Shown here: positions 1 through 64,000 of the stretch, piece after piece
How positions within the stretch are numbered: position 1 is the stretch's first letter
How the letters are laid out: the number at the start of each line of letters is the position of its first letter
From: a virus
IMG/VR virus record: IMGVR_UViG_3300028844_006119
Coordinates: 64,001 to 128,000 of that record
Length of the DNA stretch: 64,000 bases
Direction: 5' to 3' (one strand)
Notes under the pieces: model-generated
Database searches by the model: none
Seen by the model: only the letters and a program-made list of their open reading frames with translations
What the model was told of the DNA's origin: nothing
Position numbers and translations under genes: made by a program

Positions 1-839
1 AGGGACGTGATCTCGTTTCCCGGATCTTGCTCTCCATTGTAGACCCAGCAGAGGTGCTCCTCAATGGTCTGCAACTTCTTGGTCAAGTTGGAGATCTCGC
101 CCTGCAAGGCAGTGATCTCCTCATCACGAGCTGCGGCCGAGGCTGCGGCCTTATCCAGCATAGTTCCGATGGTCTGCAGCATGTCGACCATGAGAGCGTT
201 GGGCTCCGTAGGCGGGGGAGTTGCCGCCGCCGCCGCCTTCTTGTTCCGGCGGGGACGCCGGCCTGGGGTCGCCTTGGCTCCCTCAACGGGAGCCTCCTCA
301 ACGGGAGCTTCCTCGACCGGCTTCTTGCGTCGAGTGCGGCGCTGCTTGGGAGGGGCTTTCTCCTCAGGCGCAGCCTCGGGGGCCTCGGGGGCCTCGGCCT
401 CCTTCTTTGGGGCCTTCGCCGCCTTCTTGGCGCCTCCGCCCAGGTCTGCTGCCAACGCCTGAAGGGCGGCGTCATCCATCTCTGCGACCCCGGAGTACAG
501 CTGTTCCCCGTTGTCATTGGTCATGGCACTGATGGCATCTACCAAGGCCTGTGCCTTCATTGGAAAGGATTTGCCCTGGCTCACAGCCCCAGAAAGAACT
601 GCCACCATGCGAAGGTGCTTGCGTGATCCGATGATATCCATATCTATGATTTGTCCTGGTTTTTGTTTGGTTTTTATTACTACTTCTGGTCCGAACAGAT
701 CTACTGCCCGGACCCTGCCATTGAGCACAGAGTCTTCTACATTTTCGAAGACCCCACACCCTTCAAGGAGCATCACCATCTCCGGGGTCGCTTTTCTGCA
801 GTGAGGCAGCGAAGCGCAGGAGATGCAGGGGCCTCTCAT
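1..839 (-). CDS. Hypothetical protein, 3' end outside the window, with Cys-rich N-terminus, Ala/Lys/Glu/Pro-rich linker and coiled coil; missing from the ORF track
   Basis: Manual translation from ATG at 839 (ATGA overlap with the upstream stop): MRGPCISCASLPHC...AKKAAKAPKKEAEAPEAPEAAPEE...EITALQGEISNLTKKLQTIEEHL; open to the window edge. Confidence 0.8.
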   Translation of the reverse strand, partial: MRGPCISCASLPHCRKATPEMVMLLEGCGVFENVEDSVLNGRVRAVDLFGPEVVIKTKQKPGQIIDMDIIGSRKHLRMVAVLSGAVSQGKSFPMKAQALVDAISAMTNDNGEQLYSGVAEMDDAALQALAADLGGGAKKAAKAPKKEAEAPEAPEAAPEEKAPPKQRRTRRKKPVEEAPVEEAPVEGAKATPGRRPRRNKKAAAAATPPPTEPNALMVDMLQTIGTMLDKAAASAAARDEEITALQGEISNLTKKLQTIEEHLCWVYNGEQDPGNEITS

Positions 840-1126
840 AGGATGTCTTCTTTGAGTCCCATCCAGCATCGAACGACGATCATGTTTGGGCACCCGTAGG
901 ACACACACTTTCCATTACACCCCGGAAGTTGTGTCCGAAGTCTCCGGAAATTCCTACGGATATGGTCCTGCATCTCCTGTCTATGGGCAGAGAGAGGACA
1001 TTCCTCTCCTTCTTCCCCGTCTAGGGTGGCCTCGAGCTCCGACCGAGGCCCGTCTCTGTGGACATTCTTACCGTCCACTTCCCTGCAGAGCTCCTGGAGC
1101 TCCGTTCTATTCAGCTCGTCGTACAT
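836..1126 (-). CDS. Hypothetical protein, Cys-containing
   Basis: ORF in operon context; N-terminal LNRTELQELC resembles a SAP/Rho-N-like helix; four C-terminal Cys. Confidence 0.65.
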   Translation of the reverse strand: MYDELNRTELQELCREVDGKNVHRDGPRSELEATLDGEEGEECPLSAHRQEMQDHIRRNFRRLRTQLPGCNGKCVSYGCPNMIVVRCWMGLKEDIL

Positions 1127-1580
1127 CCGGGATCCCATAGTTTTCTGGGTCTCCGGGCCTCAGAATCATTCTAAGGCCTGTCGGCTCTCCCATGCTTTTG
1201 GTTAGGGTCAGACGGAAAAACAGGCAGTCGTCGATCTCTCCGAGAGTCTCTACGAGACAGTCCTCGACCAACTTACGCCTATTCCCTACGTCAAACTTCT
1301 TATGCAGTGTTTTGGCCTTCTTTTTCGCCCAGCCTTTATTGATCACTGTCTCGAAGAAGAAGTGAATATCAAGCTCGTAGATGCTCCGCTCGTCGTGAAG
1401 TCCTACGAATTGGCTCATTTCAATCAAGTAGTTTTGTCGAATATGCTCCGAGAAAAGCTTCTTGAAGTCGCGAGCCTCCTTTGAGTAAACCTGTCCTCCC
1501 TGCCACCTGTGAACCCGAATTCGGTTTTCAGAGGGAGGAAGGAAGGGGATGAACAGACTTAGCTCCCTATTTGAAGTCAT
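1107..1580 (-). CDS. RusA-like endodeoxyribonuclease / Holliday junction resolvase
   Basis: PFLPPSEN near the N-terminus and DVGNRRKLVEDCL...IDD match the RusA D-x-x-N-x-x-K-x-x-x-D...DD pattern. Confidence 0.7.
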   Translation of the reverse strand: MTSNRELSLFIPFLPPSENRIRVHRWQGGQVYSKEARDFKKLFSEHIRQNYLIEMSQFVGLHDERSIYELDIHFFFETVINKGWAKKKAKTLHKKFDVGNRRKLVEDCLVETLGEIDDCLFFRLTLTKSMGEPTGLRMILRPGDPENYGIPDVRRAE

Positions 1581-2133
1581 TGCCGCCCCCGCTCCACTTC
1601 TTCCGTCCAATGTTCCCGTCCCTGCGGTTCATGCTGATCTCCATCTCCTTGGTGGTGATGAGGCGCGACACCACGCGCAGGTCCCTGCTGGCGGCCTCCG
1701 CGCGGATCTCTACAAGTCTCGAGTACGTGTCCTCCTCAACGTAGTTGGCATTGGCCTCCACCCACCGAGAATCCGTTACCGTCTTGTCCTCTTTGTCCTG
1801 GACAGTGCCGGTCTGTCTCTTCCTGATCTGAGCCTTGGCCTGCTTCAGCTTCTGCTCTGCATTAGATGCGGCGGCCTTCGCCACTGTCAGCAGCCCGTGA
1901 ACCCAATCAGTAAAGCGGCACTGCAGAGAGTAGATCTCCCCCAGCTCTTTGTTGGTGTAGCTGTTGATATCCGCAGGGAGATGCCCGTCATAGTAGGACC
2001 CGTCATCCAGCATGGGACGTGGAGCCATCTGGAGGCCCACATCCTCAAGGCGCTGAATGGCTCTCATCGTCGCGTTGTCGTACTTCTCATCGGCCTCGTC
2101 CAGGCGAATGGAGTAATCCATGCCGCTTTTCAC
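1567..2133 (-). CDS. Helical protein, possibly a UvsY-like recombination mediator
   Basis: Coiled-coil composition, size and position near RecA; weak resemblance only. Confidence 0.35.
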   Translation of the reverse strand: MKSGMDYSIRLDEADEKYDNATMRAIQRLEDVGLQMAPRPMLDDGSYYDGHLPADINSYTNKELGEIYSLQCRFTDWVHGLLTVAKAAASNAEQKLKQAKAQIRKRQTGTVQDKEDKTVTDSRWVEANANYVEEDTYSRLVEIRAEAASRDLRVVSRLITTKEMEISMNRRDGNIGRKKWSGGGNDFK

Positions 2134-2942
2134 GACAGCCTCTGGTCACAGAAGTAGTTGTAGGGGCACTGCTGACACATGTTCTTGTCTGCATCTGCGA
2201 TAGGCGCGATGCCCGACTCAATCGCGTCATCTACTTTCTTGCCCTTATTTCTCCACCACTTCTTGTAGGTGCGCGGGTTGTACGGGACTACGAACTCCTT
2301 GACGGAGTGCGGCCACAGCTTCGACACGTACAGGAAGCTGATGAACGGGATGTCCAACGCCGTCGCATAGATGCCCTCTGCCTGAACCAGATGCTCCTTC
2401 TTGGGCTCGGTGAGCTTATCGAACTCCTTGCCGATGCTCTTGATCTCGAGAAGGACTCTTGCCTTCGGCAGCTCAACCACGCCATCTGTGCGGCTGTTCA
2501 GAACAAAAGCCTCGGGCAGATCCACCCGGACCTCATCCCTGAACTTTCCCGGTAGGGCGACGTGTAGCGCCCGCTGAACCACATCGTGGATTGCATGGCC
2601 CATGGAGAAGGTCACCAGAAGCTCTGGGCGGAACTCCGACTTTGGGGCTCTGTCCGCGATCACATCGTAGTACAGGCGACGCCGACACGTATGTGCGGAT
2701 GACGCGTGAATGGTCCCTACCGACCGCATCCCCTTCTTCCAAAGACCCGTGCCGTCGCAGGTCCGACAGGTTTCTGTTGGCGGAGCCTCCTTCCACTCCT
2801 CATACTCGTCGAGGGTGGATCCGGTCTCTCGGCCCATTTGTCGGGCACCCTTGTAGTAGTACTCACGGAGCTTGATCCCGCTCCGAACTTCCTCTACCTC
2901 TTCTGCGCTTGAGTTGAGCAAATCTTCAATTGTCCAAATCAT
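2130..2942 (-). CDS. Cas4-like PD-(D/E)XK exonuclease with Fe-S cysteines
   Basis: HASSAHTCRRRLYY, GHAIH, RTDG, LEIKS, Q-x-x-x-x-Y and C-terminal CQQCPYNYFC; extra CRTCDGTG motif. Confidence 0.8.
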   Translation of the reverse strand: MIWTIEDLLNSSAEEVEEVRSGIKLREYYYKGARQMGRETGSTLDEYEEWKEAPPTETCRTCDGTGLWKKGMRSVGTIHASSAHTCRRRLYYDVIADRAPKSEFRPELLVTFSMGHAIHDVVQRALHVALPGKFRDEVRVDLPEAFVLNSRTDGVVELPKARVLLEIKSIGKEFDKLTEPKKEHLVQAEGIYATALDIPFISFLYVSKLWPHSVKEFVVPYNPRTYKKWWRNKGKKVDDAIESGIAPIADADKNMCQQCPYNYFCDQRLS

Positions 2943-3393
2943 TAAATGCCTCCAGCATCTGGATGAACCAGTCCTCAGGTACGATGTAATAGGCCTGGCC
3001 CTGCTTTCGGAACTCCACATAGAACAGGGGAATCTGGTCCCCCTCGGACTGGTTGGCGATCTTCTGCAGTTCCTCGGCCTTCAAGCTGTATGACTTCTTA
3101 TCCGTGTACTTGCATTCGACGCGGACAGTGTCTGACCGGACATCCCCTTTATCGATGGGGGTCTGCCCGGAAGCGATGGTCTGACGAGCGCCTAGATTCT
3201 TGGCCACTCTTTTCTCTTGTTTATCTGCCTGCCTGCGGGTGCTTTTAGACTTAGGTTTCTTGGGTGTGTATTCCCGAGAAACGGCCTGGAACTTAGAGAA
3301 GGTTCTGCGGCATGTGCCACAAATGGTCTTCCCCAAGGCCCAGGCCTTGATGTTGAAGCCACCACAATGCGGGCATGAATCCCGCTTGCCCAT
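2926..3393 (-). CDS. Zn-ribbon plus PD-(D/E)XK nuclease (Hjc-like resolvase)
   Basis: CPHC...CGTC, followed by QEKRVAK...ASG...KGDV...VECK. Confidence 0.7.
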   Translation of the reverse strand: MGKRDSCPHCGGFNIKAWALGKTICGTCRRTFSKFQAVSREYTPKKPKSKSTRRQADKQEKRVAKNLGARQTIASGQTPIDKGDVRSDTVRVECKYTDKKSYSLKAEELQKIANQSEGDQIPLFYVEFRKQGQAYYIVPEDWFIQMLEAFNDLDN

Positions 3394-4547
3394 CAGTGGC
3401 TACACCGGATTCCGGCCTTAGAGAGCGTAAGCCTCTCGATCTCGTCAAGCAGATCATTCTCGATGACGTACTGAGCCGCCTTTGCAGCTCCCTGTCCGAT
3501 CTGCTCTCCGTTGTACGAGTACCAGGCTCCCGCCCGCTCCACTACTCCATGTTGTGCGGCGACAGACACACTGTGCTCTGCTCGGGCAATCCCACACAGG
3601 GAGTAGTAGAAGTCGTACTTGCCCTGAGCCCCCTCGTGACCGCCAGCCTTCTGCTTTGTGATCTCCCAGCGGATCGTCTTTCCGATCTTGCCCTTCTTCG
3701 GATCCTTGATCGTAGCGACCGGGCTCATCTGCAGAGTGACCCACCGAGCGTGCTTCAGAGCCCAGCCCCCGGCTTCAATCGTCTTCGGGCTGTACTTGTT
3801 GGCGCGGTCAGTGTTGTCCCGGACCTGATTGATCGCCAGGACGCAGGTGAGGTTGGGGTTCCCCTTCTCGTCAGGCGCCATGGCGAAGTTCAGCTTTCTG
3901 GCGAAGCGGGTGTTCAGCATCGCTGCGCCACCCACTCGCTGAGACCCCGACAGATCGTTCTCGTCGTCATGCTCCGTCAGCAACGAGCCGAACGAATCAA
4001 TCAGTACGATGTCGAACTCCCGGCTGCCGATCAGCTCAAGGGCAATAGAGAGGCTGTCCTCTGCGGTGGACGGAGGTACGGTGACGAAGTCCCCTACCTG
4101 ATCCGTCAGCTCCTCAACCTCTTCGTCGGAGAGACCCTCTTCGCCCTCCCGCTCCATCTGGCGGTTGAGCTCGTTGACCTCTAGCTCTGAGAGTGCGACT
4201 CGCACCCCGCAGCTCTTCGCAAAGAGCTTGTCGTACACCATCTCCGTGCTGACTACGGCGATGGAGGTGTTCTCCCCATGTCGGATTTGGTGCTCCCTAA
4301 TCACCTGATTGGCGATCCAGTTCTTCCCGACACCCTGCTTCCCGGTCAGGAAGCTCATCCCTCCGGCGGGGAATCCGCCTGAGAGAGCGATGTCCAGGTC
4401 CAGGAGGGACGTAGACAAGCGCTTCAGCATCCAGGGCATTGTGTACTCCCCGGCGTTAAACACCTTTCCGGGGTACCGGGACTTTAGCTGGTTGAGTACT
4501 CCAGCAACGCCGCTACTTGCGGCGGTTTCCTTCTTCTTTCTTGGCAT
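3393..4547 (-). CDS. recA: RecA-family recombinase
   Basis: LDIALSGGFPAG, Walker A GKQGVGKN, IVLIDS, INQVRD, GGWALKH, GAWYSYNGEQIGQG. Confidence 0.93.
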   Translation of the reverse strand: MPRKKKETAASSGVAGVLNQLKSRYPGKVFNAGEYTMPWMLKRLSTSLLDLDIALSGGFPAGGMSFLTGKQGVGKNWIANQVIREHQIRHGENTSIAVVSTEMVYDKLFAKSCGVRVALSELEVNELNRQMEREGEEGLSDEEVEELTDQVGDFVTVPPSTAEDSLSIALELIGSREFDIVLIDSFGSLLTEHDDENDLSGSQRVGGAAMLNTRFARKLNFAMAPDEKGNPNLTCVLAINQVRDNTDRANKYSPKTIEAGGWALKHARWVTLQMSPVATIKDPKKGKIGKTIRWEITKQKAGGHEGAQGKYDFYYSLCGIARAEHSVSVAAQHGVVERAGAWYSYNGEQIGQGAAKAAQYVIENDLLDEIERLTLSKAGIRCSH

Positions 4548-4698
4548 TTTTCTCCCAGGGACGAGTCCCACAGTTCGGGCAATGAGGCGTCATGCCTCGG
4601 TAATTTACGGATCGAGACCCGCAGGAAGAGCAGGGGGCCGCCCCCTGCATAGCGGTCTTGTTCATTTCTTCGTCGGTTACGACTGCGTACTTGTCCAT
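4513..4698 (-). CDS. Small Zn-ribbon protein
   Basis: CSSC...CPNC in 61 aa; overlaps both neighbours as in an operon. Confidence 0.6.
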   Translation of the reverse strand: MDKYAVVTDEEMNKTAMQGAAPCSSCGSRSVNYRGMTPHCPNCGTRPWEKNAKKEEGNRRK

Positions 4699-4964
4699 CT
4701 GTTCAACTCCTGTCGAAAGGCTCTCATTGGCTTTACTGAGAGTAGGAGCATCCTAACCTTCGACGTCGTCCCGTGGACAGGGTCTCGTAGCGTTTTCGGA
4801 CGCATAGCTGAGCGCAGACGGAAGAGGGACTTGAAAGCTACTTCCTCCTGTCTGGTCAACGCTTCTCTTATGACGTTGTTCTGCGTGTCCATGAACAAGC
4901 GCACCGCGTTGCGCGGCATGCCCGTCCTCTTAGCGATCTCTCGCTCCATCTCCTTATCCGTCAT
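4677..4964 (-). CDS. HU/IHF-like DNA-binding protein
   Basis: MTDKEMEREIAKRTG...IREAL...EEVAFKSLF...RDPVHG...KPMRAFRQELN follows the HU fold pattern. Confidence 0.8.
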   Translation of the reverse strand: MTDKEMEREIAKRTGMPRNAVRLFMDTQNNVIREALTRQEEVAFKSLFRLRSAMRPKTLRDPVHGTTSKVRMLLLSVKPMRAFRQELNRWTSTQS

Positions 4965-5166
4965 TGTTGACCACGGTGAAGGAGGCCGTACTGCCAAAAA
5001 CGAGAGCGCCTTTCTCACTCCGAAACAGCAGGCCAAGCTCCGAAGCCTCCTCAAAGGTGACTGCTATCGCTGGCTCAATTTTAATCCCATCGAGGGAGTA
5101 GAGAAGGACTTCTACTCCCTCTAAGGATCGAAGTTTGGGGCGATATTCTACGGTGACTCCCATCAC
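4954..5166 (-). CDS. Hypothetical protein
   Basis: 70-aa ORF coupled to the polymerase stop codon. Confidence 0.55.
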   Translation of the reverse strand: MMGVTVEYRPKLRSLEGVEVLLYSLDGIKIEPAIAVTFEEASELGLLFRSEKGALVFGSTASFTVVNNDG

Positions 5167-7574
5167 TTTGCTTCTCCCCAGCTGTGGGCCTGGTCCATGG
5201 AAATGATGATAGGAACGTCCATTGGGATGGGGTTCTCCATCAGCTCCTTGATCAAGCTCATCGCCTCTTCGATTACTTCCGGGATGTCAGGCACCTCGAA
5301 GACCAATTCGTCATGGATCTGCATCAGCATCCGTACTCCCAACGATCGGAGGTCCTTGCTGTACTCACAGTTCAGCATGGCCTCAACAGCGATGTCCGCT
5401 GCTGAGCCCTGAATGATCGAGTTGACCGACTGCCTGCGGGCCATTGACGCCATTGCCCGGTCATCACTAATGATATCCGGGAGCCTCCTGTATCTCCCCT
5501 GAATGGTCTGTACGTACAGATCTTCTTCGCACCGGTCGTGGGTGTCGTAGATGAATCGACGAACATTGGGGTAGATCTCGAAGTACGTCTCGATCAGCTC
5601 TTGTGCCTTGGGGCAGGAGTCGTACGTCCTCCCGTTCTTCATGGTCTTTGTGTGCAGCGGAAGTCCCAGCTGAGCGCCCAACTTTCCCGCCCCAATTCCA
5701 TACAGCAGGCCAAAACCAACAGCCTTCATTCCAGCACGAAGCTCGATGAGGGCTTTCTGGTCGTCTGTGGGACTGCTGGCTTTCTTTGCCGCAACAATCT
5801 CATCGTAGTCAGCGCCCACAGCAAGTGCGCCGGTCATGGAGTGAAGGTCTTTGCCCTCTCTGATTGTTTCAATCATCGTAGGATCCTGGCTCATGTGAGC
5901 CATGATCCGCATCTCCAGCTGCTCGTAGTCGGCCACGATCAGTGTCATGGGCTGGCGACAGTCGTAGTCAGGCAGAGAAATGTGGCGAAGCGGCCGAACC
6001 GTATGGTCCCCACAATCTCCGTACTTTCCGGCCACAAATAGCTCGCGCAGCCTTGTGCCCCACTCTCCACGGGAAGGGATGTTCTGGAGGTTTGGGTTTC
6101 CAGAAGAGAGACGCCCCGTGACGGTCCCGTGGATCTTCAGATCGGTGTGGATTCTGCCGATCTTGTCTGTAGTGGCGGGCAAGCCCGTCAGGTACGTCCC
6201 GTGCAGCTTCTTTAGGACACGGTGTTCCTGGAGACATTCTGCCAGAGGCTCTCCCTTTTCTGCCCACTCCTTGATCACCTCTTTGTTGGTGGAGGGGTTC
6301 TTGATCCCCGTAGACCCGCCTTTTGTCCAAACTCGAGGCTTGTTCCCAAAGGGGTCCTTCCAGTTTCCAGAAGCATCCTGAGAGAAGAACAGCTTCAGGA
6401 GCTGTTTGGGGCTGTTTGGGTTTACGTCCCACCCGGCCATACGCACCAGGGTTCTCTCCAACCTGTCGATGTCCTTGCCCATGGGGATGCGGAGAGCGTG
6501 CGTAGCTGGAAGGTCAATGAAGAACCCCCTCCGCTCCATGTTCCACAAAGTCCGAAGGAACTTAGTCGTAGTCTTGTAGTAGTACTCCTTCAGAGTCATT
6601 GAGTCGGTCATTTGGACCGCCTCCATCTCATCACAGAGGGTGTCCACCAGGGTGTAAGAGGCCCAAGCGTCCAAGGAGGCGTAGTCGCCTACCAGAAGCT
6701 TGAGCATCTCAAGGGGCTCCTCGTCTGCGCGCACCATGCCCTTCAGGCTCTCTAGGACGATCTCATGCGCGTCCTCCAATAAGAGAGGCTCTTGGAGCGC
6801 GTCTTTGTACTTGCTGCGCTCGTCTCTCTCCACCGCCGGGAGACCCAGTAGCTCCATAAAGTCGGACACGTACCCCAGACGGGTGCGGGTCTTTGGACAT
6901 ACCCCGAACTTTCGGGCAATGCTCAGGAGGCTCGACGCCGTCATCAGATTGGTTGCCTGACCGGAAGCTCGGAACTCTCCGAGGGCCTTGCTGACCTTCT
7001 TGAGGGCCTGGATCACAGCGTCGTCCCCATAGACCTTCCCCACCAGGGCCAGAAGTTCGAGCGCGTAGCCCTCGTCCTTGGCCTCCAGGGCGTCGTGCAT
7101 GTGAACCAGGGTCTCTACTTCCTTATCTATGGAGCCCACTCCCCCAAATACGTCCTTGAAGGGAGCCATACGAAGGCCCAGGTAGTCAGACGCGCACTGC
7201 TTCAGGCCGTGCCTGCCCCTGCGATTCTCATCCAACAGCCAGTCCATGGCTACTGTGTCTTCCAGGACGCCCCGCAAGTCGATGCCGTGACTGGCGACCA
7301 TGTGCATGTCGAACTTTGCATTCGTCATACGCTTCGAAATCTTGGGATCCTCCAAGATTCCCTTGAAGAAATCGAGCAGCCGCACCGGGGCGCAGATCCG
7401 AGTATCCCCATCTGAGAAGGAAAAGAACTTAACTCTAGCCGCTGTCTTGGATAGGCCTGTCGTCTCCGTGTCGAAACCAATCTTGTGGCAGCTTTCGTAG
7501 CGGGCTGCCCACTCCTCCGCTTCCTCTTCGGTATCAACGTATACCGGGTCTGGGGTCCTGATGAACCTATACAT
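5163..7574 (-). CDS. polA: DNA polymerase, family A, with 3'-5' exonuclease and no 5'-3' exonuclease
   Basis: FDTETTGL, NAKFD, YASLDA, TGRLSSGNPNLQNIP, ADYEQLEMR, RAGMKAVGFGLLYG, QIHDEL. Confidence 0.96.
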   Translation of the reverse strand: MYRFIRTPDPVYVDTEEEAEEWAARYESCHKIGFDTETTGLSKTAARVKFFSFSDGDTRICAPVRLLDFFKGILEDPKISKRMTNAKFDMHMVASHGIDLRGVLEDTVAMDWLLDENRRGRHGLKQCASDYLGLRMAPFKDVFGGVGSIDKEVETLVHMHDALEAKDEGYALELLALVGKVYGDDAVIQALKKVSKALGEFRASGQATNLMTASSLLSIARKFGVCPKTRTRLGYVSDFMELLGLPAVERDERSKYKDALQEPLLLEDAHEIVLESLKGMVRADEEPLEMLKLLVGDYASLDAWASYTLVDTLCDEMEAVQMTDSMTLKEYYYKTTTKFLRTLWNMERRGFFIDLPATHALRIPMGKDIDRLERTLVRMAGWDVNPNSPKQLLKLFFSQDASGNWKDPFGNKPRVWTKGGSTGIKNPSTNKEVIKEWAEKGEPLAECLQEHRVLKKLHGTYLTGLPATTDKIGRIHTDLKIHGTVTGRLSSGNPNLQNIPSRGEWGTRLRELFVAGKYGDCGDHTVRPLRHISLPDYDCRQPMTLIVADYEQLEMRIMAHMSQDPTMIETIREGKDLHSMTGALAVGADYDEIVAAKKASSPTDDQKALIELRAGMKAVGFGLLYGIGAGKLGAQLGLPLHTKTMKNGRTYDSCPKAQELIETYFEIYPNVRRFIYDTHDRCEEDLYVQTIQGRYRRLPDIISDDRAMASMARRQSVNSIIQGSAADIAVEAMLNCEYSKDLRSLGVRMLMQIHDELVFEVPDIPEVIEEAMSLIKELMENPIPMDVPIIISMDQAHSWGEAK

Positions 7575-7610
7575 AGCTTTCCTAGGTGTTAAAGAACGAC
7601 GCGCGGTAGC

Positions 7611-7656
7611 GCGAGGTGTAGGAAGACTTAGAGCCTTCCTACACCCCGCTTATGAC
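7611..7656 (-). promoter_or_regulatory. GTCATAA motif followed by an 11-bp hairpin upstream of polA
   Basis: TTATGAC at 7650-7656 on the + strand; stem GGTGTAGGAAG/CTTCCTACACC at 7615-7645. Confidence 0.55.
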
Positions 7657-7664
7657 AGCTTTTC

Positions 7665-8804
7665 CTACTTCCTGAATCGGCCGTAGCCCTTGGAGCCGGA
7701 CTCGTACCCGATGTCATCTTCTCGTAGCTCAAGGAGCTCAGAGAAGTGGGCGTTGCCCTTGGCCTCCGTGTAGAGACCCAGGTCGAACTGAGCCTTTACC
7801 AGCTTGTCCAGATCCTCTGGGAAGATCAGCTTGCCCTCGGCGTCAAGCTCCGGGTTGCCGTCCTCGTCTACCGCGACGGGGGAGGTTCCGTCCGCAAGAC
7901 GGAAGTCTGCGAGAGGAATCACCTTATCGACTCGGATCGTAGGCCACTGGCCTTCCCGCACCTTGGTGATCTGCGCCGCCACTTCCCAGAAGTGAAGAGG
8001 CGTGGGGTCTTCACAGCTATCGCAGAGGCTCTGCGACTGTGGGTAGCCCACATGGCCGCACGCCCCACACCGAATACTGTTGTCTCCAAAACGCTTGACC
8101 TCTCCCTCGGTGAGATCGGTGTCTTCTACGTCCAGAAGGATGTCCTCACACGTCTCGCAGGTGTAGACAGCGGGGAACAGAGACCCCCCGCAGCCGCACA
8201 TCTGCCCCGCCTGGCGACCAATCTCCTTGATCTTCTCAAAGTGGGTGGCGGGCAGCTCGAGGAACTTCTTTCGGAAGAAGCAGCAGTCATCAAACTGTTG
8301 CTGCTTGATAGTGTCCTTCTTCTCACGAAGGGACTTGATGGCGTCCCACCGATGAACGATCTCGCCCTTGAGCTTGCCGTGGCGGTATCGCAGGGGAGCA
8401 CCACTCTTGTCGTTCACCTGCTCTCGGCGGAACAGATCGAAGTGGATGACATTCATGAAGAACCGGTTGGGCTCCCCGTAGCGAGGCGAGGAGACTCTAG
8501 TGTCTCCACAATCTGCGCGCTCGCTGAGAGTGCAGGTGCCCGACTCTTCTCCTCGGAAGTAGCCCCAGCTCTGGTTGCCCCACTTGTTCGTGTACTGAAC
8601 CTTGTACATGGGAAGCCCCAGAAACTGGGAACGGTCCCCTTCTTCTGCGGGGTAGTCTCCGGGGGTTAGGGAGATCCAGGCGGTGTCCCCGTCCTTGAGG
8701 CGGAGCTCATCGCTCCACTTCGCTGTCCAGCCGTTCCGCTTTCCGCGGTTGTTATTGCGTTGGTTGTCTCGCCGCGATGAGGCGGTCAAAGGGATATTTG
8801 CCAT
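7665..8804 (-). CDS. Probable ssDNA-binding protein with Zn-finger insert
   Basis: Lies between primase and polymerase; several CxxC pairs; acidic C-terminal third. Confidence 0.45.
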   Translation of the reverse strand: MANIPLTASSRRDNQRNNNRGKRNGWTAKWSDELRLKDGDTAWISLTPGDYPAEEGDRSQFLGLPMYKVQYTNKWGNQSWGYFRGEESGTCTLSERADCGDTRVSSPRYGEPNRFFMNVIHFDLFRREQVNDKSGAPLRYRHGKLKGEIVHRWDAIKSLREKKDTIKQQQFDDCCFFRKKFLELPATHFEKIKEIGRQAGQMCGCGGSLFPAVYTCETCEDILLDVEDTDLTEGEVKRFGDNSIRCGACGHVGYPQSQSLCDSCEDPTPLHFWEVAAQITKVREGQWPTIRVDKVIPLADFRLADGTSPVAVDEDGNPELDAEGKLIFPEDLDKLVKAQFDLGLYTEAKGNAHFSELLELREDDIGYESGSKGYGRFRK

Positions 8805-9790
8805 TGTCGTTTTGCCTTACTGATAGTGATTGGCTTCTCGCAAAGAGTCCGCAGCTCTCCTTCCGTGAGGTCATCCGGTTGATGGATTCCCTCTGGAAGT
8901 GGAATTACGAATCTTCTTGATGTCGCCAACTGATTGCTGATTTTGATCGTTGCTCTTTGCCCGGCAACGTCATTATCCAGACAGAGAAGGATTCTCCGTC
9001 CGCTCTCCACCAGCTTTTTTTGCTGGAGTTCTGACATGTGGCTGCCCATTAGGGCGACCACGTTCTCTATTCCTGACTGCACGAACCAAAGAGCTGCTTT
9101 GAACCCCTCGACTACGTAGAGATCAGGAAGTTCTTCGCTCAGTGCTCGGTCTTCCCGCCACAGGTAGTTCGTCTTCGAAAAGGACGTCACCGTGAGGCCA
9201 TATTCTAGCAGTTCCCGGGTGTAGACCTTGTACTTACCGTATTCAGATTTCTCAGTCCTTCTGCCCACTATTCCCACCAGCTCTTCGAGCTGATTTCTGA
9301 CGGGGAAGGTCACCCGACGAAGTTTGCGATCGTATCCAATGTCATGGTCGAGCAGCAAATCTTCGTCGAACCCTTCTCTTAGTAGTGCCGTAGGGCAGAA
9401 GTCAAAGACCCCCAGAAGCTTCTCTGGGAGGACCTTTGTCTCGTCTTTCTCCTGGCTTTTAACTCGTCTCCGAGAGCCAGGGGCAGACTTCGGGAGGTTC
9501 TCTATCTTCCGGTCAATAGTTGACCGCTTCTCTCCCAGCTCCTTCAGGAATGTCCGGGCGTTCCCGCCCCCACATCCCGCAAAGCAGTACCACAGGCCTG
9601 ACTCCGAGTTCACGGAGAGACTGGGCTTTGATTTGCCTGGAGTCTCTCCGTGAATTGGACAAAAGCCCATGTAGTTGCTGTTGGCCCCAGGACGTAAGCC
9701 CTGCACGTACTCCTGATACAGCTCTAGGTAGTCAGCTTCTAAAGGGGCTGGGCCTCTTGGGGGCTTTCTTTGGGGCTTGTCCACCGCCAC
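8786..9790 (-). CDS. DnaG-like primase (CHC2 Zn finger plus TOPRIM)
   Basis: CPIH...WYCFAGC; YVVEG; CLDNDVAG. Confidence 0.9.
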   Translation of the reverse strand: MAVDKPQRKPPRGPAPLEADYLELYQEYVQGLRPGANSNYMGFCPIHGETPGKSKPSLSVNSESGLWYCFAGCGGGNARTFLKELGEKRSTIDRKIENLPKSAPGSRRRVKSQEKDETKVLPEKLLGVFDFCPTALLREGFDEDLLLDHDIGYDRKLRRVTFPVRNQLEELVGIVGRRTEKSEYGKYKVYTRELLEYGLTVTSFSKTNYLWREDRALSEELPDLYVVEGFKAALWFVQSGIENVVALMGSHMSELQQKKLVESGRRILLCLDNDVAGQRATIKISNQLATSRRFVIPLPEGIHQPDDLTEGELRTLCEKPITISKAKRQWQISL

Positions 9791-11129
9791 CTCCTGAGCT
9801 CTGCTGAGCCTCTTTGTGCTCCATCTGCTTCTTGGTTTCTAGGAATTGCTTGATGTTCACTGACTTTTCGAGGACCGAGAAGTCAGCCCCAGGGCACGCG
9901 TTGATCACAAAAGGCCTCACAACTGCCTCACGAACCTTACTAAACACGAGCATGATGGATGCACCGCGACCGGTAGGGTTCGGTCCTCGAAAGGCTCTGA
10001 TCGCCATATCCGCGTCCATTCCGAGAGCGTCAGAGAACGACAAGTCGTCCAAATCCCCACTCGGCTCCTTGGCGTTCGCCCTGTTGGCCTGGGTTGTCCC
10101 GATTACGGGGCACTCCAGGTACTGGGCCATCCCCTTCAGGTCCTGGGAGATGTGAGCGATCTGCTTCCAGTCTGCGGATTTAACCCCAGACCGGGCATCT
10201 CGCATCAAGTAGAGCCCATCCACGACGACCAAGTCGGGCTGAAACCGCTCAGCGGCGGCAATCAAGTCGTCTACTGTCGAAGACTTCCTCTTTCCCTTAT
10301 CGCTGACACAGAGGAGGGATCTCCGCTGTGCTCCCACGCTCCCGTCTTCTTCAATGTCCTCCAGGGCCTCCAGAAGGTCGAAGTAGTGCTCCTCGTCCTC
10401 TACCGACAGGTTGCCGGTAGTCAGCTTTGCGTAGTCAACTCCGCCCAGAACCGAAGTAATTCTCCGCAGGATGTCCTTAGAGGAGATCTCCTTGGAGAAG
10501 AACATGACCCTCCGGTTAGCCTGCCAAGCATGGGCAGCCATCACACAAGCAAGCCAGGTCTTCATGTTCCCCGGCCTGCCGTAGATGACAATGAACTGCT
10601 CATCCTGCATCCCTCCAGTGGGGCGGTTCAGGATGGCCCAGGGAAAGGGGATTCCTATTACACCGCCGGCCTTCTTCTTTGTCGTGTACTCCAGCCGGAT
10701 GATCTCTGAGGCGTCCAAGAGCGTGATTCCTCCATCCTCGGAGGCCTCGACATTCAGCTCCCGCAGCCTGGGCAGAAAGCTGTCCAGGATCAGAGATGGG
10801 TCGGAGTCGGACAGCAGCTCATCGCTGACGCTCTCCACAAGCTGATGAAGCTTTACTTGGGTATTTTGCCTCTTAATATCCCCAACCAACGCCCCTACGT
10901 GGTTTCGGGTAGGGCTGAAGTCGAAGTCGGGAAACTTCCTCTTCAGTCTTTCTGCGGTGGGAACCTCTCCTCGCTGCTGTGGGTTGTGAAACTCGTCCCA
11001 CAGCCAGGAGAAGACCTCAGACGCAGAGTCGAGGGAGAACATCTCTCGAGTCACTCCCTTCTTCTTAATGGTCGAGAAATCTCCGGTGTTAATGATGTTG
11101 GAGATCAGCTCTAGTTCTGGATGAGCCAT
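9732..11129 (-). CDS. DnaB-like SF4 replicative helicase
   Basis: Walker A GRPGNMKT, FSKE, VVVDGLYLM, TTQANR, DADMAI. Confidence 0.9.
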   Translation of the reverse strand: MAHPELELISNIINTGDFSTIKKKGVTREMFSLDSASEVFSWLWDEFHNPQQRGEVPTAERLKRKFPDFDFSPTRNHVGALVGDIKRQNTQVKLHQLVESVSDELLSDSDPSLILDSFLPRLRELNVEASEDGGITLLDASEIIRLEYTTKKKAGGVIGIPFPWAILNRPTGGMQDEQFIVIYGRPGNMKTWLACVMAAHAWQANRRVMFFSKEISSKDILRRITSVLGGVDYAKLTTGNLSVEDEEHYFDLLEALEDIEEDGSVGAQRRSLLCVSDKGKRKSSTVDDLIAAAERFQPDLVVVDGLYLMRDARSGVKSADWKQIAHISQDLKGMAQYLECPVIGTTQANRANAKEPSGDLDDLSFSDALGMDADMAIRAFRGPNPTGRGASIMLVFSKVREAVVRPFVINACPGADFSVLEKSVNIKQFLETKKQMEHKEAQQSSGGGGGQAPKKAPKRPSPFRS

Positions 11130-11401
11130 TACAGGGGATCCTCGTCTAAGCGGTTTAGGGACTCCTCCCGGTTTCGGTCGGATGGGGGGCGGAGACCGAG
11201 GTCTTGTAGGACGGATGCCTTAGCGGCAGTAACGAAGTCTTCCGCCAGGGACAGGACCTTCGGGTCGGTAACGACTGATTGCCCTCCGGCCACGGGGCCG
11301 GAGAACTCAGATGTCTCGAGGCATAGGATATAGGAAATCCTGACCTGGCCTTCCGAGGAGATAGTGACCTCCTGGATGTCCAGATCAAGCTCAATTTCCA
11401 T
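11129..11401 (-). CDS. Hypothetical protein
   Basis: Starts MEIELDLD after a GGAG RBS; coupled to the helicase. Confidence 0.6.
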   Translation of the reverse strand: MEIELDLDIQEVTISSEGQVRISYILCLETSEFSGPVAGGQSVVTDPKVLSLAEDFVTAAKASVLQDLGLRPPSDRNREESLNRLDEDPL

Positions 11402-11747
11402 TTCCTGTCTCCTTCTTGTACTTCTCGTACAGCCCCTTAGCTTCCAAGATGGCCTCCTGCACCATCTCCTGCGCCACCCCACTGGCGGCCTCGTAGGCAA
11501 AGCCAATAATGTCCTCGTCCTGGTCGCAGGACAGGGAGACCGATACATGAGCGTCAAACCCATTCCCGAAGTCTTTGTCCGACATACCATACGACACTGA
11601 GACCTTGGCCTTGGCGTCCCCGACCAAATCTGAAATTTCTTTTGCGCTCATGGCTAAATGCTCCGTGGTTAGTGCGTGATCGAACTTGAAGGACCTATGG
11701 CCGAGCCGGAGAGACCCCCGGATCTGGCCGACAGAGGCTACTTGCAC
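11391..11747 (-). CDS. Hypothetical protein
   Basis: ORF in operon context. Confidence 0.65.
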   Translation of the reverse strand: MQVASVGQIRGSLRLGHRSFKFDHALTTEHLAMSAKEISDLVGDAKAKVSVSYGMSDKDFGNGFDAHVSVSLSCDQDEDIIGFAYEAASGVAQEMVQEAILEAKGLYEKYKKETGNGN

Positions 11748-12166
11748 AGGTTCTTCGGGAGGGAGACCCTAGCGGTCCCAGTCTTCTTAGTCCCCAGACC
11801 TGCGTAGACGGCCCGAAGGTCACCCGGCAGTCTCTCCAGCTGTTTCCCGTCCACCGTGTACTTCAGGAAGCCCGCGGACAGGAGATCCTCCAGGTGGTCT
11901 CCGTCTTCTGCCTCCATGACGATATCGTCAACATCGAAGACAATTTTGCTCGGGCCGGGAGTCACTCGGAAGACGAGGCCGTCCCCGAAGGTATGCGAGC
12001 CCGCGCCCAAGGAGCGCAGTTCCCGCTTAGCAGCCTCTGCTGCCTTGGCCACATCTCCCAGCATCTCCCTGAGAGCTCCGGTAAGCTCAGGGGCTTGGTC
12101 TGCGAGGGCCGTCCAGGCTTCCCCAATGTTTTCGTGTAGTTCTGTGAGTTCTTCGATAGCGCTCAT
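11738..12166 (-). CDS. Hypothetical protein
   Basis: ORF in operon context, ATGA overlap. Confidence 0.7.
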   Translation of the reverse strand: MSAIEELTELHENIGEAWTALADQAPELTGALREMLGDVAKAAEAAKRELRSLGAGSHTFGDGLVFRVTPGPSKIVFDVDDIVMEAEDGDHLEDLLSAGFLKYTVDGKQLERLPGDLRAVYAGLGTKKTGTARVSLPKNLCK

Positions 12167-12879
12167 GTGTCACTTCCTCGGATAGTGTCGTAGTTTTTAA
12201 GCAGGGAGAGGCCGTATCGGAGGTCTCCCATTGTCTTGTATGTGTCCCCGGACTTCTTAGAGACCAGGGACTGGTCGCCTCGCCTCAGCAAGAAGCTGGG
12301 CGACAGGATCGCAAGCATGGGGTACCGGACGGTCCTGCCCGTTACGGGGGAGGGGATGCGGATGTCAAAGATGTCCCCCCTCTTGTCCATGATCGAAACC
12401 TTCTTCCCCAGCACTGCCGATGCTGCGATCTTTCCCGCAGCGATGATCAGTTTGGGGTCCACCGCGTAGATGGTCCGTTGCAGGCGCTCTCTGCAGTTCT
12501 TAATCTCCTCGACTGAGGGGCTTCTTTCGTGGGGCCGACAGAGTACGACGTTCGTGAAGAAGACCTTCTCCTCGACCACATCCCGTATCTGCCGGAAATA
12601 CTCCTCATTGTCCTCTAGAGAGCGCGCGGCCAGTGTCTCTTCTGTGTCCCCCCATACCATGTCCAGCATCTGTAGCAGGAGCTGCCCGGAGCGTCCCGCA
12701 AAGGGCACTCCGCTGGAGTCTTCGTCTGCGCCGGGAACTTCCCCGACGATCATGATATCCGCGCTGACACTACCCGAACCAAACACTACTTGAGTGCGGC
12801 TCTCACAGAGCAGTGGGCACTTCTCGCAGCCCTGATACTCATCGTAGAGCAGTCTTACTGCACGCCGTCCGTATGCCAT
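12163..12879 (-). CDS. Uracil-DNA glycosylase family 4-like protein (Fe-S)
   Basis: CEKCPLLC, VFGSG, GEVPG, PFAGRSG, TNVVLCRP; motif B reads SPS instead of HPS. Confidence 0.85.
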   Translation of the reverse strand: MAYGRRAVRLLYDEYQGCEKCPLLCESRTQVVFGSGSVSADIMIVGEVPGADEDSSGVPFAGRSGQLLLQMLDMVWGDTEETLAARSLEDNEEYFRQIRDVVEEKVFFTNVVLCRPHERSPSVEEIKNCRERLQRTIYAVDPKLIIAAGKIAASAVLGKKVSIMDKRGDIFDIRIPSPVTGRTVRYPMLAILSPSFLLRRGDQSLVSKKSGDTYKTMGDLRYGLSLLKNYDTIRGSDT

Positions 12880-12889
12880 ACGGGGCCTC

Positions 12890-14266
12890 CTATATTTGTT
12901 GTTTGGGTCTCCAGTCTCTTTTGACTCGATATCCGTTCCTTTTTGCTTCGTTGACGAGGGAGTAGATCATCCCTCTACAGAGGTCTACGTTGCTGTCCAG
13001 GAACAGGAAAACTGCAGGCGGCTTCTTACTGGGGTGCTCCCGAAGAATCCTCCCCACGCTCTGCTGAAACGTAATGGCAGAGTGCGCCCTTGCCGCAAAG
13101 GGGGTGACCAGCAGGAGCGTGTCGAGATCCTTACGGTTGTACGCCTCTTTGCCCACCCCTATAGTCGCGAACACCAGGTCCGAGCCATTCAGCTGATCCA
13201 GCCTATCGCCGGACTTTGTACCTCCGTGAATCAACGTGCTTCTGGGGTACCTCGCATGAAGCTCCTTCACATGTTCTACGCCGTGAGACAGGACGTAAGT
13301 AGTCCGGCCCTGATCCTTACAGTCCTTGAGGACCAGGTCTATTAGGGAGTTTCTGGCCCCGTTCTTGCCTAAAACGCCCCTCATCAGGCCCACGTTGATC
13401 TGGCCTGCTTTGTCGATCATCCCCCTATTCTCTTTGTCTGTGTACATGACCCCGGTGTCTACGAGGTAGACGGTGGGGACAAGATCCTGAGTGGTGTCGC
13501 TGAAGAACACGTTGCCCAGATGAGAGAAGAAGATCCCCTCGCATCTGTCCGTCCGGTTTGGGGTCGCACTCAGTCCAATGCGCTTCCCTATGCAGATATC
13601 GGCCGCGTTAGAGAAAAACTCTGCCGCCATGCAGTGACATTCGTCGTAGATGACTAGCCCAAATCGGCTCAGAAACTCAGCAGACGTTCTACCGTCCTGA
13701 ACTCTTCGGGCCAAGGTCTGTACCGTGGAGAGGCATATGTCTGCCTCGTACTCGAACTTTTTACCTTGAATCCATCCGATGCTCCCGGAGTGGTCGAAGA
13801 ACTGATTGAGCTCGTTGAGCCAGTTTTCCAGGTGGGCCTTCTGCGGAGATACAATCAGGGTCGGAACCTTTTCATGGCTGGCCTTCAGCCACCCTAGGAC
13901 GGTCTTGCCTTTACCGCAGGCCAGGTTCAGAATGCCTCCGTCCGACTTCTTTAGTGCTTCCCATGCCTCCGCCTGGTTGGGCCGCAGAGAAAATGAGGTC
14001 TTTGGGCTGAGGGAGATTGAAGGGAAAGAAGTAGGGCGAGCATCGATTACGGGGCATCCCATAGAGGAGAGCTGGCTGCTACTCAGTGCGCTTCGAGGAA
14101 CCTCATAGTGCGCGGGGTGTTCCTTGACCAGGACTCGGGGAGTCCCAGCAGAGTCCTCCCCAAACCGTAGAGTCCCTCGAAGCACCTTCCCTTGAATGTG
14201 ACTCTTCGGTAGGAACAGGGACCTCGCAATATAGGCGGAGCCCTCCTTCATCGGCAGTAGTTTCAT
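12890..14266 (-). CDS. SF2 DEAH helicase (UvsW/ResIII-like)
   Basis: LRPNQ, ACGKGKT, DECH, SATP, QQSVGRILR. Confidence 0.9.
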   Translation of the reverse strand: MKLLPMKEGSAYIARSLFLPKSHIQGKVLRGTLRFGEDSAGTPRVLVKEHPAHYEVPRSALSSSQLSSMGCPVIDARPTSFPSISLSPKTSFSLRPNQAEAWEALKKSDGGILNLACGKGKTVLGWLKASHEKVPTLIVSPQKAHLENWLNELNQFFDHSGSIGWIQGKKFEYEADICLSTVQTLARRVQDGRTSAEFLSRFGLVIYDECHCMAAEFFSNAADICIGKRIGLSATPNRTDRCEGIFFSHLGNVFFSDTTQDLVPTVYLVDTGVMYTDKENRGMIDKAGQINVGLMRGVLGKNGARNSLIDLVLKDCKDQGRTTYVLSHGVEHVKELHARYPRSTLIHGGTKSGDRLDQLNGSDLVFATIGVGKEAYNRKDLDTLLLVTPFAARAHSAITFQQSVGRILREHPSKKPPAVFLFLDSNVDLCRGMIYSLVNEAKRNGYRVKRDWRPKQQI

Positions 14267-14679
14267 TCCTTCTTTCCTCTCCCGAAGATGTTGCCCGTGT
14301 ACCTCTTGCGGGGGATATGAGATACTGCATCTGAGATCGTATCCACGAAGCCCTGCAGGGCATTAAGGCTACTGTTGTGTAGCGCAACTTCCCCGAAGGT
14401 ATCGCCCGGTTCCGGGTCTACCTCTGATAGGGAGTGGCTTCCGATTTTGGTCCTCTTGGTGGGTGTTTTTCCTCCTGTGGGTGAATTTCGTCTAGCTATC
14501 GGGGCGGAATTTTCCTCCCGCTTCTGCTTTCTGCGGATTACTAGCCCGCAGGTGGTGACCGAGGGACATGCTCGGCATGTTCGGTCATCCCGGTCGTAGT
14601 AATCTTCGTCTCCGTAGCACTCCGGCTTACTTGAGGTATTGGCCGTCGTGCTATATCTTTTGCTGAACTCGTCAGACAT
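14263..14679 (-). CDS. Hypothetical Cys-containing protein, first gene of the replication operon
   Basis: AGGAGG RBS; CYG...CRACP...C. Confidence 0.7.
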   Translation of the reverse strand: MSDEFSKRYSTTANTSSKPECYGDEDYYDRDDRTCRACPSVTTCGLVIRRKQKREENSAPIARRNSPTGGKTPTKRTKIGSHSLSEVDPEPGDTFGEVALHNSSLNALQGFVDTISDAVSHIPRKRYTGNIFGRGKKE

Positions 14680-14710
14680 GGGCTATGCCTCCTATTAAGT
14701 GCCAAATTTG

Positions 14711-14717
14711 TTATGAC
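14711..14717 (-). promoter_or_regulatory. GTCATAA candidate phage promoter
   Basis: Repeated motif, 32 nt upstream of the start at 14679. Confidence 0.6.
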
Positions 14718-14757
14718 GCGGTATGGTAAGATCTACATGCTCGTCCGGAGTTTCCAC

Positions 14758-15936
14758 ATGTCTGTAATCGACCACCATGACGACCTATGCGAGTCCTTCC
14801 TGGCCTCTGTAGACCCCAATCAGGTGTCTGAGATCATGAAGACCTCTTCCTGGAGGGAGTCCTCGGACCTCCTGGACCGGGACTTTGCGCTCATCCTGGT
14901 GGACGAGGTCGGCAAGGAGCACAGGAAGTTTGCCTGTTTCGACTCCGGCAATGCGCTGATGTCGGAGTGGTACCTTTTGCACGCTGAGCACGGCCTAGAC
15001 AGCGACTCCGTCAAGACCGCCGCCGCCAACATCGTAGACTCCCTGGAGCACTACGGACTGACCCCTGCACCCGCTTCCGTTTACCTGGCAGACCGTACTT
15101 CCGGGGCAGATTCTCGGAGGGTTAAGGTAGCTGGGGCTCCAATGTCTGACTCCCACAGCTCTATTCGCGCCGCAAAGGGTGGGGCGATTGGGGGAGCAGC
15201 TCTGGGAGCGATTTCTGGAGCTAAGGGAGGGGGGACTCCTCTTCAGATCGCCGGTCGGATGCTAGGCAGAGGCGCCGCAGTGGGCACCGCTGGCGCGCTG
15301 GGAGTGGGCGGTATGGACTACACAGCCAAGAACGCCTCGGCGTTTGACTACGTAGCAGACGCTGCCGCTTCGTGGGACGACCTCGATCCGTACGACAGAC
15401 ACGAAGTTGCTGTAAATCTGGTGAAGGTCGCCTCCGCAGGCGGAGCAACCGTTCCTGGCCACATTCGCGCCTACAGCGGCACTTCCTTGAGCCCGAACTT
15501 CAAGAAGATCGCAGAGGCCCGCAGGGACTTCACCTCCCAGCAAGACACCCAGGACGGGTACACGCGGTTGTCGAAGATGGCCGCGGCCATGGACCCTGAT
15601 GATGTCGTCGAGGCCATGTACCTCCTAGACGAGCAGGCCCAGATCAACCACCGCTACGGAAGTCGCATCCCCGACCCAGTTCTGTCCGTCTATGGCACCA
15701 CCAAGGAGGCAGAGTTCTCCTGGACCCACGGCGGCGACTATGTGAACGAGAGGATGCTAAAGAGGTACGCGGGCAGCGATTCCTCCCAGAAGATGGAAGA
15801 TGTCTTCACCGATGATCTCAAGGATCTCTTTCGGAGAGACCCCATCTCTGTGTTCAAGCGGATGCCCGACGAGCAGAAGATCCTCCTCGCTAGAATGGCC
15901 TCCCAGTCCCGAGATAACAATAACGGCGGATACTGA
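14758..15936 (+). CDS. Virion-associated protein with multiple K-x-A sites and an internal glycine-zipper cassette
   Basis: VKTAA, VKVAG, KNAS, VKVAS, KKIAE, SKMAA, TKEAE; GGAG RBS before the ATG at 14758. Confidence 0.7.
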   Translation: MSVIDHHDDLCESFLASVDPNQVSEIMKTSSWRESSDLLDRDFALILVDEVGKEHRKFACFDSGNALMSEWYLLHAEHGLDSDSVKTAAANIVDSLEHYGLTPAPASVYLADRTSGADSRRVKVAGAPMSDSHSSIRAAKGGAIGGAALGAISGAKGGGTPLQIAGRMLGRGAAVGTAGALGVGGMDYTAKNASAFDYVADAAASWDDLDPYDRHEVAVNLVKVASAGGATVPGHIRAYSGTSLSPNFKKIAEARRDFTSQQDTQDGYTRLSKMAAAMDPDDVVEAMYLLDEQAQINHRYGSRIPDPVLSVYGTTKEAEFSWTHGGDYVNERMLKRYAGSDSSQKMEDVFTDDLKDLFRRDPISVFKRMPDEQKILLARMASQSRDNNNGGY

Positions 15937-16727
15937 TGTCCTTGTTCAAGGACGAGCAGGCTCATCCATTGATCCTCCTCAGGAAGTACCTGGGGATGTT
16001 CGGCATTGACGCCCTGGAGTGGGAGCCGCCCGTGATCAAGAGCTCGGTAGAGGATGAGACGGGGACTTCAATCGCCCGGATCAACCTGCTGAAGCTCATG
16101 GCCGCCATCGCCGTGGCCAATCACGATTCGTTCTGGAAGGACTGGCAGACGTTCCACTTCCTTACCGCTGCCTTGAACAACAACATCCCATCCGCCGCAG
16201 TCCTGTCGGATCAGACCGTGGGACAGATGATGACCGCGGTAGACATCGCGAACACCATACGTAAAGACTTGGGGAAGGCCACGTCAGTGCCTTCCTTTGG
16301 GGAGAAAGTCGCTCGGTACATCGCAGCGCAGGCCCTCGAGTCTGGAATTTGGTACCTGCCGTCCCCTCTAGGCTTCGCAAACAAGTACTGTGCCGGGCTC
16401 ATGCAGCGGTGCGGGAGATGCAGTAATGAGGAGGAGCGTCAGGATGACGGGCTCTGTAGTTATTGTACGGAGAGGTACAGCATGGACTCCCTGCAGAAGA
16501 TGGAGCCAGATCCCGACCTGGCAGGGCAATGGGACGCATCTAAGGTGAAGCCTTTTACCCTGCACCCATACGAGGGAGTAAGTCAGCGCCTGACCGAAGC
16601 TCTCACCCATAAGGACGTGGTCCTGGGGGAGACTCAGGATGACATCTGCGCCGCTAAACTGCTGACCGGACTGGAGTACATGAGCTATAGAAGGGCTCAA
16701 CTCAGGTCTCAAGGGGCGACTCAGTGA
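15936..16727 (+). CDS. Hypothetical protein with a CxxC...CxxC insert
   Basis: ORF coupled to its neighbours; CGRC...CSYC. Confidence 0.7.
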   Translation: MSLFKDEQAHPLILLRKYLGMFGIDALEWEPPVIKSSVEDETGTSIARINLLKLMAAIAVANHDSFWKDWQTFHFLTAALNNNIPSAAVLSDQTVGQMMTAVDIANTIRKDLGKATSVPSFGEKVARYIAAQALESGIWYLPSPLGFANKYCAGLMQRCGRCSNEEERQDDGLCSYCTERYSMDSLQKMEPDPDLAGQWDASKVKPFTLHPYEGVSQRLTEALTHKDVVLGETQDDICAAKLLTGLEYMSYRRAQLRSQGATQ

Positions 16728-17689
16728 TTTCCAGCGGCTCCCTCTTTTTCTTCAGCGACGAAATACAAAAGTGTGCAGGCATGCCTGCGCCTCAGCAAGC
16801 GCAGCAACCTGAGAAGAAACAGAGCTTTCTCTCCAGGAACAAGATGACTTTGGGAGCCGGCGCTCTTGCCGCAGGGATGATCCTAAAGAACCCCCAGGCA
16901 GCCTCCAAGTACCTGGGCCAAGTGAAGCAGATGGTCACTAACCCTAAGGCAGCCCTTCAGCGTGGCTGGAGATCTGGCTCATCCAACATCACCGGCAAGG
17001 TCCCCGGGGCCTCCGAGTCGGCGTCCAAGAGAGTCAGACTGTACAAGGACGTCTTAAGCTCGGCCGAGCAAGGCAAGCTTCAGTCCGTCAAATCCCTCGA
17101 CACTATTGGCGCGGGGGGAACTTCTGCGAGAGCTTCGGGCTGGGGAAGCGCGGGTAGGTCGTTCAGTAGAGCAGGACAAGAGCTAAAGATGTCCCCCGAT
17201 CTCACTAAGAGAGTGGGAGACATGCAAGCCAAGCTCAAGGCCGGAGAAGAAGTCTCAGAGCAAGCCTTGAAGGGCCTTTATGCTGAGATTCAGGGTGCTG
17301 GAAAGGGCCTTAAGATGAGGAAGGGCCTGTCGTACTATGCCCCTGGAGAGCGTACGATGATGACAGGTCTGGGCACAGGTCTGGGGGCAACGGCGGGCCT
17401 TGAGACCCACGATGCGGAAACAGGACGCAAGAGGGGCGTGGCGGAGCGAGTTGCTCGCGGGACTGTCGGTGCTGCGACTGGCACCGCGATGTCCTCCCTA
17501 TTCATGGGACGAGGCGCAAGGCTCAGCAGCAAGAACTTATTCACAGGAAATAGAGGCTCTCTGCTCAGCCAAAAGGGACTTCTGCCAGTCGCGGCAACGA
17601 CTCCCCTACTGGTGGGTACTGAGGCCGCTGGGGAGGTCGCGGGGAAGGGCGGAGAGCTGGCCGACAGAGCCTTTGGACAGAAATCATGA
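16724..17689 (+). CDS. Leader-bearing (FFFSDEIQKCA) basic, Gly-rich putative internal virion protein
   Basis: Shared leader motif, followed by Lys/Arg-rich sequence with Gly-rich hydrophobic segments. Confidence 0.65.
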   Translation: MISSGSLFFFSDEIQKCAGMPAPQQAQQPEKKQSFLSRNKMTLGAGALAAGMILKNPQAASKYLGQVKQMVTNPKAALQRGWRSGSSNITGKVPGASESASKRVRLYKDVLSSAEQGKLQSVKSLDTIGAGGTSARASGWGSAGRSFSRAGQELKMSPDLTKRVGDMQAKLKAGEEVSEQALKGLYAEIQGAGKGLKMRKGLSYYAPGERTMMTGLGTGLGATAGLETHDAETGRKRGVAERVARGTVGAATGTAMSSLFMGRGARLSSKNLFTGNRGSLLSQKGLLPVAATTPLLVGTEAAGEVAGKGGELADRAFGQKS

Positions 17690-19788
17690 ACGTAGTTTCT
17701 AGCGAATCAAACCGATTCAACCCGCGCCCTGTCGACTATGAGGGTGGCCGGGGCTTCGGCATTCGCTACCCGTCCCCCTTCTTCGATGTCGCGCAGCAGT
17801 TTCTTCCGTCCGACGTACACCAGCTCCATCACTGGTGTCGGTACTACTTTCTGACCAACCCGGTTATCAACGCTGCCTGCTCCAAGATGGCGGAGTACCC
17901 CGTCACTCCTCTCGTCTTTGAGACGGAAGACCCCAAGCTGGTAGAGCTGGGCAAGTCCCTAGAAGATCAGCTAAAGCTGCGATCTTTTCAGGTTGAAGTC
18001 GGACTAGACTACTTTGTCTACGGAAATGCGTTCATCTCGCTGTTCTTCCCGTTTGAGAAGTACCTCCTCTGCCCGAAGTGCAAGGAGCGTTACCGCGCCA
18101 GCAAGAACCGCTTCAGATACAAGTGGCGGAGCGGTCGCTTCTATCTGAAGGAGTGCAAGTGCGGGTACCAGGGGTACGCGAAGCAGCAGGATGTCTACAT
18201 CCGCAGCGCGCGCGACATTCGCCTGGTTCGGTGGAATCCAGAGAACGTCAACATCAAGTACAACGAGATCACAGGTAAGGCGAAGTACTACTTCAAGCTG
18301 CCTCGAGCGATCGCCAACGATATCAAGTTGGGCGACGCGGACACGATCGAGACGCTACCCCTTGAGTTCCTAGAGGCTGCCCGTAAGAAGAAGTCCCTCC
18401 TGTTTACTCAGGACAACCTCTATCACTTGAAGCGTCCGACGATTGCCCAGAAGGATCAGGGCTGGGGCACTCCCCTGATCTACCCCTTGCTGAAGGACGC
18501 GTTCTACCTGCAGGTCATGAAGAAGGCGAACGAGGCGGTCCTCATGGAACACATCGTTCCTATGAGGATACTCTTCCCTGGGCAGAGCACGGGCGGGAAT
18601 GAGGGTCCATACGGATCCTATAACCTGAGCAACTGGAAAAAGAAGGTAGACGCTGAGATCAACATGTGGCGTCGGGACCACAACTACATCCCAGTTCTGC
18701 CCGTGAACGTCGGGTTCCAGCAGATCGGCGGACAGGGCCGAGCCCTTCTGATGTACCAGGAGATGCGTCTTCTTTCGGAGCAGATGCTCGCGGGCGCAGG
18801 AATCCCTGTCGAGTTCATCTTCGGCGGGCTTCAGTGGAGCGGGTCCAGCACCTCCCTCCGGGCTCTGGAGAACATGTTCCTGGGGTACAACAAGCAGCGC
18901 CATGAGCTCGTAAACAAGTTCATCGTGGAGAAGGTTTGCTCCTTCATGCGTTGGCCCAAGATCTCGGTGCGCTTTGACAAGTTCAAGATGGCCGACGATC
19001 TGCAGAGAAGCATGTTCTACCTGCAGCTCAACCAGGCGCAGAAGGTCAGTGACCGCAGGCTGCTTGAGGAGATCGGAGAGAACTTCGATCTCGAGAACGA
19101 TCGCATGATGTCCGAGCTAAAGAAGAACCTTCAGACGCAGCGCACCATGCAGGTCGCCGGTGCTGACGTTCAGGGAGAGATCCAGCTTCGCACTTCCCGG
19201 TACCAGGCTAAGTCTCAGTCCCTAATGGCGAAGGCACAGGCCGAAGTCCAGATGGAGATGCAGAAGAAGCAGCTGGAGATGCAGCAGCAGATGCAGCAGC
19301 AGGTGCAGCAGGGTGCAAACCCTCAACAGGTTCAGGCGGCGCAGCAGGCGGCGCAGCAACAACAAGGCGCAGCAGCACAGGCCGCCCCGCAAGGTCAGGC
19401 TCAGCAGGGCGGAGGTCAGGCTCAGCAGACTCCCGGTATGCCGGACGGGGCCACCGCGTACGATGAGAACGCGAAGTCTCCTAACGACACGGGGATGCCC
19501 GCAGCTATGGCGGGTATGACTTCTCAGATCCAGCAGGGAGCTGGAGGAGTAGACCTTCGATACATCGCCCAGAGAGCCGCGGCGTTCTTGAAAACGGTCA
19601 AGAAGGAGCAGGGCCCTGAGGCCATGTACAAGTCTTTGGCCGAGATGCAAACCGGCAATCCGAATCTCTATCAGCTGGTTGTCCAGCTATTGAACGATAC
19701 AGGATCTAAGGAAAATCCCCAGAACGCCCAGGCGGCCCCCAAGCCTAACGGGAATCCGCAAGCGGATATTTCCCGTCAGGTGGGGTAG
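17686..19788 (+). CDS. Portal protein with Zn-ribbon insertion and Gln-rich C-terminal tail
   Basis: YYFLTNPVINAA, DYFVYGNAF, WNPENV, LYHLKR, GWGTPLI and GIPVEFI occur in the order expected for phage portals. Confidence 0.75.
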   Translation: MNVVSSESNRFNPRPVDYEGGRGFGIRYPSPFFDVAQQFLPSDVHQLHHWCRYYFLTNPVINAACSKMAEYPVTPLVFETEDPKLVELGKSLEDQLKLRSFQVEVGLDYFVYGNAFISLFFPFEKYLLCPKCKERYRASKNRFRYKWRSGRFYLKECKCGYQGYAKQQDVYIRSARDIRLVRWNPENVNIKYNEITGKAKYYFKLPRAIANDIKLGDADTIETLPLEFLEAARKKKSLLFTQDNLYHLKRPTIAQKDQGWGTPLIYPLLKDAFYLQVMKKANEAVLMEHIVPMRILFPGQSTGGNEGPYGSYNLSNWKKKVDAEINMWRRDHNYIPVLPVNVGFQQIGGQGRALLMYQEMRLLSEQMLAGAGIPVEFIFGGLQWSGSSTSLRALENMFLGYNKQRHELVNKFIVEKVCSFMRWPKISVRFDKFKMADDLQRSMFYLQLNQAQKVSDRRLLEEIGENFDLENDRMMSELKKNLQTQRTMQVAGADVQGEIQLRTSRYQAKSQSLMAKAQAEVQMEMQKKQLEMQQQMQQQVQQGANPQQVQAAQQAAQQQQGAAAQAAPQGQAQQGGGQAQQTPGMPDGATAYDENAKSPNDTGMPAAMAGMTSQIQQGAGGVDLRYIAQRAAAFLKTVKKEQGPEAMYKSLAEMQTGNPNLYQLVVQLLNDTGSKENPQNAQAAPKPNGNPQADISRQVG

Positions 19789-20048
19789 CGCAGCATGGGG
19801 AGATCTATGCCCGCAGGGAACTTCAGCGGATCCCCGGCCCCTGAGGGGTACAGGTACGCAAGGATTTCCCTGGAGTTGTCTATTAGGCATCTTTCGTGGA
19901 AGATCGGCTCTTGGTCTCCTGAGTCGAAGTAGGTCTCCGATACGGTGTACCTCTTTGGCCTCCTCCCCACCTCATACCTGGACAGGCTGACCATCTTCTC
20001 ATTCTCTACGATCTGGGCCGTGCACCAGTCGCACTTGAATCTATCCAT
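19776..20048 (-). CDS. Small Cys/His protein
   Basis: CDWC...HERC; overlaps the upstream ORF. Confidence 0.6.
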   Translation of the reverse strand: MDRFKCDWCTAQIVENEKMVSLSRYEVGRRPKRYTVSETYFDSGDQEPIFHERCLIDNSREILAYLYPSGAGDPLKFPAGIDLPMLRYPT

Positions 20049-20352
20049 CGACGATGGCCAGCATCAGTACTCCGCTCTCATACCCGCAGATTTCGCATTT
20101 ACCGTTGCCGTAGTAAGGCTGTAGGATGAGACCCTCGGTGCAGGTCGAGCAGACCCACAAGTAGTCCCCAAACGCATTATCGATAAGAGAGCATGTCTCA
20201 CACGCCACATCACTACAGAGGCTTTCGGCCAAGGGACAGTACGCCGTATGTATCGGCTCGTCCCTCTGCTTCTTCTCTGTCGGGACCGCCGGGGCATCTA
20301 AAGAGAAGCCGGAGGGCCGGGCAAAAAGCCCGGCCCTCCTCTTCTTACTCAC
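20041..20352 (-). CDS. Small Cys-rich Zn-binding protein
   Basis: CPL...C...CETC...CSTC...CEIC. Confidence 0.6.
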   Translation of the reverse strand: MSKKRRAGLFARPSGFSLDAPAVPTEKKQRDEPIHTAYCPLAESLCSDVACETCSLIDNAFGDYLWVCSTCTEGLILQPYYGNGKCEICGYESGVLMLAIVDG

Positions 20353-20452
20353 CGTCGAGCTCGTCTAGCTCAGCGAGCGCGTCCTTCAGGACGCGCTCGC
20401 TCTGCTGCATCAGCCCCACCACGAAGGCGAGGCCGAATAGCCCCACGACCAC
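20345..20452 (-). CDS. 35-aa single-TM peptide, not in the ORF track
   Basis: GGGAGG RBS, GTG start overlapping the upstream TAG; MVVGLFGLAFVVGLMQQSERVLKDALAELDELDGE. Confidence 0.5.
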   Translation of the reverse strand: MVVGLFGLAFVVGLMQQSERVLKDALAELDELDGE

Positions 20453-20535
20453 TACGCCTCCCGAAAGAGGCGGTCAACCTCTTCTTGTGGGGTCTCGGGG
20501 GTCGGGGTCTCAGTCTCGTCAGCTGTATAGATCAT
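20452..20535 (-). CDS. 27-aa acidic peptide, not in the ORF track
   Basis: AAGGAG RBS; MIYTADETETPTPETPQEEVDRLFREA; first ORF after a GTCATAA motif. Confidence 0.5.
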   Translation of the reverse strand: MIYTADETETPTPETPQEEVDRLFREA

Positions 20536-20546
20536 TCTTCACTCCT

Positions 20547-20584
20547 TTTTGGTCGGGCTATGTCCCGACCAAAAGAGTTATGAC
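20547..20584 (-). promoter_or_regulatory. GTCATAA motif plus 11-bp hairpin
   Basis: TTATGAC at 20578-20584; TTTTGGTCGGG/CCCGACCAAAA at 20547-20574. Confidence 0.6.
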
Positions 20585-20605
20585 TCGTAAACAATAAGGA
20601 TTCAC

Positions 20606-23600
20606 ATGGCAAACCTGGCTCCAGGGGACGCATACCGCCTCCTCGAAGAAAGAACCAAAGAAGCCATCAAGAGTCACTTCCCGGTCGAAGGCCGAGAAAA
20701 CAGACTCGAGTTGGTAGATATTTCCACGGATGAGGATGCCTCCTCTGCGTCTGGAAAGCACCACAGCTACAACCACACGTCTCAGACGGACGCAAAGCTC
20801 CATGACAGAACATGGGGTCCCAACATCGTAGGGACGTTCCGGCTCGTAAACATGGAGACGGGTAAGGTCGTAGACCAGGGGAAGCGCACCCTGGGCCAGC
20901 TGCCTAAGATCACCAGTCGGTACAGCTACATCGTTGAGGGGAACGAACGTCAAGTCGACAGCGTCTTCCGCCTTAACCCCGGCGCCTATCACGTAGAGGC
21001 CGACAACGGAGATCTTCTTGCGAAGTGGAACGTCGCCGCAGGATCCAAGGTTGGTTCGTTCAAGATCTCCATTGAGCGTAAGCATCCCAAGAAACTGGGG
21101 GCCATGTACCTGATTGTGAAGAGTGGCACGCAGTCTACTCGCAAGATCCCGGCGTACGGAATCCTCTCCGCCCTGGGAGTATCCGACCCTGCTATGCGCA
21201 AGGCGTGGGGAGAATCCGTATTCGAGGTAAACCGCAGGATCTCCAAGCCCAACGACCTTCTAAACTTTCACGAAGCGGTGGAGAAGCGCCGAGCGGGCAA
21301 GGATAAGTACGAGACGCCTACCCTCTCCGAGGCCCGCAAGTTTGCGAAGGAAGTCTTCGAGGGCGCAGAAGTAAACCCCGATACGATGCTTGCTACGCTG
21401 GGCAAGAAGTTCACCAACATCTCTGGGGACGCTCTCCTGGCCTCCTCGGCCAAGGTGGTGGGAATTAGCAAGGGGACCGCGGAGCCTGACGACAGACAGT
21501 CTCTCTCCAACAAGCGCCTCTTCGGGATGGAAGATTTCATCCACGAGGAGATCTCTAAGGGATCGTCTCGGTTCGAGATGCAGAAGAAGATCCGGAACAA
21601 CCTCGATCGTAAGGGCAAGATCTCAGACATTCTTCCGGCTGCGTCCGTGGGGTATGGGAGGCTGATCACGCGCAAGTTCAAGGCTGCCCAACTTCCGACC
21701 CAGACAAATCCCCTTCAGTTCGTGTCTAACCACACGAAGACGACCATTCTCGGTCAGGCGTTTGGCGGAATTAAGGGAGACAATGTCAACCTTGATCGAG
21801 ACAAGCTGATCAATCCCTCTCACTTGGGGCTGCTTGATCCTCTGCAGACACCAGAGAACACCTCTACCGGCGTCTCGCTGCACATCCCAATCGGGGCCAA
21901 TAAGAAAGGTCAGCAGCTTTACACAAAAGTCCTGAACGTAAAGACCGGGAAGTTCGAGAATAAAAACGCAGCGGAGATGGAGAAGGCCGTCGTTGCATAC
22001 CCCGACCAGGTGAAAATCACCCGCACGAAGACCGGAGCCACAGTCCGGCCCCTGCACCCCGACGTTGTCGTCTATGACTCAGACCGCAGCACGGCCAAGA
22101 GGCCCTGGAAGGACGTCCAGTACGTTCTTCCCAACGCAAAGACACTATTCTCGGTTAGCGCAAACATGATCCCGTTCGTTCAGAACGACAACGGGAACCG
22201 AGCCATGATGGCCGCTAAGCACCAGGAGCAAGCAGTCTCTCTGAAAGACCGAGAAGCCCCGCTGGTTCAGGCTGAATTTGCGGGAGGGGTCTCATTCGAC
22301 CAGATGATCGGCAAGTTGAACTCTACTACCGCTAGTGTGGCCGGAACTGTGTCGAGAATCACCAAGGATTCTGTTTACATAAAGGGCGCGGCAGGAAAAG
22401 CGGTGTCCCACCCGATCTACAACCACCATCCCCTCAACGGCACGAAGCACATGATGCATTCGACTCCGGTTGTGAAGGTGGGAGACAAGGTAAAGGTTGG
22501 ACAGCTCATCGCCGACTCTAACTTCACCAAGGACGGCACCCTATCCTTGGGTACGAATCTTCGCGTCGGGTATCTGCCGTACAAGGGCTACAACTTTGAG
22601 GACGGGACCGTCATCTCGGAGACTGCCGCCAAGAAGTTGGTGTCCACCCATCTCCACATCGAAGAAGCGGAGATGTTCGCCAACGTAGTCGTAAACAGGA
22701 AGCTGTGGAGAAACTTCGCTGGGGCCAACAAGGCCACGGCAGAAGTGATGAGCAAGCTGGACGAGGATGGCGTCATCAAGGAGGGAGCCAAGGTAGTTCC
22801 CGACGATGTGTTGATCACTCGGCTGGTCAAGGCGGAGATGACTCGAGAGAACCAGGACGTCAAGAGGTCCCTGAAGAAGGCTATCCGGGACTACAAAGAC
22901 GCCGCAGTGGTCTGGAAGCATGAGTACGGCGGCACTGTCGTTCGAGTCGTCAAGACTGCGAAGAAGATCCAGGTTCATATCCGCACTGAGCAGACAATGG
23001 AGCCCGGAGATAAGCTGTCGGGGCGTCACGGTAACAAGGGAATCATCACCAAGATCCTGCCTGACGATATGATGCCCAAGGATAAGAGCGGGAAGCCCGT
23101 CCATGTCCTGATGAGCCCCGCAGGCGTCCCATCCCGTATGAATGTCGGGCAGGTCCTGGAGACGGCTGCAAGTAAGATTGCCCGCAAGACGGGAAAGTCG
23201 TACAAGATCGAGAACTTCGATGCCTCCGTTGATTACTCCCAGAAGATTAAGGATGAGCTCAAGAAGCACAATCTTTCCGATACGGAGGAGCTTTTCGATC
23301 CCGAAACCGGAGAGTCTCTCGGGCAGATCTTTACGGGTGAGCAGTACATGCTCAAGCTGGACCACCAGGCCGAAAAGAAGGTGTCTGCCCGATCTGGAGG
23401 ATCTGGGTATGCCTATCGGCCCACCGGCGAGGCAATCTCCGGTTCGGGCATCGGGAAGGGCGGGCAACGAATTGGTGGCCTAGACACCTACGCTCTGCTG
23501 GCACACGGAGCCAAGAGAAATCTGATGGAGATGCAGACCTACAAGTCTGACTCCGAGCAGGCCCGGGATGTCTGGATTCGGGTGATGCAGGGACAGCGTC

Positions 23601-26600
23601 CGCCTCCCCCCAAGGTCCCTACCTCGATGGAGCACTTCAAGAAGTACCTACGGGCTACGGGGGTCTATGCCGAGGAGACTGGCGGTGTGTACTCCCTGTC
23701 TCCCATGACGGATGCTCAGACCCTAGGGCAGAGTAAAGGCGCGCTCGTAGCGGCGGATAAGACGCTGGTGGCAAAGGGGATGCTCACCAAGGAAGAAAAG
23801 GGCGGCCTGTTTGATAGGGGCAAGACCGGAGGCATGGAGGGCAAATTCTGGTCCCACATCGACATGAAGACCCGGATGCCCAACCCAATGTTTGAGACCG
23901 CAATCCAGTCTCTGCTCGGCCTAAAAAAGGCGGAGTTTGAAAAGCTGGTCTCCGAAAACGGAGCCGTGGGGAAGAAGTCCGGGTTCCAGATCATTGAGGA
24001 GCGTCTGCGCGCCATCAAGGTTCCCTCCGAGCTAAAGAAGGCGGAAGAGGAGCTGAAGACCGCTAAGAAGGCGGACCTCAACAAGAAGTACAAGAAGGTC
24101 CGGTATCTTCGCGCGCTGAAGGAGCTCAAGACCTCTCCGGTAGACGCCTATACGAACCAGCATCTCCCAGTGCTGCCTCCCATCTTGAGGCCGGTAAAGA
24201 TTGGATACGACGGCACACAGATGATTGATGCCGCGAATCAGTACTACGCCATGATCGGCCAGATGACCAAGCAGGTAGAGCAGGGGAAGAAGGAGGGGCT
24301 GCCGAAGGCCGACATCTTCAAGAGAGAAGCGCAGCTATACGACCTGGTCCGTGCGTTGCGCCTGAATGGCATGACTCAGGAAGGCAGGGAGCTTCCCAGT
24401 CTGATGGACAAGATGACGGGCTCGAAGCCCAAACACTCATTCTTTCAGCAGGGTGTTCTGTCGAAGCGGCAGGACTTGTCGGGCCGGACGGTCGTTACCC
24501 CAGAGCCCGCATTGAAGATGGACCAGGTGGGCATCCCTGTCGATATGGCGATGGAGACGTACAAGCCGTTCGTCATCAGAGAGCTGTGGCGTCGTATGGG
24601 AATCGCCAAGAGCCCTGGCGAAGCAAGACGCATGATCAAGAAGAACCACCCCTCCGCCAAGAAAGCGTTGGAGAGGGTGATTACTCAGCGTCCAGTAATC
24701 ATGAAGAGAGACCCTGCGCTTCATATGTTTTCTACTATGGCCTTCAAGCCAGTTCTTGTGCCGGGGAAGTCGATCAAGATCCACCCACTTGTGTGCGGCG
24801 GCTTCAACGCGGACTTCGATGGCGACACCATGGCCATGTATGTGCCCGTGACTGAGGAAGCTGCGGAGGAGGCCCTGGAGAAGATGCTCCCGTCTAAGAA
24901 CCTGTTTTCCCCCACACACGGGGGCCTCATGTTGACCCCCAGCCAGGATGCCGTTCTCGGCATCTACCAGGCTACAAAGTGGGGCAAGAAGGTTCCTGGA
25001 ATCCTTACGGAGGAGCAGGCGCTTCAGCAGCTGAAGAACGGAAAGTTGAAGTCTGACAACGTCATCACGGTCAAGGGCCACAAGAAGCCTACGACTGCGG
25101 GAAGACTGCGGATCAACAAGACCCTGCCCGGCAGCGTAAAGAATGATCCCGAGCTTCTATACGATCCCAAATTCCGCATGGCCAAGGGCGCTATGAAGGG
25201 ATTCGCAACTCGAGTAGCCCAATCCGATCCGGATGAGTTCTCCGGCATGATCGACGGATGGAAGGAGTTGGGGTTCACGCTGTCATATAAGAACGGTAGT
25301 TCGTTCAGCCTGAATGATTTTCACGACGGTAAGACCATCCGAGACAACGTCCTGAAGAAGTACAAGAAGGAAGAGAATGTGATTCGCAAGTCTGGTATTT
25401 CTCGTAAAAAGAAGGACCAGAAGATTATCGCCCTGTACCAAAAAGCAGGCGAGGAACTCAAGGTTATCGGGCAGGCCCACTACAAGGCTAAAAAAGACAA
25501 CCGTATGTGGGAGTGGGCTGAAAGCGGTGCGCGAAGCAACTGGGGCCAGTTCGGTCAGTTGGTCATGGGGCCCATGCTTGTGCAGAACCCCTCCAAGGAG
25601 TTTGTGCCTGTACCGCTCACTACCTCGTTTGGGGAGGGGCTCCCGATCTCTCAGTACTGGGCAGCGCTGCATGGCGCCCGAAAGGGAACCCTGGATCGCG
25701 CAGCAGGAACTAGAGACCCCGGAGCGCTCACCAAGGAGTTGATCAACACAGTCATTGCGTACTCTGTGACCGACAAGGACTGTGGTACTTCCAAGGGCAC
25801 TCTGATGTCCGTCATGGCGAAGGACATCGAGGGCAGGTACCTGGCGCGCGAGGTGCCCCTGAAGAGCGGGGACAAACTGACCCGTGGAACCCTGGTCAGC
25901 TCGGCATTGTTGACCAGGATGAAGAACTCCGGCCCCCAGAAGGTCCTGGTGCGCTCCCCTCTTCACTGCCAGCAGGCAACGGGCATTTGCGCCACTTGCT
26001 ATGGGCTTAACGAGAGAGGAACTCTCTACAAAAAGGGAACCAACGTTGGCATCATTGCCGGCCATGCCCTCGGAGAGCCAGTCACTCAGATGCAGATGCG
26101 GACGTTCCACACGGGCGGCGCCGGAACCGACGGGCTGACGGATTACTTCCAGCAGGCAAAGGACCTCTTCAAGGTGCCCGAGAAGCTACGAGGTGCCGCT
26201 ACGTTGGCGGAGGTCACCGGCAGGGTAGATAAAATCGAGACGGATGCCCTTGGCGGTAAGAAGGTCACGATTGGCGGAAAGCTGCACGTTGTCCCCCACT
26301 CGACCCCACTCCTCCCGAAGATTAGGGTCGGGGCGGACGTGAAGAAGACAGACGCGCTCTCTGTTGGTCGGAAAAATCCGCACGACATCCTTCGGATCTC
26401 CAACAACATCCATGCTGTCCGCAATCACCTCACGACAGAGCTAGACTCTCTGTACGTAGAGACTACGGGGAACGAGAGGCGGAGGAACATCGAGACGGTG
26501 ATCCGTGCGATGACCGATGTTGCGCAGGTGACCGAAAGCTCTGAGCACGAGAACCTGCTCAATGGGCAGATGATGTCTCTTTCCCGGATTGAGAACAGGA

Positions 26601-26944
26601 ACAAAGAGCTGAAGAAGTTGGGACTCCCCACCATCCAGCACAAGCCTCTGCTGAAGCCTATGGACAAAGTCCCGCTTTCCGGTAAAGAAGACTGGATGGC
26701 GCGACTAAACTTCCAGAGGCTTAAGGACACCCTTATCGAGGGCGGGGCACAGAACTGGAAGTCAGATATCCAGGGTCACCCCATCCCAGGCCTGGCGCAT
26801 GGTGCGGCGTTTGGACTGCAAGCCCCAAAGACCGCAGCCATAAGCTCCCCTTTCCCCAAGCCCCCCAAACCTGTTAAACTTCCGGCACCTGTGCCTGCCG
26901 CCCCGCAGGGCATCTTCGGGTCCTTCTTTGGAGCAAAGTCATGA
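20606..26944 (+). CDS. DNA-directed RNA polymerase, fused beta/beta-prime single chain
   Basis: Beta motifs: TPE, DNGNRAMM, GYNFED, GDKLSGRHGNKG, PSRMNVGQ, YMLKLDH, GGQRIG. Beta-prime motifs: KRQDLSGRTV, RDPALH, NADFDGD (24806-24826), HGARKG bridge helix, RSPLHC..ICATCYG, GEPVTQMQMRTFHTGG. Confidence 0.97.
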   Translation: MANLAPGDAYRLLEERTKEAIKSHFPVEGRENRLELVDISTDEDASSASGKHHSYNHTSQTDAKLHDRTWGPNIVGTFRLVNMETGKVVDQGKRTLGQLPKITSRYSYIVEGNERQVDSVFRLNPGAYHVEADNGDLLAKWNVAAGSKVGSFKISIERKHPKKLGAMYLIVKSGTQSTRKIPAYGILSALGVSDPAMRKAWGESVFEVNRRISKPNDLLNFHEAVEKRRAGKDKYETPTLSEARKFAKEVFEGAEVNPDTMLATLGKKFTNISGDALLASSAKVVGISKGTAEPDDRQSLSNKRLFGMEDFIHEEISKGSSRFEMQKKIRNNLDRKGKISDILPAASVGYGRLITRKFKAAQLPTQTNPLQFVSNHTKTTILGQAFGGIKGDNVNLDRDKLINPSHLGLLDPLQTPENTSTGVSLHIPIGANKKGQQLYTKVLNVKTGKFENKNAAEMEKAVVAYPDQVKITRTKTGATVRPLHPDVVVYDSDRSTAKRPWKDVQYVLPNAKTLFSVSANMIPFVQNDNGNRAMMAAKHQEQAVSLKDREAPLVQAEFAGGVSFDQMIGKLNSTTASVAGTVSRITKDSVYIKGAAGKAVSHPIYNHHPLNGTKHMMHSTPVVKVGDKVKVGQLIADSNFTKDGTLSLGTNLRVGYLPYKGYNFEDGTVISETAAKKLVSTHLHIEEAEMFANVVVNRKLWRNFAGANKATAEVMSKLDEDGVIKEGAKVVPDDVLITRLVKAEMTRENQDVKRSLKKAIRDYKDAAVVWKHEYGGTVVRVVKTAKKIQVHIRTEQTMEPGDKLSGRHGNKGIITKILPDDMMPKDKSGKPVHVLMSPAGVPSRMNVGQVLETAASKIARKTGKSYKIENFDASVDYSQKIKDELKKHNLSDTEELFDPETGESLGQIFTGEQYMLKLDHQAEKKVSARSGGSGYAYRPTGEAISGSGIGKGGQRIGGLDTYALLAHGAKRNLMEMQTYKSDSEQARDVWIRVMQGQRPPPPKVPTSMEHFKKYLRATGVYAEETGGVYSLSPMTDAQTLGQSKGALVAADKTLVAKGMLTKEEKGGLFDRGKTGGMEGKFWSHIDMKTRMPNPMFETAIQSLLGLKKAEFEKLVSENGAVGKKSGFQIIEERLRAIKVPSELKKAEEELKTAKKADLNKKYKKVRYLRALKELKTSPVDAYTNQHLPVLPPILRPVKIGYDGTQMIDAANQYYAMIGQMTKQVEQGKKEGLPKADIFKREAQLYDLVRALRLNGMTQEGRELPSLMDKMTGSKPKHSFFQQGVLSKRQDLSGRTVVTPEPALKMDQVGIPVDMAMETYKPFVIRELWRRMGIAKSPGEARRMIKKNHPSAKKALERVITQRPVIMKRDPALHMFSTMAFKPVLVPGKSIKIHPLVCGGFNADFDGDTMAMYVPVTEEAAEEALEKMLPSKNLFSPTHGGLMLTPSQDAVLGIYQATKWGKKVPGILTEEQALQQLKNGKLKSDNVITVKGHKKPTTAGRLRINKTLPGSVKNDPELLYDPKFRMAKGAMKGFATRVAQSDPDEFSGMIDGWKELGFTLSYKNGSSFSLNDFHDGKTIRDNVLKKYKKEENVIRKSGISRKKKDQKIIALYQKAGEELKVIGQAHYKAKKDNRMWEWAESGARSNWGQFGQLVMGPMLVQNPSKEFVPVPLTTSFGEGLPISQYWAALHGARKGTLDRAAGTRDPGALTKELINTVIAYSVTDKDCGTSKGTLMSVMAKDIEGRYLAREVPLKSGDKLTRGTLVSSALLTRMKNSGPQKVLVRSPLHCQQATGICATCYGLNERGTLYKKGTNVGIIAGHALGEPVTQMQMRTFHTGGAGTDGLTDYFQQAKDLFKVPEKLRGAATLAEVTGRVDKIETDALGGKKVTIGGKLHVVPHSTPLLPKIRVGADVKKTDALSVGRKNPHDILRISNNIHAVRNHLTTELDSLYVETTGNERRRNIETVIRAMTDVAQVTESSEHENLLNGQMMSLSRIENRNKELKKLGLPTIQHKPLLKPMDKVPLSGKEDWMARLNFQRLKDTLIEGGAQNWKSDIQGHPIPGLAHGAAFGLQAPKTAAISSPFPKPPKPVKLPAPVPAAPQGIFGSFFGAKS

Positions 26945-27363
26945 ACAAGATCGCCGCATACGAAATCGCACTCGAGAGAATCGAACTTGAGAAGCGGGCT
27001 GACTCCCTGGTGGAGGCCTACGGCACCAGTGAGGGCTACATGCCGGGTGCCTACCTTCAGGCGTTTGATCAGATCGAGAAGGAAGCCGGAATCCAGGCTA
27101 TCGCAAATATCGGGAGCCGCCTCTCAACAGCGGCGCGAGGCACCATTAAAGGGATGATGGGGAGCGGCGGGGCAGTAGTCCGAAAGGGCGGGAAGATGCA
27201 GCTTAGCAGGGGAGCCGGACTTGGGGACACGGCTAAGTACTACGGAGCTCGAGGCGTGCAGCGCGCGGGAAGATTCGCCATGCAGAATCCCGGCGCGACT
27301 GCAGCTGTTGGCGGGGTCGGAGGTGTCGGAGCTGCCGGCCTCGGGTACAAGGCTCTGAAGTAG
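26941..27363 (+). CDS. Leader-bearing (MNKIAAYE) protein with cationic glycine-zipper cargo
   Basis: Acidic N-terminal part ending in EKEA, then a basic part ending GGVGGVGAAGLGYK. Confidence 0.7.
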   Translation: MNKIAAYEIALERIELEKRADSLVEAYGTSEGYMPGAYLQAFDQIEKEAGIQAIANIGSRLSTAARGTIKGMMGSGGAVVRKGGKMQLSRGAGLGDTAKYYGARGVQRAGRFAMQNPGATAAVGGVGGVGAAGLGYKALK

Positions 27364-27364
27364 A

Positions 27365-28564
27365 ATGCCCGCACCCGTCTCCCCAGCAGCGCCTTCTCCG
27401 GCATTGATCCTCCAAGGGCGCATCTCTGAAGTAGATGCGCCCCGGTGGCTATGCAAGGTGCGGGTTGACGGGAGAGACGATGATGTGACCACGACCATCC
27501 CATCTGTGTACTCTCATCCGATGAACGGGGAGGGGATCCACTTCTTGCCGGAGGTTGGAGCGTTTTGCTACGTCTGCTTTAGCTCCGACAAGAAGACCAT
27601 CCCCTTCCTGCTTTCTGCTGGAGCCGCAACGGTGCCGAAGGATCGGTCTTCATCCGAAGGCCTTCCCGGGTCGATGGATATGTTCCGTCCCCTCCTGACC
27701 GCAGGGGACATTGCCCTTCTCACTAGAGACGGCAACGGCCTTACCCTGCGCAGAGGAGGAGTGACGGAACTCAAGGGCACGTCCCTGGCTAAGATCGTGT
27801 TCAACCCGACGATGAACCAGGTGTTCACCATCGCTGAGAACTACCGGGTCCAGACGTTTGGAGGATCTACTGAGTGGAAGAACCTCCGACGCGAGGAAAA
27901 CCCAGATGGCCAGGTCAGGACGCGGCTCTCTACTGTGGTCAAGGAGTACGCCACCTCCAAGGGCTACAGTGTCCGTCTCCAGATGGGTGCCACTGAGGGA
28001 GCGCCTGTTGCGCTTCAGGGCGACGATTCGGCAGAGAAAGCGCCGGACAAGGTGGTGGAAGAGTCGGAAGCTGTGACGCTCTCCGGTACAGGAGATACAT
28101 ACACGGTCACGGTGCCCAAGTCTGTTCCGCTGCTGGACAGCACTAGGGTTGTGGACTTCAGGATCTACGAGGACGAGACGGTCGCTGAAGATGCGCTAGA
28201 GGTAGTGATGAATCTCGGCATGGACCGAGAAGGAGACATCCAACTCGAGACCGATGGCGCTATGAAGATCGACGTGCCCAAGAAGTGGGTGGAGATTGTC
28301 GTTGGAGGCAGCACTCCGTTTATCAATACGGAAGCGGCAGGGGCGCAGAAGGTACTGGTAACTACTGGGACACAGGGCAACACTGAGCCGGTGATCAAGG
28401 GATTCGCATTCCTGTCAGATCTTGCGGCCTCTCTGACCGAGATTAAGACGGCCCTGAACGGGCTCGGCATTCCGACTGTCTCGACGGATGCCCTATTGGC
28501 AAACATCCTTACTTCTGTGGCGGACGGAGCTCCATATCTGTCTACTACTCTGGAGAGTGAATAA
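27365..28564 (+). CDS. Baseplate spike (gpV/gp5-like, OB-fold N-terminus)
   Basis: GRISEVD...CKVRV...GIHFLPEVGAFCYVCF, followed by beta-rich sequence. Confidence 0.65.
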   Translation: MPAPVSPAAPSPALILQGRISEVDAPRWLCKVRVDGRDDDVTTTIPSVYSHPMNGEGIHFLPEVGAFCYVCFSSDKKTIPFLLSAGAATVPKDRSSSEGLPGSMDMFRPLLTAGDIALLTRDGNGLTLRRGGVTELKGTSLAKIVFNPTMNQVFTIAENYRVQTFGGSTEWKNLRREENPDGQVRTRLSTVVKEYATSKGYSVRLQMGATEGAPVALQGDDSAEKAPDKVVEESEAVTLSGTGDTYTVTVPKSVPLLDSTRVVDFRIYEDETVAEDALEVVMNLGMDREGDIQLETDGAMKIDVPKKWVEIVVGGSTPFINTEAAGAQKVLVTTGTQGNTEPVIKGFAFLSDLAASLTEIKTALNGLGIPTVSTDALLANILTSVADGAPYLSTTLESE

Positions 28565-28797
28565 TGCCCCTCACCGGCACCGAAGATGCTCTCTCTGCTG
28601 CGATTAAGGCTAAGGTCCAGACTAATAACCCTGACTTTGCCAGTAAGATCGGGGATGATTGGGATTGGCTGTTTGACTCTATCGCCAAGGCGGTTGTAGA
28701 TCACGTCAGAGACAATATTTTGGTCGCCGGCACTACGGTTACGACGTGTGGTGCTGGTGCCGGTTCCGGTGTCTTCACCCACGTTTCCACTTCTTGA
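28564..28797 (+). CDS. Small protein, possibly the spike tip
   Basis: 77 aa, directly after the spike gene. Confidence 0.4.
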   Translation: MPLTGTEDALSAAIKAKVQTNNPDFASKIGDDWDWLFDSIAKAVVDHVRDNILVAGTTVTTCGAGAGSGVFTHVSTS

Positions 28798-28805
28798 GGA
28801 CTAAA

Positions 28806-30146
28806 ATGGCACAACTCCTATTTCTGCCTGATGTCGACCCGAATTCCTTTTTCGAGAAGGAGGCGTCGATCTCGAAGATGCCCGAGGACGAGAAGGATTG
28901 GCCCAGCCACATCCTGAGCATGCTGTACGAGCAGCTGCCCTTCCTCAGCAAGTTCTCGGTCAACATCATGATCCAGAGAATGGAGCCGGAGGCAGGATTT
29001 GCGTTTGGTTACGCCCTGGTTCTGTCTAAGAGCGATCCGCGGGTCTCCACTGAGTCCAAGAACGTTGAGAACGGGATCCGCATTCCTCTCATCGTGGCAG
29101 ATCGGCAGCTCCAGCCGTTCCATACCTTTGAGCTGAAGGGACAGGTCCGGCCCCTTACTCCTGAACGAGTCGCGGCTGCCATGATGAACCCCGCGATGTT
29201 CGACGGCCCGGCCACAAAGCCCGAGACTCAGAAGTCTCTCGTCGATCAGATGTACCCGCCCTACCAGCAGCGCCAGGGCTTCGGCATGACCAGCAGTGGA
29301 AATGCAGGAGGCATGGGTAAGGTCAGTTCTATGCCCCTCTCTGCTATGACGGCCCCACAGCTAAAGCAGCACGCCCGACTGAAGGAAACTGAGAGGGGAG
29401 ATGCCGCTGCGGCATCCATGACCAGCGGTCAGCGGCTGGAGCAGGCAGGAAGAGCTGCCATTGTCCCCACTGCTGCGGGTGCGTTGATCTCGGCAGGCAG
29501 AGGTGCCATGAAAGGCGGCGGGACTTGGAAAAACAGACTTGCCCGTGGGGCGGCTGGGGTCACTACCGGAGCCCTAACGGGTGCGGGAATCTCTGCAGTA
29601 AATACCGGAGTTCAGGAGTCCGCTAGAGTGGCACGGGATGCTCAGAGGGCTAAGTTGGCCTCCCGGATTAAGAAGGGTCTGCCTCCTGCGCTCGCCCGCA
29701 ACGCAGCAAAGGTAAAAGCAGTGCAGAATCCGGAGGCGGGCGCAGAGGTCCCTGCGGGGCTGCGGAAGAAGGGTTCGGTAAGGGAAGCCCACGTAAAGGA
29801 AGCACTGGCCCGCCTGGACTTCAATCCCAGCCGTAGGATTCCTTCAAACATGGTTATGAAGGGCTCTAAGGTCAAGGTGATGCCGGGCGTTACCGCCATG
29901 TCCCTGCGCTTCTTCCCCGTCATGGGAACAAAATTTGTAATAGGCGTGGATACCAAGCTGGCGAAGAAGCTCGGGAAGATGAAGGATCAGAATCAGATCC
30001 GGCAAGCACTAATGGGGCCCATGAAGGCGGAGATCCGGGCTGCGCGCGGTAAGCGCCCCTCCCCCGGAATGTTCATGCTCTTCTCCAAGACGAAGACGGG
30101 ATACGCGTACCAGGTTCCCACCCCCATCCCCGGGATGGCCGCGTGA
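28806..30146 (+). CDS. Virion protein: globular N-terminal domain plus basic Gly-rich modules
   Basis: FEKEAS, GKVSS, KKGS and VKEA boundaries. Confidence 0.65.
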   Translation: MAQLLFLPDVDPNSFFEKEASISKMPEDEKDWPSHILSMLYEQLPFLSKFSVNIMIQRMEPEAGFAFGYALVLSKSDPRVSTESKNVENGIRIPLIVADRQLQPFHTFELKGQVRPLTPERVAAAMMNPAMFDGPATKPETQKSLVDQMYPPYQQRQGFGMTSSGNAGGMGKVSSMPLSAMTAPQLKQHARLKETERGDAAAASMTSGQRLEQAGRAAIVPTAAGALISAGRGAMKGGGTWKNRLARGAAGVTTGALTGAGISAVNTGVQESARVARDAQRAKLASRIKKGLPPALARNAAKVKAVQNPEAGAEVPAGLRKKGSVREAHVKEALARLDFNPSRRIPSNMVMKGSKVKVMPGVTAMSLRFFPVMGTKFVIGVDTKLAKKLGKMKDQNQIRQALMGPMKAEIRAARGKRPSPGMFMLFSKTKTGYAYQVPTPIPGMAA

Positions 30147-30961
30147 TTCCCTTCTACCCCAAGTTTGGAAGCCAGGAGGATGCTCCAGGGTATGGCCCTG
30201 CTGCGTCCGAGGATAAGTGCGAGAACTGCGCGCATTATCGTAACTTGGGGAACCAAGGGCACTGCGAGAAGTTCTCGTTTATGTGCCAGCCTGAGTACGC
30301 CTGTGACGACTTCCGGCCTTCGGGAGTAATCAAGGAGTCCAGCGTGGTTGCGGAGGCTGCGGCCCTCCCCCGGAAGAAGGTCGAGGCGGTACAGGACACT
30401 GCGCGTGCCCTAAAAGAGAGAAACATCTCTCGAGCCCTGAACTCTGCCCAAAAAGACCTGATGCCGGGGAGATACGACAAGGCCATTGAGAACCTAAAGC
30501 ATCTATACCCCAAAGAGGCTGCTTCTCCTTTCATGCAGGGACTCGATCCTCTTGCAGGGGAGGTCGCCCGGGGAGCTATCCGGGATCGGCTGAATCCCGA
30601 CGTCTCTTCGGAGGAAATGACCCGCAGACGGAGACTCGCGACGCTGGGCGGAGTAGTCGGAGGCGGAGTCCTGGTCCCTGGCGCAGTCTCCGCTGTCCTA
30701 GGGGCCGGTGTTGGAGCTATGGGGAATAGAGGGTTGGGGAGAGTTACGGGAGCCGCGCGCCAGGCAGGGCGGGCTCTGCGAGGAACCTTTACCCGGGCAG
30801 GAAGTCCTGCTCTTATTGCCGGGGCAGGGATCGGAGCAATGGGGGCTCGCTCCCAATACGATTTAGGGGCGGGGCTTGCCGAGCTTGCCGCCGAGAAGCA
30901 CGCCTCTACCGACCACAGCTTGCGGTCTTTTCTTAGGAAGAATCATGAACAAGAACGCTAA
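30143..30961 (+). CDS. Cys-rich N-terminal domain plus glycine-zipper module
   Basis: CENCAHY...C...C...CDDF; IKESS, PKEAAS, EKHAS. Confidence 0.65.
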   Translation: MIPFYPKFGSQEDAPGYGPAASEDKCENCAHYRNLGNQGHCEKFSFMCQPEYACDDFRPSGVIKESSVVAEAAALPRKKVEAVQDTARALKERNISRALNSAQKDLMPGRYDKAIENLKHLYPKEAASPFMQGLDPLAGEVARGAIRDRLNPDVSSEEMTRRRRLATLGGVVGGGVLVPGAVSAVLGAGVGAMGNRGLGRVTGAARQAGRALRGTFTRAGSPALIAGAGIGAMGARSQYDLGAGLAELAAEKHASTDHSLRSFLRKNHEQER

Positions 30962-32933
30962 GGTCTTTGGGGCCACCCACGACTCCGACAGAGCGAACAA
31001 TGCGGCCATCCCCTACTCTGGTAGGCGGCGGGAATATGTTCTCTACCTCAATGCGAAGTCTAAGGAATCCCCCACCAAGCTGGTTACGGCGCTCCTAACT
31101 GGGGCAGGTCTCGGAGGACTGGCGGGAGGACTTGCCGGCCTTGGTGGGGGCGCGAAAGGTGCCCTAGTTGGTATCCTTGCTGGGGCCCTTGGTGGCTCCC
31201 TCTTCGGCGCCCTGGCTAAGGCCATCGATGATGGGAACATTCAAGAGGCTAAGCGCATCCTCCGTAAGGGCCACATCGACCAGGGGCTTGGGGAAGCCAT
31301 CATGCGAAACCAGCGAGCCAAGGAACAGGTGGCCCGGAGCAGACACTCCGAGACCCAACGCCGTCTCTCTGGAATCGAGAGAGGTATGAGTCGAGCCAGC
31401 AGCTACCCACACCGTAGTCGTAGGGTCACTGTGAAGGTCGGATCTCTTTGTTCCAAGATCGCAGGTACCTTGAACGAGTCCGACTTCGAGCGCTTCAATG
31501 AGGTGTTTTCCGACGCCAATACTCGACGAATGATTGAGAAGAACGCCTCCGTCATGGAGTGCCTCACCCTCCTGACTGACTCGGAGATTCACAGCACCGA
31601 CAAGATGGCTTCGGCGGCGGCCTCGGCATTCACGATGGGCTACGACGTGGTCCAGGTGAGACCTTCCGGCTACGGCTACACAGTCAAGGTGTCCGCTGCT
31701 CCGCAGGGCGTGGCCCCGCAAGAAACCCAGATGACTCAGCAGCAGGCTCAGCAGGCTCTTCCTCCTGAGATGCTTCAGGCTGCAGACCAGCAGGGCGCTG
31801 GCACGGTCACCAACGTGCAGGCAGACCCCGATCCGCTCGCGGAGAAGATGGCGCCGGCTACCGGGTTCGGCCTCTACAAGGTCACCGATGCTACTTCAGG
31901 CAAGCAGGTCGTTGGCTATGTCATTCCCGGACTGTTTGATCCGGTCTCGGGACAGCCCTCGCAGGTGAGCCTGTTCACCAACGGCTCCGCATACTGCGTG
32001 CAGCCGGTCATCAGCGGCTCCCTGTTGGGCGTGAACTTCAATCTTCCCATCCCGGAGAGCCCGGAAGTTCGCGGTTTGGGCGTGTTCGTCAAGAACAACG
32101 AGAAGGCCATCATCGCGACCATGCCGTACAACATCATCACTAAGGTGTCGGTTGAAGGTAAGGGCTACTTCGCCGCGCAGGACATGCAGGGCAACGACAT
32201 CCGCATCATCCCTTCTGAGGGCATTGCAAAGCCGGTTGCGACCTCTGCCACCGAGATTGTGATTCCCGCAGACTACAAGTTCATGCCTCTCGAGAACCCC
32301 ATCCAGCTTGCTGGCGGGGAAGAGCTGATGAAGTCCGCTCAGGCCAACGCGTTCCATACGATGATGGAGCTCCGGGCCTGGAGTGGAGGATGTCGCCTCG
32401 ATGGTCCCGTCTTCGAGAAGGTGGGATCGGGTGAGCACGACTGGGCCGACGGTGTCTTCTGGATGGCCGCTGCCGGTGTCCCCCAGAACGTAGGCTCTGC
32501 ACTTCTGGAGAAGGCAGCTTCCACAGGAGAGCCTCTCCGTCTGTTTGGTCTTGCGCCGCTTTCTACTCGAGAGGAGTACGTGGTCGAGGCAGAGAAGGAA
32601 GCCATGGCGGAAATGGCAGACATCGAGATTCCCCAGAGAGTCAACCTCCTTAAGGAGATCGCAGCGGTGACCTTCTCCAAGGAAGCATCGGCACTTGTGG
32701 ACACTACGTCTGTGGATGCCGTGCTTGCCCTCAACTTCCTCAACCCCGAGAATGTTGAGACCTTTGTAGAGCACCTGCCGCAGCTTGAGCACGCTTCCGA
32801 GAAGCTTGCCAATATCGTTCTGGCGTCTCAGCTGGGGCTTCAGTCCATCTCTAAGACCGCAGCCGTCCGTGCGATGTTTGCACTTGAAGATGTCATCTCA
32901 GGACTCAAGAGCCTCAAGACGTACTCGGTGTAA
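30945..32933 (+). CDS. Large virion/core protein with N-terminal glycine zipper and many K-x-A sites
   Basis: GAGLGGLAGGLAGLGG; SKIAG, EKNAS, DKMAS, MKSAQ, EKAAS, EKEAM, SKEAS, SKTAA. Confidence 0.7.
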   Translation: MNKNAKVFGATHDSDRANNAAIPYSGRRREYVLYLNAKSKESPTKLVTALLTGAGLGGLAGGLAGLGGGAKGALVGILAGALGGSLFGALAKAIDDGNIQEAKRILRKGHIDQGLGEAIMRNQRAKEQVARSRHSETQRRLSGIERGMSRASSYPHRSRRVTVKVGSLCSKIAGTLNESDFERFNEVFSDANTRRMIEKNASVMECLTLLTDSEIHSTDKMASAAASAFTMGYDVVQVRPSGYGYTVKVSAAPQGVAPQETQMTQQQAQQALPPEMLQAADQQGAGTVTNVQADPDPLAEKMAPATGFGLYKVTDATSGKQVVGYVIPGLFDPVSGQPSQVSLFTNGSAYCVQPVISGSLLGVNFNLPIPESPEVRGLGVFVKNNEKAIIATMPYNIITKVSVEGKGYFAAQDMQGNDIRIIPSEGIAKPVATSATEIVIPADYKFMPLENPIQLAGGEELMKSAQANAFHTMMELRAWSGGCRLDGPVFEKVGSGEHDWADGVFWMAAAGVPQNVGSALLEKAASTGEPLRLFGLAPLSTREEYVVEAEKEAMAEMADIEIPQRVNLLKEIAAVTFSKEASALVDTTSVDAVLALNFLNPENVETFVEHLPQLEHASEKLANIVLASQLGLQSISKTAAVRAMFALEDVISGLKSLKTYSV

Positions 32934-32934
32934 A

Positions 32935-33801
32935 ATGGCACATCCTGCAGAGTTCTTCATTAAGTACCTATTGGTAGCCGACGAGGGTATCTCGTTGGAC
33001 TCCATCAATAGTACGTTGGAGCTCCACGGGATCTCATCGATTGAGGGCTCTGACCTAAAGATCATTCGAGAGGATCTTGGGCAGAGACCCTCTGACTTTC
33101 AGCCGTGGGACAGGTCTCATAGGGCTACAAATAGCTGGCTAAAAAAGAAGCGCATCTTCTCGCTTGTGCATCCTGATGTCAGCACGTTGGAGATGAAGAA
33201 GACTATCCTCTCCAGTGGCCGGACTCGGGAGAAGGTGGACCGACTTCTCTTGGGGAACGTCTCGTACTTGGAGGCTTCCCACAGGGTCACCAAGCTTGGG
33301 ATGCGCGTCTCCGATGCTGCGATCTCCGAGTACTGTCACTACTTCTGGAACACCCAGACGATGGGCGTGAGTGATTGGGCGGCGTACCTGGAGCGAGATT
33401 CTTCGGAGAGAACCTCTGCTGTGCGGAGCGCCTACTCCCTGGCGATGATGGCAGGCCCGGATGCCGCGATGTACCGCATCGGCGTCAAGAAGCAGCTGGA
33501 CGGCAAGAAGATCATGATGGAGGTGCAGGCAGAGCTGTACCACACCTTCTTGGAGACCAGAACACTGCCGCTATCCACGAAGAAGGTGGAGATGCTCTCG
33601 GCATTGGCTCGCGGACTTGCTAGAATCGACGAGCGCGTTCAGGCGGGGGACTCTGCACTGCAGGAAACCCTGAAGAAGTTCGAGAAGTTCAAGGTCCTAC
33701 ATAACGAGGCCAAGCCTCCCAGCCTTCTAGAGCTTGCACCTGCGGGATCTGTTAGCAATAGGTCTCGCGACGAAATCCTTACCTCCGGGGCACAAAAATG
33801 A
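32935..33801 (+). CDS. Hypothetical helical protein
   Basis: ORF starting MAHPAEFF. Confidence 0.7.
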   Translation: MAHPAEFFIKYLLVADEGISLDSINSTLELHGISSIEGSDLKIIREDLGQRPSDFQPWDRSHRATNSWLKKKRIFSLVHPDVSTLEMKKTILSSGRTREKVDRLLLGNVSYLEASHRVTKLGMRVSDAAISEYCHYFWNTQTMGVSDWAAYLERDSSERTSAVRSAYSLAMMAGPDAAMYRIGVKKQLDGKKIMMEVQAELYHTFLETRTLPLSTKKVEMLSALARGLARIDERVQAGDSALQETLKKFEKFKVLHNEAKPPSLLELAPAGSVSNRSRDEILTSGAQK

Positions 33802-34745
33802 CCATCAAAGCAAGAACTACTCGGACGGAGAACGATCTCGTTGCCTTCGCCAATGCCAACAACATCCCCCTGTCCACGCTAGACCACACGGTCAACAGCT
33901 CTGGGATGTTCACGGTGTTCCATTCGGATGCAACGGTGGACCATGGCGCGGTAGTCTACGGCACGGACGGTACTACGGGGGCTGCGCCTGGCGTCACCAA
34001 TATCGCCACGGCCATTGCTTCGGGATCGTACACGCAGCCCATCAACGTAGCAAACTCTGGGTCTCTTACCCTTTGGCTCACGGTAGTGGCGAGTAACAAC
34101 TCCAAGCTAGATATCTACGTTCGGGAGTCTCGGCTTGGCGAGCCCGACGCGGCCGTAGCTACAAATTGGCATCTCCCTCGGTTCGAGACGCGAGCAAGCG
34201 GATCGGGAACTGTTGTTCTCAAGGAGCACAAGACTGAGCTACAGAGCTCGGACATGAATGTCGCCGGCGGCAAGTACGTGTTCAGCATTCCAGTTGACCA
34301 CGCGAACTGGGTCTCCCTAGTATTCGTCGGAAATGCCGTTCACAGAATCACCGTCATTGCAGAGGTACCGAACTGTACCGAACTGATGAGTACGCCTGAC
34401 TTTATGCAAGATCCCGATCGCTCAAAGCCGGGACATGAGGTTGCCTTCAACGTTCCCCCTCGTATGCTGTACGAGGGCCGAAACTTCAAGGCAGAGATCG
34501 TCACTCGAGGAGATGATCTCATCTACCAGTTCTTTCGTACGCGCCACACGGACTTCCGAAGCCTGGTAGCAGAGATCATCGAAGACCACTTCGGGGACTC
34601 CTCTAAGTTCTCCGCAGCCACTGTCCCGGAGCTCAAGTCTCTGGGTGTTCGTGCTCGGGGCGTTCTGGACGCTCCATTTTTCAATCTAGACCACTACACG
34701 TCCTCCTTTTTGGGCCTGGTCGATGCTTGCCTCGACGAAGGCTAA
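33798..34745 (+). CDS. Hypothetical protein, beta-rich N-terminal part
   Basis: ORF coupled by ATGA overlap. Confidence 0.7.
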   Translation: MTIKARTTRTENDLVAFANANNIPLSTLDHTVNSSGMFTVFHSDATVDHGAVVYGTDGTTGAAPGVTNIATAIASGSYTQPINVANSGSLTLWLTVVASNNSKLDIYVRESRLGEPDAAVATNWHLPRFETRASGSGTVVLKEHKTELQSSDMNVAGGKYVFSIPVDHANWVSLVFVGNAVHRITVIAEVPNCTELMSTPDFMQDPDRSKPGHEVAFNVPPRMLYEGRNFKAEIVTRGDDLIYQFFRTRHTDFRSLVAEIIEDHFGDSSKFSAATVPELKSLGVRARGVLDAPFFNLDHYTSSFLGLVDACLDEG

Positions 34746-34746
34746 G

Positions 34747-35178
34747 ATGGAGAGACTTAAGATGGATCCAGTTACTGCAATTGTTATTGCCATCCTTGTT
34801 GGGGTTGGTGCGGGCATTGGTACTGGCGTGGGCATTAGCGGTGCCGCGCATTCAAAGGCTACTGCCAAGGCGATTGAAGCGCAGGCAGACAACATCGAGG
34901 CGCTGCAGTCGGGCCAGGCAGTCATTCTAGAGAATGCCACCAAGCCGATTGTGATTGATGCGGAGATCCGCAGCACGCTGGCAGATGTCCCAGTCCAGTG
35001 CCGCACAGAAGTTGGCGGAGACCCTACGACGGTAGAGTGTCAGTGGGCTACCTGCATTCAGTACGGGCAAAGCAGCGCGAACCGACCGGAGTGCCGGGAA
35101 GTCGAAAAGCTGATGATCGCAAAGCTGCAGGAAGTGGCCTGCCCTGAGCCCGCTATTGGCGACGACGAGGGCGAGTAG
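34747..35178 (+). CDS. Single-TM membrane protein with Cys-rich C-terminal domain (spanin-like candidate)
   Basis: TAIVIAILVGVGAGIGTGVGISG, coiled segment, five Cys. Confidence 0.5.
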   Translation: MERLKMDPVTAIVIAILVGVGAGIGTGVGISGAAHSKATAKAIEAQADNIEALQSGQAVILENATKPIVIDAEIRSTLADVPVQCRTEVGGDPTTVECQWATCIQYGQSSANRPECREVEKLMIAKLQEVACPEPAIGDDEGE

Positions 35179-35488
35179 CGTCCTTCTTGAAGGGCGTGTT
35201 GTCCTGCACTGGACCGAGTCCTTTGATCAAAATCAGCGCCTTAAAGTCCCACTTACTCCAGTGGGACTTTTTGTATACGGCGTCATTGGCCTCGCACCAC
35301 TCCTTCAATAGGGACCTAAAAAAAGCGACCTCCTCTTTGCGCACTCTCCGGTGAAGCCGCAAGTGGAACACCCAACGAAGGGGGTCCACTTGCGGCTTCA
35401 AGTCCCAGGCGTAGAGATCACCGAGCAGGGCTCGCTGAAAGCTCTCCACCGCTCTGGGTACCCATTTGAGGGAGAGGGGTGTACTCAC
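35153..35488 (-). CDS. Hypothetical protein
   Basis: Second gene of a minus-strand island. Confidence 0.55.
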   Translation of the reverse strand: MSTPLSLKWVPRAVESFQRALLGDLYAWDLKPQVDPLRWVFHLRLHRRVRKEEVAFFRSLLKEWCEANDAVYKKSHWSKWDFKALILIKGLGPVQDNTPFKKDATRPRRRQ

Positions 35489-35981
35489 CGAGTCCCTCCT
35501 TTAGGGTGTGTTTCTTCTTCCTAGCATCCCACTCTACCTCGATCATGAGACCGAGTGGGTATTCCGAGACGAGGTCTCGGAAGGTGGAATTCCACACACT
35601 CCTCACTTGCTCTTTGTTGTAGAGCCGCATCTTAGCCTCCACAGCGAGGACCGCGATGTTTCGCGGCCCCTGTGGAGTCTTGATCTCGCAGTGGAGCCAA
35701 CACTGCATTCCGAACCATTTATGGAACGTGATCGTGTGGCCCCTTACGGGAAGGATCCCCTCGTCCTGGCAGCGCCAGGAGTAGAAGCGCTTACAGCGCC
35801 TCTTGATCTCCTCGGCGGACTCGTCGTATGTCTTTCCTACATCCGAGGCCAAATCCTCCTCGTCCAGAATGGAAAAGGTATGGACCCGGAGAAGAGGATC
35901 CTGGAGATGGACGAGAGTAAACTCTCGGCCTCTCATCATCCTCTTCTCTACTCCGCACAGCAAAAATTCTGATTCTGACAT
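35418..35981 (-). CDS. Hypothetical protein
   Basis: AAGGAGG RBS and an upstream GGCATAA motif. Confidence 0.7.
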   Translation of the reverse strand: MSESEFLLCGVEKRMMRGREFTLVHLQDPLLRVHTFSILDEEDLASDVGKTYDESAEEIKRRCKRFYSWRCQDEGILPVRGHTITFHKWFGMQCWLHCEIKTPQGPRNIAVLAVEAKMRLYNKEQVRSVWNSTFRDLVSEYPLGLMIEVEWDARKKKHTLKEGLGEYTPLPQMGTQSGGELSASPAR

Positions 35982-36010
35982 TAGTGCCTCCTTTTTTGTT
36001 AGCAGAGGAC

Positions 36011-36017
36011 TTATGCC
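36011..36017 (-). promoter_or_regulatory. GGCATAA candidate phage promoter
   Basis: TTATGCC, 30 nt upstream of the start at 35981. Confidence 0.55.
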
Positions 36018-36046
36018 TTACAATGGTCCAAACTTTAGGAGGCCAG

Positions 36047-37771
36047 ATGGATAACTCTGAGCCCTGGGATTATGCTCCTCCCTCAGTCGACCCGGACTTG
36101 GAGCAGGCATACGAAGAGGAAACCGCGGACATCCGCCTCCCCGTGTTGCCGTCCCAGTTCATTGAGACTTCCGTCTTGATGCCAGATCCGCACACGCGGA
36201 GCCTCACCAACTTTTCCTTTGGCGAGAGAAAGTATCTTCGGGAGATCTACGACATCCGGGCTCCGAGAGTCCTTCTTATGTGCGGCAGGCAGGTTGAGAA
36301 AAGTACTACGCTGGGCAACAAGGCCCTTGCCTACTCGTGCCTCATTCCGCACTTCAAGATTCTCTATGTCTCTCCGTCTAGTACGCAGACCAAGGAGTTC
36401 TCCAAGACGAGACTGAAGGAGCCCCTCGAGACGTGCCCGGACCTGAAGACCTGGTTCCCGTCTCATTTGACGGACAACGTCTTCGAGAAGAAGGCCATCA
36501 ACCGGAGTCAGATCACTCTCCGGTATGCGTTCCTGAACGCCGATAGATGCCGTGGCCTCTCGGCAGACCTCATCTGCATGGACGAGTTTCAGGATCTGCT
36601 CCTGGACAACATTCCGGTCATCGAAGAGGCCGCCTCGCACAGCCCCTTCAAGTGGTTCATCTACAGTGGGACGCCTAAGTCCCTGGACAACCCCATCCAG
36701 CACTACTGGGATACCTACTCCACGCAGAACGAGTGGGTGGTTCCGTGTGATAGGCACGGCACCCCAAACAACCCAGGGTCGTGGCACTGGAACATCCTTG
36801 GGGAAAAGAACATCGGCATCAATGGGCTGATCTGCGACAAGTGCGGAAACCTCATCAAGCCCGACCACCCCATGTCTCAATGGGTGAAAACCGGAAATCC
36901 CAACCCCAAGTACGACACGTTTGAGGGGTACCGCATCCCCCAGCTGATGGTGCCCTGGATTGAGTGGTCGAACATCCTCACCAAGTACAACCAGTACCCC
37001 AGAGGTAAGTTCTACAATGAGGTTTTAGGCGCAAGCTTCGACTCTGGGCAGCGCCCACTGACTCGTCAGGATGTCTACGACAACTGCGACCCAGAGATGA
37101 GCATGTCTGTGGAGGGCGTTCAGAAGAACAAGACCGGAGCCACGCAGCTCTACGCCGGGATCGACTGGGGACAGGACAGCACAAACTCCTACACCATCGT
37201 CACCATCGGCGGATACATCGGCGGCAAGTTCAAGATTATCTTCGCGCACAGGTTCAGCGGCGCGGAATCTGAGCCCAAAGTCCAGATCGAGAAGATCAAG
37301 AAGCTCCTGGTCAGCTTCAATGTCGTTCGGGTAGGAGTTGACTATGGTGGAGGTTATTGGCCGAATGACGAGCTGCTGAGAAGCTTTGGCTCTCAGAGGA
37401 TTGTCAGGTACCAGTACTCCACCCCAAAGACGATGATGAAGTACGACTCGAACAAGGGCCGGTTCTTGATCCACCGGTCTGAAGTGATGAGTGCTGTGTT
37501 CAATGCGATCAAGCGTCGGTCGGTCTTTCGGTTCCCCAAGTGGCCTGAGTGGGGAACTCCTTTCGGGTCCGACATGCTGGCCATCTTCAGCGAGTACAAT
37601 GAGCGAAGTCGGAACACCGAGTACAAGAAGTCCCCTAATACGACGGATGATACGTTTCACGCGCTGGTGCTGTGCTTCTTGGCGTCGATGATAGACAACC
37701 CTCGACCCGACATCCTGGTTCCAAACCAGGCTATTGACCGCAGGCTAAACGATCTCGAAGATTACAGCTAA
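36047..37771 (+). CDS. terL: Terminase large subunit
   Basis: GRQVEKST Walker A-like motif, ICMDE Walker B, SGTP, Zn motif C..H..CDKC, nuclease GIDWG and DDTFHA; AGGAGG RBS. Confidence 0.9.
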   Translation: MDNSEPWDYAPPSVDPDLEQAYEEETADIRLPVLPSQFIETSVLMPDPHTRSLTNFSFGERKYLREIYDIRAPRVLLMCGRQVEKSTTLGNKALAYSCLIPHFKILYVSPSSTQTKEFSKTRLKEPLETCPDLKTWFPSHLTDNVFEKKAINRSQITLRYAFLNADRCRGLSADLICMDEFQDLLLDNIPVIEEAASHSPFKWFIYSGTPKSLDNPIQHYWDTYSTQNEWVVPCDRHGTPNNPGSWHWNILGEKNIGINGLICDKCGNLIKPDHPMSQWVKTGNPNPKYDTFEGYRIPQLMVPWIEWSNILTKYNQYPRGKFYNEVLGASFDSGQRPLTRQDVYDNCDPEMSMSVEGVQKNKTGATQLYAGIDWGQDSTNSYTIVTIGGYIGGKFKIIFAHRFSGAESEPKVQIEKIKKLLVSFNVVRVGVDYGGGYWPNDELLRSFGSQRIVRYQYSTPKTMMKYDSNKGRFLIHRSEVMSAVFNAIKRRSVFRFPKWPEWGTPFGSDMLAIFSEYNERSRNTEYKKSPNTTDDTFHALVLCFLASMIDNPRPDILVPNQAIDRRLNDLEDYS

Positions 37772-37790
37772 AGTGTGCCGGTAGGGCACA

Positions 37791-37822
37791 GCCCGGCCCC
37801 CGAAGGGGCCGGGCCTATTTTC
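37791..37822 (+). terminator. Intrinsic terminator between convergent genes
   Basis: GCCCGGCCCC-CGAA-GGGGCCGGGC followed by CTATTTT. Confidence 0.7.
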
Positions 37823-37833
37823 TGCTGGCCAGC

Positions 37834-38211
37834 TTAGATGGCCCCGACGACCTCGCGGGCGCCGGGAGCCTTGTTCTCGGCATCTTTGACCTCCGCGAGG
37901 AGACGGCGGATCTCCTTCTTGGTCTTGTCGTTGATGCGGCCGGCCTTGAGCTCGCGCTCGACACTTGCCGCGATCAACTGGGACGAGACCCCCTCGTCAA
38001 CGAGCAGCTTGCGGGCTGTCATGGACAGCCCCAGTCCAGCGAAGGCACCCGCAAAGGGCGCCCACCAGTTGTTTGCGATCATCTCGACCCCGGCGTACTT
38101 GCCGACGGCGAAGGTCCCAGCGCCCGCGGCTCCGGCGTGAACGGCGTGCGTGCCGTTCTTGCCCAATCCGAGAGAACCTTCCATGAAGTTGTAGTAACCG
38201 TATGCACTCAT
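37834..38211 (-). CDS. Small membrane protein
   Basis: Two Gly/Ala-rich hydrophobic segments; preceded by GTCATAA and a hairpin. Confidence 0.65.
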   Translation of the reverse strand: MSAYGYYNFMEGSLGLGKNGTHAVHAGAAGAGTFAVGKYAGVEMIANNWWAPFAGAFAGLGLSMTARKLLVDEGVSSQLIAASVERELKAGRINDKTKKEIRRLLAEVKDAENKAPGAREVVGAI

Positions 38212-38224
38212 GATATCTCTCCAT

Positions 38225-38262
38225 GCAGAGGAGTTAGATCCCCTCTGCTCAATGTTTATGAC
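38225..38262 (-). promoter_or_regulatory. GTCATAA motif plus 7-bp hairpin
   Basis: TTATGAC at 38256-38262; GCAGAGG/CCTCTGC. Confidence 0.55.
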
Positions 38263-38284
38263 CCATTTTTTGGGCCTTTTTAGA

Positions 38285-38749
38285 CTAAGCCAGGTACCGC
38301 TTGTACTTGACTCTTAGCTTCTGGATCAGAGCCTCGTGCTCCTGCACGAGCGCCTCTTGAACCCCCATCCAGGGAGCGACTACGTCGCGCAGCCTGGTGA
38401 CTCGTTCATTGACCGACGCCACAGATAGGGGAGCATTCTCCCCGACGTTCCCCGCCCGGTAGGTCTCGACCAAGCCGTCGACCCGTCCCTCTAGCGCCGC
38501 AACCTGCTTGCGGAGCTTCGTGTTCTCGCCCTTGAGGGCGGCGACCTGCTTCGCCGTGGGAGGCGTGAGGTTCTTGATCGCCTCCTTCTCTTCTTCGAGA
38601 GCCTGCGAGAAGCTCTCACCCGCCTCCTCCATCCTCTTGTCAAGCCGAGCCATGAGCTCGGCCTCAAGGGCCGGCAGGCCCTTCTTCAATTCTGCAGTCA
38701 GAATTGACAGGGACTCTCGCCCCTCCCTGGTGATCGCTTGCACGGCCAT
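38285..38749 (-). CDS. Coiled-coil protein
   Basis: AAGGAG RBS; heptad pattern; GGCATAA motif at 38787-38793. Confidence 0.7.
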   Translation of the reverse strand: MAVQAITREGRESLSILTAELKKGLPALEAELMARLDKRMEEAGESFSQALEEEKEAIKNLTPPTAKQVAALKGENTKLRKQVAALEGRVDGLVETYRAGNVGENAPLSVASVNERVTRLRDVVAPWMGVQEALVQEHEALIQKLRVKYKRYLA

Positions 38750-38786
38750 GTGTTCTCCTTCGCTAAGGTAGTCCTCAACGAAAGTC

Positions 38787-39494
38787 TTATGCCGTGTTTT
38801 CTCCCCTTTTTAAGATCTTACGGAATAGGGCATCTGAGGTCGTAGAGGTCCCTACGTGCTGCCCCTCCAACTCCGGGGCGACGGCCCCCGCAAGCTCTCC
38901 GTAGATAAACGCGCTGATCCGCAACTTTCTTCGGGAGGATGCCAATATTTTGTGGAGCCCCTGCAGCTCCAGGGAAGCCGCATACTCTGGCCGAGTAACG
39001 ACAAACCCCATCATCATGGTGCAGAGCCGCAAGAATGTTCTCCAGGGGTGGATATCGGAGGTCTGCCCTGCCATCACTACGAAGTCATCCTCGGAGAGCC
39101 TGTCGAAGATCTCTACCCACGGAGCGATCTCCGTCGTCTCCCAGGCTCCTCTCTTCGTGTGGGCCACCGCAAACGTATACAGCTCTGAAGAGTAGGAGGG
39201 GCTCAGCCCCAGTGCCGCATCCTTCGCGTCTAAGATTCTAAGGACGACCTCCATGTGCGACTCCAGCCGGCGCACCTTAGAGCGCAGGCGAATCAGCTCC
39301 TGCCTGGAGACGACAGGGGACGCGGAGTCCATGTCTTCTTTCAGGTCCTGGACCTCCTCCGGGCGAAGGTATACGCTCCGGCCCTTCTTCTCCTTGGACA
39401 GCAAGCCTTTTTTGATATAGTTTCTGACGGTCCTGTCGGTTACTGAGAGGAACCTAGCTGCGTCCTGTAGCGTCATCATGTTATCGTGACTCAT
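38787..39494 (-). CDS. MerR/excisionase-type HTH DNA-binding protein
   Basis: MTLQDAARFLSVTDRTVRNYIKKGLL...VYLRPEEV, then a coiled coil. Confidence 0.8.
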   Translation of the reverse strand: MSHDNMMTLQDAARFLSVTDRTVRNYIKKGLLSKEKKGRSVYLRPEEVQDLKEDMDSASPVVSRQELIRLRSKVRRLESHMEVVLRILDAKDAALGLSPSYSSELYTFAVAHTKRGAWETTEIAPWVEIFDRLSEDDFVVMAGQTSDIHPWRTFLRLCTMMMGFVVTRPEYAASLELQGLHKILASSRRKLRISAFIYGELAGAVAPELEGQHVGTSTTSDALFRKILKRGENTA

Positions 39495-39512
39495 CCCTAC
39501 TCCGGGCGGTTC

Positions 39513-40394
39513 ATGTTTGGTTTAAGCATCACTAAAGACGATCTGAGAGAGCTGGCCTCCTGTGCCGCTACAGATTTTCTTGAGACTAAGACCCCGCTCA
39601 CCGAAGCGGTAGTCAAGGTCGCAAGTGGCTGCGAGAGGGATCTTACCTCAGAACACGTTCGCCGCATCTGTGAGATGACCTATCACGACGCGTATGAGAG
39701 ACTGCACAAGTCTGCCTCGGCTGCCGACAGGTACATTACTTTCGACCCGCCGGACGCGCCTACAGCAATTGGCATGCTTCGGGCTAAGAAGGTAGAATCC
39801 ATGCACAAGGCGGCCAGCTTTGCAGGAGCCGGAACCATGATCGATAAGACCGCAAGCGCCCCACACCGGACCAAGTTTCAGGCTGCGAATGCCTTTGACG
39901 CTCTGATGAAGACCGCCTCTGTCGAGGAAGAGGGTGTCGACCATCGATACTTGCACCGTATCCGTCAGGATCTCAAGGAGGCAGTGGCCTCGGTAAGCTC
40001 TGAGCACGCTGGCGTTGTGGTTGCGGCCGACCTGGAGATGGGCTCCCTGATCAAGGAGGCGTACTCCTCCTACCGAGATGGGTACTCCGTGGAGGAGATC
40101 CTGCACGCGTGCTTCTCCGGGGCGGACCTGTCCGAGATCCCTAGATCTGCCTCCGTCAAGGTGGCCTCCATCCTCTCTGCTGAGCTGGCAAGAAAGGCCG
40201 TGAAGACCGCAGGTCTCGGAATCAACAAGACTGCCTCTCTCGGGGAAGTCGATCCTACACACCCGCTGCCCTCCCGCTTTACGAAGGCGGCGCAGCTAGA
40301 GACTGAGCGGGCACATCTGGAGCTTACTCTGTCGGACCTCAAGCGGGACCGGGACGGTTTCCGTAAAAAGGTCGAGTCTCTGTATGACCGATAG
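39513..40394 (+). CDS. Head core/scaffold-like protein with about 10 K-x-A sites
   Basis: VKVAS, HKSAS, HKAAS, DKTAS, MKTAS, IKEAY, VKVAS, VKTAG, NKTAS, TKAAQ. Confidence 0.7.
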   Translation: MFGLSITKDDLRELASCAATDFLETKTPLTEAVVKVASGCERDLTSEHVRRICEMTYHDAYERLHKSASAADRYITFDPPDAPTAIGMLRAKKVESMHKAASFAGAGTMIDKTASAPHRTKFQAANAFDALMKTASVEEEGVDHRYLHRIRQDLKEAVASVSSEHAGVVVAADLEMGSLIKEAYSSYRDGYSVEEILHACFSGADLSEIPRSASVKVASILSAELARKAVKTAGLGINKTASLGEVDPTHPLPSRFTKAAQLETERAHLELTLSDLKRDRDGFRKKVESLYDR

Positions 40395-40677
40395 CCTGCT
40401 AACTCCCCAAGTCATGACGGCGTTCTCCGACGAGATCGAGAAGCTCGCCTTCTCCGTAATTGGCCGGGCGGCTAAGGGAGCTGCGGACATGGGGTTTAAG
40501 GGCGTCGGTTCCGTGGCTAAGGCAGCGGTAAACAACCCCAAAGCGGCTCTCATGGGAACCGCAGCACTCGGCGCAACCGGCCTCGGGGGAGCCCACGTAC
40601 TTAAGAAGTCCAGGCAGGGCTTTGAGGCCCAGAGTATGGGCTCTCTTCCTGGCCGGCATGGTACTTTAACCACATAG
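40384..40677 (+). CDS. Leader-bearing (AFSDEIEKLA) cationic glycine-zipper peptide
   Basis: Leader followed by FSVIGRAAKG...TAALGATGLGGAHVLKK. Confidence 0.7.
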   Translation: MTDSLLTPQVMTAFSDEIEKLAFSVIGRAAKGAADMGFKGVGSVAKAAVNNPKAALMGTAALGATGLGGAHVLKKSRQGFEAQSMGSLPGRHGTLTT

Positions 40678-40687
40678 GAGTCTAATC

Positions 40688-41209
40688 ATGGAAATTCCCG
40701 CAGAAGCATACGAGCTTTACGCTCGAGGCGAGATCACTGACCGGGAGATGCACGAGCTTGAGAAGTTCGCAGAGGCTCTCGAGAAGACCGCCTTCGATTA
40801 TGGGAAGGCGGGGCTGATGATGGGCGGAATGGCGCTGGCTGCTCCGGCGCTGGCGTATGCCGCAAACCAGGTCCCTAAGACCTTGCAGGGTATGGCGAAC
40901 TCCATGCGCTTCGAGTCCGGCCTAAACAAGGCTCTCGAGATCAACCCGCAGCTCGGTAGTGCTAAGGACCCGAACTTGCGCATGGCGTACAAGACGCTCC
41001 AGACGACCAACCCGGACTACGCCAAGGATCCTCTGATCGCCGGTACCATTCTGGACATGGTCATGTCGAACCGCATGGACCCTGATGATCCCGGCAGCGC
41101 ACCTCGTTTCGACCCGACACTTCTCAATGAGATTCAGAAGAGCGCTCCCAGATCGCCTGACATGACCCAAACCATGGGAAGCGCGGCAATGACCGCCGCC
41201 AAGGGATAG
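40688..41209 (+). CDS. Putative internal virion protein with acidic propeptide ending in EKTA
   Basis: ELEKFAEALEKTA followed by hydrophobic GLMMGGMALAAPALAYA. Confidence 0.65.
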   Translation: MEIPAEAYELYARGEITDREMHELEKFAEALEKTAFDYGKAGLMMGGMALAAPALAYAANQVPKTLQGMANSMRFESGLNKALEINPQLGSAKDPNLRMAYKTLQTTNPDYAKDPLIAGTILDMVMSNRMDPDDPGSAPRFDPTLLNEIQKSAPRSPDMTQTMGSAAMTAAKG

Positions 41210-41218
41210 AGGTCTGAT

Positions 41219-43192
41219 TTGGACAAGTACGCGCTATACCCCGGAAAGGCTGCTGACGGCCGGCCCAGAGTTCACCTGGTTGAGCCGGGTACTGGGTATG
41301 GTATGGCCAGTACTGACGGAGTCACCAAGACCGCGTCGGGAGAGCACCTTCCGGAAGTCATGGAGCTTATTGAGTCGATCGAGGCGCAGCCCGGAAGGCT
41401 GTACTTGGTCAACTCAGCTCTGGGTGCTGGGGAGAACGTTGGGTTCAATCTTCGAGGTGACTGGTTCACTGAGAAGGGCCTGAATCACACTCCTCCCGGA
41501 TTCGAGCAGATCCCGGTGTGGGATATCGAAGCGCGGAGAAAAGCCGCAAACATCACAGAGGCTGTGCCTCGGTGGGGGTCTTTGGCGTGGGGCTACCCTA
41601 CGTTCTACAACGCGCATAGATTCCGGCACCACGTCAACAAGGACCCAAACAAAGCCTACGGATTCATTCTGGGGGCTTTTTGGGATGACCGTATGAAGCG
41701 GGTCATCCTGGTGTCTGAGCTGATTAAGACCATGTGCGCCAAGATGGGGGCTCTTGATCTGTACAACCGGATCCAGGGTGGGGACTTTCCAGACTCCAGC
41801 ATGGGCAGCAAGGTCCCGTACGACCGATGCGCTATTTGTAACCACCATGCCCGCACACCAATGCAGTATTGTGAGCATGTCCGTAAGGGAGCTTCTCCTC
41901 CCTATGGAATGAAGTCCATGCTCCCGGACGGGCGTATCTGCGGTGTTTACAACGACTACCCGAGATTCTTCGACGATTCATTTGTGTTTGTCGGGGCCGA
42001 GCGATCTGCGAAGGTGATGTCGGATGTCACGAATCAGGTCTCGGGGAGAAACGCGTACTCCCAGAAGATCTACCCGTTCTCGCGCCCCATCCAGAAGATT
42101 GCTTCTGCAGCCGGGGTAGCGGATGTAACTCCTATCTCTGATGCTCCGTCTCCGCAGACGCAGAAGCCGAACATCCCGGACTTTGTTTTAGAGGAAAAAC
42201 TTACTCGGGCTGTCCAGCTGATTCCCGTAAGCACCTCTGCTGAGCGAGAGACGCTTAGATTCTTCATGCAAGAGCGCCTAGCGGAGGAAAGAGTCCGTGC
42301 GGGGACAATGTCCTCCACTGAGATGCAGATGTGGAAGGACCTCTCGCGGAACGTATTACTGAGGCAGTACGGGGTCTCCCCAGAGCAGATGGTCCACCTA
42401 AAGGTACTGTTCAACACCCGAGCAAATCAGGTACTTGGGATTACTAAGGTTGCGGAGATGCCCAAGTGGGCAGAGATTCTGAAGAGAATCCCCGCCCCCT
42501 CTCCGGAGCACATGAGCATCGTGCGTAGAGAGGAGAAGTGCCTCCCCGAGATTCCTAGAGAAATCCTGGACGAAATCGCAGATGCTCCTGGGCCAAATCT
42601 CCGTGCTGCAGCACGGATGGGCATCGTGGCCCGTCCCAATGAGTTCCAGTACATCATGCTGCGGCAAAGAGACCCGGACTTAGCGAGTAGACTCCACACG
42701 AATAGAGTGGTATTTCGCCCTACTTCCCTTCGTAGGGAGACATCAGCGTTCAATACGGGCTATGTCCCTCGCGACACTATGCACTCCATCATCCATAAGT
42801 TGGCACCTCTTATAGCCTCACGCTCCTTTGCGCCTTCGGCTATTAGAGCGCGGATCATTAAGATCACGCCCATGCCTAAGATCGCAGAGTTCTCAGAGAC
42901 CGAGAACTTGGATGAGGTCTCAGAGCTATACAATCAGTATCGCCTGGGGCTTATGCTATCTCCTACAGACCTCACGGCAGTGACCGTGCCCTCTGTTTTC
43001 TCCGATAGAATCGATGACGATGTGAAAATTGCCGGTGATTCTGTTAGTCTTTCTGCCCTAATGACGAGCCTTGCCTATTGGCCCGGTTTACAGTTAGGAT
43101 TAAACTCGGCTGAGGGGTCCTCCTCCGAAGACGCCACCCACTCTCAACCCCATATTGGAGAAATCCATCATGTCACTCCTTACGGAGCTTGA
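41219..43192 (+). CDS. Prohead (capsid maturation) protease
   Basis: NLRGDWF, FRHH, DSSMG followed by CAIC..YCEH, FFDDSFVFVGAE; lies upstream of the scaffold and capsid genes; carries its own KTAS/KIAS sites. Confidence 0.7.
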   Translation: MDKYALYPGKAADGRPRVHLVEPGTGYGMASTDGVTKTASGEHLPEVMELIESIEAQPGRLYLVNSALGAGENVGFNLRGDWFTEKGLNHTPPGFEQIPVWDIEARRKAANITEAVPRWGSLAWGYPTFYNAHRFRHHVNKDPNKAYGFILGAFWDDRMKRVILVSELIKTMCAKMGALDLYNRIQGGDFPDSSMGSKVPYDRCAICNHHARTPMQYCEHVRKGASPPYGMKSMLPDGRICGVYNDYPRFFDDSFVFVGAERSAKVMSDVTNQVSGRNAYSQKIYPFSRPIQKIASAAGVADVTPISDAPSPQTQKPNIPDFVLEEKLTRAVQLIPVSTSAERETLRFFMQERLAEERVRAGTMSSTEMQMWKDLSRNVLLRQYGVSPEQMVHLKVLFNTRANQVLGITKVAEMPKWAEILKRIPAPSPEHMSIVRREEKCLPEIPREILDEIADAPGPNLRAAARMGIVARPNEFQYIMLRQRDPDLASRLHTNRVVFRPTSLRRETSAFNTGYVPRDTMHSIIHKLAPLIASRSFAPSAIRARIIKITPMPKIAEFSETENLDEVSELYNQYRLGLMLSPTDLTAVTVPSVFSDRIDDDVKIAGDSVSLSALMTSLAYWPGLQLGLNSAEGSSSEDATHSQPHIGEIHHVTPYGA

Positions 43193-44123
43193 ATCACGGG
43201 GCGTCACAGCTGAGGATCTTGAGAAAGCGGCATCTGTCCGTTTATTTGAGAAGGCTGCTGCCGCCGAAGACGTGGATCTCGGCTCACTTGATGAAAATCA
43301 GGTAGAAGACCTCTACGTCACATTCCTTTCCAACCAGTCCAATGATGACTACACAAAAGAGGCTTCCGCCATGAACGACGAAATCGTTGACCTTTTCGAA
43401 AAGACCGCTGCAGCCGAGGGCATTGACCTCGACGACATGGCGGACCACGAGCTTGCTGAGCTCTACAACCACTACGTTGAGAACGTTCTGCCCGAGCAGG
43501 TCGAAGAGTACGAGAAGGGTGCTTCGTACGAGGTCGACGAGGCCACCGAGAAGCTCGCTGAGGCCGAGATTCTCGGTCGCCACATGGCGCGTGCCTACAT
43601 GGATGAGTTCGACAAGGAGGCTGCGAGCGCAGCAGCGGCCGGTGCCAGACTGGACGCTGCTGCGGCCGAGGCCGGACGATGGGGCCAGTCGGGCAAGGTC
43701 GAGGCGCAGAACGCCGCGAACCGTGCCAAGGAATCGATTGGACGAGGCTACGAGTCTGCCAAGGCGAAGGGCAAGGCTGGCTATGAAGCTGGTGTCCGTG
43801 GTGCTAAGGCCACTGGTGCCGCAGTTGCTTCCGGTGCTCGGTCCTACGGCAATGCTATGACTGGTAAGCAGTTGCGAGAGGCTGTCTCCACCATGCGTAA
43901 GCAGAAGGGTGGATATCGATCTTCCGCAATGGGCCGCGGTAAGGCCCTTCGTGGCGGTGCCAAGACGCTAGCCGCATGGGGCGCAACCGGTGCAGCTGGC
44001 TACGGCGCCAAGAAGGGCTACGACAGGATGACCAAGAAGTCCTCGATTGACGAGATCATTGAGGACCGCGCCAACGAGCTTCTCGGAGAGTTCCTCTTCG
44101 AGAGCGGTGTCGAGCTGGACTGA
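43170..44123 (+). CDS. Acidic scaffold-like protein with internal repeat and an embedded cationic cassette
   Basis: LFEKAAAAEDVDL / LFEKTAAAEGIDL repeat; basic Gly/Ala segment between KEA and KKS. Confidence 0.7.
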   Translation: MSLLTELESRGVTAEDLEKAASVRLFEKAAAAEDVDLGSLDENQVEDLYVTFLSNQSNDDYTKEASAMNDEIVDLFEKTAAAEGIDLDDMADHELAELYNHYVENVLPEQVEEYEKGASYEVDEATEKLAEAEILGRHMARAYMDEFDKEAASAAAAGARLDAAAAEAGRWGQSGKVEAQNAANRAKESIGRGYESAKAKGKAGYEAGVRGAKATGAAVASGARSYGNAMTGKQLREAVSTMRKQKGGYRSSAMGRGKALRGGAKTLAAWGATGAAGYGAKKGYDRMTKKSSIDEIIEDRANELLGEFLFESGVELD

Positions 44124-44125
44124 GA

Positions 44126-44413
44126 GTGGAAATGCCTGCCAACACAGACATCATGAGATTCTTCTCAGACGAGATCTGTAAGTTGGCAGGCATGCCCGCA
44201 CTCAAGGTTCCGGGCATGGGCAGTAAGGGACAACTATCTTCATTGATGGCCCGACCTGCCCATGCCCAGGCCGGTAACTTCGCAAAAGCACAAAAAGCAC
44301 TGAAAACACCCACCACAGGAAGCGCCCCGAAAGGGATTAATCATGCTTCGTTAAAGGCGGTGGGCTCCACGGGATCTGTATCTTTACCGCCACCTCCCGT
44401 GAAAACCGTCTAA
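44126..44413 (+). CDS. Leader-bearing (FFSDEICKLA) basic peptide
   Basis: Shared leader; Lys/Pro-rich cargo without acidic residues. Confidence 0.65.
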   Translation: MEMPANTDIMRFFSDEICKLAGMPALKVPGMGSKGQLSSLMARPAHAQAGNFAKAQKALKTPTTGSAPKGINHASLKAVGSTGSVSLPPPPVKTV

Positions 44414-44437
44414 ACTTCCCACTTTTAGGGTGACCCA

Positions 44438-45178
44438 ATGAGCAACTACCGAAGCATGATTGATGACGCACTCCAGAGTGCAAGAGCCCGTATCGATGGC
44501 GGCAGCGCAGATCTGATGAAGACCGCTTCTGCCCCCGAGAACAGCATGGTCAAGGAGGCGTCCGAACTCGCAGACGCCCTTGAGTATGTTGCCCACGCCT
44601 CTACGAACACTGGCTCCGCCGCTGACGCTGTTCGTGGCGAAATGGTTCGTTCCTTCTTTAAGAGCGCGGCAGGCGCTCCTGCCCAGAGCAGCACATCTGT
44701 TCAGGGCACCCAGGCACACGCCCCCACTGGAAAGAAGATCCAGGCAAAGGGCCAGTCTGTCGGAGGCTCGGCTCCTCAGTCGGAGACCACTCCCGCCCCC
44801 GCAGATGGCCAGAAGCCGCTGCTCGAGTCCTTCAAGCAGGCAGAGGGTCAGTCTCTCTACGACATCCTGATGGCCAGTAAGACCGCAGGCAAGGGTGGCC
44901 CCTCCGAGAGCACGGCTACTGAGTCTGCTCAGGGCATTCCTTCTGGTAACGAGAACTCCAACCGTCAGGCGATTCTCGAGAGCAACGAGGCTCCGGTCAA
45001 CGCGACCCGCCGTCAGGCTAAGGCTCCCGTCCGTAAGCGCCTCGCGGAGGCGTTTGCCCACACGAACAGCACCACTGGCGACTCCACGCTGAATGCAATG
45101 TTCCCTCAGGCCGCAGGTAAGGGATCCCACAAGATCGCCTCCGTGAAAGATCGGCTGAGCGCAATGGCTGGTGAGTAA
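44438..45178 (+). CDS. Scaffold/core-like low-complexity protein
   Basis: MKTAS, VKEAS, FKSAA, SKTAG, HKIAS. Confidence 0.7.
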   Translation: MSNYRSMIDDALQSARARIDGGSADLMKTASAPENSMVKEASELADALEYVAHASTNTGSAADAVRGEMVRSFFKSAAGAPAQSSTSVQGTQAHAPTGKKIQAKGQSVGGSAPQSETTPAPADGQKPLLESFKQAEGQSLYDILMASKTAGKGGPSESTATESAQGIPSGNENSNRQAILESNEAPVNATRRQAKAPVRKRLAEAFAHTNSTTGDSTLNAMFPQAAGKGSHKIASVKDRLSAMAGE

Positions 45179-45485
45179 TATGTCCTCTATTAGAGACAGG
45201 CTTGAGAAGATCGCTGCTGCCAAGGACGATAAGGGTGACCTCGCCCTTTATGTCTCTAAGAAGCTCTCGGAGAAAAGAGCATCCGTTGCGGAGTACTCTG
45301 TGCTCTTCGATAAGGTTGCCTCCGGTGACCTAGGAGAGCACACCCGTCAGGCCCTACTCGGCATCTGCGACACGATCCCAGAACCCACTACTCTTTCGGA
45401 AAAGACAGCATCTGTGTATGATGTTATGGACTTTTCTGAGAATGACGCAAGAAGAGCTAGACTAGATCAGCTCCTAAAGCGTTAA
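45171..45485 (+). CDS. Small core-like protein
   Basis: EKIAA, EKRAS, DKVAS, EKTAS in 104 aa. Confidence 0.7.
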   Translation: MSNMSSIRDRLEKIAAAKDDKGDLALYVSKKLSEKRASVAEYSVLFDKVASGDLGEHTRQALLGICDTIPEPTTLSEKTASVYDVMDFSENDARRARLDQLLKR

Positions 45486-45509
45486 ACTTCCTTCCGCCGG
45501 AGAATTAAC

Positions 45510-45875
45510 ATGATGAAGATCGGGAATGCACAGCTTGCTGCTGTCTCCGCAAAGGGGGCGGCGACTATCCGTACTCTGGTGGAGAAAGTCGCTAGCTTGG
45601 AGACGGAGAACGTCTCCCTCCGAACAAAACTAGCTTCTATTGCGCGCGACTCTCAGATCTCTGAGCTTGCACGCGAGATGGAAGACAAGAGCCTTAATGT
45701 TGACATGACTTTCGAAGAAAAGGTTGCACACCTGCGGGGTCAGGCAAACCTAGAGAACGTCACTGAAGCAGTAAAGATGGCGAGCGCGGGCCATGTCCGA
45801 CTTGCCGATGTTTCCGACCATCCCGGGACGGGAGCGATCGACCCACTCACCTCTTTCTGCCTTTCCGGCGAATAA
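45510..45875 (+). CDS. Coiled-coil scaffold-like protein
   Basis: EKVAS, TKLAS, EKVAH, VKMAS. Confidence 0.7.
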   Translation: MMKIGNAQLAAVSAKGAATIRTLVEKVASLETENVSLRTKLASIARDSQISELAREMEDKSLNVDMTFEEKVAHLRGQANLENVTEAVKMASAGHVRLADVSDHPGTGAIDPLTSFCLSGE

Positions 45876-45893
45876 TCAACTAGGAGATACGTC

Positions 45894-46508
45894 ATGGCTG
45901 GCACTTTCGTCACGCTCGTTAATCCCGGGTATTCCTCTCTGTTTACCCGAGACCTTTCCACTGCTACGACGGCTAACGTCGAGGGCAGTACTTCCCTGAA
46001 TCTGTTTGATCCCGATTCGACCCATCCTCTTCAGGAGGGTGAGTGGCTCGGCATCAACAGTAGCTACAAGTTCTCTCGTCCTTCGGGCGGAGACGTCACG
46101 GGATCTTCCAACTCGACCGGAGTCCTGGAGATCGTCGAGGACGCGCAGAACACGGCCGCTACCGGCCTGTGCTACATGTACTTCCAGGAGCGCGGTCGTT
46201 ACGACGCCCAAGTCACCAAGAAGGCTCACTGCATCGTCGGACCGGGGAACTTCGAGTTCCGCACCAAGATGATCGTCTGCGCAGCCGGGGACGAAGGCGA
46301 AAAGGTCTTCGTGTATGTCTGCCAGGACTCCAGCAACCGTCTAGTCTCGGCTTTGGTCTCCGCTAGCGCGGCCATCGCTGCGACTACGGCTGTCGCTCCC
46401 GCCGTGGGTACCGCCGCCACCACTGACGGCTCTTGGTACGCTGGTGTTATTTCCCGTGTTCACGGGACCAACGACGCTACCGTGCTGTTCCAGCCCGGCT
46501 TCCTCTAA
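45894..46508 (+). CDS. Probable head decoration/cement protein
   Basis: Beta-rich 204-aa gene immediately upstream of the major capsid gene. Confidence 0.5.
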   Translation: MAGTFVTLVNPGYSSLFTRDLSTATTANVEGSTSLNLFDPDSTHPLQEGEWLGINSSYKFSRPSGGDVTGSSNSTGVLEIVEDAQNTAATGLCYMYFQERGRYDAQVTKKAHCIVGPGNFEFRTKMIVCAAGDEGEKVFVYVCQDSSNRLVSALVSASAAIAATTAVAPAVGTAATTDGSWYAGVISRVHGTNDATVLFQPGFL

Positions 46509-46531
46509 ACCCCCAGTCCTAGGAGAACATC

Positions 46532-47668
46532 ATGGATTATTCCGCTGAAATGGTGAATTCGGGCTTCATTGAGCGCCTCGAGACTGAGGGTTCCACGAAG
46601 ACCGCCGCCGCCTCTCTCAACTACATCAAGGATCGCCTGCGCGAGTCCAGCTTTGCCGACATGATCGTTCCGAACGAGCGTGTTGTGCGTGGCGACTTGC
46701 AGCGCAGCACCCAGCACGACACCCTCGTGAAGATCGTCGACATCGAGCCGGGTTCCCGCGCGATGGCCGTCAACTTCCGTGGTCAGCCTACCGCTGAGTA
46801 CGTGTCTGGTAAGCGCTACGCAATCGGCTTCTTCACCATCTCGAGCCTCAAGTTCGAAATCGTGGAGCAGGAGCTGATGGCATACGAGATGCCCGTCACC
46901 CGCATCATCGAGGAGAACAGCCTCAAGGACATGGTCGAGGTCAAGGATCGCGAGTTCCTGAACCACGTCGAGTCCTGCATCGATGCAATGCAGAGCGAGG
47001 GTGGTATCACCACCTTCAACACCTCGACTTGGACAGCTGGTTCCCAGTTCTCGAAGATCAAGGGCTCTCTGGCTCTGCAGCAGACCACCGACAACTTCAA
47101 CGTCCAGGCAATCCAGCGGACTGACATTGTGGAGCTCAAGAAGCTTCTCAAGCGTCAGGTGCTTGATAGCTCCGGTAACGTGGTTCGTCAGGGTCGTCTT
47201 CGTCCCGCGCTGATGCTCATGACTGAGTCCGACGCTGACGACTTCGATCAGTGGACTCACGAGGACTACGGTGATCGTCTCCAGAGCGAAACCGCTCTCG
47301 ACGGCTACACCTACAACAAGGTCCTCGGTCTGCGCATCGTCCGTACCATCAAGAACGACATCCTGCGTGAGGGCAACGTTTACGTGTTCACCGCACCGGA
47401 GTTCTTCGGCCGGAACTACACGCTGAACGATGTCAAGTTCTACATCGATAAGATTGCGAACCGCATCTTCTGGCAGGCATGGATGGACGTGGGCATGGGC
47501 TTCGGCAACATCGCCTCGGTCGTCAAGCTTGAGCTCTACTCCGGTAGTGTCAGTGGCACGCCGGATTCCGGCTTTGCTGCAGCGATGCCGACTGACGAAG
47601 AGAACCTGGGTGGCCAGAACAACAAGGCCGCTGATGGTCTGACCTACCCGAGCCTCAACATCTTCTAG
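46532..47668 (+). CDS. Major capsid protein (HK97-fold expected)
   Basis: 378 aa; follows the protease/scaffold genes; AGGAG RBS; strongly biased codons; followed by a terminator. Confidence 0.75.
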   Translation: MDYSAEMVNSGFIERLETEGSTKTAAASLNYIKDRLRESSFADMIVPNERVVRGDLQRSTQHDTLVKIVDIEPGSRAMAVNFRGQPTAEYVSGKRYAIGFFTISSLKFEIVEQELMAYEMPVTRIIEENSLKDMVEVKDREFLNHVESCIDAMQSEGGITTFNTSTWTAGSQFSKIKGSLALQQTTDNFNVQAIQRTDIVELKKLLKRQVLDSSGNVVRQGRLRPALMLMTESDADDFDQWTHEDYGDRLQSETALDGYTYNKVLGLRIVRTIKNDILREGNVYVFTAPEFFGRNYTLNDVKFYIDKIANRIFWQAWMDVGMGFGNIASVVKLELYSGSVSGTPDSGFAAAMPTDEENLGGQNNKAADGLTYPSLNIF

Positions 47669-47698
47669 TCTATCGCTAGAAAGAGTTGACTCTTTTCA

Positions 47699-47739
47699 GG
47701 GCCCCGGTTCCCATAAGGGGGCTGGGGCCCTTTCGTTTT
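47699..47739 (+). terminator. Intrinsic terminator after the capsid gene
   Basis: GGGCCCCGGTTCCC-ATAA-GGGGGCTGGGGCCC followed by TTTCGTTTT. Confidence 0.8.
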
Positions 47740-47758
47740 CTCAGAGGAATTCATCGCT

Positions 47759-48325
47759 ATGAAACTGATGATCAGAAACACATCTAGGGATAAGACGACC
47801 GCTGCCATGCGAAAAGCGCGGCCTGGAGATGTCCAGCCAAACCCTACGATCAAGAAGGTCAGACTTCCTCCCGGCGGATCCCTTACCGTTGATTCCAATG
47901 ATCTGAGCAGCCTCGACGCACGGCTGATTCAGAAGCTTATGGGCTGTGGATGCCTCCGCACATTTGCGATGACATCCTCGGGGCCTATGCGCGCTATCGA
48001 TGCCGATGAGATCGGAGAGCTGTGTGATCTTTCGATCCCTGTTCCCCCTCCGGCGCCTGCGCCCGCACCCACGATTCCTGAGCCCGAGCCCGCAGTCGAA
48101 GAGATTGTGGCGGCCCCCGAGCCTGAACCGGAACCCGAACCGGAACCCGAACCGGAGCCAGAGGAAGACCTCGGCCCCGAAGAGGCTCCATACCTAGAAG
48201 CGGAGCTAAAGGCGATGAAAAACGTTGACCTTCGCTCCATCCTTTCTGACATGGACTTCGGCCGGACTACCGGCATGAACAAGTCCTCCCTAGTCAACGC
48301 AATCCTCGAGATGCAGGAGTCTTAA
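47759..48325 (+). CDS. Protein with (PE)n linker and C-terminal Rho-N/HeH-like domain
   Basis: PEPEPEPE tract; LKAMKNVDLRSIL...MNKSSLVNAIL. Confidence 0.7.
   Translation: MKLMIRNTSRDKTTAAMRKARPGDVQPNPTIKKVRLPPGGSLTVDSNDLSSLDARLIQKLMGCGCLRTFAMTSSGPMRAIDADEIGELCDLSIPVPPPAPAPAPTIPEPEPAVEEIVAAPEPEPEPEPEPEPEPEEDLGPEEAPYLEAELKAMKNVDLRSILSDMDFGRTTGMNKSSLVNAILEMQES
48116..48162 (+). repeat. Coding hexamer tandem repeat (Pro-Glu)n
   Basis: GAACCG/GAACCC units. Confidence 0.75.
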
Positions 48326-48326
48326 A

Positions 48327-48803
48327 ATGCCGCAGGTTCGCATTCACAACATCACCGATCGTCCCAATGTCGATACCCCTGCGTACGCAGTCAAGGTTGC
48401 GGGTCAGCGGGTTCGCCCCGGCAAGTCTATTTCCGTGGATGATGGCCTGCTGTCTCCTAAGTTTCGTAAGCTGCACGGCACGGACATTTGGATTGGGGCA
48501 CAGGTCCCCGCCAAGTACAAGGCCACCAGCAAGGCGGCTCTCCGGGCCCTCAACGAGAACACCCCTCCGATGACGGCAGACCAGGCACGCGAGTACTTGG
48601 CGACCCTTCCGAAGAGCGATCTTCTCCAGCTGTGTGATCATATGAGCCCCTCGCTCTCCTTCGCCAAGGAGCCTTCCAGCCGGATGCTCGTGGTCAAGGT
48701 CGCACGCGCTGCCTTCTCCGATTCTCGAGTTCTGAGCCCAGAGCACTTCTTCTGGCTCCGGCGATGGAACAAGCAGGGCAATACCTTCGTTGAGCGCGAC
48801 TGA
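48327..48803 (+). CDS. Hypothetical protein
   Basis: ORF in operon context. Confidence 0.7.
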   Translation: MPQVRIHNITDRPNVDTPAYAVKVAGQRVRPGKSISVDDGLLSPKFRKLHGTDIWIGAQVPAKYKATSKAALRALNENTPPMTADQAREYLATLPKSDLLQLCDHMSPSLSFAKEPSSRMLVVKVARAAFSDSRVLSPEHFFWLRRWNKQGNTFVERD

Positions 48804-49300
48804 TGTTCTCCACCACCACTCAGATCCCGGCAGCAAGCAAAAGAATGAACCAGATGGTGGCGATGATTCGCCTCTATCTTCGGGACTTTCCCGAGCTGAA
48901 CCGGCTGATTAGTGGTGAGGAGACCAGTGACCGTATGATCGCCTGGTCGATCATCGATGCCCTCGACGACTACAACACGACTCCTCCGTTCATCGGGGCG
49001 GCTAGTCTCACCAGCTTCCCCTCCACCTCGCTATTGCGCGAGGGGGCTGTAATCCGAATTCTCGAGTCCGTCGGACTCTTGCAGGTTCGGAATCAGATGA
49101 ACTACTCGGACGGAGGGGTCTCTGTTTCGGTCTCCGATAAGGCACCTCTGTTGATGGGCTGGATTCAGATGTTCCGGCAATCCTATGAGCAGAAGAAAGT
49201 CCGCATCAAATCGTCTATGAACGTAGAGATGGCGTTCGAGGGAGACGGAATTCACTCCGAATACTTCGTCGTCAACGGCATCTACTTCTCTGGCTTTTAG
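48803..49300 (+). CDS. Probable head-tail adaptor (neck) protein
   Basis: Helical 165-aa protein with a YSDGGVSVSV beta hairpin, downstream of the capsid gene. Confidence 0.55.
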   Translation: MFSTTTQIPAASKRMNQMVAMIRLYLRDFPELNRLISGEETSDRMIAWSIIDALDDYNTTPPFIGAASLTSFPSTSLLREGAVIRILESVGLLQVRNQMNYSDGGVSVSVSDKAPLLMGWIQMFRQSYEQKKVRIKSSMNVEMAFEGDGIHSEYFVVNGIYFSGF

Positions 49301-49309
49301 GAGCTCTAA

Positions 49310-50158
49310 ATGTCTGACTGGTTCAAGAATCCCGCCTCTGAAATCCCCGATGAGATGTGGAGAGCTCCTGCCCCCATGCAGCGCCAGGCGGACGCCGTGG
49401 TGATGTGGGCTGAGCTCACGGGCAAGCACGCTTCCTTCGACGGCGTCAAGGCGTTTGGGCAAACCCTTCGGCTAAACCCGCGAAGTGATGATCTAGAGAA
49501 TGCCTTTGCTCACTATGAGAAAAAGACGGGCAAACGTAGGAACCAGATGTCCCAGAGAGACGTCTACAACTCTTTGCGGGCTACGGGCATGGGAAAGTCC
49601 GCCGCATTCAAGCCCCTCTGGGAGCAACAGGGCGTCAAATCGTGGGCACAGGAAGATGCTTTGATGGCGGCCATCAAAGCCGAGGCTACTCCTGCAAGAA
49701 AGGCAAAGCTTATTCAGAGGCTCCGTAAGTTAGAGAGCTCCAACCTAGAAGGGGATTACGGCATTAAAAGTGCCTCCCTTGCTGAGATGGTGGGGCACAA
49801 AGAAGCCGCCTGGAAGCCTGGAGTCAAAAAGGCCATTCACATGGCTGGGGACAACATCGAGCTCACGGGTGCTGCAATCGGAGCGCCACTTGGCGGCCTA
49901 AAGGCATACACGGACTATCGTGAGGGGAAGGGTGGGATTAGCAAGGCCGAGGCAACCCTTAAGGGGGAGATCACCAAGGCGCAGTCTCAGAAGGCGGACA
50001 AGAAGCGGATCGCTAAGCTGAGGCAGAAGCTCCAGACCGCCAAGTCCCGCAGAGAGAACATCGGCGCAACGACCGCAAAGGGGATCGGCCTCGGGGCGAC
50101 GACTGGAGCCCTCGGCATGCACGCAATTAAGCGGATGCGCGGGGCAGGGCCGAAGTGA
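49310..50158 (+). CDS. Multi-module putative internal virion protein
   Basis: GKHAS, GKSAA, IKSAS and HKEAA separate short modules; the last is basic with glycine zippers. Confidence 0.65.
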   Translation: MSDWFKNPASEIPDEMWRAPAPMQRQADAVVMWAELTGKHASFDGVKAFGQTLRLNPRSDDLENAFAHYEKKTGKRRNQMSQRDVYNSLRATGMGKSAAFKPLWEQQGVKSWAQEDALMAAIKAEATPARKAKLIQRLRKLESSNLEGDYGIKSASLAEMVGHKEAAWKPGVKKAIHMAGDNIELTGAAIGAPLGGLKAYTDYREGKGGISKAEATLKGEITKAQSQKADKKRIAKLRQKLQTAKSRRENIGATTAKGIGLGATTGALGMHAIKRMRGAGPK

Positions 50159-51033
50159 TCAAGTTTTGCAATGAAAGAGTGCTCTCTTTTGAGCTGGATT
50201 ACCTGGACGTCATGTGGGAAATCGAGCCCACAACTGAGGACGTTCAGGAGTACCAGTTCTTTGTAGAGCGCTCTGAGGCGGAGGCAGGGCCTTGGCTTCA
50301 GATTGCAGGACCCCTCGTCGATGTCTACCGATTCCGGGACAACGCTACTCCCCAGATTACGACCAATGCCCGGACTCTCTTCTACCGAGTAAAGGCACTT
50401 CATTCCCCTACCGGAAGGATTGTCTACTCTCCTCTTTTCGACCAAGAGGGGCCTATTTCTTTACACGCTAAAGAAATGGTGAGACTGGAGAGAGTGCTGT
50501 TTGAGGAATTCGTCGCAATCCACTGTTGGATTTTCCCTCGCCGCACGTTTGGGCAGAGATGCCCGAACTGCTATGACGACGTCCTGGACAAAGTCATTGA
50601 TGACTCCTGCCCTACCTGCTGGAGTACCGGATTCAGTGGCGGTTACCACCACCCCATCTCTTTTTGGGCCCAGATTGATGCCCCAGAGCAAACGGAGCAG
50701 GTGTCTCTTGAGGACCACCGAAGGGTGCTGTATTACCAGATTCGGTGTGGCCCAAGCCCCGCGCTGAAGCCTATGGACCTAATCATCGATCACCAAAACA
50801 GAAGGTACCGGGTGGTGACGGTCTCCGGCACTGCCCGACTGGGGGTAACTGTTCGGCAGGAGGCACGTCTGGTCCAGATCCAGAGGGGCTCCATCGAGGA
50901 CAAGATCCCGCTGAAGGTAGATACTGCTACAGTAAAGAGATTCCCAGAAAAGGTCTTTACCAACCCCCACTCGTTAGAGGCCGCAGAGCCTGACATCTCT
51001 AGCATCTTCGGTGCCTACGGATACACCCCATGA
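50155..51033 (+). CDS. Probable head closure/neck protein with FN3-like N-terminus and Zn motif
   Basis: VMWE...YQFFVERSE...YRFRD...FYRVKA; CPNC...CPTCWSTGFSGGY. Confidence 0.5.
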   Translation: MIKFCNERVLSFELDYLDVMWEIEPTTEDVQEYQFFVERSEAEAGPWLQIAGPLVDVYRFRDNATPQITTNARTLFYRVKALHSPTGRIVYSPLFDQEGPISLHAKEMVRLERVLFEEFVAIHCWIFPRRTFGQRCPNCYDDVLDKVIDDSCPTCWSTGFSGGYHHPISFWAQIDAPEQTEQVSLEDHRRVLYYQIRCGPSPALKPMDLIIDHQNRRYRVVTVSGTARLGVTVRQEARLVQIQRGSIEDKIPLKVDTATVKRFPEKVFTNPHSLEAAEPDISSIFGAYGYTP

Positions 51034-51386
51034 CGAATCGCAAGACGGACAACGGAAGGCCCTTCACTCGAGGGATGCTTCTTCCGGCTGCAGCAACCGG
51101 CGCTGGGATGTTTGCCGGAGGCATGATGGGTGCCGCCGGAGCACGGGCCATTCTCCGCTCCCCCGGTATGGCAGAAAAGCTCCGCAGAATGAGCCCGGCA
51201 CAAAGAAAGGTCTTCGGCGAGCGAGCCCTTCTGGTGACTAATACCGCAGGCAACATGGCTGGGGCTGGGGCCGGGTACCTCGCCCACTCGCTCTTTCAGG
51301 ACGAGATGGACAAGAGAAAGAAGAGCAGGGAGAAGACTGCCTCCGCGTTTCTCTACTGCTTGGAGTACCTAAACAGCTATGAGTAG
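51030..51386 (+). CDS. Cationic glycine-zipper protein with C-terminal EKTAS
   Basis: GAGMFAGGMMGAAG; AGAGAGY; REKTASAF. Confidence 0.65.
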   Translation: MTNRKTDNGRPFTRGMLLPAAATGAGMFAGGMMGAAGARAILRSPGMAEKLRRMSPAQRKVFGERALLVTNTAGNMAGAGAGYLAHSLFQDEMDKRKKSREKTASAFLYCLEYLNSYE

Positions 51387-52218
51387 CCCCACTATCAGAC
51401 GATCTGCGCTTGAGTTGGGCCGGGGAGACGACCCAGTTGTCTACTCCCTGCGTCTATACGTGCAGTATCTTCAGGGGCTTTTTAACTTCATGCCTAAGGG
51501 CTCCTTTTATTGGGACCCAGACAAGGAAGTCTCTGAGATCGTCATTAGGGCGCAGGCTCCTTTAGATCTCAAGACGGTAGGGAAACGCCCCGCGATCACT
51601 GTGGTGATGGGCCCATATAACTTCTCCAATATCGGCCTCGACAATCTTTTATCGTATAATCCTCGGACGGGGGCTCGGGTCCGAACGGATCTGATCAGCG
51701 GCCACTTGGTGGTATACTGTATAGCGAATTCGGACATCCTGGCGATGAGGCTGTCCCACCTGGTCGCGCACCACACTCGAGTCAACCAGCGCCTACTGGA
51801 GAGCCCGGGAGGATTTCATTCTATCGCTCGACCTGCCCCTCAGGTAAACTCCCCCAGCCCTCCGGGACAGCTGGTGATGGGTGACCCAGGACAGCTGATC
51901 ATGACTCAGGTCAATATCCCCTTTCAGATGCAATGGACGTGGGAAACTACCCCAAAGCAGTCCGCTCAGTTAAGGTCGCTTAGCATGATCACCGATAACC
52001 GCCGCCCCTCAGAGGTTGAATATCAGGAGCCTACGCAGGTAGAATCAATTACTCTTGCTATGTCGACTTCTGATGTGCGGGTGCGTCGATTAAACAATAG
52101 AAGTATCATCACCCAAAGTGACGGACTTCCCACCAGTTCAAAGCCCTCGGTAGTCAAGATCCACGATGGTATTGATGACTTCCAAACTTCCGGCCTAGAA
52201 TCTTTTCAGGAGAATTAA
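51379..52218 (+). CDS. Probable tail completion/terminator protein
   Basis: Directly upstream of the sheath gene; RPAITV motif. Confidence 0.5.
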   Translation: MSSPTIRRSALELGRGDDPVVYSLRLYVQYLQGLFNFMPKGSFYWDPDKEVSEIVIRAQAPLDLKTVGKRPAITVVMGPYNFSNIGLDNLLSYNPRTGARVRTDLISGHLVVYCIANSDILAMRLSHLVAHHTRVNQRLLESPGGFHSIARPAPQVNSPSPPGQLVMGDPGQLIMTQVNIPFQMQWTWETTPKQSAQLRSLSMITDNRRPSEVEYQEPTQVESITLAMSTSDVRVRRLNNRSIITQSDGLPTSSKPSVVKIHDGIDDFQTSGLESFQEN

Positions 52219-52221
52219 TCA

Positions 52222-55200
52222 ATGGCTTCCGAGACCCGCCCTGGCGTTATCGTTGTGCAGGAGCTTTCAGAGACGCCCGCGGCTGTCTCGGCCCCTACAC
52301 TTGTTCCTGTTGTTGTCGGCCCTTGCTATCAGATCGTCGAGGCTCTTGAGAGCGACGGCTCTCTGAATGCAGACGCACAGTATGCCGACGAGCAGTACAA
52401 CCAGGTGGCACTTGCCATCCCGCAGGCAGATCTGCCTGACCCCCGCAGCAACATCACCGAAGTCAATATCGATGAGTCGCAGGTGGGCCTGAGTCTGTAC
52501 TTCGGTGGCCTGCTGGCCACGGTTGCGCGGGGCTCCAACAGCAGCACTGGGTCTTCCTTCCTTAAGGGAGTCAACCTCTGCGCGAAGCCCGCAATCTTCA
52601 CGGACGAAGTCAGCGGCACCTACGATTTCACCAGCTACGGCGATGCCGGTGCGCTGCTGACTCTGGCCTTTGATCTTCCCAGCTCCTCCGTCACCTCCAA
52701 CGACGTGACGATTACGTTCACTGGTTCGATGACGGCAACCGAGGTTGCGGACGCGATCAATGGCGCTGTGGGCGCAGATGTCGCCGAAGTCGTCGACAGC
52801 ACCAACAGCTACGGGATCTCCAGCTTTACTAGCGCCGCTTACGAGCTGGTTCTGATCTACACAGCAGGGTTCGGCGCGACCTCGAACATCACTGTTCGGG
52901 CCAACGGCTCGGCTCTCGCAGTCCTCTTCACCGGACTGTCCACCTCCGTGGACCACCGCATCGAAGGTGCTGGCTTCCGCGGAGAGGATGATGATGACGG
53001 AGACCTCACTACGCCTTGGATCGAGTGGCACCGCGGGGCGTACAAGTTTGGTACCCCCGGTACCGCGCTGACAGGCAACGCCTCCGCAGATGACGCGTTC
53101 AACACTTCCGGCGGCCCCGGCCCCTCTGCTGCAGACTTTGTGGGGCTCATTGACCTGAATGGTGCGTACACCGGCTCCAAGGCCACGGATGTCACCTTTA
53201 CCGGAAGTGCTCCGGTCGTTCCTCTTTCGGCAGCCACGACCACCCTCGAAGGGGATGAGTTCTGGGGCGATGGCTCTCAGGTCGGAGACGGCGTAATCAC
53301 TGTCGTAGAGCAGCGACGGTTTAAGGTCGGCGTCCTGGACAACGCACTGTCTACCTTTGACGGTAACGGTGACCCCACTTCGGCGGTCTACACTACCCTC
53401 GAGGTCAACACCCCCTCCCACGGAACCCCGTTTTCTCCGAAGTACTCGTACTTCGTTGCGAACAACTTGGTCTACGGGGAGGTCACTCCCGAGGGAACTG
53501 CAGCCGCAGTCACGGGCTCGATCACTGGCCTCGCTCCGCAGTCGGCCACGGTTTATACCTCGACGGTTTCTTCTTCCTGGCTCACGGCTATGCCGGCCAC
53601 CGACGTACTCCTGTCTGGGGGCACTCTGACCATCCAGATCACGGAGGACGGAGTTCAGGGTGACGAAGTTACCTTTAACTTTGCCGAAGGTGCCGCGCAC
53701 GCTGGTGCGTATGCGACCGTCGCAGAGATTGCGGCCGATCTGACCTCCGGGTTTGACGGTGTCACAGTTACTGCGTTTGATTCTGATGGCGACGGAGAGG
53801 ATGACTCCCTGGTCTTCCAGACCACTAAGACTGGCTCCGACCAGAGCATCAGCGTGAAGACGACGGGCACCAACAGCATCGCGTCTAGCTTGGGCATCAC
53901 CTCTACCCTTACCGGTACCGGTAAGGACTACGAGTTCGCAGAGCAGGCGATCATCACGGGCGATTACATCACCGTGCCGCTGCCCTCCGACCAGAGCGCT
54001 GCCATTGAGTTCACCGTCGTTGACTCCTTTGGTACGCATACCTTCGACGCAGGGGCTGCCGCTACCACAGCACTGGCGGACCTGGATGCTCTCGGACAGG
54101 CAATCTCGGGAGACACCTCGCACGCCAGTGGCGTCTACAGCGTCAACCTGAACGCGACCTCTGGCGGCTTTGAAGTCGCGACTCTGTACTTCATCGACGA
54201 AGACGGAGATGTCATCACCAACCCTGTCGGCGCCCTCAATGGTCGCATGGTCATCAAGACCACGCAGGGCGGTAGCAGCGTCGACGTGTCCGTGGATTCT
54301 ACGGACGACACGGATCTGATCCTTCTCGGCTTCACGGACACCGGCTTCGCTGCGGAGCTCAGCGGTGACGTCGTGGATGGAAGTAGCATCCTTGTAAACA
54401 CCGCTGGCGATACTCTCACGGTGTACGACGGCACTACGACTTGGACGTTCACCGCTTCCGGGGACATTACTACGGCGGCTGCGCTAGTCGCTGCGCTGAA
54501 CGATGATGCTGAGGCACAGTGGGGCGGAGATGCTGCTGCGGTAACTGCGGCGGCTCACTTCTTTGTGGTTCCCCAGTCTGTTGTGGGAACGAACCAGATC
54601 GGGGTCCGGCTAATCAACGGCGGAACTCTAACTCTAGGCGGCACCCAGACTCAGAGCCTTACCGGCGGAGCCGACGACTCGGTTGCAGCGGCCAGCAACA
54701 CCGATACCGGAGTGGATGAGCTCTCGGGCACGCGCCTGGCGTTCACCCTCGATGAGAACCCTTACGTCTACGAGATCGACTTCACGTCGAACTCGCTCGA
54801 CGACGGTGTCACTCTCATCAACACCACTATCGGCGGCTCTTCCGACATCGCCTCTGAGAGCGGCGGTGCCTTGGCACTGACCTCCAGCTTTGCTGGTGCG
54901 GCTTCTCGGGTCACGATTGACGACACAACGACTGCTGAGGTCACCAACGACAACGCCGAGGACGCAGGTACGGTCCTGGGAGTTACCAGTGGTGATTCGA
55001 CAGGCTCTGGCCGCCCCAACCCTGATTTCTACCAGGACGGTTCCGGCACGGTGTACGTCGGCGCGAACATCCTGCGAAACCGAAGCACTGGCGTTCCGTA
55101 CAGCCTGGCTTCCGCCCTTGCAGACATCTACTTTGACTATGTCGGCCTCCGGCTGGATGTCTCGCCTGCTGCTGCCGACCCGGCGCTGCTGAGCTTCAAC

Positions 55201-56535
55201 GATGTGACCACGATGATTGCGGCCATTGGCCCGGTCAGCACGGACAACCCGTTGGCTCTTGCCTGCTTCCTGCAGCTCTCGAACGCTCCCAGTCAGTCGG
55301 TCTCGGCTCTGGGCCTCAGCGAGACTTCCGCCGCCGCACCCCTGGGTTCGGTGACGGCACATGCAGAGGCTCTGGACTTCCTGGAGGCTAAGGAGGTCTA
55401 CGCAATCGCTCCTCTGACGGATGATGGATTCGTTCATCAGCTGTACGCGACGCACGTAGAGTCCATGTCCGCTCCTTCCGAGCGGGGTGAGCGCATCGCC
55501 ATCGTGTGGGCTCCGCAGCCTACCCGTGACACGGATGACTCCATCCAGTCCGGCACAGACGCGGAGACCAACGGCACCGACAGCTCAGTGACTCTGGGAA
55601 GCAACCCAGTCAGTGCCATCATCGGTGCGGGCGCCTCGGATGTTTCCGCTCTCACCGTGGCGGACGGCATCTACATGGAGGTGGTCATCGTCAGCCTCGG
55701 GTCTACCGAGGTCCGAAACTACAGCCTCTCGTCTCAGACCGGCGTGATCAGTGCCTTCCGCACTTCTTTCGCCTCGGGCGAGAATGACGATGGCTTCTAC
55801 TCGACCACCGCATTGGATGGAGATGCTGGGTACACCAGCATGACCTACGCTATTCGTAAGCGTGGGGAACTCCTGTTGGTGACGGGAACGACCATCCCCG
55901 ACTATGGGGCGATTGCAACCGCCGCCGCCGCGACTGGAGCTTCTTACGCCAGCCGTCGTGTCTTCCATGTCTACTGTGACTCGGTCGATACTTCGATCGA
56001 CGGTGTTGTGACCAACGTGCCCGGCTACTACACCTGCGCTGCGATCACCGGCATGATTGCTGAGCAGCCTCCGCAGCAGCCCTTTACTCGCCTGTCCATG
56101 ACCGGTTTCTCCAAGGTGTACGGCTCTGACGACACCTTCAGCGAGAACCAGATGGACACTATCGCTGATGGGGGTCGGTACATCCTCATCAACCAGGGTG
56201 GTCGGATCGCATCCCGCCACCAGAGGTCTACCGCGAGTACCAGTATCGAGGCTCGTGAGCTCTCGATTACTAAGGCGATTGACTACCTGGCCAAGGGTCT
56301 TCGGGCCACGAACCGGGTGTACATCGGTCGTTACGTCATCAACCCCGGATTTATCGACCAGCTGGTCATGTCGAACGAGGGTTTCCTCGCTCGCACCGTC
56401 CAGTCGGGCGTGGTGAACTCCGCCGCACTTAAGAGCGTGCTCCAGGATGAGAGTGCGCCCGATACAGTCCTCATTGAGGTCGAGGTTGCCCCGGCCTACC
56501 CCTGCAACAAGATTCGAATCACCATCGTTTCGTAA
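52222..56535 (+). CDS. Contractile tail sheath protein, very large (1437 aa)
   Basis: N-terminal RPGVIVVQE; C-terminal ELSITKAIDY...YIGR...PDTVLIEVEVAPAYPCNKIRITI. Confidence 0.88.
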   Translation: MASETRPGVIVVQELSETPAAVSAPTLVPVVVGPCYQIVEALESDGSLNADAQYADEQYNQVALAIPQADLPDPRSNITEVNIDESQVGLSLYFGGLLATVARGSNSSTGSSFLKGVNLCAKPAIFTDEVSGTYDFTSYGDAGALLTLAFDLPSSSVTSNDVTITFTGSMTATEVADAINGAVGADVAEVVDSTNSYGISSFTSAAYELVLIYTAGFGATSNITVRANGSALAVLFTGLSTSVDHRIEGAGFRGEDDDDGDLTTPWIEWHRGAYKFGTPGTALTGNASADDAFNTSGGPGPSAADFVGLIDLNGAYTGSKATDVTFTGSAPVVPLSAATTTLEGDEFWGDGSQVGDGVITVVEQRRFKVGVLDNALSTFDGNGDPTSAVYTTLEVNTPSHGTPFSPKYSYFVANNLVYGEVTPEGTAAAVTGSITGLAPQSATVYTSTVSSSWLTAMPATDVLLSGGTLTIQITEDGVQGDEVTFNFAEGAAHAGAYATVAEIAADLTSGFDGVTVTAFDSDGDGEDDSLVFQTTKTGSDQSISVKTTGTNSIASSLGITSTLTGTGKDYEFAEQAIITGDYITVPLPSDQSAAIEFTVVDSFGTHTFDAGAAATTALADLDALGQAISGDTSHASGVYSVNLNATSGGFEVATLYFIDEDGDVITNPVGALNGRMVIKTTQGGSSVDVSVDSTDDTDLILLGFTDTGFAAELSGDVVDGSSILVNTAGDTLTVYDGTTTWTFTASGDITTAAALVAALNDDAEAQWGGDAAAVTAAAHFFVVPQSVVGTNQIGVRLINGGTLTLGGTQTQSLTGGADDSVAAASNTDTGVDELSGTRLAFTLDENPYVYEIDFTSNSLDDGVTLINTTIGGSSDIASESGGALALTSSFAGAASRVTIDDTTTAEVTNDNAEDAGTVLGVTSGDSTGSGRPNPDFYQDGSGTVYVGANILRNRSTGVPYSLASALADIYFDYVGLRLDVSPAAADPALLSFNDVTTMIAAIGPVSTDNPLALACFLQLSNAPSQSVSALGLSETSAAAPLGSVTAHAEALDFLEAKEVYAIAPLTDDGFVHQLYATHVESMSAPSERGERIAIVWAPQPTRDTDDSIQSGTDAETNGTDSSVTLGSNPVSAIIGAGASDVSALTVADGIYMEVVIVSLGSTEVRNYSLSSQTGVISAFRTSFASGENDDGFYSTTALDGDAGYTSMTYAIRKRGELLLVTGTTIPDYGAIATAAAATGASYASRRVFHVYCDSVDTSIDGVVTNVPGYYTCAAITGMIAEQPPQQPFTRLSMTGFSKVYGSDDTFSENQMDTIADGGRYILINQGGRIASRHQRSTASTSIEARELSITKAIDYLAKGLRATNRVYIGRYVINPGFIDQLVMSNEGFLARTVQSGVVNSAALKSVLQDESAPDTVLIEVEVAPAYPCNKIRITIVS

Positions 56536-56547
56536 TAGGAGAACAAA

Positions 56548-56994
56548 ATGGCCGTTTCCGCAACAGCTAAGTCCCTCATCAACGCCGACAGCTACAGCAC
56601 CAAGTGGCATCAGAAGCGCATTCACCGCAAGCTGGATGACCGCGATGATGTCCTGGACGAGGCTCTTCAGATCATCGAGTCCCATGACGCAAGTGCGCTT
56701 CCCCGCATGACCGGCATGACCGGCTTCGGTCTTTCTCAGGCCAGCCCCGGCTCGTCCTCCGCGACTCTGACTGTCGGAGGAGCCGGCTGCACGGCTGCCT
56801 CTACGGTCACGCTTGTCCTGGGCGCTACTTCCATCGATGTCACTGCCGGCGTCAACGAGGTCACGGTCGACACCGACGGCGACGTAGACACCGTTATTGC
56901 GGCTACTACCGCAGGCGGTAAGGACGTAGTCCCGGTCTACCTGACGGTGGATGGTGTGCTTTGCCCCGTCATCACCCTGATTACTCTGGCCTAA
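56548..56994 (+). CDS. Virion accessory protein (LDDRDD family)
   Basis: N-terminus shared with the next gene; beta-rich C-terminus. Confidence 0.65.
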   Translation: MAVSATAKSLINADSYSTKWHQKRIHRKLDDRDDVLDEALQIIESHDASALPRMTGMTGFGLSQASPGSSSATLTVGGAGCTAASTVTLVLGATSIDVTAGVNEVTVDTDGDVDTVIAATTAGGKDVVPVYLTVDGVLCPVITLITLA

Positions 56995-57003
56995 GATAAG
57001 TAA

Positions 57004-57612
57004 ATGCCAGTCTCTAAAGCCCTAGAAAGCGCTACCAACTACGCTACTCGCTGGACCAGCGAGCGCGTGGAGCGCCGTTTGGACGATAGAGACGACCTAC
57101 TTAGCGAAGGCCTCTACAACCTCGAGAACCGTACCGTCACTCTCTCGGGAGACGCTACGGGGACCGGAACCGTAGACAGTAGTGGTGATCTAGACATTGC
57201 GGTCTCCCTAGCAAGCTCGTCCTTCGCGGGACTTGCTTCTACGGGAGATCTTGATGTCGACGGCGACACTACGATGGGTGGCGATCTAACATTCGATAGC
57301 ACCGTCTCCCAATCCATCACCGGACCGGTGACCGCATCTCTTTCGCTATCGCCCGGAGCTGCGGATCAGTCCCTACTTCTGTCTATTCCTACCTACGGGA
57401 ATATGGTGGAGATGAACGGCCCCAACATGGGGTTTTTCAGAGCAAGTCCTGTCGGGCAGCCCTCGAGCACCGGGGAGACCTCCGGCGTCACTGCAGGATT
57501 GGGCACTGCCCTTAATGATGATTCTACTTTCACTGGTGGAGTCGGTACGACTGCATACACCATTAGTGATATTGTGAAGCATCTCAAAAACCTAGGCCTG
57601 CTCGCGCAGTGA
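57004..57612 (+). CDS. Virion accessory/fibre-like protein (LDDRDD family)
   Basis: Shared N-terminus; TLSGDATGTG and GDLDVDG fibre-like repeats. Confidence 0.65.
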   Translation: MPVSKALESATNYATRWTSERVERRLDDRDDLLSEGLYNLENRTVTLSGDATGTGTVDSSGDLDIAVSLASSSFAGLASTGDLDVDGDTTMGGDLTFDSTVSQSITGPVTASLSLSPGAADQSLLLSIPTYGNMVEMNGPNMGFFRASPVGQPSSTGETSGVTAGLGTALNDDSTFTGGVGTTAYTISDIVKHLKNLGLLAQ

Positions 57613-57635
57613 TCTCCATCCTTTAGGAGCCTAAA

Positions 57636-58334
57636 ATGGCATCTCTTTCTCAGTGGTCTCCGTACGAGGACAACGTCCAGGGCGGCATGTCCGACGGGCG
57701 CTTCATGAACGCCGCATACACGGTCGTGTGTGCAGGCCCTCCTCGCCTCTCCCAGGTCGGCGGTCCCGAGTTCCTCGGCGCTGCCCTGGCTGCCGGCTCC
57801 GGTACCGAGGACATGCTCGCGTACCCGATTGGCGTGATTCAGAACTTCAATCTGAGCCACAACATGCAGCTGAGCCGGATCTTTGAGCTCGGCTCTGTCC
57901 GGTCGTACTTCATCCCCGGTCGGGTGATGGGTCAGATTGGTCTTGGTCGCGTGCTGTACCACGGCCCGTCGCTTCTGCGCGTGCTGTACGCGTACTACAC
58001 CGACATCATCCCGCCCACGTTTGTGGATCCGGTCTTCTCGAACATTGGCGCTGCTACGGTCGCCAACCCGCACGATGTCATCATCCCGCCGGGCTACGAG
58101 AACATCTTCCTCAACCTGGCTTCGGACCTCTTTACTCAGCCTGTCGGTCTGCTTCTCCTCATGAAGGACAGCAACGAGGACACTCTGGGTGCTGGTTACT
58201 TCGAGTCGTGCTACATCCCCAACCACAGCATCTCTACTGACGCCATGGGCACGCTCATCCAGGAGCAGGCCGGTGTGCAGTTTGAGCGCATGGTTCCCGT
58301 CAACACCGAGGTTGTCGGCCTAATCACCGGATAA
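57636..58334 (+). CDS. Tail tube protein
   Basis: IGVIQNFNLS...IFELGS...FIPG...SCYIPNHSIS...IQEQAGVQFE; downstream of the sheath gene. Confidence 0.75.
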   Translation: MASLSQWSPYEDNVQGGMSDGRFMNAAYTVVCAGPPRLSQVGGPEFLGAALAAGSGTEDMLAYPIGVIQNFNLSHNMQLSRIFELGSVRSYFIPGRVMGQIGLGRVLYHGPSLLRVLYAYYTDIIPPTFVDPVFSNIGAATVANPHDVIIPPGYENIFLNLASDLFTQPVGLLLLMKDSNEDTLGAGYFESCYIPNHSISTDAMGTLIQEQAGVQFERMVPVNTEVVGLITG

Positions 58335-58344
58335 AGGAAGAGAC

Positions 58345-58587
58345 ATGAATAAGATCGCAATGTACGAAGAGCTGCTCGAAAATCACCCTCTCTGGAGCAA
58401 AGAAGGAGGCATTAGTTCGGGGCTGAAGGCCCTGAAGGCCTCCGGTCTGAAGGCCTCCGGTCTGAAGGCGGGGACGGCTAAGAAGATGCTTGCAGCACGA
58501 CCGATGTCGCAGGGGGGGTCGCAGAGATGGATGATGAAGAGCACACCATCGCTGAGGCAGAATGTCGGGTCTCTTTTCAAGAGGTAG
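58345..58587 (+). CDS. Leader-bearing (MNKIAMYE) cationic peptide with LKASG repeats
   Basis: Leader ending in SKEG, followed by GLKALKASGLKASGLKAG. Confidence 0.65.
   Translation: MNKIAMYEELLENHPLWSKEGGISSGLKALKASGLKASGLKAGTAKKMLAARPMSQGGSQRWMMKSTPSLRQNVGSLFKR
58424..58470 (+). repeat. 15-bp coding tandem repeat CTGAAGGCCTCCGGT
   Basis: Two full copies plus partial copies. Confidence 0.75.
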
Positions 58588-58594
58588 GTAAGCG

Positions 58595-58882
58595 GTGGAT
58601 CTTGAAGTCCTACATTTCTTCTCTGATGAGGTGGAGAAGACTGCGTCTGGCCCGTGGAATCAGAACGCTGGCGCGTTCGCAAGTGTCGCCGGGGAGCTGG
58701 ACGATGGCGGCGGGTTCACTGTCTCTGATCTTCGGAAGTACCTGCGCTACCCACAGTCGCGATCCTCAGTTCAGCGACCTACTAAGCCTACGGTGATGTG
58801 GACCTCCTCGGATGCAGAGGACTGGCTCATCTTCAGCCCAAACAAGCACCGGGCGTTTGTTCGCTGGGCTAGAGGCAAATGA
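58595..58882 (+). CDS. Leader-bearing (MDLEVLHFFSDEVEKTA) small protein
   Basis: GTG start; leader duplicated in the next gene. Confidence 0.7.
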   Translation: MDLEVLHFFSDEVEKTASGPWNQNAGAFASVAGELDDGGGFTVSDLRKYLRYPQSRSSVQRPTKPTVMWTSSDAEDWLIFSPNKHRAFVRWARGK

Positions 58883-59127
58883 TGGATCTCGAAGTCTTAC
58901 ATTTCTTTTCTGATGAGGTGGAGAAGCTCGCAGCGAAGAGTCGGCACAACTACTACATGCGGAATCGTAATCAGATTCTGCAGAAGCAGCGTCAGTACCG
59001 AGCCAAGAACAAGGCCGGTATTGCACGCAGGCAGAAGATGTACCGGCGGAAGGTAAAGATGGGCGCGCATAGACAGCGTAAGCGCATCTCTACGGGCCAC
59101 TCCTACACCTACGGCGGGTACAGATAG
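58879..59127 (+). CDS. Leader-bearing (MDLEVLHFFSDEVEKLA) protamine-like peptide
   Basis: Cargo is very rich in Arg/Lys/Tyr and has no acidic residue. Confidence 0.7.
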   Translation: MMDLEVLHFFSDEVEKLAAKSRHNYYMRNRNQILQKQRQYRAKNKAGIARRQKMYRRKVKMGAHRQRKRISTGHSYTYGGYR

Positions 59128-60062
59128 TGGATGTCCCTGACCTATTCGACCAGAAGAGGAAGAAGGTCTCTGGGCTAAAGATGCCCAGGCAGTTTACTCC
59201 GCGGTTACCCGGCGCATCCACTAAGGGGCAGGCTCCCATAAACCCGTTCTCAGGAAATAAGATGAAGGTCGCATCCCTGTCTTCTTTCCGAGAAGCTCAG
59301 CTCATAAAGACTGCCTCTGCGGAAGACGCTCATCTCTACTTTGAGATGTGCAAGCTTGCGGATACTGGGGATGAGCTTAAGATTCGCATGTTCCTAGCGC
59401 AGCATCCTGAGATGGAGAAAGACGCTGGGATCATCGGCCACGGCTTCAGGCTGCTGAGTAAGGCCCTGGGAGGGGCAGGTAAGACTTTCAACAGTAGCCG
59501 CTTGACTGCCGCCGCAGGCAAAGCTGAATACGCAGCAGCAAAAAGGTTCAGCGGGGCGGCGGTAAATCCTAGAAACCTAGGGCAGGCCGCTAAGGAAACC
59601 CAGTACGCCTCTCTAGCGGGAGCTTCTGGTAAGCGGGGAGGGGAGCTCACCGCTGCCGCAAAAAACATCCGAGAAGCCAAAGCCGTCAAATCTCAGGTAA
59701 ATGCTGGGCAGTTTGCTGCACCTGCTGCGGCTCCTGCTCCCTCTAACGTCGTCCCTGGCGCCCCTTCCGCGTTTAAGGGACAGCCGGACAAATATGTAAA
59801 GGCATATGCGGACGTCGGGGATGAGACAGCTAAGAGGACCCTGGCCGGCAGAGTAAGTGAGAAGCAGCTCGAAGCTGTCGCGAAGACCGCTCCTACTCCT
59901 AAGACGGAGCTGCTCTCGAACAGTACTCTCGGCAAGGCCATCGTGGGCACGGCCGCCGTAGGCGGGGTCGGGGCTGTGGGCTACGGAGGCTACAAGGGCG
60001 TTCAGCGCGGAAAGGCGCAGAACCTGCAGCAGCAGGCTCGCGGGTTCAACTACGGGATGTAG
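59127..60062 (+). CDS. Putative internal virion protein with K-x-A sites and C-terminal glycine zipper
   Basis: MKVAS, IKTAS, CKLAD, EKDAG; AAVGGVGAVGYGGYK. Confidence 0.7.
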   Translation: MDVPDLFDQKRKKVSGLKMPRQFTPRLPGASTKGQAPINPFSGNKMKVASLSSFREAQLIKTASAEDAHLYFEMCKLADTGDELKIRMFLAQHPEMEKDAGIIGHGFRLLSKALGGAGKTFNSSRLTAAAGKAEYAAAKRFSGAAVNPRNLGQAAKETQYASLAGASGKRGGELTAAAKNIREAKAVKSQVNAGQFAAPAAAPAPSNVVPGAPSAFKGQPDKYVKAYADVGDETAKRTLAGRVSEKQLEAVAKTAPTPKTELLSNSTLGKAIVGTAAVGGVGAVGYGGYKGVQRGKAQNLQQQARGFNYGM

Positions 60063-60318
60063 ACACGGCTCTTAGGAGCCCTTCAGTGTCGAAGCTGGTA
60101 GACCTGCCTTTCTTCTCCGCCTGGCATACCTTCTTGCGCAGAGGGTCCATAGGCTCTGATGTCTGAGGGTCATAGATCCCCTCGTCCTCGATGGCCGTGT
60201 CGATAAGCGCGTACAGCACTTCCTTCTTGCTGACTTTCCTGTCCAGTCTCTCAGACAGGGTCCTGGCAGTTCGCTCCAGGTAGGCAGATTGGTGCTGATT
60301 AATCGTCATGGTCGGCAT
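60046..60318 (-). CDS. Small ribbon-helix-helix-like protein
   Basis: PTMTIN strand followed by two helices, VSKKEVLYALID. Confidence 0.5.
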   Translation of the reverse strand: MPTMTINQHQSAYLERTARTLSERLDRKVSKKEVLYALIDTAIEDEGIYDPQTSEPMDPLRKKVCQAEKKGRSTSFDTEGLLRAVSTSRS

Positions 60319-60331
60319 AAAAGTTCCACCT

Positions 60332-60359
60332 AAAAGACAGTGGGGTTTCCCCCACTGTC
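60332..60359 (-). terminator. Intrinsic terminator after the vWA gene
   Basis: GACAGTGGGG-GAAA-CCCCACTGTC-TTTT on the minus strand. Confidence 0.75.
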
Positions 60360-60364
60360 AGACC

Positions 60365-62215
60365 TCATCGGCCCATGTGTGACTCAATCATAACCCGAGC
60401 GCTCTCTTCGAGGGCCTTGGGCAGATCGGGTACGGTTGCTACAAGCCCGTAGCGCCCCACACCAAAGGCATTGTCGTAGTAGTCAGAGTTCTGAGATCCA
60501 ATGCCCAGAATCGATACCACGATCCCATCTACTCGCATCTCCCGAAGGACTGCGTGAAGGTCTTCTACGGCGTTCCCGGTGCTTCTCCGCCCTCGGCAGC
60601 TAGTCGGGAACCCGTCTGTAATCATCAAGACGGCCCTATCTGTCTTGGCCGTCTTGGCCCATTCCCAGGCGGCATCCAAGGCCTGGACCATAGAGGTCAT
60701 CCCCATTGTAAGTCCGGGGACGTTCTTTGGGCTGCCCACCTTGGAGAAGAAGAAGAGCTCGGAAGAGAACCCCCAGAGCTGAAGTCGGACATTCACTCCC
60801 TTGCAGGCAAAGTCGATATTAGCGACTGCCTGGTCCAGGAGGTCCATGCCCCACCCAGCCATGGACCCGGACACGTCCATCAGGACCAACAGGTCCATGC
60901 CTCCGTACTTACGAGTCTCCTTAAAGAGCTTGGTCGTAGAAAACGAGTTCGAGATCTTTGCGTTGATCACGGACTCAATGTCCAGGTCTTGCCCTGTCCA
61001 GGCCCTACGCATCTCCTTCTTCATCTTCACGTTCTCGAGATGCCTGCGCATGCGGGCCGCCCGAGGCGTGGGACTAGGAAGTCTCTGGGAGGGGGTGACC
61101 ATAGATCCCCGAATGCCGGAGACCTTGGCTGCAGACAGGAGGATGTCCTCTTGCCCACGCTTTCGGCTCTTCTTAGCCTTCCCCAGCTCCTTCTTGGCTA
61201 CCTGAATTCGGGAGAACATCTTCTCAGTCCCGCTCTTTAGGAGCTTCTCCAGGGAAGAGTCTTCCTTCGAGCCGTCCTTTCCGGTCTTGCTGTCATCGTC
61301 CTTGGCTGTCATCAGCTTCTGGATCTCAAGCAGCTTCTTGGCGGAGACCTTCTTCTTCCTCTTCCTGCCAGTAGGGTCATTCTCGGGCTGGAGGTCTTTC
61401 CCTCCAAGTGGATTGTCCTCGTTATCCCCGTGGCCTTTTCCCGAATCTCCCATGTTGGAGATGGCCTTGTTCAGCAGGTCCAGCTTCATCTGCTGCTGTT
61501 GCTGTCGGGTGCTGTTTTGCTGCGGATCTGGCGGGAACTGCTTCAACAGCTCATCGGCGATGTCGTCGACTAGGCGGGACGTAAGGGCAATACACGCCTT
61601 GTTGTCTACAAGCTCTACTCTCGAGCGAGCAATCTTCATATGCTTGGCACATGCCTTGAACTCATCGGGAGCGCCAGGGGTCTCCACCCCGGCAGCGATT
61701 CTTCCCAGGTAGGAGATCAAGTCCTTCTCAGCCTGATCCTCCATGTCGTTTGCCGCAATGTCATGCCATCTCTGCCGAAGAAGGTCTGCACCTCCAGCGT
61801 ACAGTTCTCCCCACACCGAACAGCACCGCCAGTCCTCCAGGACGTTCCACAGGTGATGAACCAGGCCCTCCAGCTTAGCTGTATAGGGAATGGCGTCCGG
61901 GTGGGTCTTGGGAATGCTGGCTTTCTTCAGTAGCCGCTCTACCGCCTTCTCACGGAAAGCCTCCGTCAGCTCGAGGTCTGTGCCCCCGAATGGGTGGCTG
62001 ATCTCATGCTCCAGGATGAGGTATGCCTCCGGGTCTTGGAGAGGCACCCGGAAGAATGTGGCGCAGTCTGTGCTTCCAGACGGGGCATTGACCAGGTCAA
62101 AGTCCTTCCCCATCATCTTAGAGAAGGTGGCCGTGAGGATCTGCATACGTTCCAGCAGTTCCCCAGGCGTCCCTCCCATTGCCCCCAGGTCGAGGGGGGT
62201 TCGATTACCAGTCAT
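60365..62215 (-). CDS. vWA-domain protein with N-terminal HExxH motif (MoxR partner)
   Basis: LEHEISH, NVLED; MIDAS DVSGSM, T, ITDG. Confidence 0.85.
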   Translation of the reverse strand: MTGNRTPLDLGAMGGTPGELLERMQILTATFSKMMGKDFDLVNAPSGSTDCATFFRVPLQDPEAYLILEHEISHPFGGTDLELTEAFREKAVERLLKKASIPKTHPDAIPYTAKLEGLVHHLWNVLEDWRCCSVWGELYAGGADLLRQRWHDIAANDMEDQAEKDLISYLGRIAAGVETPGAPDEFKACAKHMKIARSRVELVDNKACIALTSRLVDDIADELLKQFPPDPQQNSTRQQQQQMKLDLLNKAISNMGDSGKGHGDNEDNPLGGKDLQPENDPTGRKRKKKVSAKKLLEIQKLMTAKDDDSKTGKDGSKEDSSLEKLLKSGTEKMFSRIQVAKKELGKAKKSRKRGQEDILLSAAKVSGIRGSMVTPSQRLPSPTPRAARMRRHLENVKMKKEMRRAWTGQDLDIESVINAKISNSFSTTKLFKETRKYGGMDLLVLMDVSGSMAGWGMDLLDQAVANIDFACKGVNVRLQLWGFSSELFFFSKVGSPKNVPGLTMGMTSMVQALDAAWEWAKTAKTDRAVLMITDGFPTSCRGRRSTGNAVEDLHAVLREMRVDGIVVSILGIGSQNSDYYDNAFGVGRYGLVATVPDLPKALEESARVMIESHMGR

Positions 62216-62558
62216 TTTCTTTCTTCATCCTCTCCTTAATTGCCCCAGCGATTGCCCAGGCCTTTGGCTTGCGCCGGTAGCTGATGACGGTCCAGTGCCC
62301 CATGGGGGCATCGGACTCGAGCATGGACGTCACATCCTCCGTGTACTGCTCCTGGGCCTCCGCCTCGCACTGTCGGAGTAGCTTACTGCTCCTTCGAGAC
62401 CGCTCCATTCTGCGAAGTTCGCCCTCCAAGAGATACTCCGCTTCCTCCTCTACGCAGGTGTTGAGATACTGAAGGACCGAGTCCATGTCGGCCTTCCTTG
62501 CCCGGTTGGTGAACCACCCGGTCAGCTCTTCGAAAGTACCGAACATGCGGGCTCCCAT
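62205..62558 (-). CDS. Hypothetical protein
   Basis: ORF between the ATPase and vWA genes. Confidence 0.65.
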   Translation of the reverse strand: MGARMFGTFEELTGWFTNRARKADMDSVLQYLNTCVEEEAEYLLEGELRRMERSRRSSKLLRQCEAEAQEQYTEDVTSMLESDAPMGHWTVISYRRKPKAWAIAGAIKERMKKENDW

Positions 62559-63415
62559 AGCTTCACGTTAGCGATGTTGACGGAGAAGATGCTCTGAATT
62601 CGAGCTCGAATCTTGTCCCTATGGTCCGGCTCGAACTTGGCCTCCAGGATGCGAAACATCCTCTCCTTCCCGATTCGCTCTGTAAGGCGGACCAGGTAGC
62701 AGAGGTCACGAGTGGAGAGGGCGTAGTCCCATTCCCCGGTACGAGATTCTCCCGCCAGGGTCAGTAGACGGCTGACGAGTCTCCGCTCATTGACCGCTGC
62801 GGGAGAAGAGAACTGCGCCTCCAGTAGCCGGGACTCGTCCTTTTCGTCCATGTACGAGACTTCCGCGAAGTTAAAGCGCGACTGCAACGCCTCGTTCAAG
62901 GAGTAAGTGCCGCCATAGCCCGGGTTCATCGTACCGACGATCCAGAACTGACAGCCCTTGTTCACCTTGAAGGTCTTGCCCAGGAACGGGGCTTCTACTG
63001 CACGCCGGAAGTCAGCGACGCTGAACAGGGCGGAGTGCATCTCTGGGCGGAGGGTGTTGATCTCCTCCAAGATCAGAACGCATGCGCCAGTCTCATTCGC
63101 CACCTCGATGGCAGTAGTCAGGGTGCCCAGCGTAAAGAAAACGCTGTCTCCCTGCATGCCGAAGGTGCCGATCAGGTCCCGCGTGTCTGTCTCGCTGTTG
63201 CAGTTCTGCCGGACACGGGACGCGCCAATCTCCGAGCAGAACTCTTCGATGGCCAAGGTCTTGCCCGTGCCCTTGGGGCCCTTCAGGATTAGAGGATCTC
63301 CCCAGGCCAACTCCTCCAGGGTCCCCACAATTCCAGTATCCACGAACAGGTCGTCGTGGTCAGGTACCAGGTCTTCGGCGCTAAGCCGTACGAATGGAAT
63401 ATCTCCCATTTTCAT
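62522..63415 (-). CDS. MoxR/CbbQ/NirQ-family AAA+ ATPase
   Basis: GPKGTGKT, DLIG, LILEEIN, TMNPGYGG, ALQSRF, STRDL. Confidence 0.9.
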   Translation of the reverse strand: MKMGDIPFVRLSAEDLVPDHDDLFVDTGIVGTLEELAWGDPLILKGPKGTGKTLAIEEFCSEIGASRVRQNCNSETDTRDLIGTFGMQGDSVFFTLGTLTTAIEVANETGACVLILEEINTLRPEMHSALFSVADFRRAVEAPFLGKTFKVNKGCQFWIVGTMNPGYGGTYSLNEALQSRFNFAEVSYMDEKDESRLLEAQFSSPAAVNERRLVSRLLTLAGESRTGEWDYALSTRDLCYLVRLTERIGKERMFRILEAKFEPDHRDKIRARIQSIFSVNIANVKLWEPACSVLSKS

Positions 63416-63449
63416 CTCCGAGTGCTATGTGGTTCGTTCCACAAAACTC

Positions 63450-63456
63450 TTATGAC
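63450..63456 (-). promoter_or_regulatory. GTCATAA candidate phage promoter
   Basis: 35 nt upstream of the ATPase start. Confidence 0.6.
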
Positions 63457-63521
63457 GCGCATCTTCGATTTTTGTGCTAACAAATATTGCGCTGTGCTCA
63501 CACTCTGGATACCCTGACCCC

Positions 63522-63779
63522 ATGGAAGATCCCAAAGACGACGACATCGACCTCTCTGCGATGAGCAAGGAGCAGGTCCTCGCGGGTGTCGGGGACCTGC
63601 TCATGACTATGCTGGGCTCGAACAGGCTTGCAGTCGTAGCAATGAGCGGGAAGGGGGCCGTCACCTTCCTCAATCCCCTGCTCGCCCTACACATCCCCCC
63701 GGAAGAGCTGGCGCGAGTTCTCCTGGAGTCCTGGGATGACACCGAGGTGGAGGAGCTTCTCGCACATGTCTACGAATAA
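63522..63779 (+). CDS. Hypothetical acidic protein
   Basis: ORF starting MEDPKDDD. Confidence 0.55.
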   Translation: MEDPKDDDIDLSAMSKEQVLAGVGDLLMTMLGSNRLAVVAMSGKGAVTFLNPLLALHIPPEELARVLLESWDDTEVEELLAHVYE

Positions 63780-64000
63780 TGTCTTCCCCCTGTGGAAGAA
63801 GACGGGCTGCATCCCGGCCCCTAAGATGGAAGGAGACCGAGTCTCTCTCGGCCTTCTCCAGTCCATGCTTGCCCGGCAGGTGGGCAGACACGAGACCTTC
63901 TCCGATGAACTATTGGAGGAGATGGAGATGACCATTCAGAAGGTCATCACAGACGAGACATCTATTGATTTCTCCGAGAGCGAGAAACACCTCTGCGTGG
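63766..64000 (+). CDS. Hypothetical protein, 3' end outside the window
   Basis: GGAGGAG RBS; MSTNNVFPLWKK... open to the window edge. Confidence 0.55.
   Translation, partial: MSTNNVFPLWKKTGCIPAPKMEGDRVSLGLLQSMLARQVGRHETFSDELLEEMEMTIQKVITDETSIDFSESEKHLCV

Follow-up and report, generated by a model that had tools for sequence, protein, structure and literature searches.

The window analyzed here, a 64,000-nucleotide stretch of an uncultured phage genome (positions 64,001 to 128,000 of IMG/VR record IMGVR_UViG_3300028844_006119), encodes a series of basic, glycine-rich proteins in its head module, and the question they raise is whether they act on the host membrane during genome ejection, as an earlier note had proposed for a family of cationic glycine-zipper peptides, or serve the capsid or the producing cell in some other way. 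The phage is Arash-like, Arash being its closest cultured relative and a myovirus with a contractile tail, and its 142-kb genome encodes an RNA polymerase that is probably packaged. All features given with coordinates lie on the + strand. The context genes include those for the portal protein (17686..19788; match to the Arash gp204 portal, E 3e-93), a fused beta-beta' RNA polymerase of 2112 aa (20606..26944), and the major capsid protein (46532..47668). The polymerase is a probable virion cargo, and virions of Arash are rich in its RNA polymerase subunits (PMC10585845). A 657-aa protein (41219..43192), homologous to Arash gp222 (3.7e-32), has an N-terminal part of ~240 aa that resembles head-maturation proteases (phrog_18299, E 9.6e-5), and we presume it to be the enzyme behind the K-x-A cuts discussed below.

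All ten genes named in the earlier note are real open reading frames with the starts given there. As zipper segments, we took stretches of at least 15 aa free of D, E, K, and R, with at least 25% Gly and at least 45% Gly plus Ala. Such segments occur in nine of these genes (26941, 28806, 30143, 30945, 40384, 43170, 49310, 51030, and 59127) and in gene 14713, whereas gene 16724 shares Gly richness only. They are 15-47 aa long with Lys or Arg on both sides, and they are enriched and confined to virion genes: 21 segments are found in 14 proteins genome-wide, compared to 3.9 +/- 1.9 (maximum 9) in residue shuffles, and the carriers comprise 10 of 42 head-module proteins versus 2 of 71 outside the + strand virion blocks. 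The 1117-aa Gly-rich protein upstream, which by size and composition we regard as tape-measure-like and for which no family match was found, contains similar uncharged Gly/Ala-rich stretches. The charge pattern is equally regular, with K/R immediately before the segment in 84% of cases and immediately after it in 74%, and with a net charge of +2.7 to +3.1 over the 10+10 flanking residues, compared to a background of +0.27. The C-terminal edge often has Tyr, Trp, or His, with Y/W reaching 11-12% at positions -3/-2 from that edge (background 2.5%), and this combination of K/R edges and nearby aromatic residues appears to resemble an interfacial anchor.

The glycine-zipper nature of these segments is apparent at the level of the clade but does not reach significance in this genome alone. 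Among 145 distinct segments from relatives, Gly autocorrelation is strong at lag 4 (z 10.9) and lag 8 (z 10.1), hydrophobic residues are likewise spaced at period 4/8, and 29 segment pairs are hairpin-like, with placement toward the C-terminus in 29 segments against 18 expected; the 21 segments of this genome, however, for which G-x-x-x-G repeats had been claimed, give a lag-4 z of only 1.1, and gene by gene the GxxxG count exceeds shuffles only in 30945, 51030, and 14713. Searches against the Pfam glycine-zipper families (PF13441, PF13488, PF13436, and PF05433) tell a similar story, as 4 of 10 relatives have sub-threshold matches to Gly-zipper_YMGG/Omp/OmpA/2TM, the best bit scores (cut-offs) being 24.6 (28.9), 22.4 (25), 20.5 (27), and 14.3 (24.2), while none of the ten window proteins searched reached the curated score of any Pfam family, nor did any hit a glycine-zipper family with E allowed up to 1. 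Neighboring segment pairs are present in 30945, 14713, 30143, and 51030, but AF2 pLDDT is below 50 over the zipper regions, and therefore no hairpin model is offered. The shuffle-level GxxxG counts, low AF2 confidence, and missing Pfam matches are what would be expected of low-complexity Gly/Ala spacers, which arise easily at 57% GC and would have no specific packing or membrane function. We consider such linkers improbable, given the period-4 spacing in relatives, the restriction of segments to virion genes despite uniform GC content across the window, and the strict exclusion of charged residues from the segments with K/R ordered at their edges. At the clade level, the segments behave like glycine-zipper helices, and the uncharged stretches are probably glycine-zipper helices or two-helix hairpins.

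Gene 51030 provides a further argument against simple spacers. It encodes a conserved two-helix protein of 118 aa and net +9 (51030..51386), with zipper 1 at aa 15-38 (nt 51072-51143) and helix 2 at aa 66-90 (nt 51225-51299), and 8 of the 15 invariant columns in its family fall within zipper 1 (P19, A22, G24, A25, G26, G30, G31, and G34) despite an overall identity of 28-32%. The protein lacks an acidic leader, and its K-T-A-S tail is found only in this genome. The other paired zippers are carried by larger proteins. The 662-aa product of 30945 (30945..32933) has a zipper hairpin at aa 46-70 and 72-91 (nt 31080-31217; dG19 1.1 and 2.3) within a +17 N-terminal extension, which lies 5' of a conserved leader, SLCxxIAGT...RRMIEKNA↓S (aa 167-201; the arrow denotes the putative cut), and a conserved acidic beta-rich domain of ~460 aa, reversing the leader-before-zipper order that had been assumed. 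Homologues of this C-terminal domain carry zippers in 26 of 37 long forms compared to 4 of 71 short forms, and the modules are facultative add-ons. The 272-aa product of 30143 (30143..30961), Cys-rich at its N-terminus, has zippers at aa 165-195 and 219-235 (nt 30635-30727 and 30797-30847; dG19 4.2 kcal/mol) in a +6 fragment from K-E-A to K-H-A. Gene 14713 (14713..15936), which was absent from the earlier list, encodes an acidic head-module protein of 407 aa with zippers at aa 156-170 and 187-201 (nt 15178-15222 and 15271-15315), both in a +4 fragment from K-V-A (138-140) to K-N-A (206-208).

Four other proteins share a cassette. With 20 locally shuffled proteomes as the control, the cassette HMM scored 18.0 bits for 59127, 8.5 for 40384, and 5.2 for 26941, the best shuffle reaching 5.0, and 43170 scored 32.3 bits against an HMM made from orthologues alone. 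The motif G-[AV]-x-G-[YL]-G-x-x-K, said to end the segments often, is exact only in 43170 and 59127 and approximate in 26941 and 40384. Gene 43170 (43170..44123) encodes a scaffold-like protein of 317 aa and net -20, predicted to be all-helical and elongated like scaffolds, in which an acidic, helical N-terminal half with six K-x-A-[SA] sites is followed by a +11 part with the cassette (aa 266-280, nt 43965-44009: ...GAAGYGAKKGYDRMTKKSS) and a conserved acidic tail. The 311-aa product of 59127 (59127..60062; net +21) has three K-x-A sites within its first 100 aa and the cassette near its C-terminus (aa 271-289, nt 59937-59993: ...VGAVGYGGYKGVQRGK); the cassettes of 59127 and 43170 are related at z 6.5, and the nine residues GYGGYKGVQ are identical in 59127 and the L008 orthologue of 43170. 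Gene 26941 (26941..27363) overlaps the stop codon of the RNA polymerase gene and encodes 140 aa, acidic up to IEKEA↓G, followed by a C-terminal part of 91 aa and +12 whose cassette (aa 112-136, nt 27274-27348) ends in GLGYKALK. Gene 40384 (40384..40677) encodes just 97 aa, with the leader ...FSDEIEKLA↓F and, in its basic part, the cassette (aa 54-73, nt 40543-40602; dG19 4.7) followed by KK, and it would be the likeliest source of a short released product of ~64-76 aa. The set comprises at least 11 proteins of the head module, 97-662 aa in length, is mixed, and does not consist of free peptides: there is one true cassette family (43170, 59127, 40384, and 26941), and the remaining proteins carry zippers of the hairpin type, which in relatives occur as facultative fusions.

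If these proteins are matured in the head, the cuts would be expected at K-x-A-[SAG], a head-protease-like motif common to head genes of Arash and Vibrio phage D69 that occurs 67 times in the head module against 24.5 expected (z 9.6). Leaders of the form FSDEI-x-K-x-A are found in 16724, 40384, and 44126. The first of these genes (16724..17689; leader FFFSDEIQKCA↓G) is a weak member, encoding a 321-aa protein of net +22 that is 15% Gly, with a longest uncharged run of 17 aa and 9 GxxxG against 6.8 expected. Gene 28806 (28806..30146; 446 aa, net +30) has the leader ...SFFEKEA↓S and, at aa 248-270 (nt 29547-29615), a segment of the zipper type, and gene 49310 (49310..50158; 282 aa, net +21) has four K-x-A-[SA] sites and a zipper 9 aa from its end (aa 258-273, nt 50081-50128) in a C-terminal +16 fragment. 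As had been proposed, cutting at these putative sites would leave the zippers in basic fragments, of net +4 to +23 with acidic fragments adjoining, and net charge is positive in 85-94% of zipper fragments. The distance from K-x-A sites to zippers is, at the same time, no shorter than that to random positions. The putative fragments measure 64-303 aa (median ~150-170 aa) and would be polypeptides rather than peptides, and the idea that acidic pro-regions neutralize them does not fit the charges, as the leaders contribute just -1 to -6 and 8 of 11 uncut proteins are net positive (+4 to +30), so such regions could not neutralize most of them. Nor are the segments amphipathic, as the hydrophobic moment at 100 degrees is 0.03-0.12 and charges are absent from the segments, lying at their flanks rather than along one face. 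An amphipathic, antimicrobial-peptide-like character is not supported, length and hydrophobic moment both being at odds with cationic amphipathic antimicrobial peptides and net positive charge alone agreeing.

Hydrophobicity divides the segments roughly in half, between those at the level of a bacterial zipper and those that are more polar. Compared to reference dG19 values of 4.4 kcal/mol for the SlyB zipper and -1.4 for an ordinary transmembrane helix, YdhI (both E. coli), five named genes are SlyB-like at 1.1-5.7 kcal/mol (30945, 30143, 40384, 51030, and 59127), while 6 of 11 proteins have values above 6, too polar for a stable monomeric transmembrane helix. These values bear on whether the zippers might tether head-assembly or lysis-related proteins to the inner membrane of the producing cell, acting in morphogenesis rather than ejection. 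The assembly of T4 proheads on the membrane offers a precedent (PMC5694885), the 51030 product resembles a small membrane protein that has two helices and basic loops, and the N-terminal zipper helix of gene 34723 is truly hydrophobic (dG19 0.4). We nonetheless regard such anchoring as unlikely: most segments fall short of the hydrophobicity needed for Sec/YidC-type insertion, the majority of carriers possess head-protease-type leaders and sites and are interleaved with portal, RNA polymerase, scaffold, and capsid genes, and the placement of the cut sites is unsuited to freeing an anchored protein.

A stronger competitor is a purely intracapsid function, in which the cassettes would be helix-packing tags for scaffold/core co-assembly or inner-capsid docking, comparable to the cargo-loading peptides of encapsulins, and the basic flanks would condense DNA, with no membrane role after ejection. 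We view this as possible, if somewhat doubtful. It would account for the occurrence of one cassette type in both the scaffold-like 43170 and the cargo-like 59127, 40384, and 26941, for the nine residues held in common by 59127 and the 43170 orthologue, for the scaffold-like shape predicted for 43170, for strongly basic net charges of +21 to +30, and for the polarity of half of the segments. The best-conserved cassette is that of 43170, which points to an assembly role and counts against a function in ejection. However, membrane-embedded zippers typically show positive flanks, an aromatic edge, and hairpin pairs, the gain and loss of modules among close relatives would be odd for an assembly-critical tag, and in 51030, which has neither leader nor cut site, the zipper is the most conserved part.

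We tentatively favor, at somewhat short of even confidence, the reading that these are capsid-internal cargo or core proteins that the head protease processes and that are expelled alongside the DNA and polymerase, after which their zippers insert or oligomerize in the host membrane. In its favor are the enrichment in the head module, the spacing and pairing of segments in relatives, the K/R and aromatic edges, the SlyB-like hydrophobicity in five genes, the facultative nature of the modules, and the head-protease-like motif shared with Arash and D69. About a dozen head-region proteins with positive charge probably travel inside the capsid and enter the host along with the DNA, and a role of the basic glycine-zipper proteins at the host membrane is plausible but unproven. 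From packaging through cleavage and ejection to membrane insertion, the course that we infer would begin with uptake of the zipper proteins into the prohead as cargo or core and their trimming at K-x-A↓[S/A/G]; basic flanks would keep them on the packaged DNA until they exit through the tail together with it and the polymerase, and the zipper helices might then insert or oligomerize in the cytoplasmic membrane of the host, stabilizing or extending a translocation channel or anchoring the ejected complex. Two zipper-bearing Arash proteins, gp213 and gp224, were detected by virion mass spectrometry, although their presence in the virion is weak evidence because the list of 116 proteins also includes metabolic enzymes (PMC10585845). 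The polar segments in 6 of 11 proteins, the lack of significant period 4 in this genome, K-x-A sites that are not beside the zippers, and AF2 pLDDT below 50 all weigh against ejection and membrane insertion.

The T4 internal proteins IPI-III, Alt, and the core proteins, with their gp21 prohead protease and capsid-targeting sequence (summarized in PMC5694885), are alike in being encoded in the head module with short N-terminal leaders that end in a recurrent protease-type motif, in the presumed exit of basic cargo with the DNA, and in a scaffold-like protein with many putative cut sites. They differ in that the motif here is K-x-A↓[SAG] (putative site) rather than L/I-x-E, and a glycine-zipper module is not mentioned for T4 proteins in the literature examined; PHROG and Pfam searches found no homology to T4 IPs or Alt. 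The giant phages SPN3US and phiKZ also package an RNA polymerase and protease-processed, ejected head proteins (SPN3US gp47, gp53, and gp54; phiKZ gp93-97). A transmembrane domain is predicted within mature SPN3US gp47, and the authors of that work suggested that it contacts the host membrane (PMC5694885), while the phiKZ inner-body proteins undergo proteolysis, are injected, and associate with a lipid compartment (10.1101/2024.03.24.586471). Their propeptides and cleavage motif are unlike those seen here, where a swappable, repeated Gly-zipper module in many proteins takes the place of a single transmembrane domain, and none of ten window proteins matched PF12699 (phiKZ-like internal head proteins) even at E up to 1. 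The ejection proteins of podoviruses (T7 gp14/15/16 and P22 gp7/16/20) are capsid-internal, leave first, and build a trans-envelope channel. A link to these is hinted at by a weak, marginal match of 28806 (aa 156-337) to the T7 gp16-type phrog_342 ("internal virion protein with endolysin domain", E 0.0034), but Arash is a myovirus, and the zipper proteins of this phage greatly exceed those of podoviruses in number and variability.

Among bacterial proteins, SlyB, described as a protein of the outer membrane that has a glycine zipper 2TM domain (10.64898/2026.06.08.730324), and the OsmB and YMGG zippers share the GxxxGxxxG spacing (of the relatives' segments), the uncharged Gly/Ala-rich helices, and frequent pairing, and SlyB is similar in hydrophobicity to the five genes named above. 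Unlike these, the phage proteins are encoded in the head module, have far more basic flanks, and match Pfam below threshold and only in relatives, and the N-termini of the ten proteins inspected have no hydrophobic signal with a lipobox Cys, several having acidic leaders instead. The T7SS toxin TelE is delivered as a soluble protein whose C-terminal glycine zipper inserts into and destabilizes the target membrane (PMC10765036). TelE and EsxX, both of T7SS, are carried by a delivery machine, as the proteins described here would be, and a C-terminal zipper is common here too. Tse4 and Ssp6 of T6SS, CdzC/D, and Gly-rich microcins are further delivered glycine-zipper toxins. For the phage proteins, the carrier would be the capsid and tail, and the purpose infection rather than killing. 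Lastly, gene 40688 (40688..41209) is a possible extra member, as the 173-aa protein has ...LEKTA↓F followed by the uncharged stretch AGLMMGGMALAAPALAYAANQVP (dG19 4.1), and its counterpart in Vibrio phage D69 has a clear zipper.

The window, bases 64001-128000 of one contig of 142,186 bp, has a GC content of ~57% throughout. It belongs to a phage genome, which codes for a DNA polymerase of family A, the large terminase, and the major capsid protein; within its plus-strand virion block lies the gene for a fused beta-beta' RNA polymerase of 2112 aa. Among cultured phages, the nearest are Vibrio phages D69, D181, and D148 and Salmonella phage Arash, at ~30% protein identity. Arash is a myovirus, and mass spectrometry places its RNA polymerase subunits among its most abundant virion proteins (PMC10585845). 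Comparison with Arash identifies the portal gene (17686-19788, E 3e-93), and the N-terminal part of the 41219-43192 product is the counterpart of Arash gp222 and bears a weak likeness to head-maturation proteases. An 8 kb megablast search against a phage collection gave no match, and neither the 41219 protein nor that of the head-block gene 27365 matched a PDB entry by sequence. The ten genes in which the earlier note had seen a family of cationic glycine-zipper peptides (16724, 26941, 28806, 30143, 30945, 40384, 43170, 49310, 51030, and 59127, each named for the start of its plus-strand ORF) are all present as ORFs. We reject the idea that these are wrong-frame artefacts of GC-rich DNA, as the ORFs are tightly packed, syntenic, and conserved at the protein level among relatives.

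A zipper-type segment was defined as at least 15 residues devoid of D, E, K, and R, with at least 25% G and at least 45% G+A. Genome-wide, there are 21 such segments in 14 proteins, compared to 3.9 ± 1.9 (maximum 9) when each protein is shuffled, and carriers account for 10 of 42 head-module proteins versus 2 of 71 outside the plus-strand virion blocks. Nine of the ten named genes contain one, 16724 being merely Gly-rich; 14713 is an additional carrier, and the same stretches occur in two upstream virion genes. One of these encodes a 1117-aa Gly-rich protein without a match in PHROGs that we read, from its size and composition alone, as tape-measure-like. Lys or Arg precedes 84% of the segments and follows 74%, the flanks have a net charge of +2.7 to +3.1 against a background of +0.27, and Tyr/Trp reaches 11-12% at 2-3 residues ahead of the C-terminal edge, compared to a background of 2.5%. 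The G-x-x-x-G repeats described earlier exceed shuffled controls only in 30945, 51030, and 14713, and period-4 Gly spacing across this genome's 21 segments is not significant (z 1.1). Relatives were sampled as 36 related IMG/VR loci, and among 145 distinct segments of relatives, Gly spacing is pronounced at lag 4 (z 10.9) and lag 8 (z 10.1). The zipper character is real but established at the level of the clade; that the segments are just compositional low-complexity linkers is very unlikely. They are not amphipathic as had been supposed, with hydrophobic moments of 0.03-0.12 and charges placed at the segment ends, none along a face.

The ten genes do not form one homologous family, as no more than four have a common cassette that outscores shuffled controls. 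A hidden Markov model (HMM) of this cassette, built from orthologues of the scaffold-like gene 43170 with the window's own copy left out, scored 32.3 bits for 43170, 18.0 for 59127, 8.5 for 40384, and 5.2 for 26941, against a best score of 5.0 over 20 locally shuffled proteomes. In these four proteins, the cassette takes the form [K/R]-Gly/Ala-rich-(G-Y/L-G)-K-K, mostly near the C-terminus; the terminal motif G-[AV]-x-G-[YL]-G-x-x-K, said to be frequent, is exact in 43170 and 59127 and nowhere else. The string GYGGYKGVQ is common to 59127 and one 43170 orthologue. The other genes carry different flavours of zipper, often paired (30945, 30143, 14713, and 51030), with 51030 being a conserved two-helix protein that has no leader and has 8 of its 15 invariant columns in the first zipper.

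Comparison of orthologues indicates that the zipper modules are mobile, having been gained, lost, or duplicated among the orthologues of 43170, 44438, 45171, 48803, and 49310. The number of zippers in a locus of 4-21 kb varies between 2 and 20, and at least one is found in 35 of the 36 related metagenomic loci. Cultured Arash and D69 have zippers at low copy, in one or two carrier head proteins each, such as Arash gp224 (38887-39507 in Arash) and a 151-aa D69 protein with a net charge of +27 and a C-terminal zipper (38234-38689 in D69). Given how few carriers these distant relatives have, the module seems to have expanded within the clade of this phage. The conserved ~460-aa C-domain of 30945 (31443-32933, plus strand) has >100 metagenome homologues, mostly stand-alone proteins of ~500 aa. 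Among 115 homologues, zippers occur in the N-terminal extension of 26 of 37 long forms and in only 4 of 71 forms of up to 530 aa. The short forms start at a conserved leader, SLCxxIAGT...RRMIEKNA|S, and therefore the zipper hairpin of 30945 in the window is fused upstream of the leader rather than released downstream of it. The AF2 model of 30945 has a confident C-domain (pLDDT 80-90), predicted to be beta-rich with small barrels, and zippers at pLDDT <50; a Foldseek search of the PDB found no match at E up to 0.001, and a wide VIA-align search matched a terminal helical hairpin alone (Z up to 7.8).

The K-x-A-[SAG] motif occurs 67 times in the head module compared to 24.5 expected (z 9.6) and is also enriched among the head genes of Arash and D69, and it may reasonably be proposed as the site cut by the head protease. 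Herpesvirus assemblin-type proteases likewise cut after Ala and before Ser. Cutting in silico at these sites yields zipper fragments of +4 to +23 flanked by acidic ones, in agreement with the basic segments reported earlier. At 64-303 aa, however, the putative fragments are not the peptides that had been envisaged, and release of short peptides by closely bracketing sites was discarded, as the distances from the sites to zippers are no shorter than those to random positions. Nor can acidic leaders neutralise the zipper proteins, as had been proposed, since 8 of 11 remain at +4 to +30 as whole proteins. The leader is not tied to zipper cargo either: in the 95-aa product of 44126-44413 (plus strand), the leader seen in 16724 and 40384 (RFFSDEICKLA|G) precedes a zipper-free part that is basic (+7) and rich in Pro, Ser, and Lys. 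The 80-aa product of 58345-58587 (plus strand; net +10) has an N-terminus, MNKIA-x-YE, in common with 26941 and a short tandem repeat (SGLKA x3), and is likely a paralogue of the 26941 leader bearing another basic cargo. The 104-aa product of 45171-45485 (plus strand) contains four K-x-A-[SA] sites (EKIAA, EKRAS, DKVAS, and EKTAS); orthologues in some relatives have zipper pairs, which are absent from the window copy.

Our tentative reading, which we consider somewhat short of probable, is that the zipper proteins are internal cargo that turns membrane-active after ejection. Period-4 Gly, strict exclusion of charge, basic edges, an aromatic C-terminal edge, and hairpin pairs match, as sequence features, membrane-embedded glycine zippers, and sub-threshold matches to Pfam Gly-zipper families were found in 4 of 10 relatives. 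On the Hessa scale, a segment in each of five named genes is about as hydrophobic as the zipper of Escherichia coli SlyB (dG19 of 1.1-5.7 compared to 4.4 kcal/mol). The precedents of delivered glycine-zipper toxins and of ejected giant-phage head proteins, described below, also favour a membrane role. Against it, all segments of the remaining named genes are too polar for a lone transmembrane helix, and the strong positive charge of the zipper proteins fits DNA binding. The best-conserved cassette also resides in the scaffold-like, acidic, all-helical 43170 protein (AF2 pTM 0.28, zipper helix at low confidence) and is common to cargo-like proteins, as would suit a tag for co-assembly or docking. 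We regard a purely intracapsid role, the main rival, as rather doubtful. The membrane role after ejection and an intracapsid role are not mutually exclusive. Anchoring of assembly proteins to the membrane of the producing cell, with no part in ejection, is very unlikely. More broadly, and as an unlikely proposal, large phages that package an RNA polymerase may carry a fast-evolving, protease-matured arsenal of cationic zippers that would insert into the host inner membrane after ejection. There, the zipper proteins would either line a passage for DNA and the 235-kDa polymerase or reshape the membrane into a compartment that protects the incoming genome early on, comparable to the vesicle seen early in infection by phiKZ-like phages. 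If so, the glycine zipper would be a general, portable head-cargo module, soluble in the capsid and membrane-active in the host.

In function, the closest known systems are the capsid-targeted internal proteins of T4 and the ejection and inner-body proteins of giant phages, and in sequence style, SlyB/YMGG-type zippers and glycine-zipper toxins, but homology places the proteins in none of these families. Searches of Pfam and PHROGs with the ten proteins gave nothing but one marginal PHROG match, and the protein Atlas returned unnamed viral clusters alone, with scores of at most 0.85. The outer-membrane protein SlyB is described as having a glycine zipper 2TM domain (10.64898/2026.06.08.730324), and delivered toxins such as TelE enter membranes by a C-terminal glycine zipper (PMC10765036). 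In giant phages that package an RNA polymerase, as this phage probably does, head proteins are processed by a protease and ejected; the mature part of SPN3US gp47 has a predicted transmembrane domain (PMC5694885), and phiKZ inner-body proteins end up with a lipid compartment (10.1101/2024.03.24.586471). A search of the literature for glycine zippers in virion or ejection proteins of phages turned up no relevant description. Little is understood of how large phages bring their DNA, and proteins as bulky as a virion RNA polymerase, through the cytoplasmic membrane, or of what the many internal head proteins do, and a recurrent, swappable zipper module on protease-processed head cargo would offer a concrete, testable handle. 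As the module is present in the window, in 35 of 36 loci, and in Arash and D69, its mature parts can be made, mutated, and assayed. If membrane-active, they would also be a source of new pore-forming or depolarising proteins; if assembly tags, they would constitute a cargo-loading code usable to pack foreign proteins into capsids.

Several other genes in the window merit mention. Just upstream of the terminase region, 34723-35178 (plus strand) encodes an acidic 151-aa protein (net -8) with a Cys-rich C-part. Its N-terminal Gly-zipper helix, IVIAILVGVGAGIGTGVGI, is genuinely hydrophobic, the dG19 of 0.4 being the second-lowest value in the proteome, and the protein has the look of an actual membrane protein outside the cationic set, perhaps lysis- or spanin-like. 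Directly after the RNA polymerase gene and 26941, the 399-aa product of 27365-28564 (plus strand) resembles the Phage_base_V / T6SS spike OB domain at a sub-threshold level (E 3e-4; 21.4 bits, the cut-off being 23.8); a domain of this spike-like kind would not be expected among the head genes. Two head-module proteins contain Cys-rich motifs: C-x2-C...C...C in the N-terminus of 30143 (30143-30350, plus strand) and a rubredoxin-like C-x2-C...C-x2-C in 15936-16727 (plus strand; weak PknG_rubred match, E 0.014), both possible zinc knuckles in putatively packaged proteins. Upstream of the polymerase gene, the 134-aa ORF at 20193-20597 (plus strand), extremely rich in Ser, Pro, and Arg (net +20), is more suggestive of a chance reading frame than of a gene. 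On the opposite strand, immediately beyond the virion block, the 616-aa product of 60365-62215 contains a VWA CoxE-like domain (E 6.6e-7).

What the first reader, a model, noticed from the sequence alone, without database searches (positions are those of the whole stretch)
43623..44042. Cationic Gly/Ala cassette nested between cleavage-like sites inside an acidic scaffold (polyprotein design)
Seen: the gene at 43170 is strongly acidic up to FDKEA. It then carries about 140 aa that become basic and Gly/Ala-rich and end in WGATGAAGYGAKKGYDRMTKKS, before returning to acidic SIDEIIEDRA. The cassette ending resembles stand-alone cargos (GGVGAAGLGYK at 26941, GGVGAVGYGGYK at 59127). Inference: the cargo rides into the prohead inside the scaffold and is excised at maturation. 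Because the scaffold is degraded anyway, such sites would be tolerant insertion points.
Basis: partly seen in the sequence, partly recalled or inferred. Interest (0 to 1): 0.78.

Follow-up and report, generated by a model that had tools for sequence, protein, structure and literature searches.

The report
Basic peptide nested in phage scaffold
An uncultured 142-kb phage makes an acidic scaffold-like head protein that carries a strongly basic, fast-changing middle piece, bounded on both sides by the probable cutting signal of the phage's own head protease; the piece is probably cut free and kept inside the capsid, though no cutting has been shown.

Summary
Gene 43170-44123 (317 aa) has three parts:
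- aa 1-151: acidic, net -31, ends FDKEA.
- aa 152-291: basic and Gly/Ala-rich, net +19, pI 10.7.
- aa 292-317: a 26-aa acidic tail.

The gene lies directly after a protease whose model best matches T4 gp21 and the herpesvirus assemblins.

About 190 homologue clusters keep this layout. Both borders carry a conserved Lys-x-(Ala/Ser) site. Among close relatives, identity falls from 70-100% to 10-24% exactly at residue 151.

The cassette behaves as a separable module:
- It is replaced in near-identical backbones.
- It is tandemly duplicated with its own sites.
- It is missing in some relatives.
- It is a separate adjacent gene in the cultured phages Vibrio D69 and Salmonella Arash.

K-x-A[SAG] is 20-fold enriched in the N domains. 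K-x-A and K-x-G are specifically depleted inside cassettes, while R-x-A and A-x-K are not. That is the footprint expected of a piece that must survive the protease. Flank charge also compensates cassette charge (rho -0.7).

The "polyprotein" reading is therefore largely supported by comparison. Two corrections apply. The cassette is a near-universal module of the family, not an opportunistic insertion. Its likeness to the genes at 26941 and 59127 is compositional.

Cleavage, retention in the virion and function remain inferred. Other notes of this scan flagged the same K-x-A system in this genome.

The parts
41219..43192 (+). Probable prohead maturation protease, 657 aa. The protease domain spans about aa 45-290. 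The C-terminal extension carries further K-x-A sites.
   Evidence: PHROG 18299 'head maturation protease', E = 3e-5. H137, H138 and S194 are invariant in 24 homologues. The best PDB matches of the AF2 model are T4 gp21 (Z 5.3, 132 residues aligned) followed by many herpesvirus assemblins (Z 3.2-4.2). K-x-A[SAG] occurs 4 times against 0.53 expected.
43170..44123 (+). The three-part precursor gene: 317 aa, 33.8 kDa, pI 4.7. It overlaps the end of the protease gene by 23 nt.
   Evidence: There are 139 word-indexed homologues. About 190 cluster representatives match the N domain alone. The position directly after the protease is kept in 40 IMG/VR loci.
43170..43622 (+). Acidic N domain, aa 1-151, net -31. 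It holds two helical-hairpin repeats (LFEK[AT]AAAE-G[IV]DL...) followed by the nearly invariant helix EKLAEAEILGRHMARAYMDE. Five internal K-x-A[SA] sites lie at aa 19-21, 28-30, 63-65, 78-80 and 116-118.
   Evidence: Identity is 70-100% per 10-residue block among 24 close homologues. K-x-A[SAG] is 20-fold enriched in family N domains, 419 observed against 20.5 expected. AF2 pLDDT reaches 94 (block means 51-94; about 90 in the repeat helices) and the domain is all helical.
43614..43622 (+). N|M border site K149-E150-A151 within ...AYMDEFDKEA|A. This is an internal copy of the leader-type motif (aromatic-x-D-E-hydrophobic-x-K-x-A) found at the N-termini of other head-region ORFs.
   Evidence: In 91 homologues P7 is Asp in 75, P6 is Glu in 80, and P5 is M, L, F or I in 75. 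Lys at P3 and Ala at P1 are fixed by the anchor. The motif aligns with AFSDEIEKLA (40384) and FSDEVEKLA (58879).
43623..44042 (+). The basic Gly/Ala-rich cassette: aa 152-291, 14.0 kDa, pI 10.7, net +19. It contains no internal K-x-[AS][SAG] site.
   Evidence: Identity to close homologues is 10-24%, against 70-100% in the N domain. Family cassette lengths run from 81 to 273 aa and the mean net charge is +16. K-x-A and K-x-G are depleted in the family's cassettes.
43962..44018 (+). Glycine-zipper-like end of the cassette (KTLAAWGATGAAGYGAKKG). It is the only part of the cassette with recognisable conservation.
   Evidence: Block identity is 0.35-0.49 at aa 261-280. A similar G/A-rich stretch followed by Y-G-x-K-K closes the cassette in most homologues. 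It is not hydrophobic enough for a membrane helix: the best 19-residue Kyte-Doolittle mean is 0.39 here, the family median is 1.02, and only 1 of 91 reaches 1.6. AF2 pLDDT is below 50.
44034..44042 (+). M|C border site K289-K290-S291, followed by S292.
   Evidence: In 91 homologues the last K-x-[AS][SAG] lies 18-59 aa from the C-terminus. P1 is Ser in 46 and Ala in 45. P1' is Ser in 67. P5 is mostly M, F or L.
44043..44120 (+). Acidic C-terminal tail, aa 292-317, 3.0 kDa, net -8. It is an amphipathic helix ending in a Gly-aromatic motif.
   Evidence: The pattern (R)A-x-E-[IML]-L-x-x-x-G-[YFV] persists to the most distant homologues. A301, L309 and G313 are at least 90% conserved. AF2 predicts a helix at 293-311.
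44126..44413 (+). Next gene: a 95-aa basic protein that starts with the portable leader ...FFSDEICKLA|G.
   Evidence: It is kept in part of the related loci.
46532..47668 (+). Major capsid protein. It has a K23-T24-A25|A26 site near its N-terminus (nt 46598-46606).
   Evidence: It is 25% identical over 88% of its length to the capsid-position proteins of Vibrio phages D69, D181 and D148. The Arash and D69 capsid proteins carry K-E-A|G at the equivalent place. Identity in related loci is 50-86%.
26941..27363 (+). Stand-alone relative in design only: an acidic 49-aa N-terminus ending ...FDQIEKEA|G, then a basic G/A-rich body ending in a glycine zipper.
   Evidence: There is no significant profile match to the cassette end.
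59127..60062 (+). Stand-alone relative in design: ...PEMEKDA|G, then a basic G/A-rich body ending GGVGAVGYGGYK.
   Evidence: The profile match to the family's cassette end is marginal, E = 7e-4.

Best explanation
The gene encodes a precursor of the prohead core built from three modules.
1. A conserved acidic helical N domain. It acts as a scaffold-like assembly and targeting part and as a charge mask.
2. An exchangeable basic Gly/Ala-rich cassette.
3. A short conserved acidic tail, which probably docks the precursor to the shell or the core.

Proposed mechanism. After the prohead is built, the protease encoded by the neighbouring gene (T4 gp21 / herpesvirus assemblin type) cuts after hydrophobic-x-Lys-x-(Ala/Ser). 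This chops the N domain into six acidic peptides of 1-4.3 kDa and removes the 3-kDa tail. These small pieces can leave the shell. The 14-kDa, pI 10.7 cassette has no internal site and stays inside. There it most likely binds the packaged DNA, and it may leave the capsid with the DNA at infection.

Shown here: the layout and its conservation; the sharp conservation cliff at the border; the conserved border sites; enrichment of the site in the flanks and Lys-specific avoidance of it in cassettes; charge compensation between flanks and cassette; and natural replacement, duplication, loss and split-gene forms of the cassette.

Inferred: that the motif is the protease's site, that it is cut, that the cassette is retained, and what the cassette does.
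For: Layout and position
- The three-part layout is confirmed in the window and in 91 anchored homologues.
- The gene always follows the protease gene.

Protease identity
- PHROG head maturation protease, E = 3e-5.
- His137, His138 and Ser194 are invariant.
- The best structural matches are T4 gp21 (Z 5.3) and the assemblins.

The site
- By composition-preserving shuffles, K-x-A[SAG] is enriched almost only in head-module proteins of the 142-kb genome.
- It is 20-fold enriched in family N domains.
- It is conserved at both cassette borders.
- It occurs at the same N-terminal place of the capsid protein in this phage, Arash and D69.

Avoidance inside cassettes
- In 32 non-redundant cassette types, K-x-A has an observed/expected ratio of 0.67 (0 of 300 shuffles as low) and K-x-G a ratio of 0.44.
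- R-x-A, R-x-G, A-x-K and G-x-K all lie near 1.0.

Modularity
- Identity drops from 0.7-1.0 to 0.1-0.24 at residue 151.
- 26 pairs have N domains at least 85% identical but cassettes under 15% identical.
- Tandem duplicated cassettes, each ending EKRS or EKQS and separated by an acidic spacer with its own K-x-A sites, occur in L014, L016 and L010.
- Cassette-less forms exist.
- In Vibrio phage D69 and Salmonella phage Arash an all-acidic multi-site protein is followed by a separate basic glycine-zipper gene that begins MFKSA|S or MHKES|S.

Other support
- Arash gp224, the basic protein, was detected in virion preparations.
- Flank charge tracks cassette charge (Spearman -0.67 to -0.70). Total net charge is held at -23.5 +/- 5.7.
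Against: - No proteomic or biochemical evidence of cutting exists for this phage or any close relative.
- The Arash virion list also contains the acidic gp223 and many non-structural enzymes, and has no peptide-level data. It therefore cannot separate retained from lost parts.
- Sequence similarity between this family and the Arash and D69 proteins is not significant. That comparison rests on synteny and design.
- AF2 draws one continuous helix (aa 92-168) across the N|M site, and the model has no compact fold (pTM 0.31). The site is therefore not predicted to lie in an exposed loop.
- The structural match of the protease is modest (Z 5.3; Foldseek E = 0.07).
- Some distant homologues lack the cassette, so it is not essential to the backbone's role.
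Confidence: 0.55

Rival explanations
1. Ordinary scaffold and nothing more. The whole protein, basic middle included, serves only prohead assembly, for example by acidic-basic self-association of neighbouring molecules. All of it is degraded or expelled, and no piece has a later role.
For: - Position, acidity and the all-helical elongated model fit a scaffold.
- Charge compensation between flanks and middle would also fit a charge-patterned self-assembling core.
- The helix is predicted to run across the N|M border.
- Cassette-less homologues show that the backbone can work alone.
Against: - If the middle were meant to be cleared, sites inside it would help. Instead K-x-A and K-x-G are specifically avoided in K-, A- and G-rich cassettes. 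This leaves a 14-kDa piece, whereas the flanks are cut into pieces of 4.3 kDa or less.
- The cassette occurs as a separate gene with its own short leader in D69 and Arash. The Arash product is listed in virions.
- Cassettes are swapped and duplicated like payloads.
Confidence: 0.2
2. The released cassette is a membrane-active ejection protein. Its glycine zipper oligomerises into a pore or conduit in the host envelope during genome and protein delivery. It is not a DNA-binding filler.
For: - The only conserved part of the cassette is the G/A-rich zipper flanked by Lys/Arg.
- Minimal cassettes consist of little else (L010).
- Many other head-region proteins of this genome carry similar zippers behind a leader.
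- This phage group ships large proteins, such as an RNA polymerase, in the virion (leads; Arash proteome).
Against: - Hydropathy is far below that of a membrane helix: 0.39 here, family median 1.02, and only 1 of 91 reaches 1.6.
- No Pfam glycine-zipper family matches any of 76 members.
- The copy number implied by a scaffold-like precursor would be very high for a pore.
Confidence: 0.15
3. No processing at all. K-x-A is a structural feature of Ala-rich acidic helices and of internally duplicated repeats. The protein sits uncut in the head as an internal protein.
For: - Part of the enrichment in the N domain comes from homologous repeats that each contain LFEK-x-A.
- No cleavage data exist.
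- The sites lie in predicted helices.
Against: - The same motif is enriched in unrelated head proteins but not in replication, tail or other genes.
- It sits at conserved positions at the capsid protein's N-terminus in phages only 25% identical.
- It ends a portable N-terminal leader on unrelated proteins.
- It is avoided in a Lys-specific and direction-specific way inside cassettes.
- A protease of the right fold is encoded next door.
Confidence: 0.1

Closest known systems
Phage T4 prohead core: gp22, gp67 and gp68, and the internal proteins IPI-III and Alt with the capsid targeting sequence, all cut by gp21 (review PMC9026906)
   Same: - Acidic core proteins are cut at many short motifs into small peptides that leave the head.
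- Internal proteins are targeted by a short leader that ends in the protease site. They stay with the DNA and are hypervariable between related phages.
- The protease has the same fold class.
   Different: - In T4 the scaffold and the internal proteins are separate genes. Here the payload is nested inside the scaffold-like protein, between an N-terminal propiece and a C-terminal tail.
- The predicted motif is hydrophobic-x-K-x-(A/S), not L/I-x-E.
- There is no sequence similarity.
Ejection (E) proteins gp53 and gp54 of the giant phage SPN3US and their phiKZ / 201phi2-1 homologues, processed by gp245 (PMC10052503)
   Same: - Abundant head-internal proteins are made with long N-terminal propeptides of 111-254 aa.
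- The propeptides carry several protease motifs and are cut into fragments.
- The mature C-terminal part stays in the head.
   Different: - The motif is A-x-E.
- No C-terminal tail is removed from these substrates.
- The mature parts are folded proteins, not basic low-complexity peptides.
- There is no evidence there of cassette exchange or tandem cassettes.
Herpesvirus assembly protein (pre-VP22a / UL26.5 type) and assemblin (from my own knowledge of the field, not tested here)
   Same: - The scaffold's C-terminal ~25 residues dock to the major capsid protein and are removed by the protease at the maturational site.
- The protease cuts between Ala and Ser.
- Here a conserved 26-aa tail follows K-K-S|S, most other predicted sites are A|S or A|A, and the protease model aligns with assemblins.
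   Different: - The herpesvirus scaffold contains no basic payload.
- Binding of this tail to the capsid protein is untested.
- The Lys at P3 has no herpesvirus counterpart.
Cationic peptides made with anionic propieces: adenovirus pVII and pre-mu cut by the adenoviral protease, and defensin-type precursors (from my own knowledge, analogy only)
   Same: - A strongly basic product is kept neutralised or masked in a precursor and freed by a dedicated protease.
- In adenovirus the products condense the genome inside the capsid.
- Here flank charge tracks cassette charge.
   Different: The proteins, proteases and hosts are unrelated. DNA binding by the cassette is not shown.
Salmonella phage Arash gp223 + gp224 and Vibrio phage D69 VPHD69_0271 + 0272
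   Same: - The head-module order is the same: protease, then an acidic protein with several to ten K-x-A[SA] sites (5 in Arash gp223, 10 in D69), then a basic glycine-zipper protein, then the capsid protein with K-E-A|G.
- gp223 and gp224 are listed in the Arash virion proteome.
   Different: - The acidic and basic parts are two genes there, and one gene here.
- Sequence similarity to the window's protein is not significant.
- The capsid proteins are only 25% identical.

Membership tests
Phage scaffolding / prohead core protein (functional class) | Encoded in the head module between the maturation protease and the major capsid protein | tested here: met
   The gene starts 23 nt before the end of the protease gene. 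The capsid gene lies 2.4 kb downstream. The order is kept in the related loci.
Phage scaffolding / prohead core protein (functional class) | Elongated, mostly helical, acidic protein without a compact fold | tested here: met
   The AF2 model is all helical with pTM 0.31. Whole-protein pI is 4.7. It has no PDB fold match.
Phage scaffolding / prohead core protein (functional class) | Present in proheads, absent or degraded in mature heads, and required for shell assembly | not testable with these tools
   This needs proteomics and genetics of a cultured relative. The Arash list has no peptide-level data.
T4-type protease-processed internal head proteins (leader / CTS design) | The payload is preceded by a targeting peptide that ends in the head protease's recognition motif | tested here: met
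   At the sequence level only. The junction ...AYMDEFDKEA|A matches the portable leader x-F-S-D-E-[IV]-x-K-x-A of other ORFs. It is nearly invariant in 91 homologues.
T4-type protease-processed internal head proteins (leader / CTS design) | A prohead protease of the gp21 / assemblin fold is encoded by the phage | tested here: inconclusive
   The top structural matches are T4 gp21 (Z 5.3, rmsd 4.3, 132 aligned) and the assemblins (Z 3.2-4.2). The PHROG match has E = 3e-5, and His, His and Ser are invariant. The scores are modest.
T4-type protease-processed internal head proteins (leader / CTS design) | Cleavage at the motif and retention of the mature part in the virion | not testable with these tools
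   Only indirect evidence exists: Lys-specific avoidance of K-x-A and K-x-G inside cassettes, and the listing of Arash gp224 in virions.
Herpesvirus-type scaffold with a removable C-terminal capsid-docking tail | A short conserved C-terminal peptide lies directly after a protease site | tested here: met
   The tail is 26 aa here (18-59 aa in the family) and follows K-x-[SA]|[SGA]. The amphipathic motif is conserved to the most distant homologues.
Herpesvirus-type scaffold with a removable C-terminal capsid-docking tail | The tail binds the major capsid protein | not tested
   No complex prediction or binding assay was available.
Transmembrane glycine-zipper domains (Pfam Gly-zipper families) | Match to a Gly-zipper profile and a membrane-grade hydrophobic segment | tested here: not met
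   No Gly-zipper family is matched by any of 76 members at E <= 0.1. The best 19-residue hydropathy is 0.39 here and reaches 1.6 in only 1 of 91.
Viral polyprotein | Several independently functional products are released from one chain by a viral protease | tested here: inconclusive
   The modular behaviour fits: replacement, tandem duplication with own sites, loss, and a split-gene form. Release and independent function are not shown.

The most novel reading that the evidence does not exclude
This phage clade uses its scaffold-like core protein as a built-in, exchangeable cargo slot. Any basic payload placed between the leader-type site (...D-E-x-x-K-x-A|) and the tail site (K-x-S|S) is carried into every prohead at scaffold copy number. 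It is charge-masked by the flanks and then freed by the protease to stay with the DNA. Evolution swaps, duplicates and deletes these payloads. This would be a natural high-copy capsid-loading system distinct from the T4 leader-only design. It would also give these phages a fast-evolving DNA-condensing or host-directed peptide.
Probability: 0.35. Interest if true: 0.75.

Novelty: new variant of a known kind. Interest (0 to 1): 0.57.

Why it matters
Protease-processed head cores are known from T4 and the phiKZ-like giants. In those, the scaffold and the retained internal proteins are separate genes. Here a large, environmentally widespread and almost unstudied phage clade fuses the two. This is the same clade that carries a virion RNA polymerase, and its cultured outliers are Salmonella phage Arash and Vibrio phage D69.

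The comparison gives unusually clear sequence-only footprints:
- a conservation cliff at a conserved site;
- Lys-specific avoidance of the site inside the payload;
- charge compensation between payload and flanks;
- tandem payloads, each with its own sites.

If confirmed, the finding would do three things.
- It would define the specificity of a new prohead protease, hydrophobic-x-K-x-A/S, close to the Ala|Ser rule of the herpesvirus assemblins.
- It would explain how a strongly basic peptide can be loaded at high copy into a capsid.
- It would point to a natural slot for loading foreign polypeptides into phage heads.

It also helps annotation. Hundreds of 'hypothetical proteins' in marine viral contigs can be read as precursor = propiece + payload + tail.

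Tried and rejected
Contigs of the closest homologues (N domain 93-95% identical, cassette unrelated) could not be fetched. Replacement by recombination could therefore not be told apart from very fast divergence at the DNA level.
- Pfam and PHROGs give nothing meaningful for the protein or its parts. The DUF2960, PAR1 and LepB_GAP_N hits are sub-threshold matches to the acidic repeats.
- tblastn of the whole protein against 50,697 phage records found no match.
- Foldseek of the AF2 model against the PDB found nothing.
- The ESM Atlas look-alikes of the cassette scored below 0.9. They are unnamed small viral proteins, so they are leads only.
- A profile of the family against the Arash and D69 proteins gave only insignificant scores.
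- A profile of cassette ends does not find the 26941 protein, so homology to it is rejected.
- A profile of the N-domain end finds the portable leaders only at non-significant scores. This is a short-motif resemblance.
- The Arash supplement holds gene tables only, with no peptides.
- No tandem DNA repeats lie in 43000-44300. No promoter-like site lies on the + strand, and no Shine-Dalgarno sequence lies before Met144. Separate expression of the cassette from an internal start is therefore rejected.
- A classical transmembrane reading of the zipper is rejected on hydropathy.
- The - strand ORF 44384-45223 and the alternative-frame ORF 43387-43860 are taken as shadows of GC-rich coding sequence.
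Full report
**1. What is there**

The window is bases 64001-128000 of a single 142,186-bp contig. The contig carries replication genes, a 2112-aa single-chain RNA polymerase and a head/tail module.

The finding lies in the + strand gene 43170-44123. Homologues start at the same MSLL..., so 43170 is the real start rather than the TTG at 43155.

- aa 1-151 are acidic: net -31, pI 4.05. They end ...AYMDEFDKEA.
- aa 152-291 (nt 43623-44042) are basic and 44% Gly+Ala: net +19, 14.0 kDa, pI 10.7. They end in the zipper-like WGATGAAGYGAKKGYDRMTKKS.
- aa 292-317 form an acidic 26-residue tail: net -8.

The two 'stand-alone' endings quoted from the ORFs at 26941 and 59127 are real. In both, the basic part follows EKEA|G or EKDA|G.

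**2. Surroundings**

The upstream gene (41219-43192) is the probable head maturation protease.
- It matches PHROG 18299 at E = 3e-5.
- H137, H138 and S194 are invariant in 24 homologues.
- The best PDB matches of its AF2 model are T4 gp21 (Z 5.3, rmsd 4.3, 132 residues), followed by a long run of herpesvirus assemblins (Z 3.2-4.2). These scores are modest but coherent.

The capsid gene is 46532-47668. It is 25% identical to the capsid-position gene of Vibrio phages D69, D181 and D148. A strong terminator follows it.

**3. The Lys-x-Ala signal**

I used composition-preserving shuffles of every ORF of the genome. K-x-A[SAG] is significantly enriched (p <= 0.007) almost only in head-region proteins:

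| ORF | observed | expected |
|---|---|---|
| 39486 | 8 | 0.8 |
| protease | 4 | 0.53 |
| this gene | 6 | 1.4 |
| 44438 | 5 | 1.0 |
| 45171 | 4 | 0.23 |
| 45510 | 4 | 0.28 |

Three further ORFs (at 14713, 30876 and the window's left edge) are also enriched.

The capsid protein has K23-T-A|A near its N-terminus. The Arash and D69 capsid proteins have K-E-A|G at the matching place, although the proteins are only 25% identical.

Several unrelated small proteins start with a shared leader ...F-S-D-E-[IV]-x-K-x-A. The end of the N domain of our protein (A-Y-M-D-E-F-D-K-E-A) is an internal copy of that leader.

Reading the motif as the protease's site is an inference. No cleavage data exist.

**4. 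The family**

- A word-indexed search found 139 homologues.
- An exhaustive phmmer search with the N domain alone found 190 cluster representatives. Nearly all are 230-580 aa long.
- In 91 homologues with recognisable anchors, the N domain ends ...ILGRHMARAYMDE-[MLFI]-[DE]-K-x-A. The tail starts after K-x-[SA], followed by S, G or A.
- Mean net charges are -32, +16 and -7.6. Cassette length ranges from 81 to 273 aa.
- Among 24 close homologues, identity per 10-residue block is 0.70-1.00 up to residue 150. It is 0.10-0.24 from residue 151 on. It recovers partly only in the zipper (0.35-0.49) and the tail (0.35-0.49).
- N-domain identity and cassette identity are poorly coupled (Spearman 0.32). 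26 pairs have N domains at least 85% identical but cassettes under 15% identical. One example is the window's protein against P0011: 92% identical in the N domain, no BLAST hit in the cassette.

**5. The cassette behaves as a module**

- *Duplication.* Tandem cassettes occur. Each ends in EKRS| or EKQS|, and an acidic spacer with its own K-x-A sites separates them (L014, L016; short zipper-only cassettes in L010). Three-cassette forms also exist.
- *Loss.* P0121, P0127, P0129, P0147, P0177, P0187, P0217 and P0221, and loci L024 and L039, go from the N domain straight to the tail elements.
- *Split genes.* In Vibrio phage D69 and Salmonella phage Arash the protease gene is followed by an all-acidic protein with several to ten K-x-A[SA] sites (ten in D69, five in Arash gp223). 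Next comes a separate basic glycine-zipper gene that begins MFKSA|S or MHKES|S. That comparison rests on synteny and design, because profile scores are not significant.

**6. Footprints of selection**

K-x-A[SAG] is 20-fold enriched in family N domains, 419 observed against 20.5 expected.

Inside cassettes, which are rich in K, A and G, the motif is depleted. In 32 non-redundant cassette types:

| motif | observed/expected | note |
|---|---|---|
| K-x-A | 0.67 | z -3.7; 0 of 300 shuffles as low |
| K-x-G | 0.44 | z -5.4 |
| R-x-A | 1.06 | control |
| R-x-G | 1.01 | control |
| A-x-K | 1.02 | control |
| G-x-K | 0.94 | control |

The depletion holds with local block shuffles. The window's cassette has no K-x-[AS][SAG] at all, despite 15 Lys, 36 Ala and 25 Gly.

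If every predicted site is used, the products are six acidic peptides of 1.0-4.3 kDa, the intact 14-kDa cassette and a 3-kDa tail. This asymmetry is what one expects if the flanks are meant to be cleared and the cassette is meant to survive.

The flanks' charge also tracks the cassette's charge (Spearman -0.67 in 91 homologues, -0.70 in 32 non-redundant types). The precursor is held at -23.5 +/- 5.7 overall. The flanks therefore also act as a charge mask. This is reminiscent of anionic propieces of cationic peptides, which is an analogy from general knowledge.

**7. Structure**

- AF2 with 76 sequences gives mean pLDDT 74 and pTM 0.31, all helices.
- There are two confident helical hairpins in the N domain.
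- One long helix (aa 92-168) runs through the N|M site.
- A helical first half of the cassette has pLDDT about 80.
- The zipper region is disordered (pLDDT below 50).
- The tail forms a helix at aa 293-311.
- No PDB fold match was found.

This fits an elongated scaffold-like protein. It neither supports nor excludes cutting at residue 151. The zipper is not hydrophobic enough to be a membrane helix, and no Pfam glycine-zipper family matches it.

**8. What it most likely is and does**

Best reading (confidence 0.55): a prohead-core precursor in which an exchangeable basic payload is nested between two flanks. One is a scaffold-like, multiply cleavable acidic propiece. The other is a short docking tail. 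The payload is released by the neighbouring gp21/assemblin-type protease and kept in the head. Most likely it stays on the DNA, and possibly it is delivered with it.

Rivals:
- A plain scaffold whose basic middle only helps assembly (0.2).
- A membrane-active ejection peptide (0.15).
- No processing at all (0.1).

The only virion proteome of a relative (Arash) lists both the acidic gp223 (9 unique peptides) and the basic gp224 (8 unique peptides). It also lists many metabolic enzymes and gives no peptide-level data. It shows that the basic partner is particle-associated, but it cannot decide the fate of the acidic part.

**9. Comparison with what is known**

- *T4 core.* gp22, gp67 and gp68 are cut into fragments. 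The internal proteins carry a 10-residue capsid-targeting leader and are hypervariable (PMC9026906).
- *SPN3US / phiKZ E proteins.* They have 111-254-aa multi-site propeptides (PMC10052503).
- *Herpesvirus scaffold.* The removable C-terminal tail and the predicted Ala|Ser-type bond recall the herpesvirus scaffold and assemblin. This comes from my own knowledge and was not tested.

Three things are new:
- Scaffold-like propiece, payload and tail are fused in one chain.
- The predicted motif is hydrophobic-x-K-x-A/S.
- The payload slot is evolutionarily plastic.

I file it as a new variant of a known kind. The cassette is present in nearly all family members and is charge-matched by its flanks, so it is an integral, if replaceable, module.

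Other notes of this scan had already flagged the K-x-A signal, the portable leader, and a two-cassette relative in another genome. I re-tested the signal and the leader here.

**10. Limits**

The DNA of the closest homologues could not be examined for recombination break-points.
- All statements about cutting, retention and function are inferences from sequence comparison.

Noticed in passing
window 45510-45875 (+): A 121-aa coiled-coil protein with 4 K-x-A[SAG] sites against 0.28 expected. Its C-terminal motif ...DPLTSFCLSGE recurs in distant relatives: L017 ...DPLTSFCLGGE, Arash gp225 ...DPLLAFCLQ, D69 ...DALTEFLTS. It is better conserved (67-77% in close loci) than the gene under study and may be the main scaffold or a core protein.
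   Followed up: partly
window 44126-44413 (+) and loci L018 12697-12930, L024 12094-13848: Small leader-bearing proteins end in a shared proline-rich tail (...SGSASPTPP...). In L024, whose scaffold-like protein lacks the basic cassette, the protein with this tail has grown to 584 aa and carries glycine zippers. The payloads may move between different leader/tail carriers.
   Followed up: no
window 41219-43192 (+), aa 290-657: The protease has a 370-aa C-terminal extension with further K-x-A sites (QKIA|S at aa 293-296, VKIA|G at aa 603-606). This suggests self-processing, as in T4 gp21 and SPN3US gp245.
   Followed up: no
window 39486-40394 (+): A 302-aa protein has the densest set of sites in the genome: 8 K-x-A[SAG] against 0.8 expected, mostly K-[TV]-A-S. 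Homologues occur in all related loci, and the Arash gp220 and D69 0268 positions are equivalent.
   Followed up: partly
window 46598-46606 (+): The capsid protein carries K23-T-A|A. The matching K-E-A|G in Arash and D69 suggests removal of a ~25-residue N-terminal propeptide across this whole clade.
   Followed up: partly
window 47698-47731 (+): A strong intrinsic-terminator-like hairpin (15 pairs, 11 G-C, then a T-run) lies directly after the capsid gene.
   Followed up: no
window 44384-45223 (-): A 279-aa ORF lies on the opposite strand of the 44438-45178 gene. It is probably a shadow ORF of GC-rich coding sequence. The + strand gene has homologues in all related loci and 5 K-x-A sites.
   Followed up: partly
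window 47759-48325 (+): A 188-aa protein has a Pro-Ala and (Pro-Glu)n low-complexity linker (PAPAPAP...EPEPEPEPEPEPEPE) directly downstream of the capsid gene's terminator.
   Followed up: no

What the first reader, a model, noticed from the sequence alone, without database searches (positions are those of the whole stretch)
58595..58932. Duplicated 45-bp leader cassette in adjacent genes differs only at silent positions
Seen: 58595-58639 and 58882-58926 both encode MDLEVLHFFSDEVEK and match at 41 of 45 nt. The four differences (GTG/ATG start, CTT/CTC, CTA/TTA, TTC/TTT) do not change the peptide. Similarity ends right after the K-x-A site. Inference: the leader is copied as a unit onto new cargos and selected at the peptide level. 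The shared DNA could also act as a recombination handle for swapping cargos.
Basis: seen in the sequence. Interest (0 to 1): 0.8.

Follow-up and report, generated by a model that had tools for sequence, protein, structure and literature searches.

The report
Portable phage head-protein leader, freshly duplicated
Two neighbouring genes of an uncultured 142-kb phage start with the same 15-residue leader because a 287-bp insertion put a new orphan cargo behind the resident leader, and that leader probably works like phage T4's capsid-targeting tag, ending in a site (Lys-x-Ala) that the phage's head-maturation protease is predicted to cut.

Summary
Bases 58595-58639 and 58882-58926 match at 41 of 45 nt and encode the same 15 residues. 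The only differences are the start codon and three silent changes.

The pair belongs to a larger family. At least seven genes of this 142-kb phage carry the leader (...FFSDE[IVL]xK-x-A). Their cargos are unrelated to each other and all are basic. Other first-reader notes of this scan, on this same genome, had already flagged the wider family and the K-x-A motif. I tested both here.

The nearest relative (L049) has a single leader gene at this site. The window therefore carries a 287-bp insertion: the 95-aa orphan cargo plus one leader copy, with breakpoints inside the leader.

Leader dN/dS is 0.09-0.14, as low as the cargo's.

The leader ends in K-x-A-[S/A/G]. That motif is strongly over-represented only in head-module proteins, here and in the cultured Salmonella phage Arash. 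It clusters around a protein whose N-terminal domain has the T4 gp21 / herpesvirus assemblin fold (Z 9.4).

Best reading: a T4-like capsid-targeting propeptide with a new, herpesvirus-like Ala|Ser site code. Cleavage and targeting are inferred, not shown. The 95-aa cargo has no homologue and only weak coding signal.

Verdict: a new variant of a known kind.

The parts
58595..58639 (+). Leader copy A: first 15 codons of the 95-aa gene, GTG start. It keeps the ancestral upstream translation-start region.
   Evidence: The 30 nt upstream match relative L049 at 27/30, and the leader matches at 43/45.
58882..58926 (+). Leader copy B: first 15 codons of the conserved basic-protein gene, ATG start. It keeps the ancestral downstream sequence.
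   Evidence: The 15 nt after the Lys codon are identical to L049. Its three non-start differences from copy A lie at positions 9, 16 and 27.
58640..58926 (+). The 287-bp insertion relative to the nearest relative: 242 nt of orphan cargo and spacer plus one 45-nt leader copy. The register is ambiguous within the repeat, so 58595-58881 is equivalent.
   Evidence: blastn of L049 against the window: L049 1-556 aligns up to window 58639, and L049 513-800 aligns from window 58883. Nucleotide comparison.
58595..58882 (+). 95-aa gene: leader, then K-T-A-S, then an orphan basic cargo (pI 10.0).
   Evidence: No homologue among 5.8e9 proteins, in the genome or relatives, or in metagenome contigs. Coding score is 0.16-0.22 per codon, against 0.59 +/- 0.19 for genes and at most -0.23 for off-frames. 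Its stop overlaps the next start (ATGA). The ESM Atlas model has pLDDT 0.41.
58882..59127 (+). 81-aa gene: leader, then a very basic conserved cargo (pI 11.8, 33% Lys+Arg).
   Evidence: 26-sequence alignment A4 shows a conserved leader, an indel-prone junction right after K-L-A-x, and a conserved cargo. pI.
16724..17689 (+). 321-aa gene with leader ...SLFFFSDEIQKCA-G.
   Evidence: Its cargo is orthologous to a leader-bearing gene in relative G002 (E = 4.5e-8).
40384..40677 (+). 97-aa gene with leader ...MTAFSDEIEKLA-F and a Gly/Ala-rich basic cargo.
44126..44413 (+). About 93-aa gene with leader ...MRFFSDEICKLA-G. The start is uncertain: 44126, 44132 or 44153.
   Evidence: Its cargo is orthologous to a leader-bearing gene in G001 (E = 1e-5).
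41219..43192 (+). 657-aa protein. The N-terminal domain (residues about 54-284) has the T4 gp21 / herpesvirus assemblin protease fold. K37-T-A-S and K293-I-A-S flank the domain. The C-terminal 360 residues are unassigned.
   Evidence: Model pLDDT 87. VIA-align gives 5jbl_B Z 9.4, rmsd 2.8 A over 131 residues, then 35 herpesvirus assemblin entries at Z 5.3-8.6, then unrelated folds at about Z 4. There are 2279 homologues. K37 and A39 are at least 90% conserved, and H138, S194 and D202 are invariant. Both flanking sites fall in the low-confidence stretches 31-40 and 292-300. PHROG head maturation protease, E = 1e-4.
46532..47668 (+). Probable major capsid protein with ...EGSTK-T-A|AAS at residues 23-25.
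   Evidence: PHROG major head protein, E = 5e-5. Sequence. 1162 homologues. The N-terminus is conserved throughout, so the site's conservation is not discriminating.
39486..40394 (+). 302-aa head-module protein with 8 K-x-A-[SAG] sites (0.72 expected); 11 of its 20 Lys are in K-x-A.
43155..45875 (+). Block of acidic, scaffold-like head-module genes (43155-44123, 44438-45178, 45171-45485, 45510-45875), each enriched for K-x-A-[SAG].
   Evidence: Observed against expected: 6 vs 1.38, 5 vs 1.01, 4 vs 0.21, 4 vs 0.37, all with shuffle p of 0.003 or less. Site list.
58345..58587 (+). 80-aa gene (MNKIAMYEELLENHPLW...) just upstream. It is present in L049 and is part of the variable stretch between the 232-aa gene and the basic gene.
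57636..58334 (+). Conserved 232-aa gene used as the anchor to fetch syntenic loci.
   Evidence: 11 loci at 37-91% identity.

Best explanation
The 45-nt repeat encodes a roughly 17-residue acidic N-terminal propeptide (hydrophobic-x-x-F-F-S-D-E-[IVL]-x-K-x-A). This phage clade places it in front of small, basic, mutually unrelated proteins. The leader ends in K-x-A followed by Ser, Ala or Gly. That motif also litters the scaffold-like head proteins, sits near the N-terminus of the capsid protein, and flanks the catalytic domain of the phage's own gp21/assemblin-fold prohead protease. The most likely mechanism (inferred) is that the leader takes the cargo into the assembling prohead. The protease then cuts after the Ala, frees the basic cargo inside the head beside the DNA, and the acidic leader is discarded. 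This is how T4's capsid-targeting sequence works. The duplication itself is shown by comparison: a 287-bp insertion placed an orphan cargo directly behind the resident leader and its translation-start region, and left a second leader copy in front of the resident basic-protein gene. Because the junction falls inside the leader, is in frame and rebuilds K-T-A-S, recombination between leader sequences is the likeliest route (inferred).
For: SHOWN. The repeat is real and not chance. The nearest relative L049 has one leader gene. Copy A keeps the ancestral upstream sequence (27/30) and copy B the ancestral downstream sequence (15/15). Both share a derived Leu-to-Val change absent from 11 relatives. 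Seven leader genes occur in this genome, seven in G002, and others in G001 and G005. Cargos are unrelated within the genome, but three leader-cargo pairings are conserved between genomes. One cargo module occurs with the leader in G002 and without it here. Leader dN/dS is 0.09-0.14, and in G002 8 of 8 differences are silent. All seven cargos have pI 9.9-12, against a proteome median of 5.6 with 12.7% this basic (P = 5e-7). K-x-A-[SAG] is enriched over shuffles only in 9 genes, mostly one contiguous head block. The same holds around the protease homologue of the cultured phage Arash. The protease fold matches T4 gp21 at Z 9.4. K-x-A-S sites sit in the disordered stretches on both sides of the protease domain, and K37/A39 are conserved in 45 homologues. 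In 26 orthologues the junction right after K-L-A-x is the only indel-prone stretch. PRECEDENT. T4 internal proteins share only a capsid-targeting sequence (PMC3012670). T4 propeptides of 10-20 residues end at the protease motif, and SPN3US gp53/gp54 share an identical 15-residue N-terminus (PMC5694885).
Against: No proteomic or biochemical evidence exists for cleavage or packaging in this clade, and there is no cultured member. The Arash paper did not analyse processing. The protease domain has no Pfam hit, and its catalytic residues were not checked by superposition. Some leader copies in relatives are internal rather than N-terminal, although a K-T-A-S site precedes them. The capsid protein's whole N-terminus is conserved, so its K-T-A is not independent evidence. 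The 95-aa cargo is an orphan with weak coding signal. An 80-codon open frame has a 5.5% chance in random DNA of this composition.
Confidence: 0.6

Rival explanations
1. The leader is a cleavable propeptide but not a targeting signal. It would serve only as an acidic cap that keeps the very basic cargo harmless or soluble until the head protease removes it, and the cargo would enter the head by other means.
For: The leader is acidic and every cargo is basic. The cleavage-type motif evidence supports cutting and says nothing about targeting.
Against: Conservation extends well upstream of the site (F8, F9, D11, E12 are nearly invariant), beyond what the 42 general sites share. This suggests a second function. 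A prohead-confined protease could only uncap what is already inside.
Confidence: 0.15
2. The leader is a permanent, uncut N-terminal interaction helix, for instance one that docks on scaffold, portal or DNA. K-x-A-S would then be a structural repeat of helical head proteins rather than a protease site.
For: No cleavage has been demonstrated. The enriched proteins are helical and scaffold-like. Internal copies of the leader exist.
Against: The motif sits in disordered linkers on both sides of the protease domain, at an indel-prone junction and near the capsid protein's N-terminus. It recurs with the same protease family in a phage only 31% identical. P1' is Ser in 28 of 42 sites, like assemblin sites.
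Confidence: 0.12
3. The 95-aa ORF is not a working gene. It would be a by-product of an insertion or duplication that happens to stay open behind a functional start region, so copy A is a young relic rather than a leader recruited to a cargo.
For: The ORF is an orphan. Its coding score is weak at 0.16-0.22. The predicted structure is disordered with pLDDT 0.41. The chance of an open frame is 5.5%.
Against: It is the best of six frames, above every off-frame window. The junction rebuilds x-A-S in frame (P = 0.02). The cargo is basic like all other cargos. It shows ATGA coupling to the next gene. There are 3 silent and 0 replacement changes in the leader since duplication. Other leader cargos also score low, at 0.04-0.42.
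Confidence: 0.25
4. What is conserved is a DNA or RNA element, such as a translation-initiation or downstream-box signal or a recombination site, and not a peptide.
For: The repeat includes the start codon and some upstream similarity.
Against: Leaders with the same peptide share only 17-21 of 30 nt in this genome. The differences are silent third-position changes. dN/dS is 0.09-0.14. The upstream regions of copies A and B match at only 10/30.
Confidence: 0.04

Closest known systems
Capsid-targeting sequence (CTS) of phage T4 internal proteins (IPI, IPII, IPIII and others), removed by prohead protease gp21
   Same: Both have a short N-terminal leader shared by otherwise unrelated, basic, DNA-associated head proteins. 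In both, the leader ends in the same protease motif that is found in the capsid and scaffold proteins. The genes are clustered and variable between relatives, and the protease has the gp21/assemblin fold (PMC3012670, PMC5694885).
   Different: There is no sequence similarity to the T4 CTS. The predicted site is K-x-A|S/A/G instead of L/I-x-E|. The protease carries a 360-residue C-terminal extension. Nothing here has been shown experimentally.
Giant phage SPN3US gp53/gp54 (and phiKZ gp93): identical 15-residue N-termini containing the A-X-E protease motif
   Same: Both have neighbouring head-protein genes with an identical 15-residue N-terminus that holds a prohead-protease motif, while the rest of the proteins has diverged (PMC5694885).
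   Different: gp53 and gp54 are full-length paralogues, whereas the two cargos here are unrelated. The site code differs, cutting after Glu there and predicted after Ala here.
Herpesvirus assemblin (HSV pUL26, HCMV pUL80a)
   Same: Both share the fold (Z 5.3-8.6). Both have an N-terminal protease domain joined through a site-bearing linker to a C-terminal part (PMC4498786, PMC7920273). Both place the scissile bond after Ala and before Ser. The HCMV assay substrate ...Asn-Ala-Ser-Ser... appears in PMC13486704, and the (V/L/I)-x-A|S consensus is from my own knowledge.
   Different: This is a phage protein with no detectable sequence similarity to assemblins. It prefers Lys at P3. It has an extra conserved Cys cluster (C204, C207, C218). 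Its catalytic residues have not been verified.
Salmonella phage Arash gp220-gp226 head module
   Same: Arash has a homologous protease (31% identity), the same K-x-A-[SAG] enrichment in neighbouring structural proteins, and a K-E-A|G site near the capsid protein's N-terminus. Its virion also packages RNA polymerase subunits (PMC10585845).
   Different: It is only distantly related. The FFSDE-type leader was not searched for in Arash, and processing has not been described for it.

Membership tests
T4-type capsid-targeting-sequence system | One short N-terminal leader shared by otherwise unrelated proteins | tested here: met
   Seven genes in this genome carry the leader, and their cargos have no similarity to each other. 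The same holds in relatives.
T4-type capsid-targeting-sequence system | The leader ends in the prohead-protease consensus that also marks capsid and scaffold proteins | tested here: met
   This is met at the sequence level only. All leaders end in K-x-A-[S/A/G/F]. The motif is enriched only in head-module genes and is present near the capsid protein's N-terminus. Profile.
T4-type capsid-targeting-sequence system | The phage encodes a gp21-fold prohead protease | tested here: met
   5jbl_B (T4 gp21) at Z 9.4, rmsd 2.8 A over 131 residues, clearly above unrelated folds.
T4-type capsid-targeting-sequence system | Sequence relationship to the T4 CTS and an L/I-x-E site | tested here: not met
   The leader and site are different: FFSDE[IVL]xK-x-A. 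It works like the T4 system but is not a sequence member of it.
T4-type capsid-targeting-sequence system | The leader is needed and sufficient for encapsidation and is removed in the head | not testable with these tools
   This needs virion proteomics or reporter fusions.
Assemblin / gp21 capsid maturation proteases | Characteristic fold | tested here: met
Assemblin / gp21 capsid maturation proteases | Catalytic Ser and His in the right places | tested here: inconclusive
   H138, S194 and D202 are invariant in 45 homologues, but they were not superposed on the gp21 or assemblin active site.
Assemblin / gp21 capsid maturation proteases | Match to a curated sequence family | tested here: not met
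   No Pfam family at E of 0.01 or less. No PDB sequence match by profile. Only a weak PHROG head-maturation-protease hit, E = 1e-4.
Ordinary tandem gene duplication (paralogous pair) | Similarity along the whole length of the two genes | tested here: not met
   Similarity ends at codon 15. There is no DNA, protein or cross-frame similarity beyond it.

The most novel reading that the evidence does not exclude
A large, mostly uncultured phage lineage (over 1,000 capsid-protein and over 2,000 protease homologues, with Salmonella phage Arash as a cultured outlier) uses an assemblin-fold prohead protease whose site code is herpesvirus-like (Lys-x-Ala|Ser) rather than the Glu-specific code of T4 and phiKZ. 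It would pair this with a portable acidic leader that loads arbitrary basic proteins into the head. The window would then capture a leader-mediated cassette insertion in the act, showing that the leader also serves as the recombination handle that diversifies the cargo set.
Probability: 0.4. Interest if true: 0.72.

Novelty: new variant of a known kind. Interest (0 to 1): 0.6.

Why it matters
Leader-directed loading of proteins into phage heads is known in detail only for T4 and, in outline, for phiKZ-like giant phages. All of those cut after Glu. This locus shows the same logic in an unrelated and very abundant uncultured lineage, with a different predicted site code. That code resembles the one used by herpesvirus assemblins, which share the protease fold, so it bears on how far the phage-herpesvirus parallel extends.

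The comparison with the nearest relative dates one step of cargo acquisition and places its breakpoints inside the leader. That is direct comparative evidence for how such cargo sets diversify.

In practice, the motif allows mature ends and packaged proteins to be predicted for over a thousand metagenomic genomes. Phage Arash offers a cultured system in which to test this. A defined leader could also serve to load foreign proteins into heads, as is done with T4.

Tried and rejected
1. A strict degenerate DNA pattern for FFSDE[IV]xKxA in IMG/VR found 22 loci. Twenty are an unrelated low-GC prophage regulator with the string near its C-terminus. L029 is a short unrelated ORF. L024 has an N-terminal MAHNPFFSDEVAKAA, but its 46-kb phage lacks the protease, so I treat it as coincidence.

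3. I searched for the 95-aa cargo elsewhere. The 5.8e9-protein search returned only the protein itself. blastn and tblastx against the genome and relatives found nothing. The metagenome scan gave two hits that are off-frame, antisense to a bacterial gene, and seeded by my own 8-mer. The ESM Atlas gave no usable hit. Only near-length proteins were searched, so a longer fused relative is not excluded.

4. Complex prediction on the protease domain plus the leader-bearing basic protein gave no verdict (score 0.01). It counts neither for nor against binding.

5. A profile search of the protease against PDB sequences found nothing. Foldseek alone was weak at E = 0.02. The fold assignment rests on VIA-align.

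I therefore could not look for population variants lacking the 287 bp or for expression.

7. The capsid-protein N-termini are too uniformly conserved to test the K-T-A site.

8. Two ideas were considered from memory and set aside. A double-glycine or RiPP-type leader does not fit: there is no Gly-Gly and no transporter or peptidase, and the context is a head module. Host Prp-type cutting after Phe-Phe, as for L27 and phage 80alpha, also does not fit, because conservation continues through K-x-A and the junction lies after the Ala.

9. PMC2279824 (phage protease / herpesvirus protease homology) is not held.

Full report
**1. The observation**

Bases 58595-58639 and 58882-58926 are identical at 41 of 45 positions, and both encode (M)DLEVLHFFSDEVEK. 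The differences are:
- the start codon (GTG against ATG);
- three silent changes: CTT/CTC, CTA/TTA and TTC/TTT.

A match this good is expected 5e-11 times per window by chance. Similarity stops after the Lys codon. The following codons (ACT GCG TCT against CTC GCA GCG) both give x-Ala-small, but nothing beyond them aligns at the DNA, protein or cross-frame level.

A separately assembled public contig (L034) is identical over 11.4 kb, so the repeat is unlikely to be an assembly artefact. That contig may come from the same sample as the genome.

**2. Context**

The window is bases 64001-128000 of a single 142,186-bp virus contig with 57% G+C. It encodes:
- DNA polymerase A, a primase, a DnaB-type helicase and a single-chain beta-beta' RNA polymerase of 2112 aa;
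- a baseplate spike domain and a large terminase;
- a probable major capsid protein.

The capsid protein has 1162 unnamed homologues on contigs of about 140-170 kb. This is therefore a large uncultured phage lineage.

**3. The pair belongs to a family**

The motif ...FFSDE[IV]xK-x-A occurs at the start of five plus-strand genes in the window (16724, 40384, 44126, 58595, 58882). Two looser copies lie elsewhere in the genome (32470 plus strand, about 133170 minus strand). Other first-reader notes on this same genome had listed these. I verified them.

Findings on the family:
- **Relatives:** a profile of the leader finds seven N-terminal copies in relative G002 (...AFxSELEKxA), and others in G001 and G005.
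- **Cargos:** within this genome the cargos are unrelated to each other, but three leader-cargo pairings are conserved between genomes.
- **Charge:** every cargo is basic (pI 9.9-12), while the proteome median is 5.6 and only 12.7% of ORFs are that basic (P = 5e-7).
- **Portability:** one cargo module occurs with the leader in G002 and without it in the window.

**4. Selection acts on the peptide**

- Across nine orthologues of the basic-protein gene, leader dN/dS is 0.09 pooled and 0.14 among close relatives. The cargo's is 0.10.
- Leaders with nearly the same peptide share only 17-21 of 30 nt within this genome.
- In G002, two adjacent leaders identical over 12 residues differ at 8 of 36 nt, all at third positions (P = 8e-6).
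- In 26 orthologues the leader is conserved (F8, F9, D11, E12, K15 and A17 nearly invariant). The stretch right after K-L-A-x is the only indel-prone part, and the cargo is then conserved.

**5. How the duplicate arose**

The nearest relative (L049, basic protein 91% identical) has this order: 232-aa gene, then the MNKIAMY... gene, then the basic-protein gene. The basic-protein gene there has a GTG start and the same upstream sequence that precedes the window's 95-aa gene.

- L049's single leader aligns to both window copies.
- Copy A keeps the ancestral upstream context (27/30 nt).
- Copy B keeps the ancestral downstream context (15/15 nt).
- The window is therefore longer by 287 bp: the orphan cargo plus one leader.
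- Both copies share a Leu-to-Val change that none of 11 relatives has.
- Copy B's three non-start differences from copy A lie at positions 9, 16 and 27. Positions 28-45 are identical.
- The foreign DNA starts right after the Lys codon, yet it supplies an in-frame Thr-Ala-Ser, so K-x-A-S is rebuilt. The chance of that is 0.02.

This is what recombination inside a leader would leave, and it is unlikely for a random insertion. A simple local duplication followed by drift is not excluded.

Other relatives have zero, one or two genes at this position, so the site is variable.

**6. Is the 95-aa ORF a gene?**

For:
- it is the best of six frames (0.16-0.22 per codon, off-frames at most -0.23);
- it inherits a proven start region;
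- it overlaps the next gene by ATGA;
- its product is basic, like the other cargos.

Against:
- its coding score is below that of confident genes (0.59 +/- 0.19);
- it has no homologue anywhere;
- an 80-codon open frame has a 5.5% chance in random DNA of this composition;
- the ESM Atlas model is disordered.

I put the chance that it is a working gene at about 70-75%.

**7. The leader's end matches a head-wide motif**

K-x-A-[S/A/G] is over-represented relative to shuffles of each protein in only 9 of 150 ORFs. These are the contiguous head block 39486-45875, plus 14713, 30876 and one gene at the window's left edge.

- Examples: 8 sites against 0.72 expected in the 302-aa protein, and 4 against 0.21 in a 104-aa protein.
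- The 42 sites give the profile hydrophobic-[E/V]-K-x-A|S-A, and the leaders fit it.
- The capsid protein has ...STK-T-A|AAS at residues 23-25.

**8. The protease**

The 657-aa product of 41219-43192 lies in the middle of this block.

- **Homologues:** its first 275 residues are shared with 2279 proteins.
- **Fold:** a model of residues 1-300 (pLDDT 87) matches the T4 gp21 capsid assembly protease best (Z 9.4, rmsd 2.8 A, 131 of 164 residues). Thirty-five herpesvirus assemblin entries follow (Z 5.3-8.6), then scores fall to about 4 for unrelated folds.
- **Conserved residues:** H138, S194 and D202 are invariant.
- **Flanking sites:** the two low-confidence stretches of the model (31-40 and 292-300) contain K37-T-A-S and K293-I-A-S, so the domain is bracketed by the motif. 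K37 and A39 are at least 90% conserved across 45 homologues of 34-78% identity.
- **Layout:** a protease domain, a site-bearing linker and then a C-terminal part recalls herpesvirus pUL26/pUL80a (PMC4498786, PMC7920273). Assemblins cut between Ala and Ser (assay substrate in PMC13486704; the consensus is from my own knowledge). T4, phiKZ and SPN3US enzymes all cut after Glu (PMC5694885).

**9. Independent replication**

The cultured Salmonella phage Arash has a homologue of the protease (31% identity). The structural genes around it show the same enrichment:
- gp220: 7 sites against 0.87 expected;
- gp223: 6 against 1.0;
- gp225: 5 against 0.5.

Its capsid protein has K-E-A|G at residues 27-29, and its protease has K-Q-A|A near residue 30. 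The Arash paper reports these proteins in virions but no processing analysis. In the held literature I found no phage protease described with this site code.

**10. Interpretation**

Shown:
- the repeat;
- the leader family;
- purifying selection on the peptide;
- the insertion relative to the nearest relative;
- the motif enrichment and its replication in Arash;
- the protease fold.

Inferred:
- the protease cuts after K-x-A;
- the leader targets cargo to the prohead;
- leader-leader recombination made the insertion.

The closest precedents are the T4 capsid-targeting sequence (PMC3012670) and the identical 15-residue N-termini of SPN3US gp53/gp54 (PMC5694885). The system here works like those but is not a sequence member of them. 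Its site code differs. I class it as a new variant of a known kind.

**11. What did not help**

- The strict DNA pattern scan was mostly off-target.
- The complex prediction gave no verdict.

Noticed in passing
window 20606-26944 (+): A single 2112-aa ORF carries RNA polymerase beta (Rpb2 domains 6-7) and beta' (Rpb1 domains 2, 3, 5) in cellular order, so it is a fused beta-beta' polymerase in a phage. In phage Arash the two subunits are separate genes and are the most abundant virion proteins (PMC10585845).
   Followed up: partly
window 26941-27363 and 58345-58587 (+); L001 8709 and 9429, L003 8709, and minus-strand genes near the ends of L002, L003, L005 and L006: A second shared N-terminal module, M-[DN]-K-I-A-[AM]-Y-E..LL..HPLW, heads several otherwise different small genes in this genome and its relatives. 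It may be a second leader type.
   Followed up: partly
window 59127-60062 (+) and L001/L003 8709 ORFs: An internal module...LIK[ST]ASA.E...Y.EMCK.AD.G.E..., is shared between the window's 311-aa protein and differently placed genes in relatives. This suggests module shuffling at this locus.
   Followed up: no
genome 132745-133350 (-), which is window 68745-69350, outside the window; also L039 and L045: The copy MHPDVLHFFRDELEKQA may be internal to a 201-aa ORF. In relatives G005 and G001 the matching leader is internal and directly preceded by K-T-A-S, as if in a polyprotein. The ATG at 133170 has a good ribosome-binding site, and a terminator-like hairpin lies just upstream of the longer ORF's TTG start.
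   Followed up: partly
The leader class may be broader than the FFSDE type.
   Followed up: no
window 60365-62215 (-) and 62522-63415 (-): A von Willebrand A (CoxE-like) protein and a MoxR/dynein-type AAA ATPase form a conserved pair just downstream on the opposite strand. The pair is also present in relatives.
   Followed up: no
window 41219-43192 product, residues 204-218: An invariant Cys cluster (C204, C207, C218, with nearby His) lies inside the protease domain of all 45 homologues. It may be a metal site, which as far as I recall T4 gp21 and the assemblins lack.
   Followed up: no
P0271 (capsid protein homologue, 76% identity): One homologue is named by NCBI as coming from a Schleiferiaceae bacterium MAG. 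This is a weak hint at a Flavobacteriales host or a binning artefact, and the 57% G+C does not obviously fit.
   Followed up: no
window 58420-58475 (+): The 80-aa gene contains a short in-frame repeat, GLKA(L/S)KASGLKASGLKAG. Its counterpart in L049 differs in length here, so this is an indel-prone repeat.
   Followed up: no
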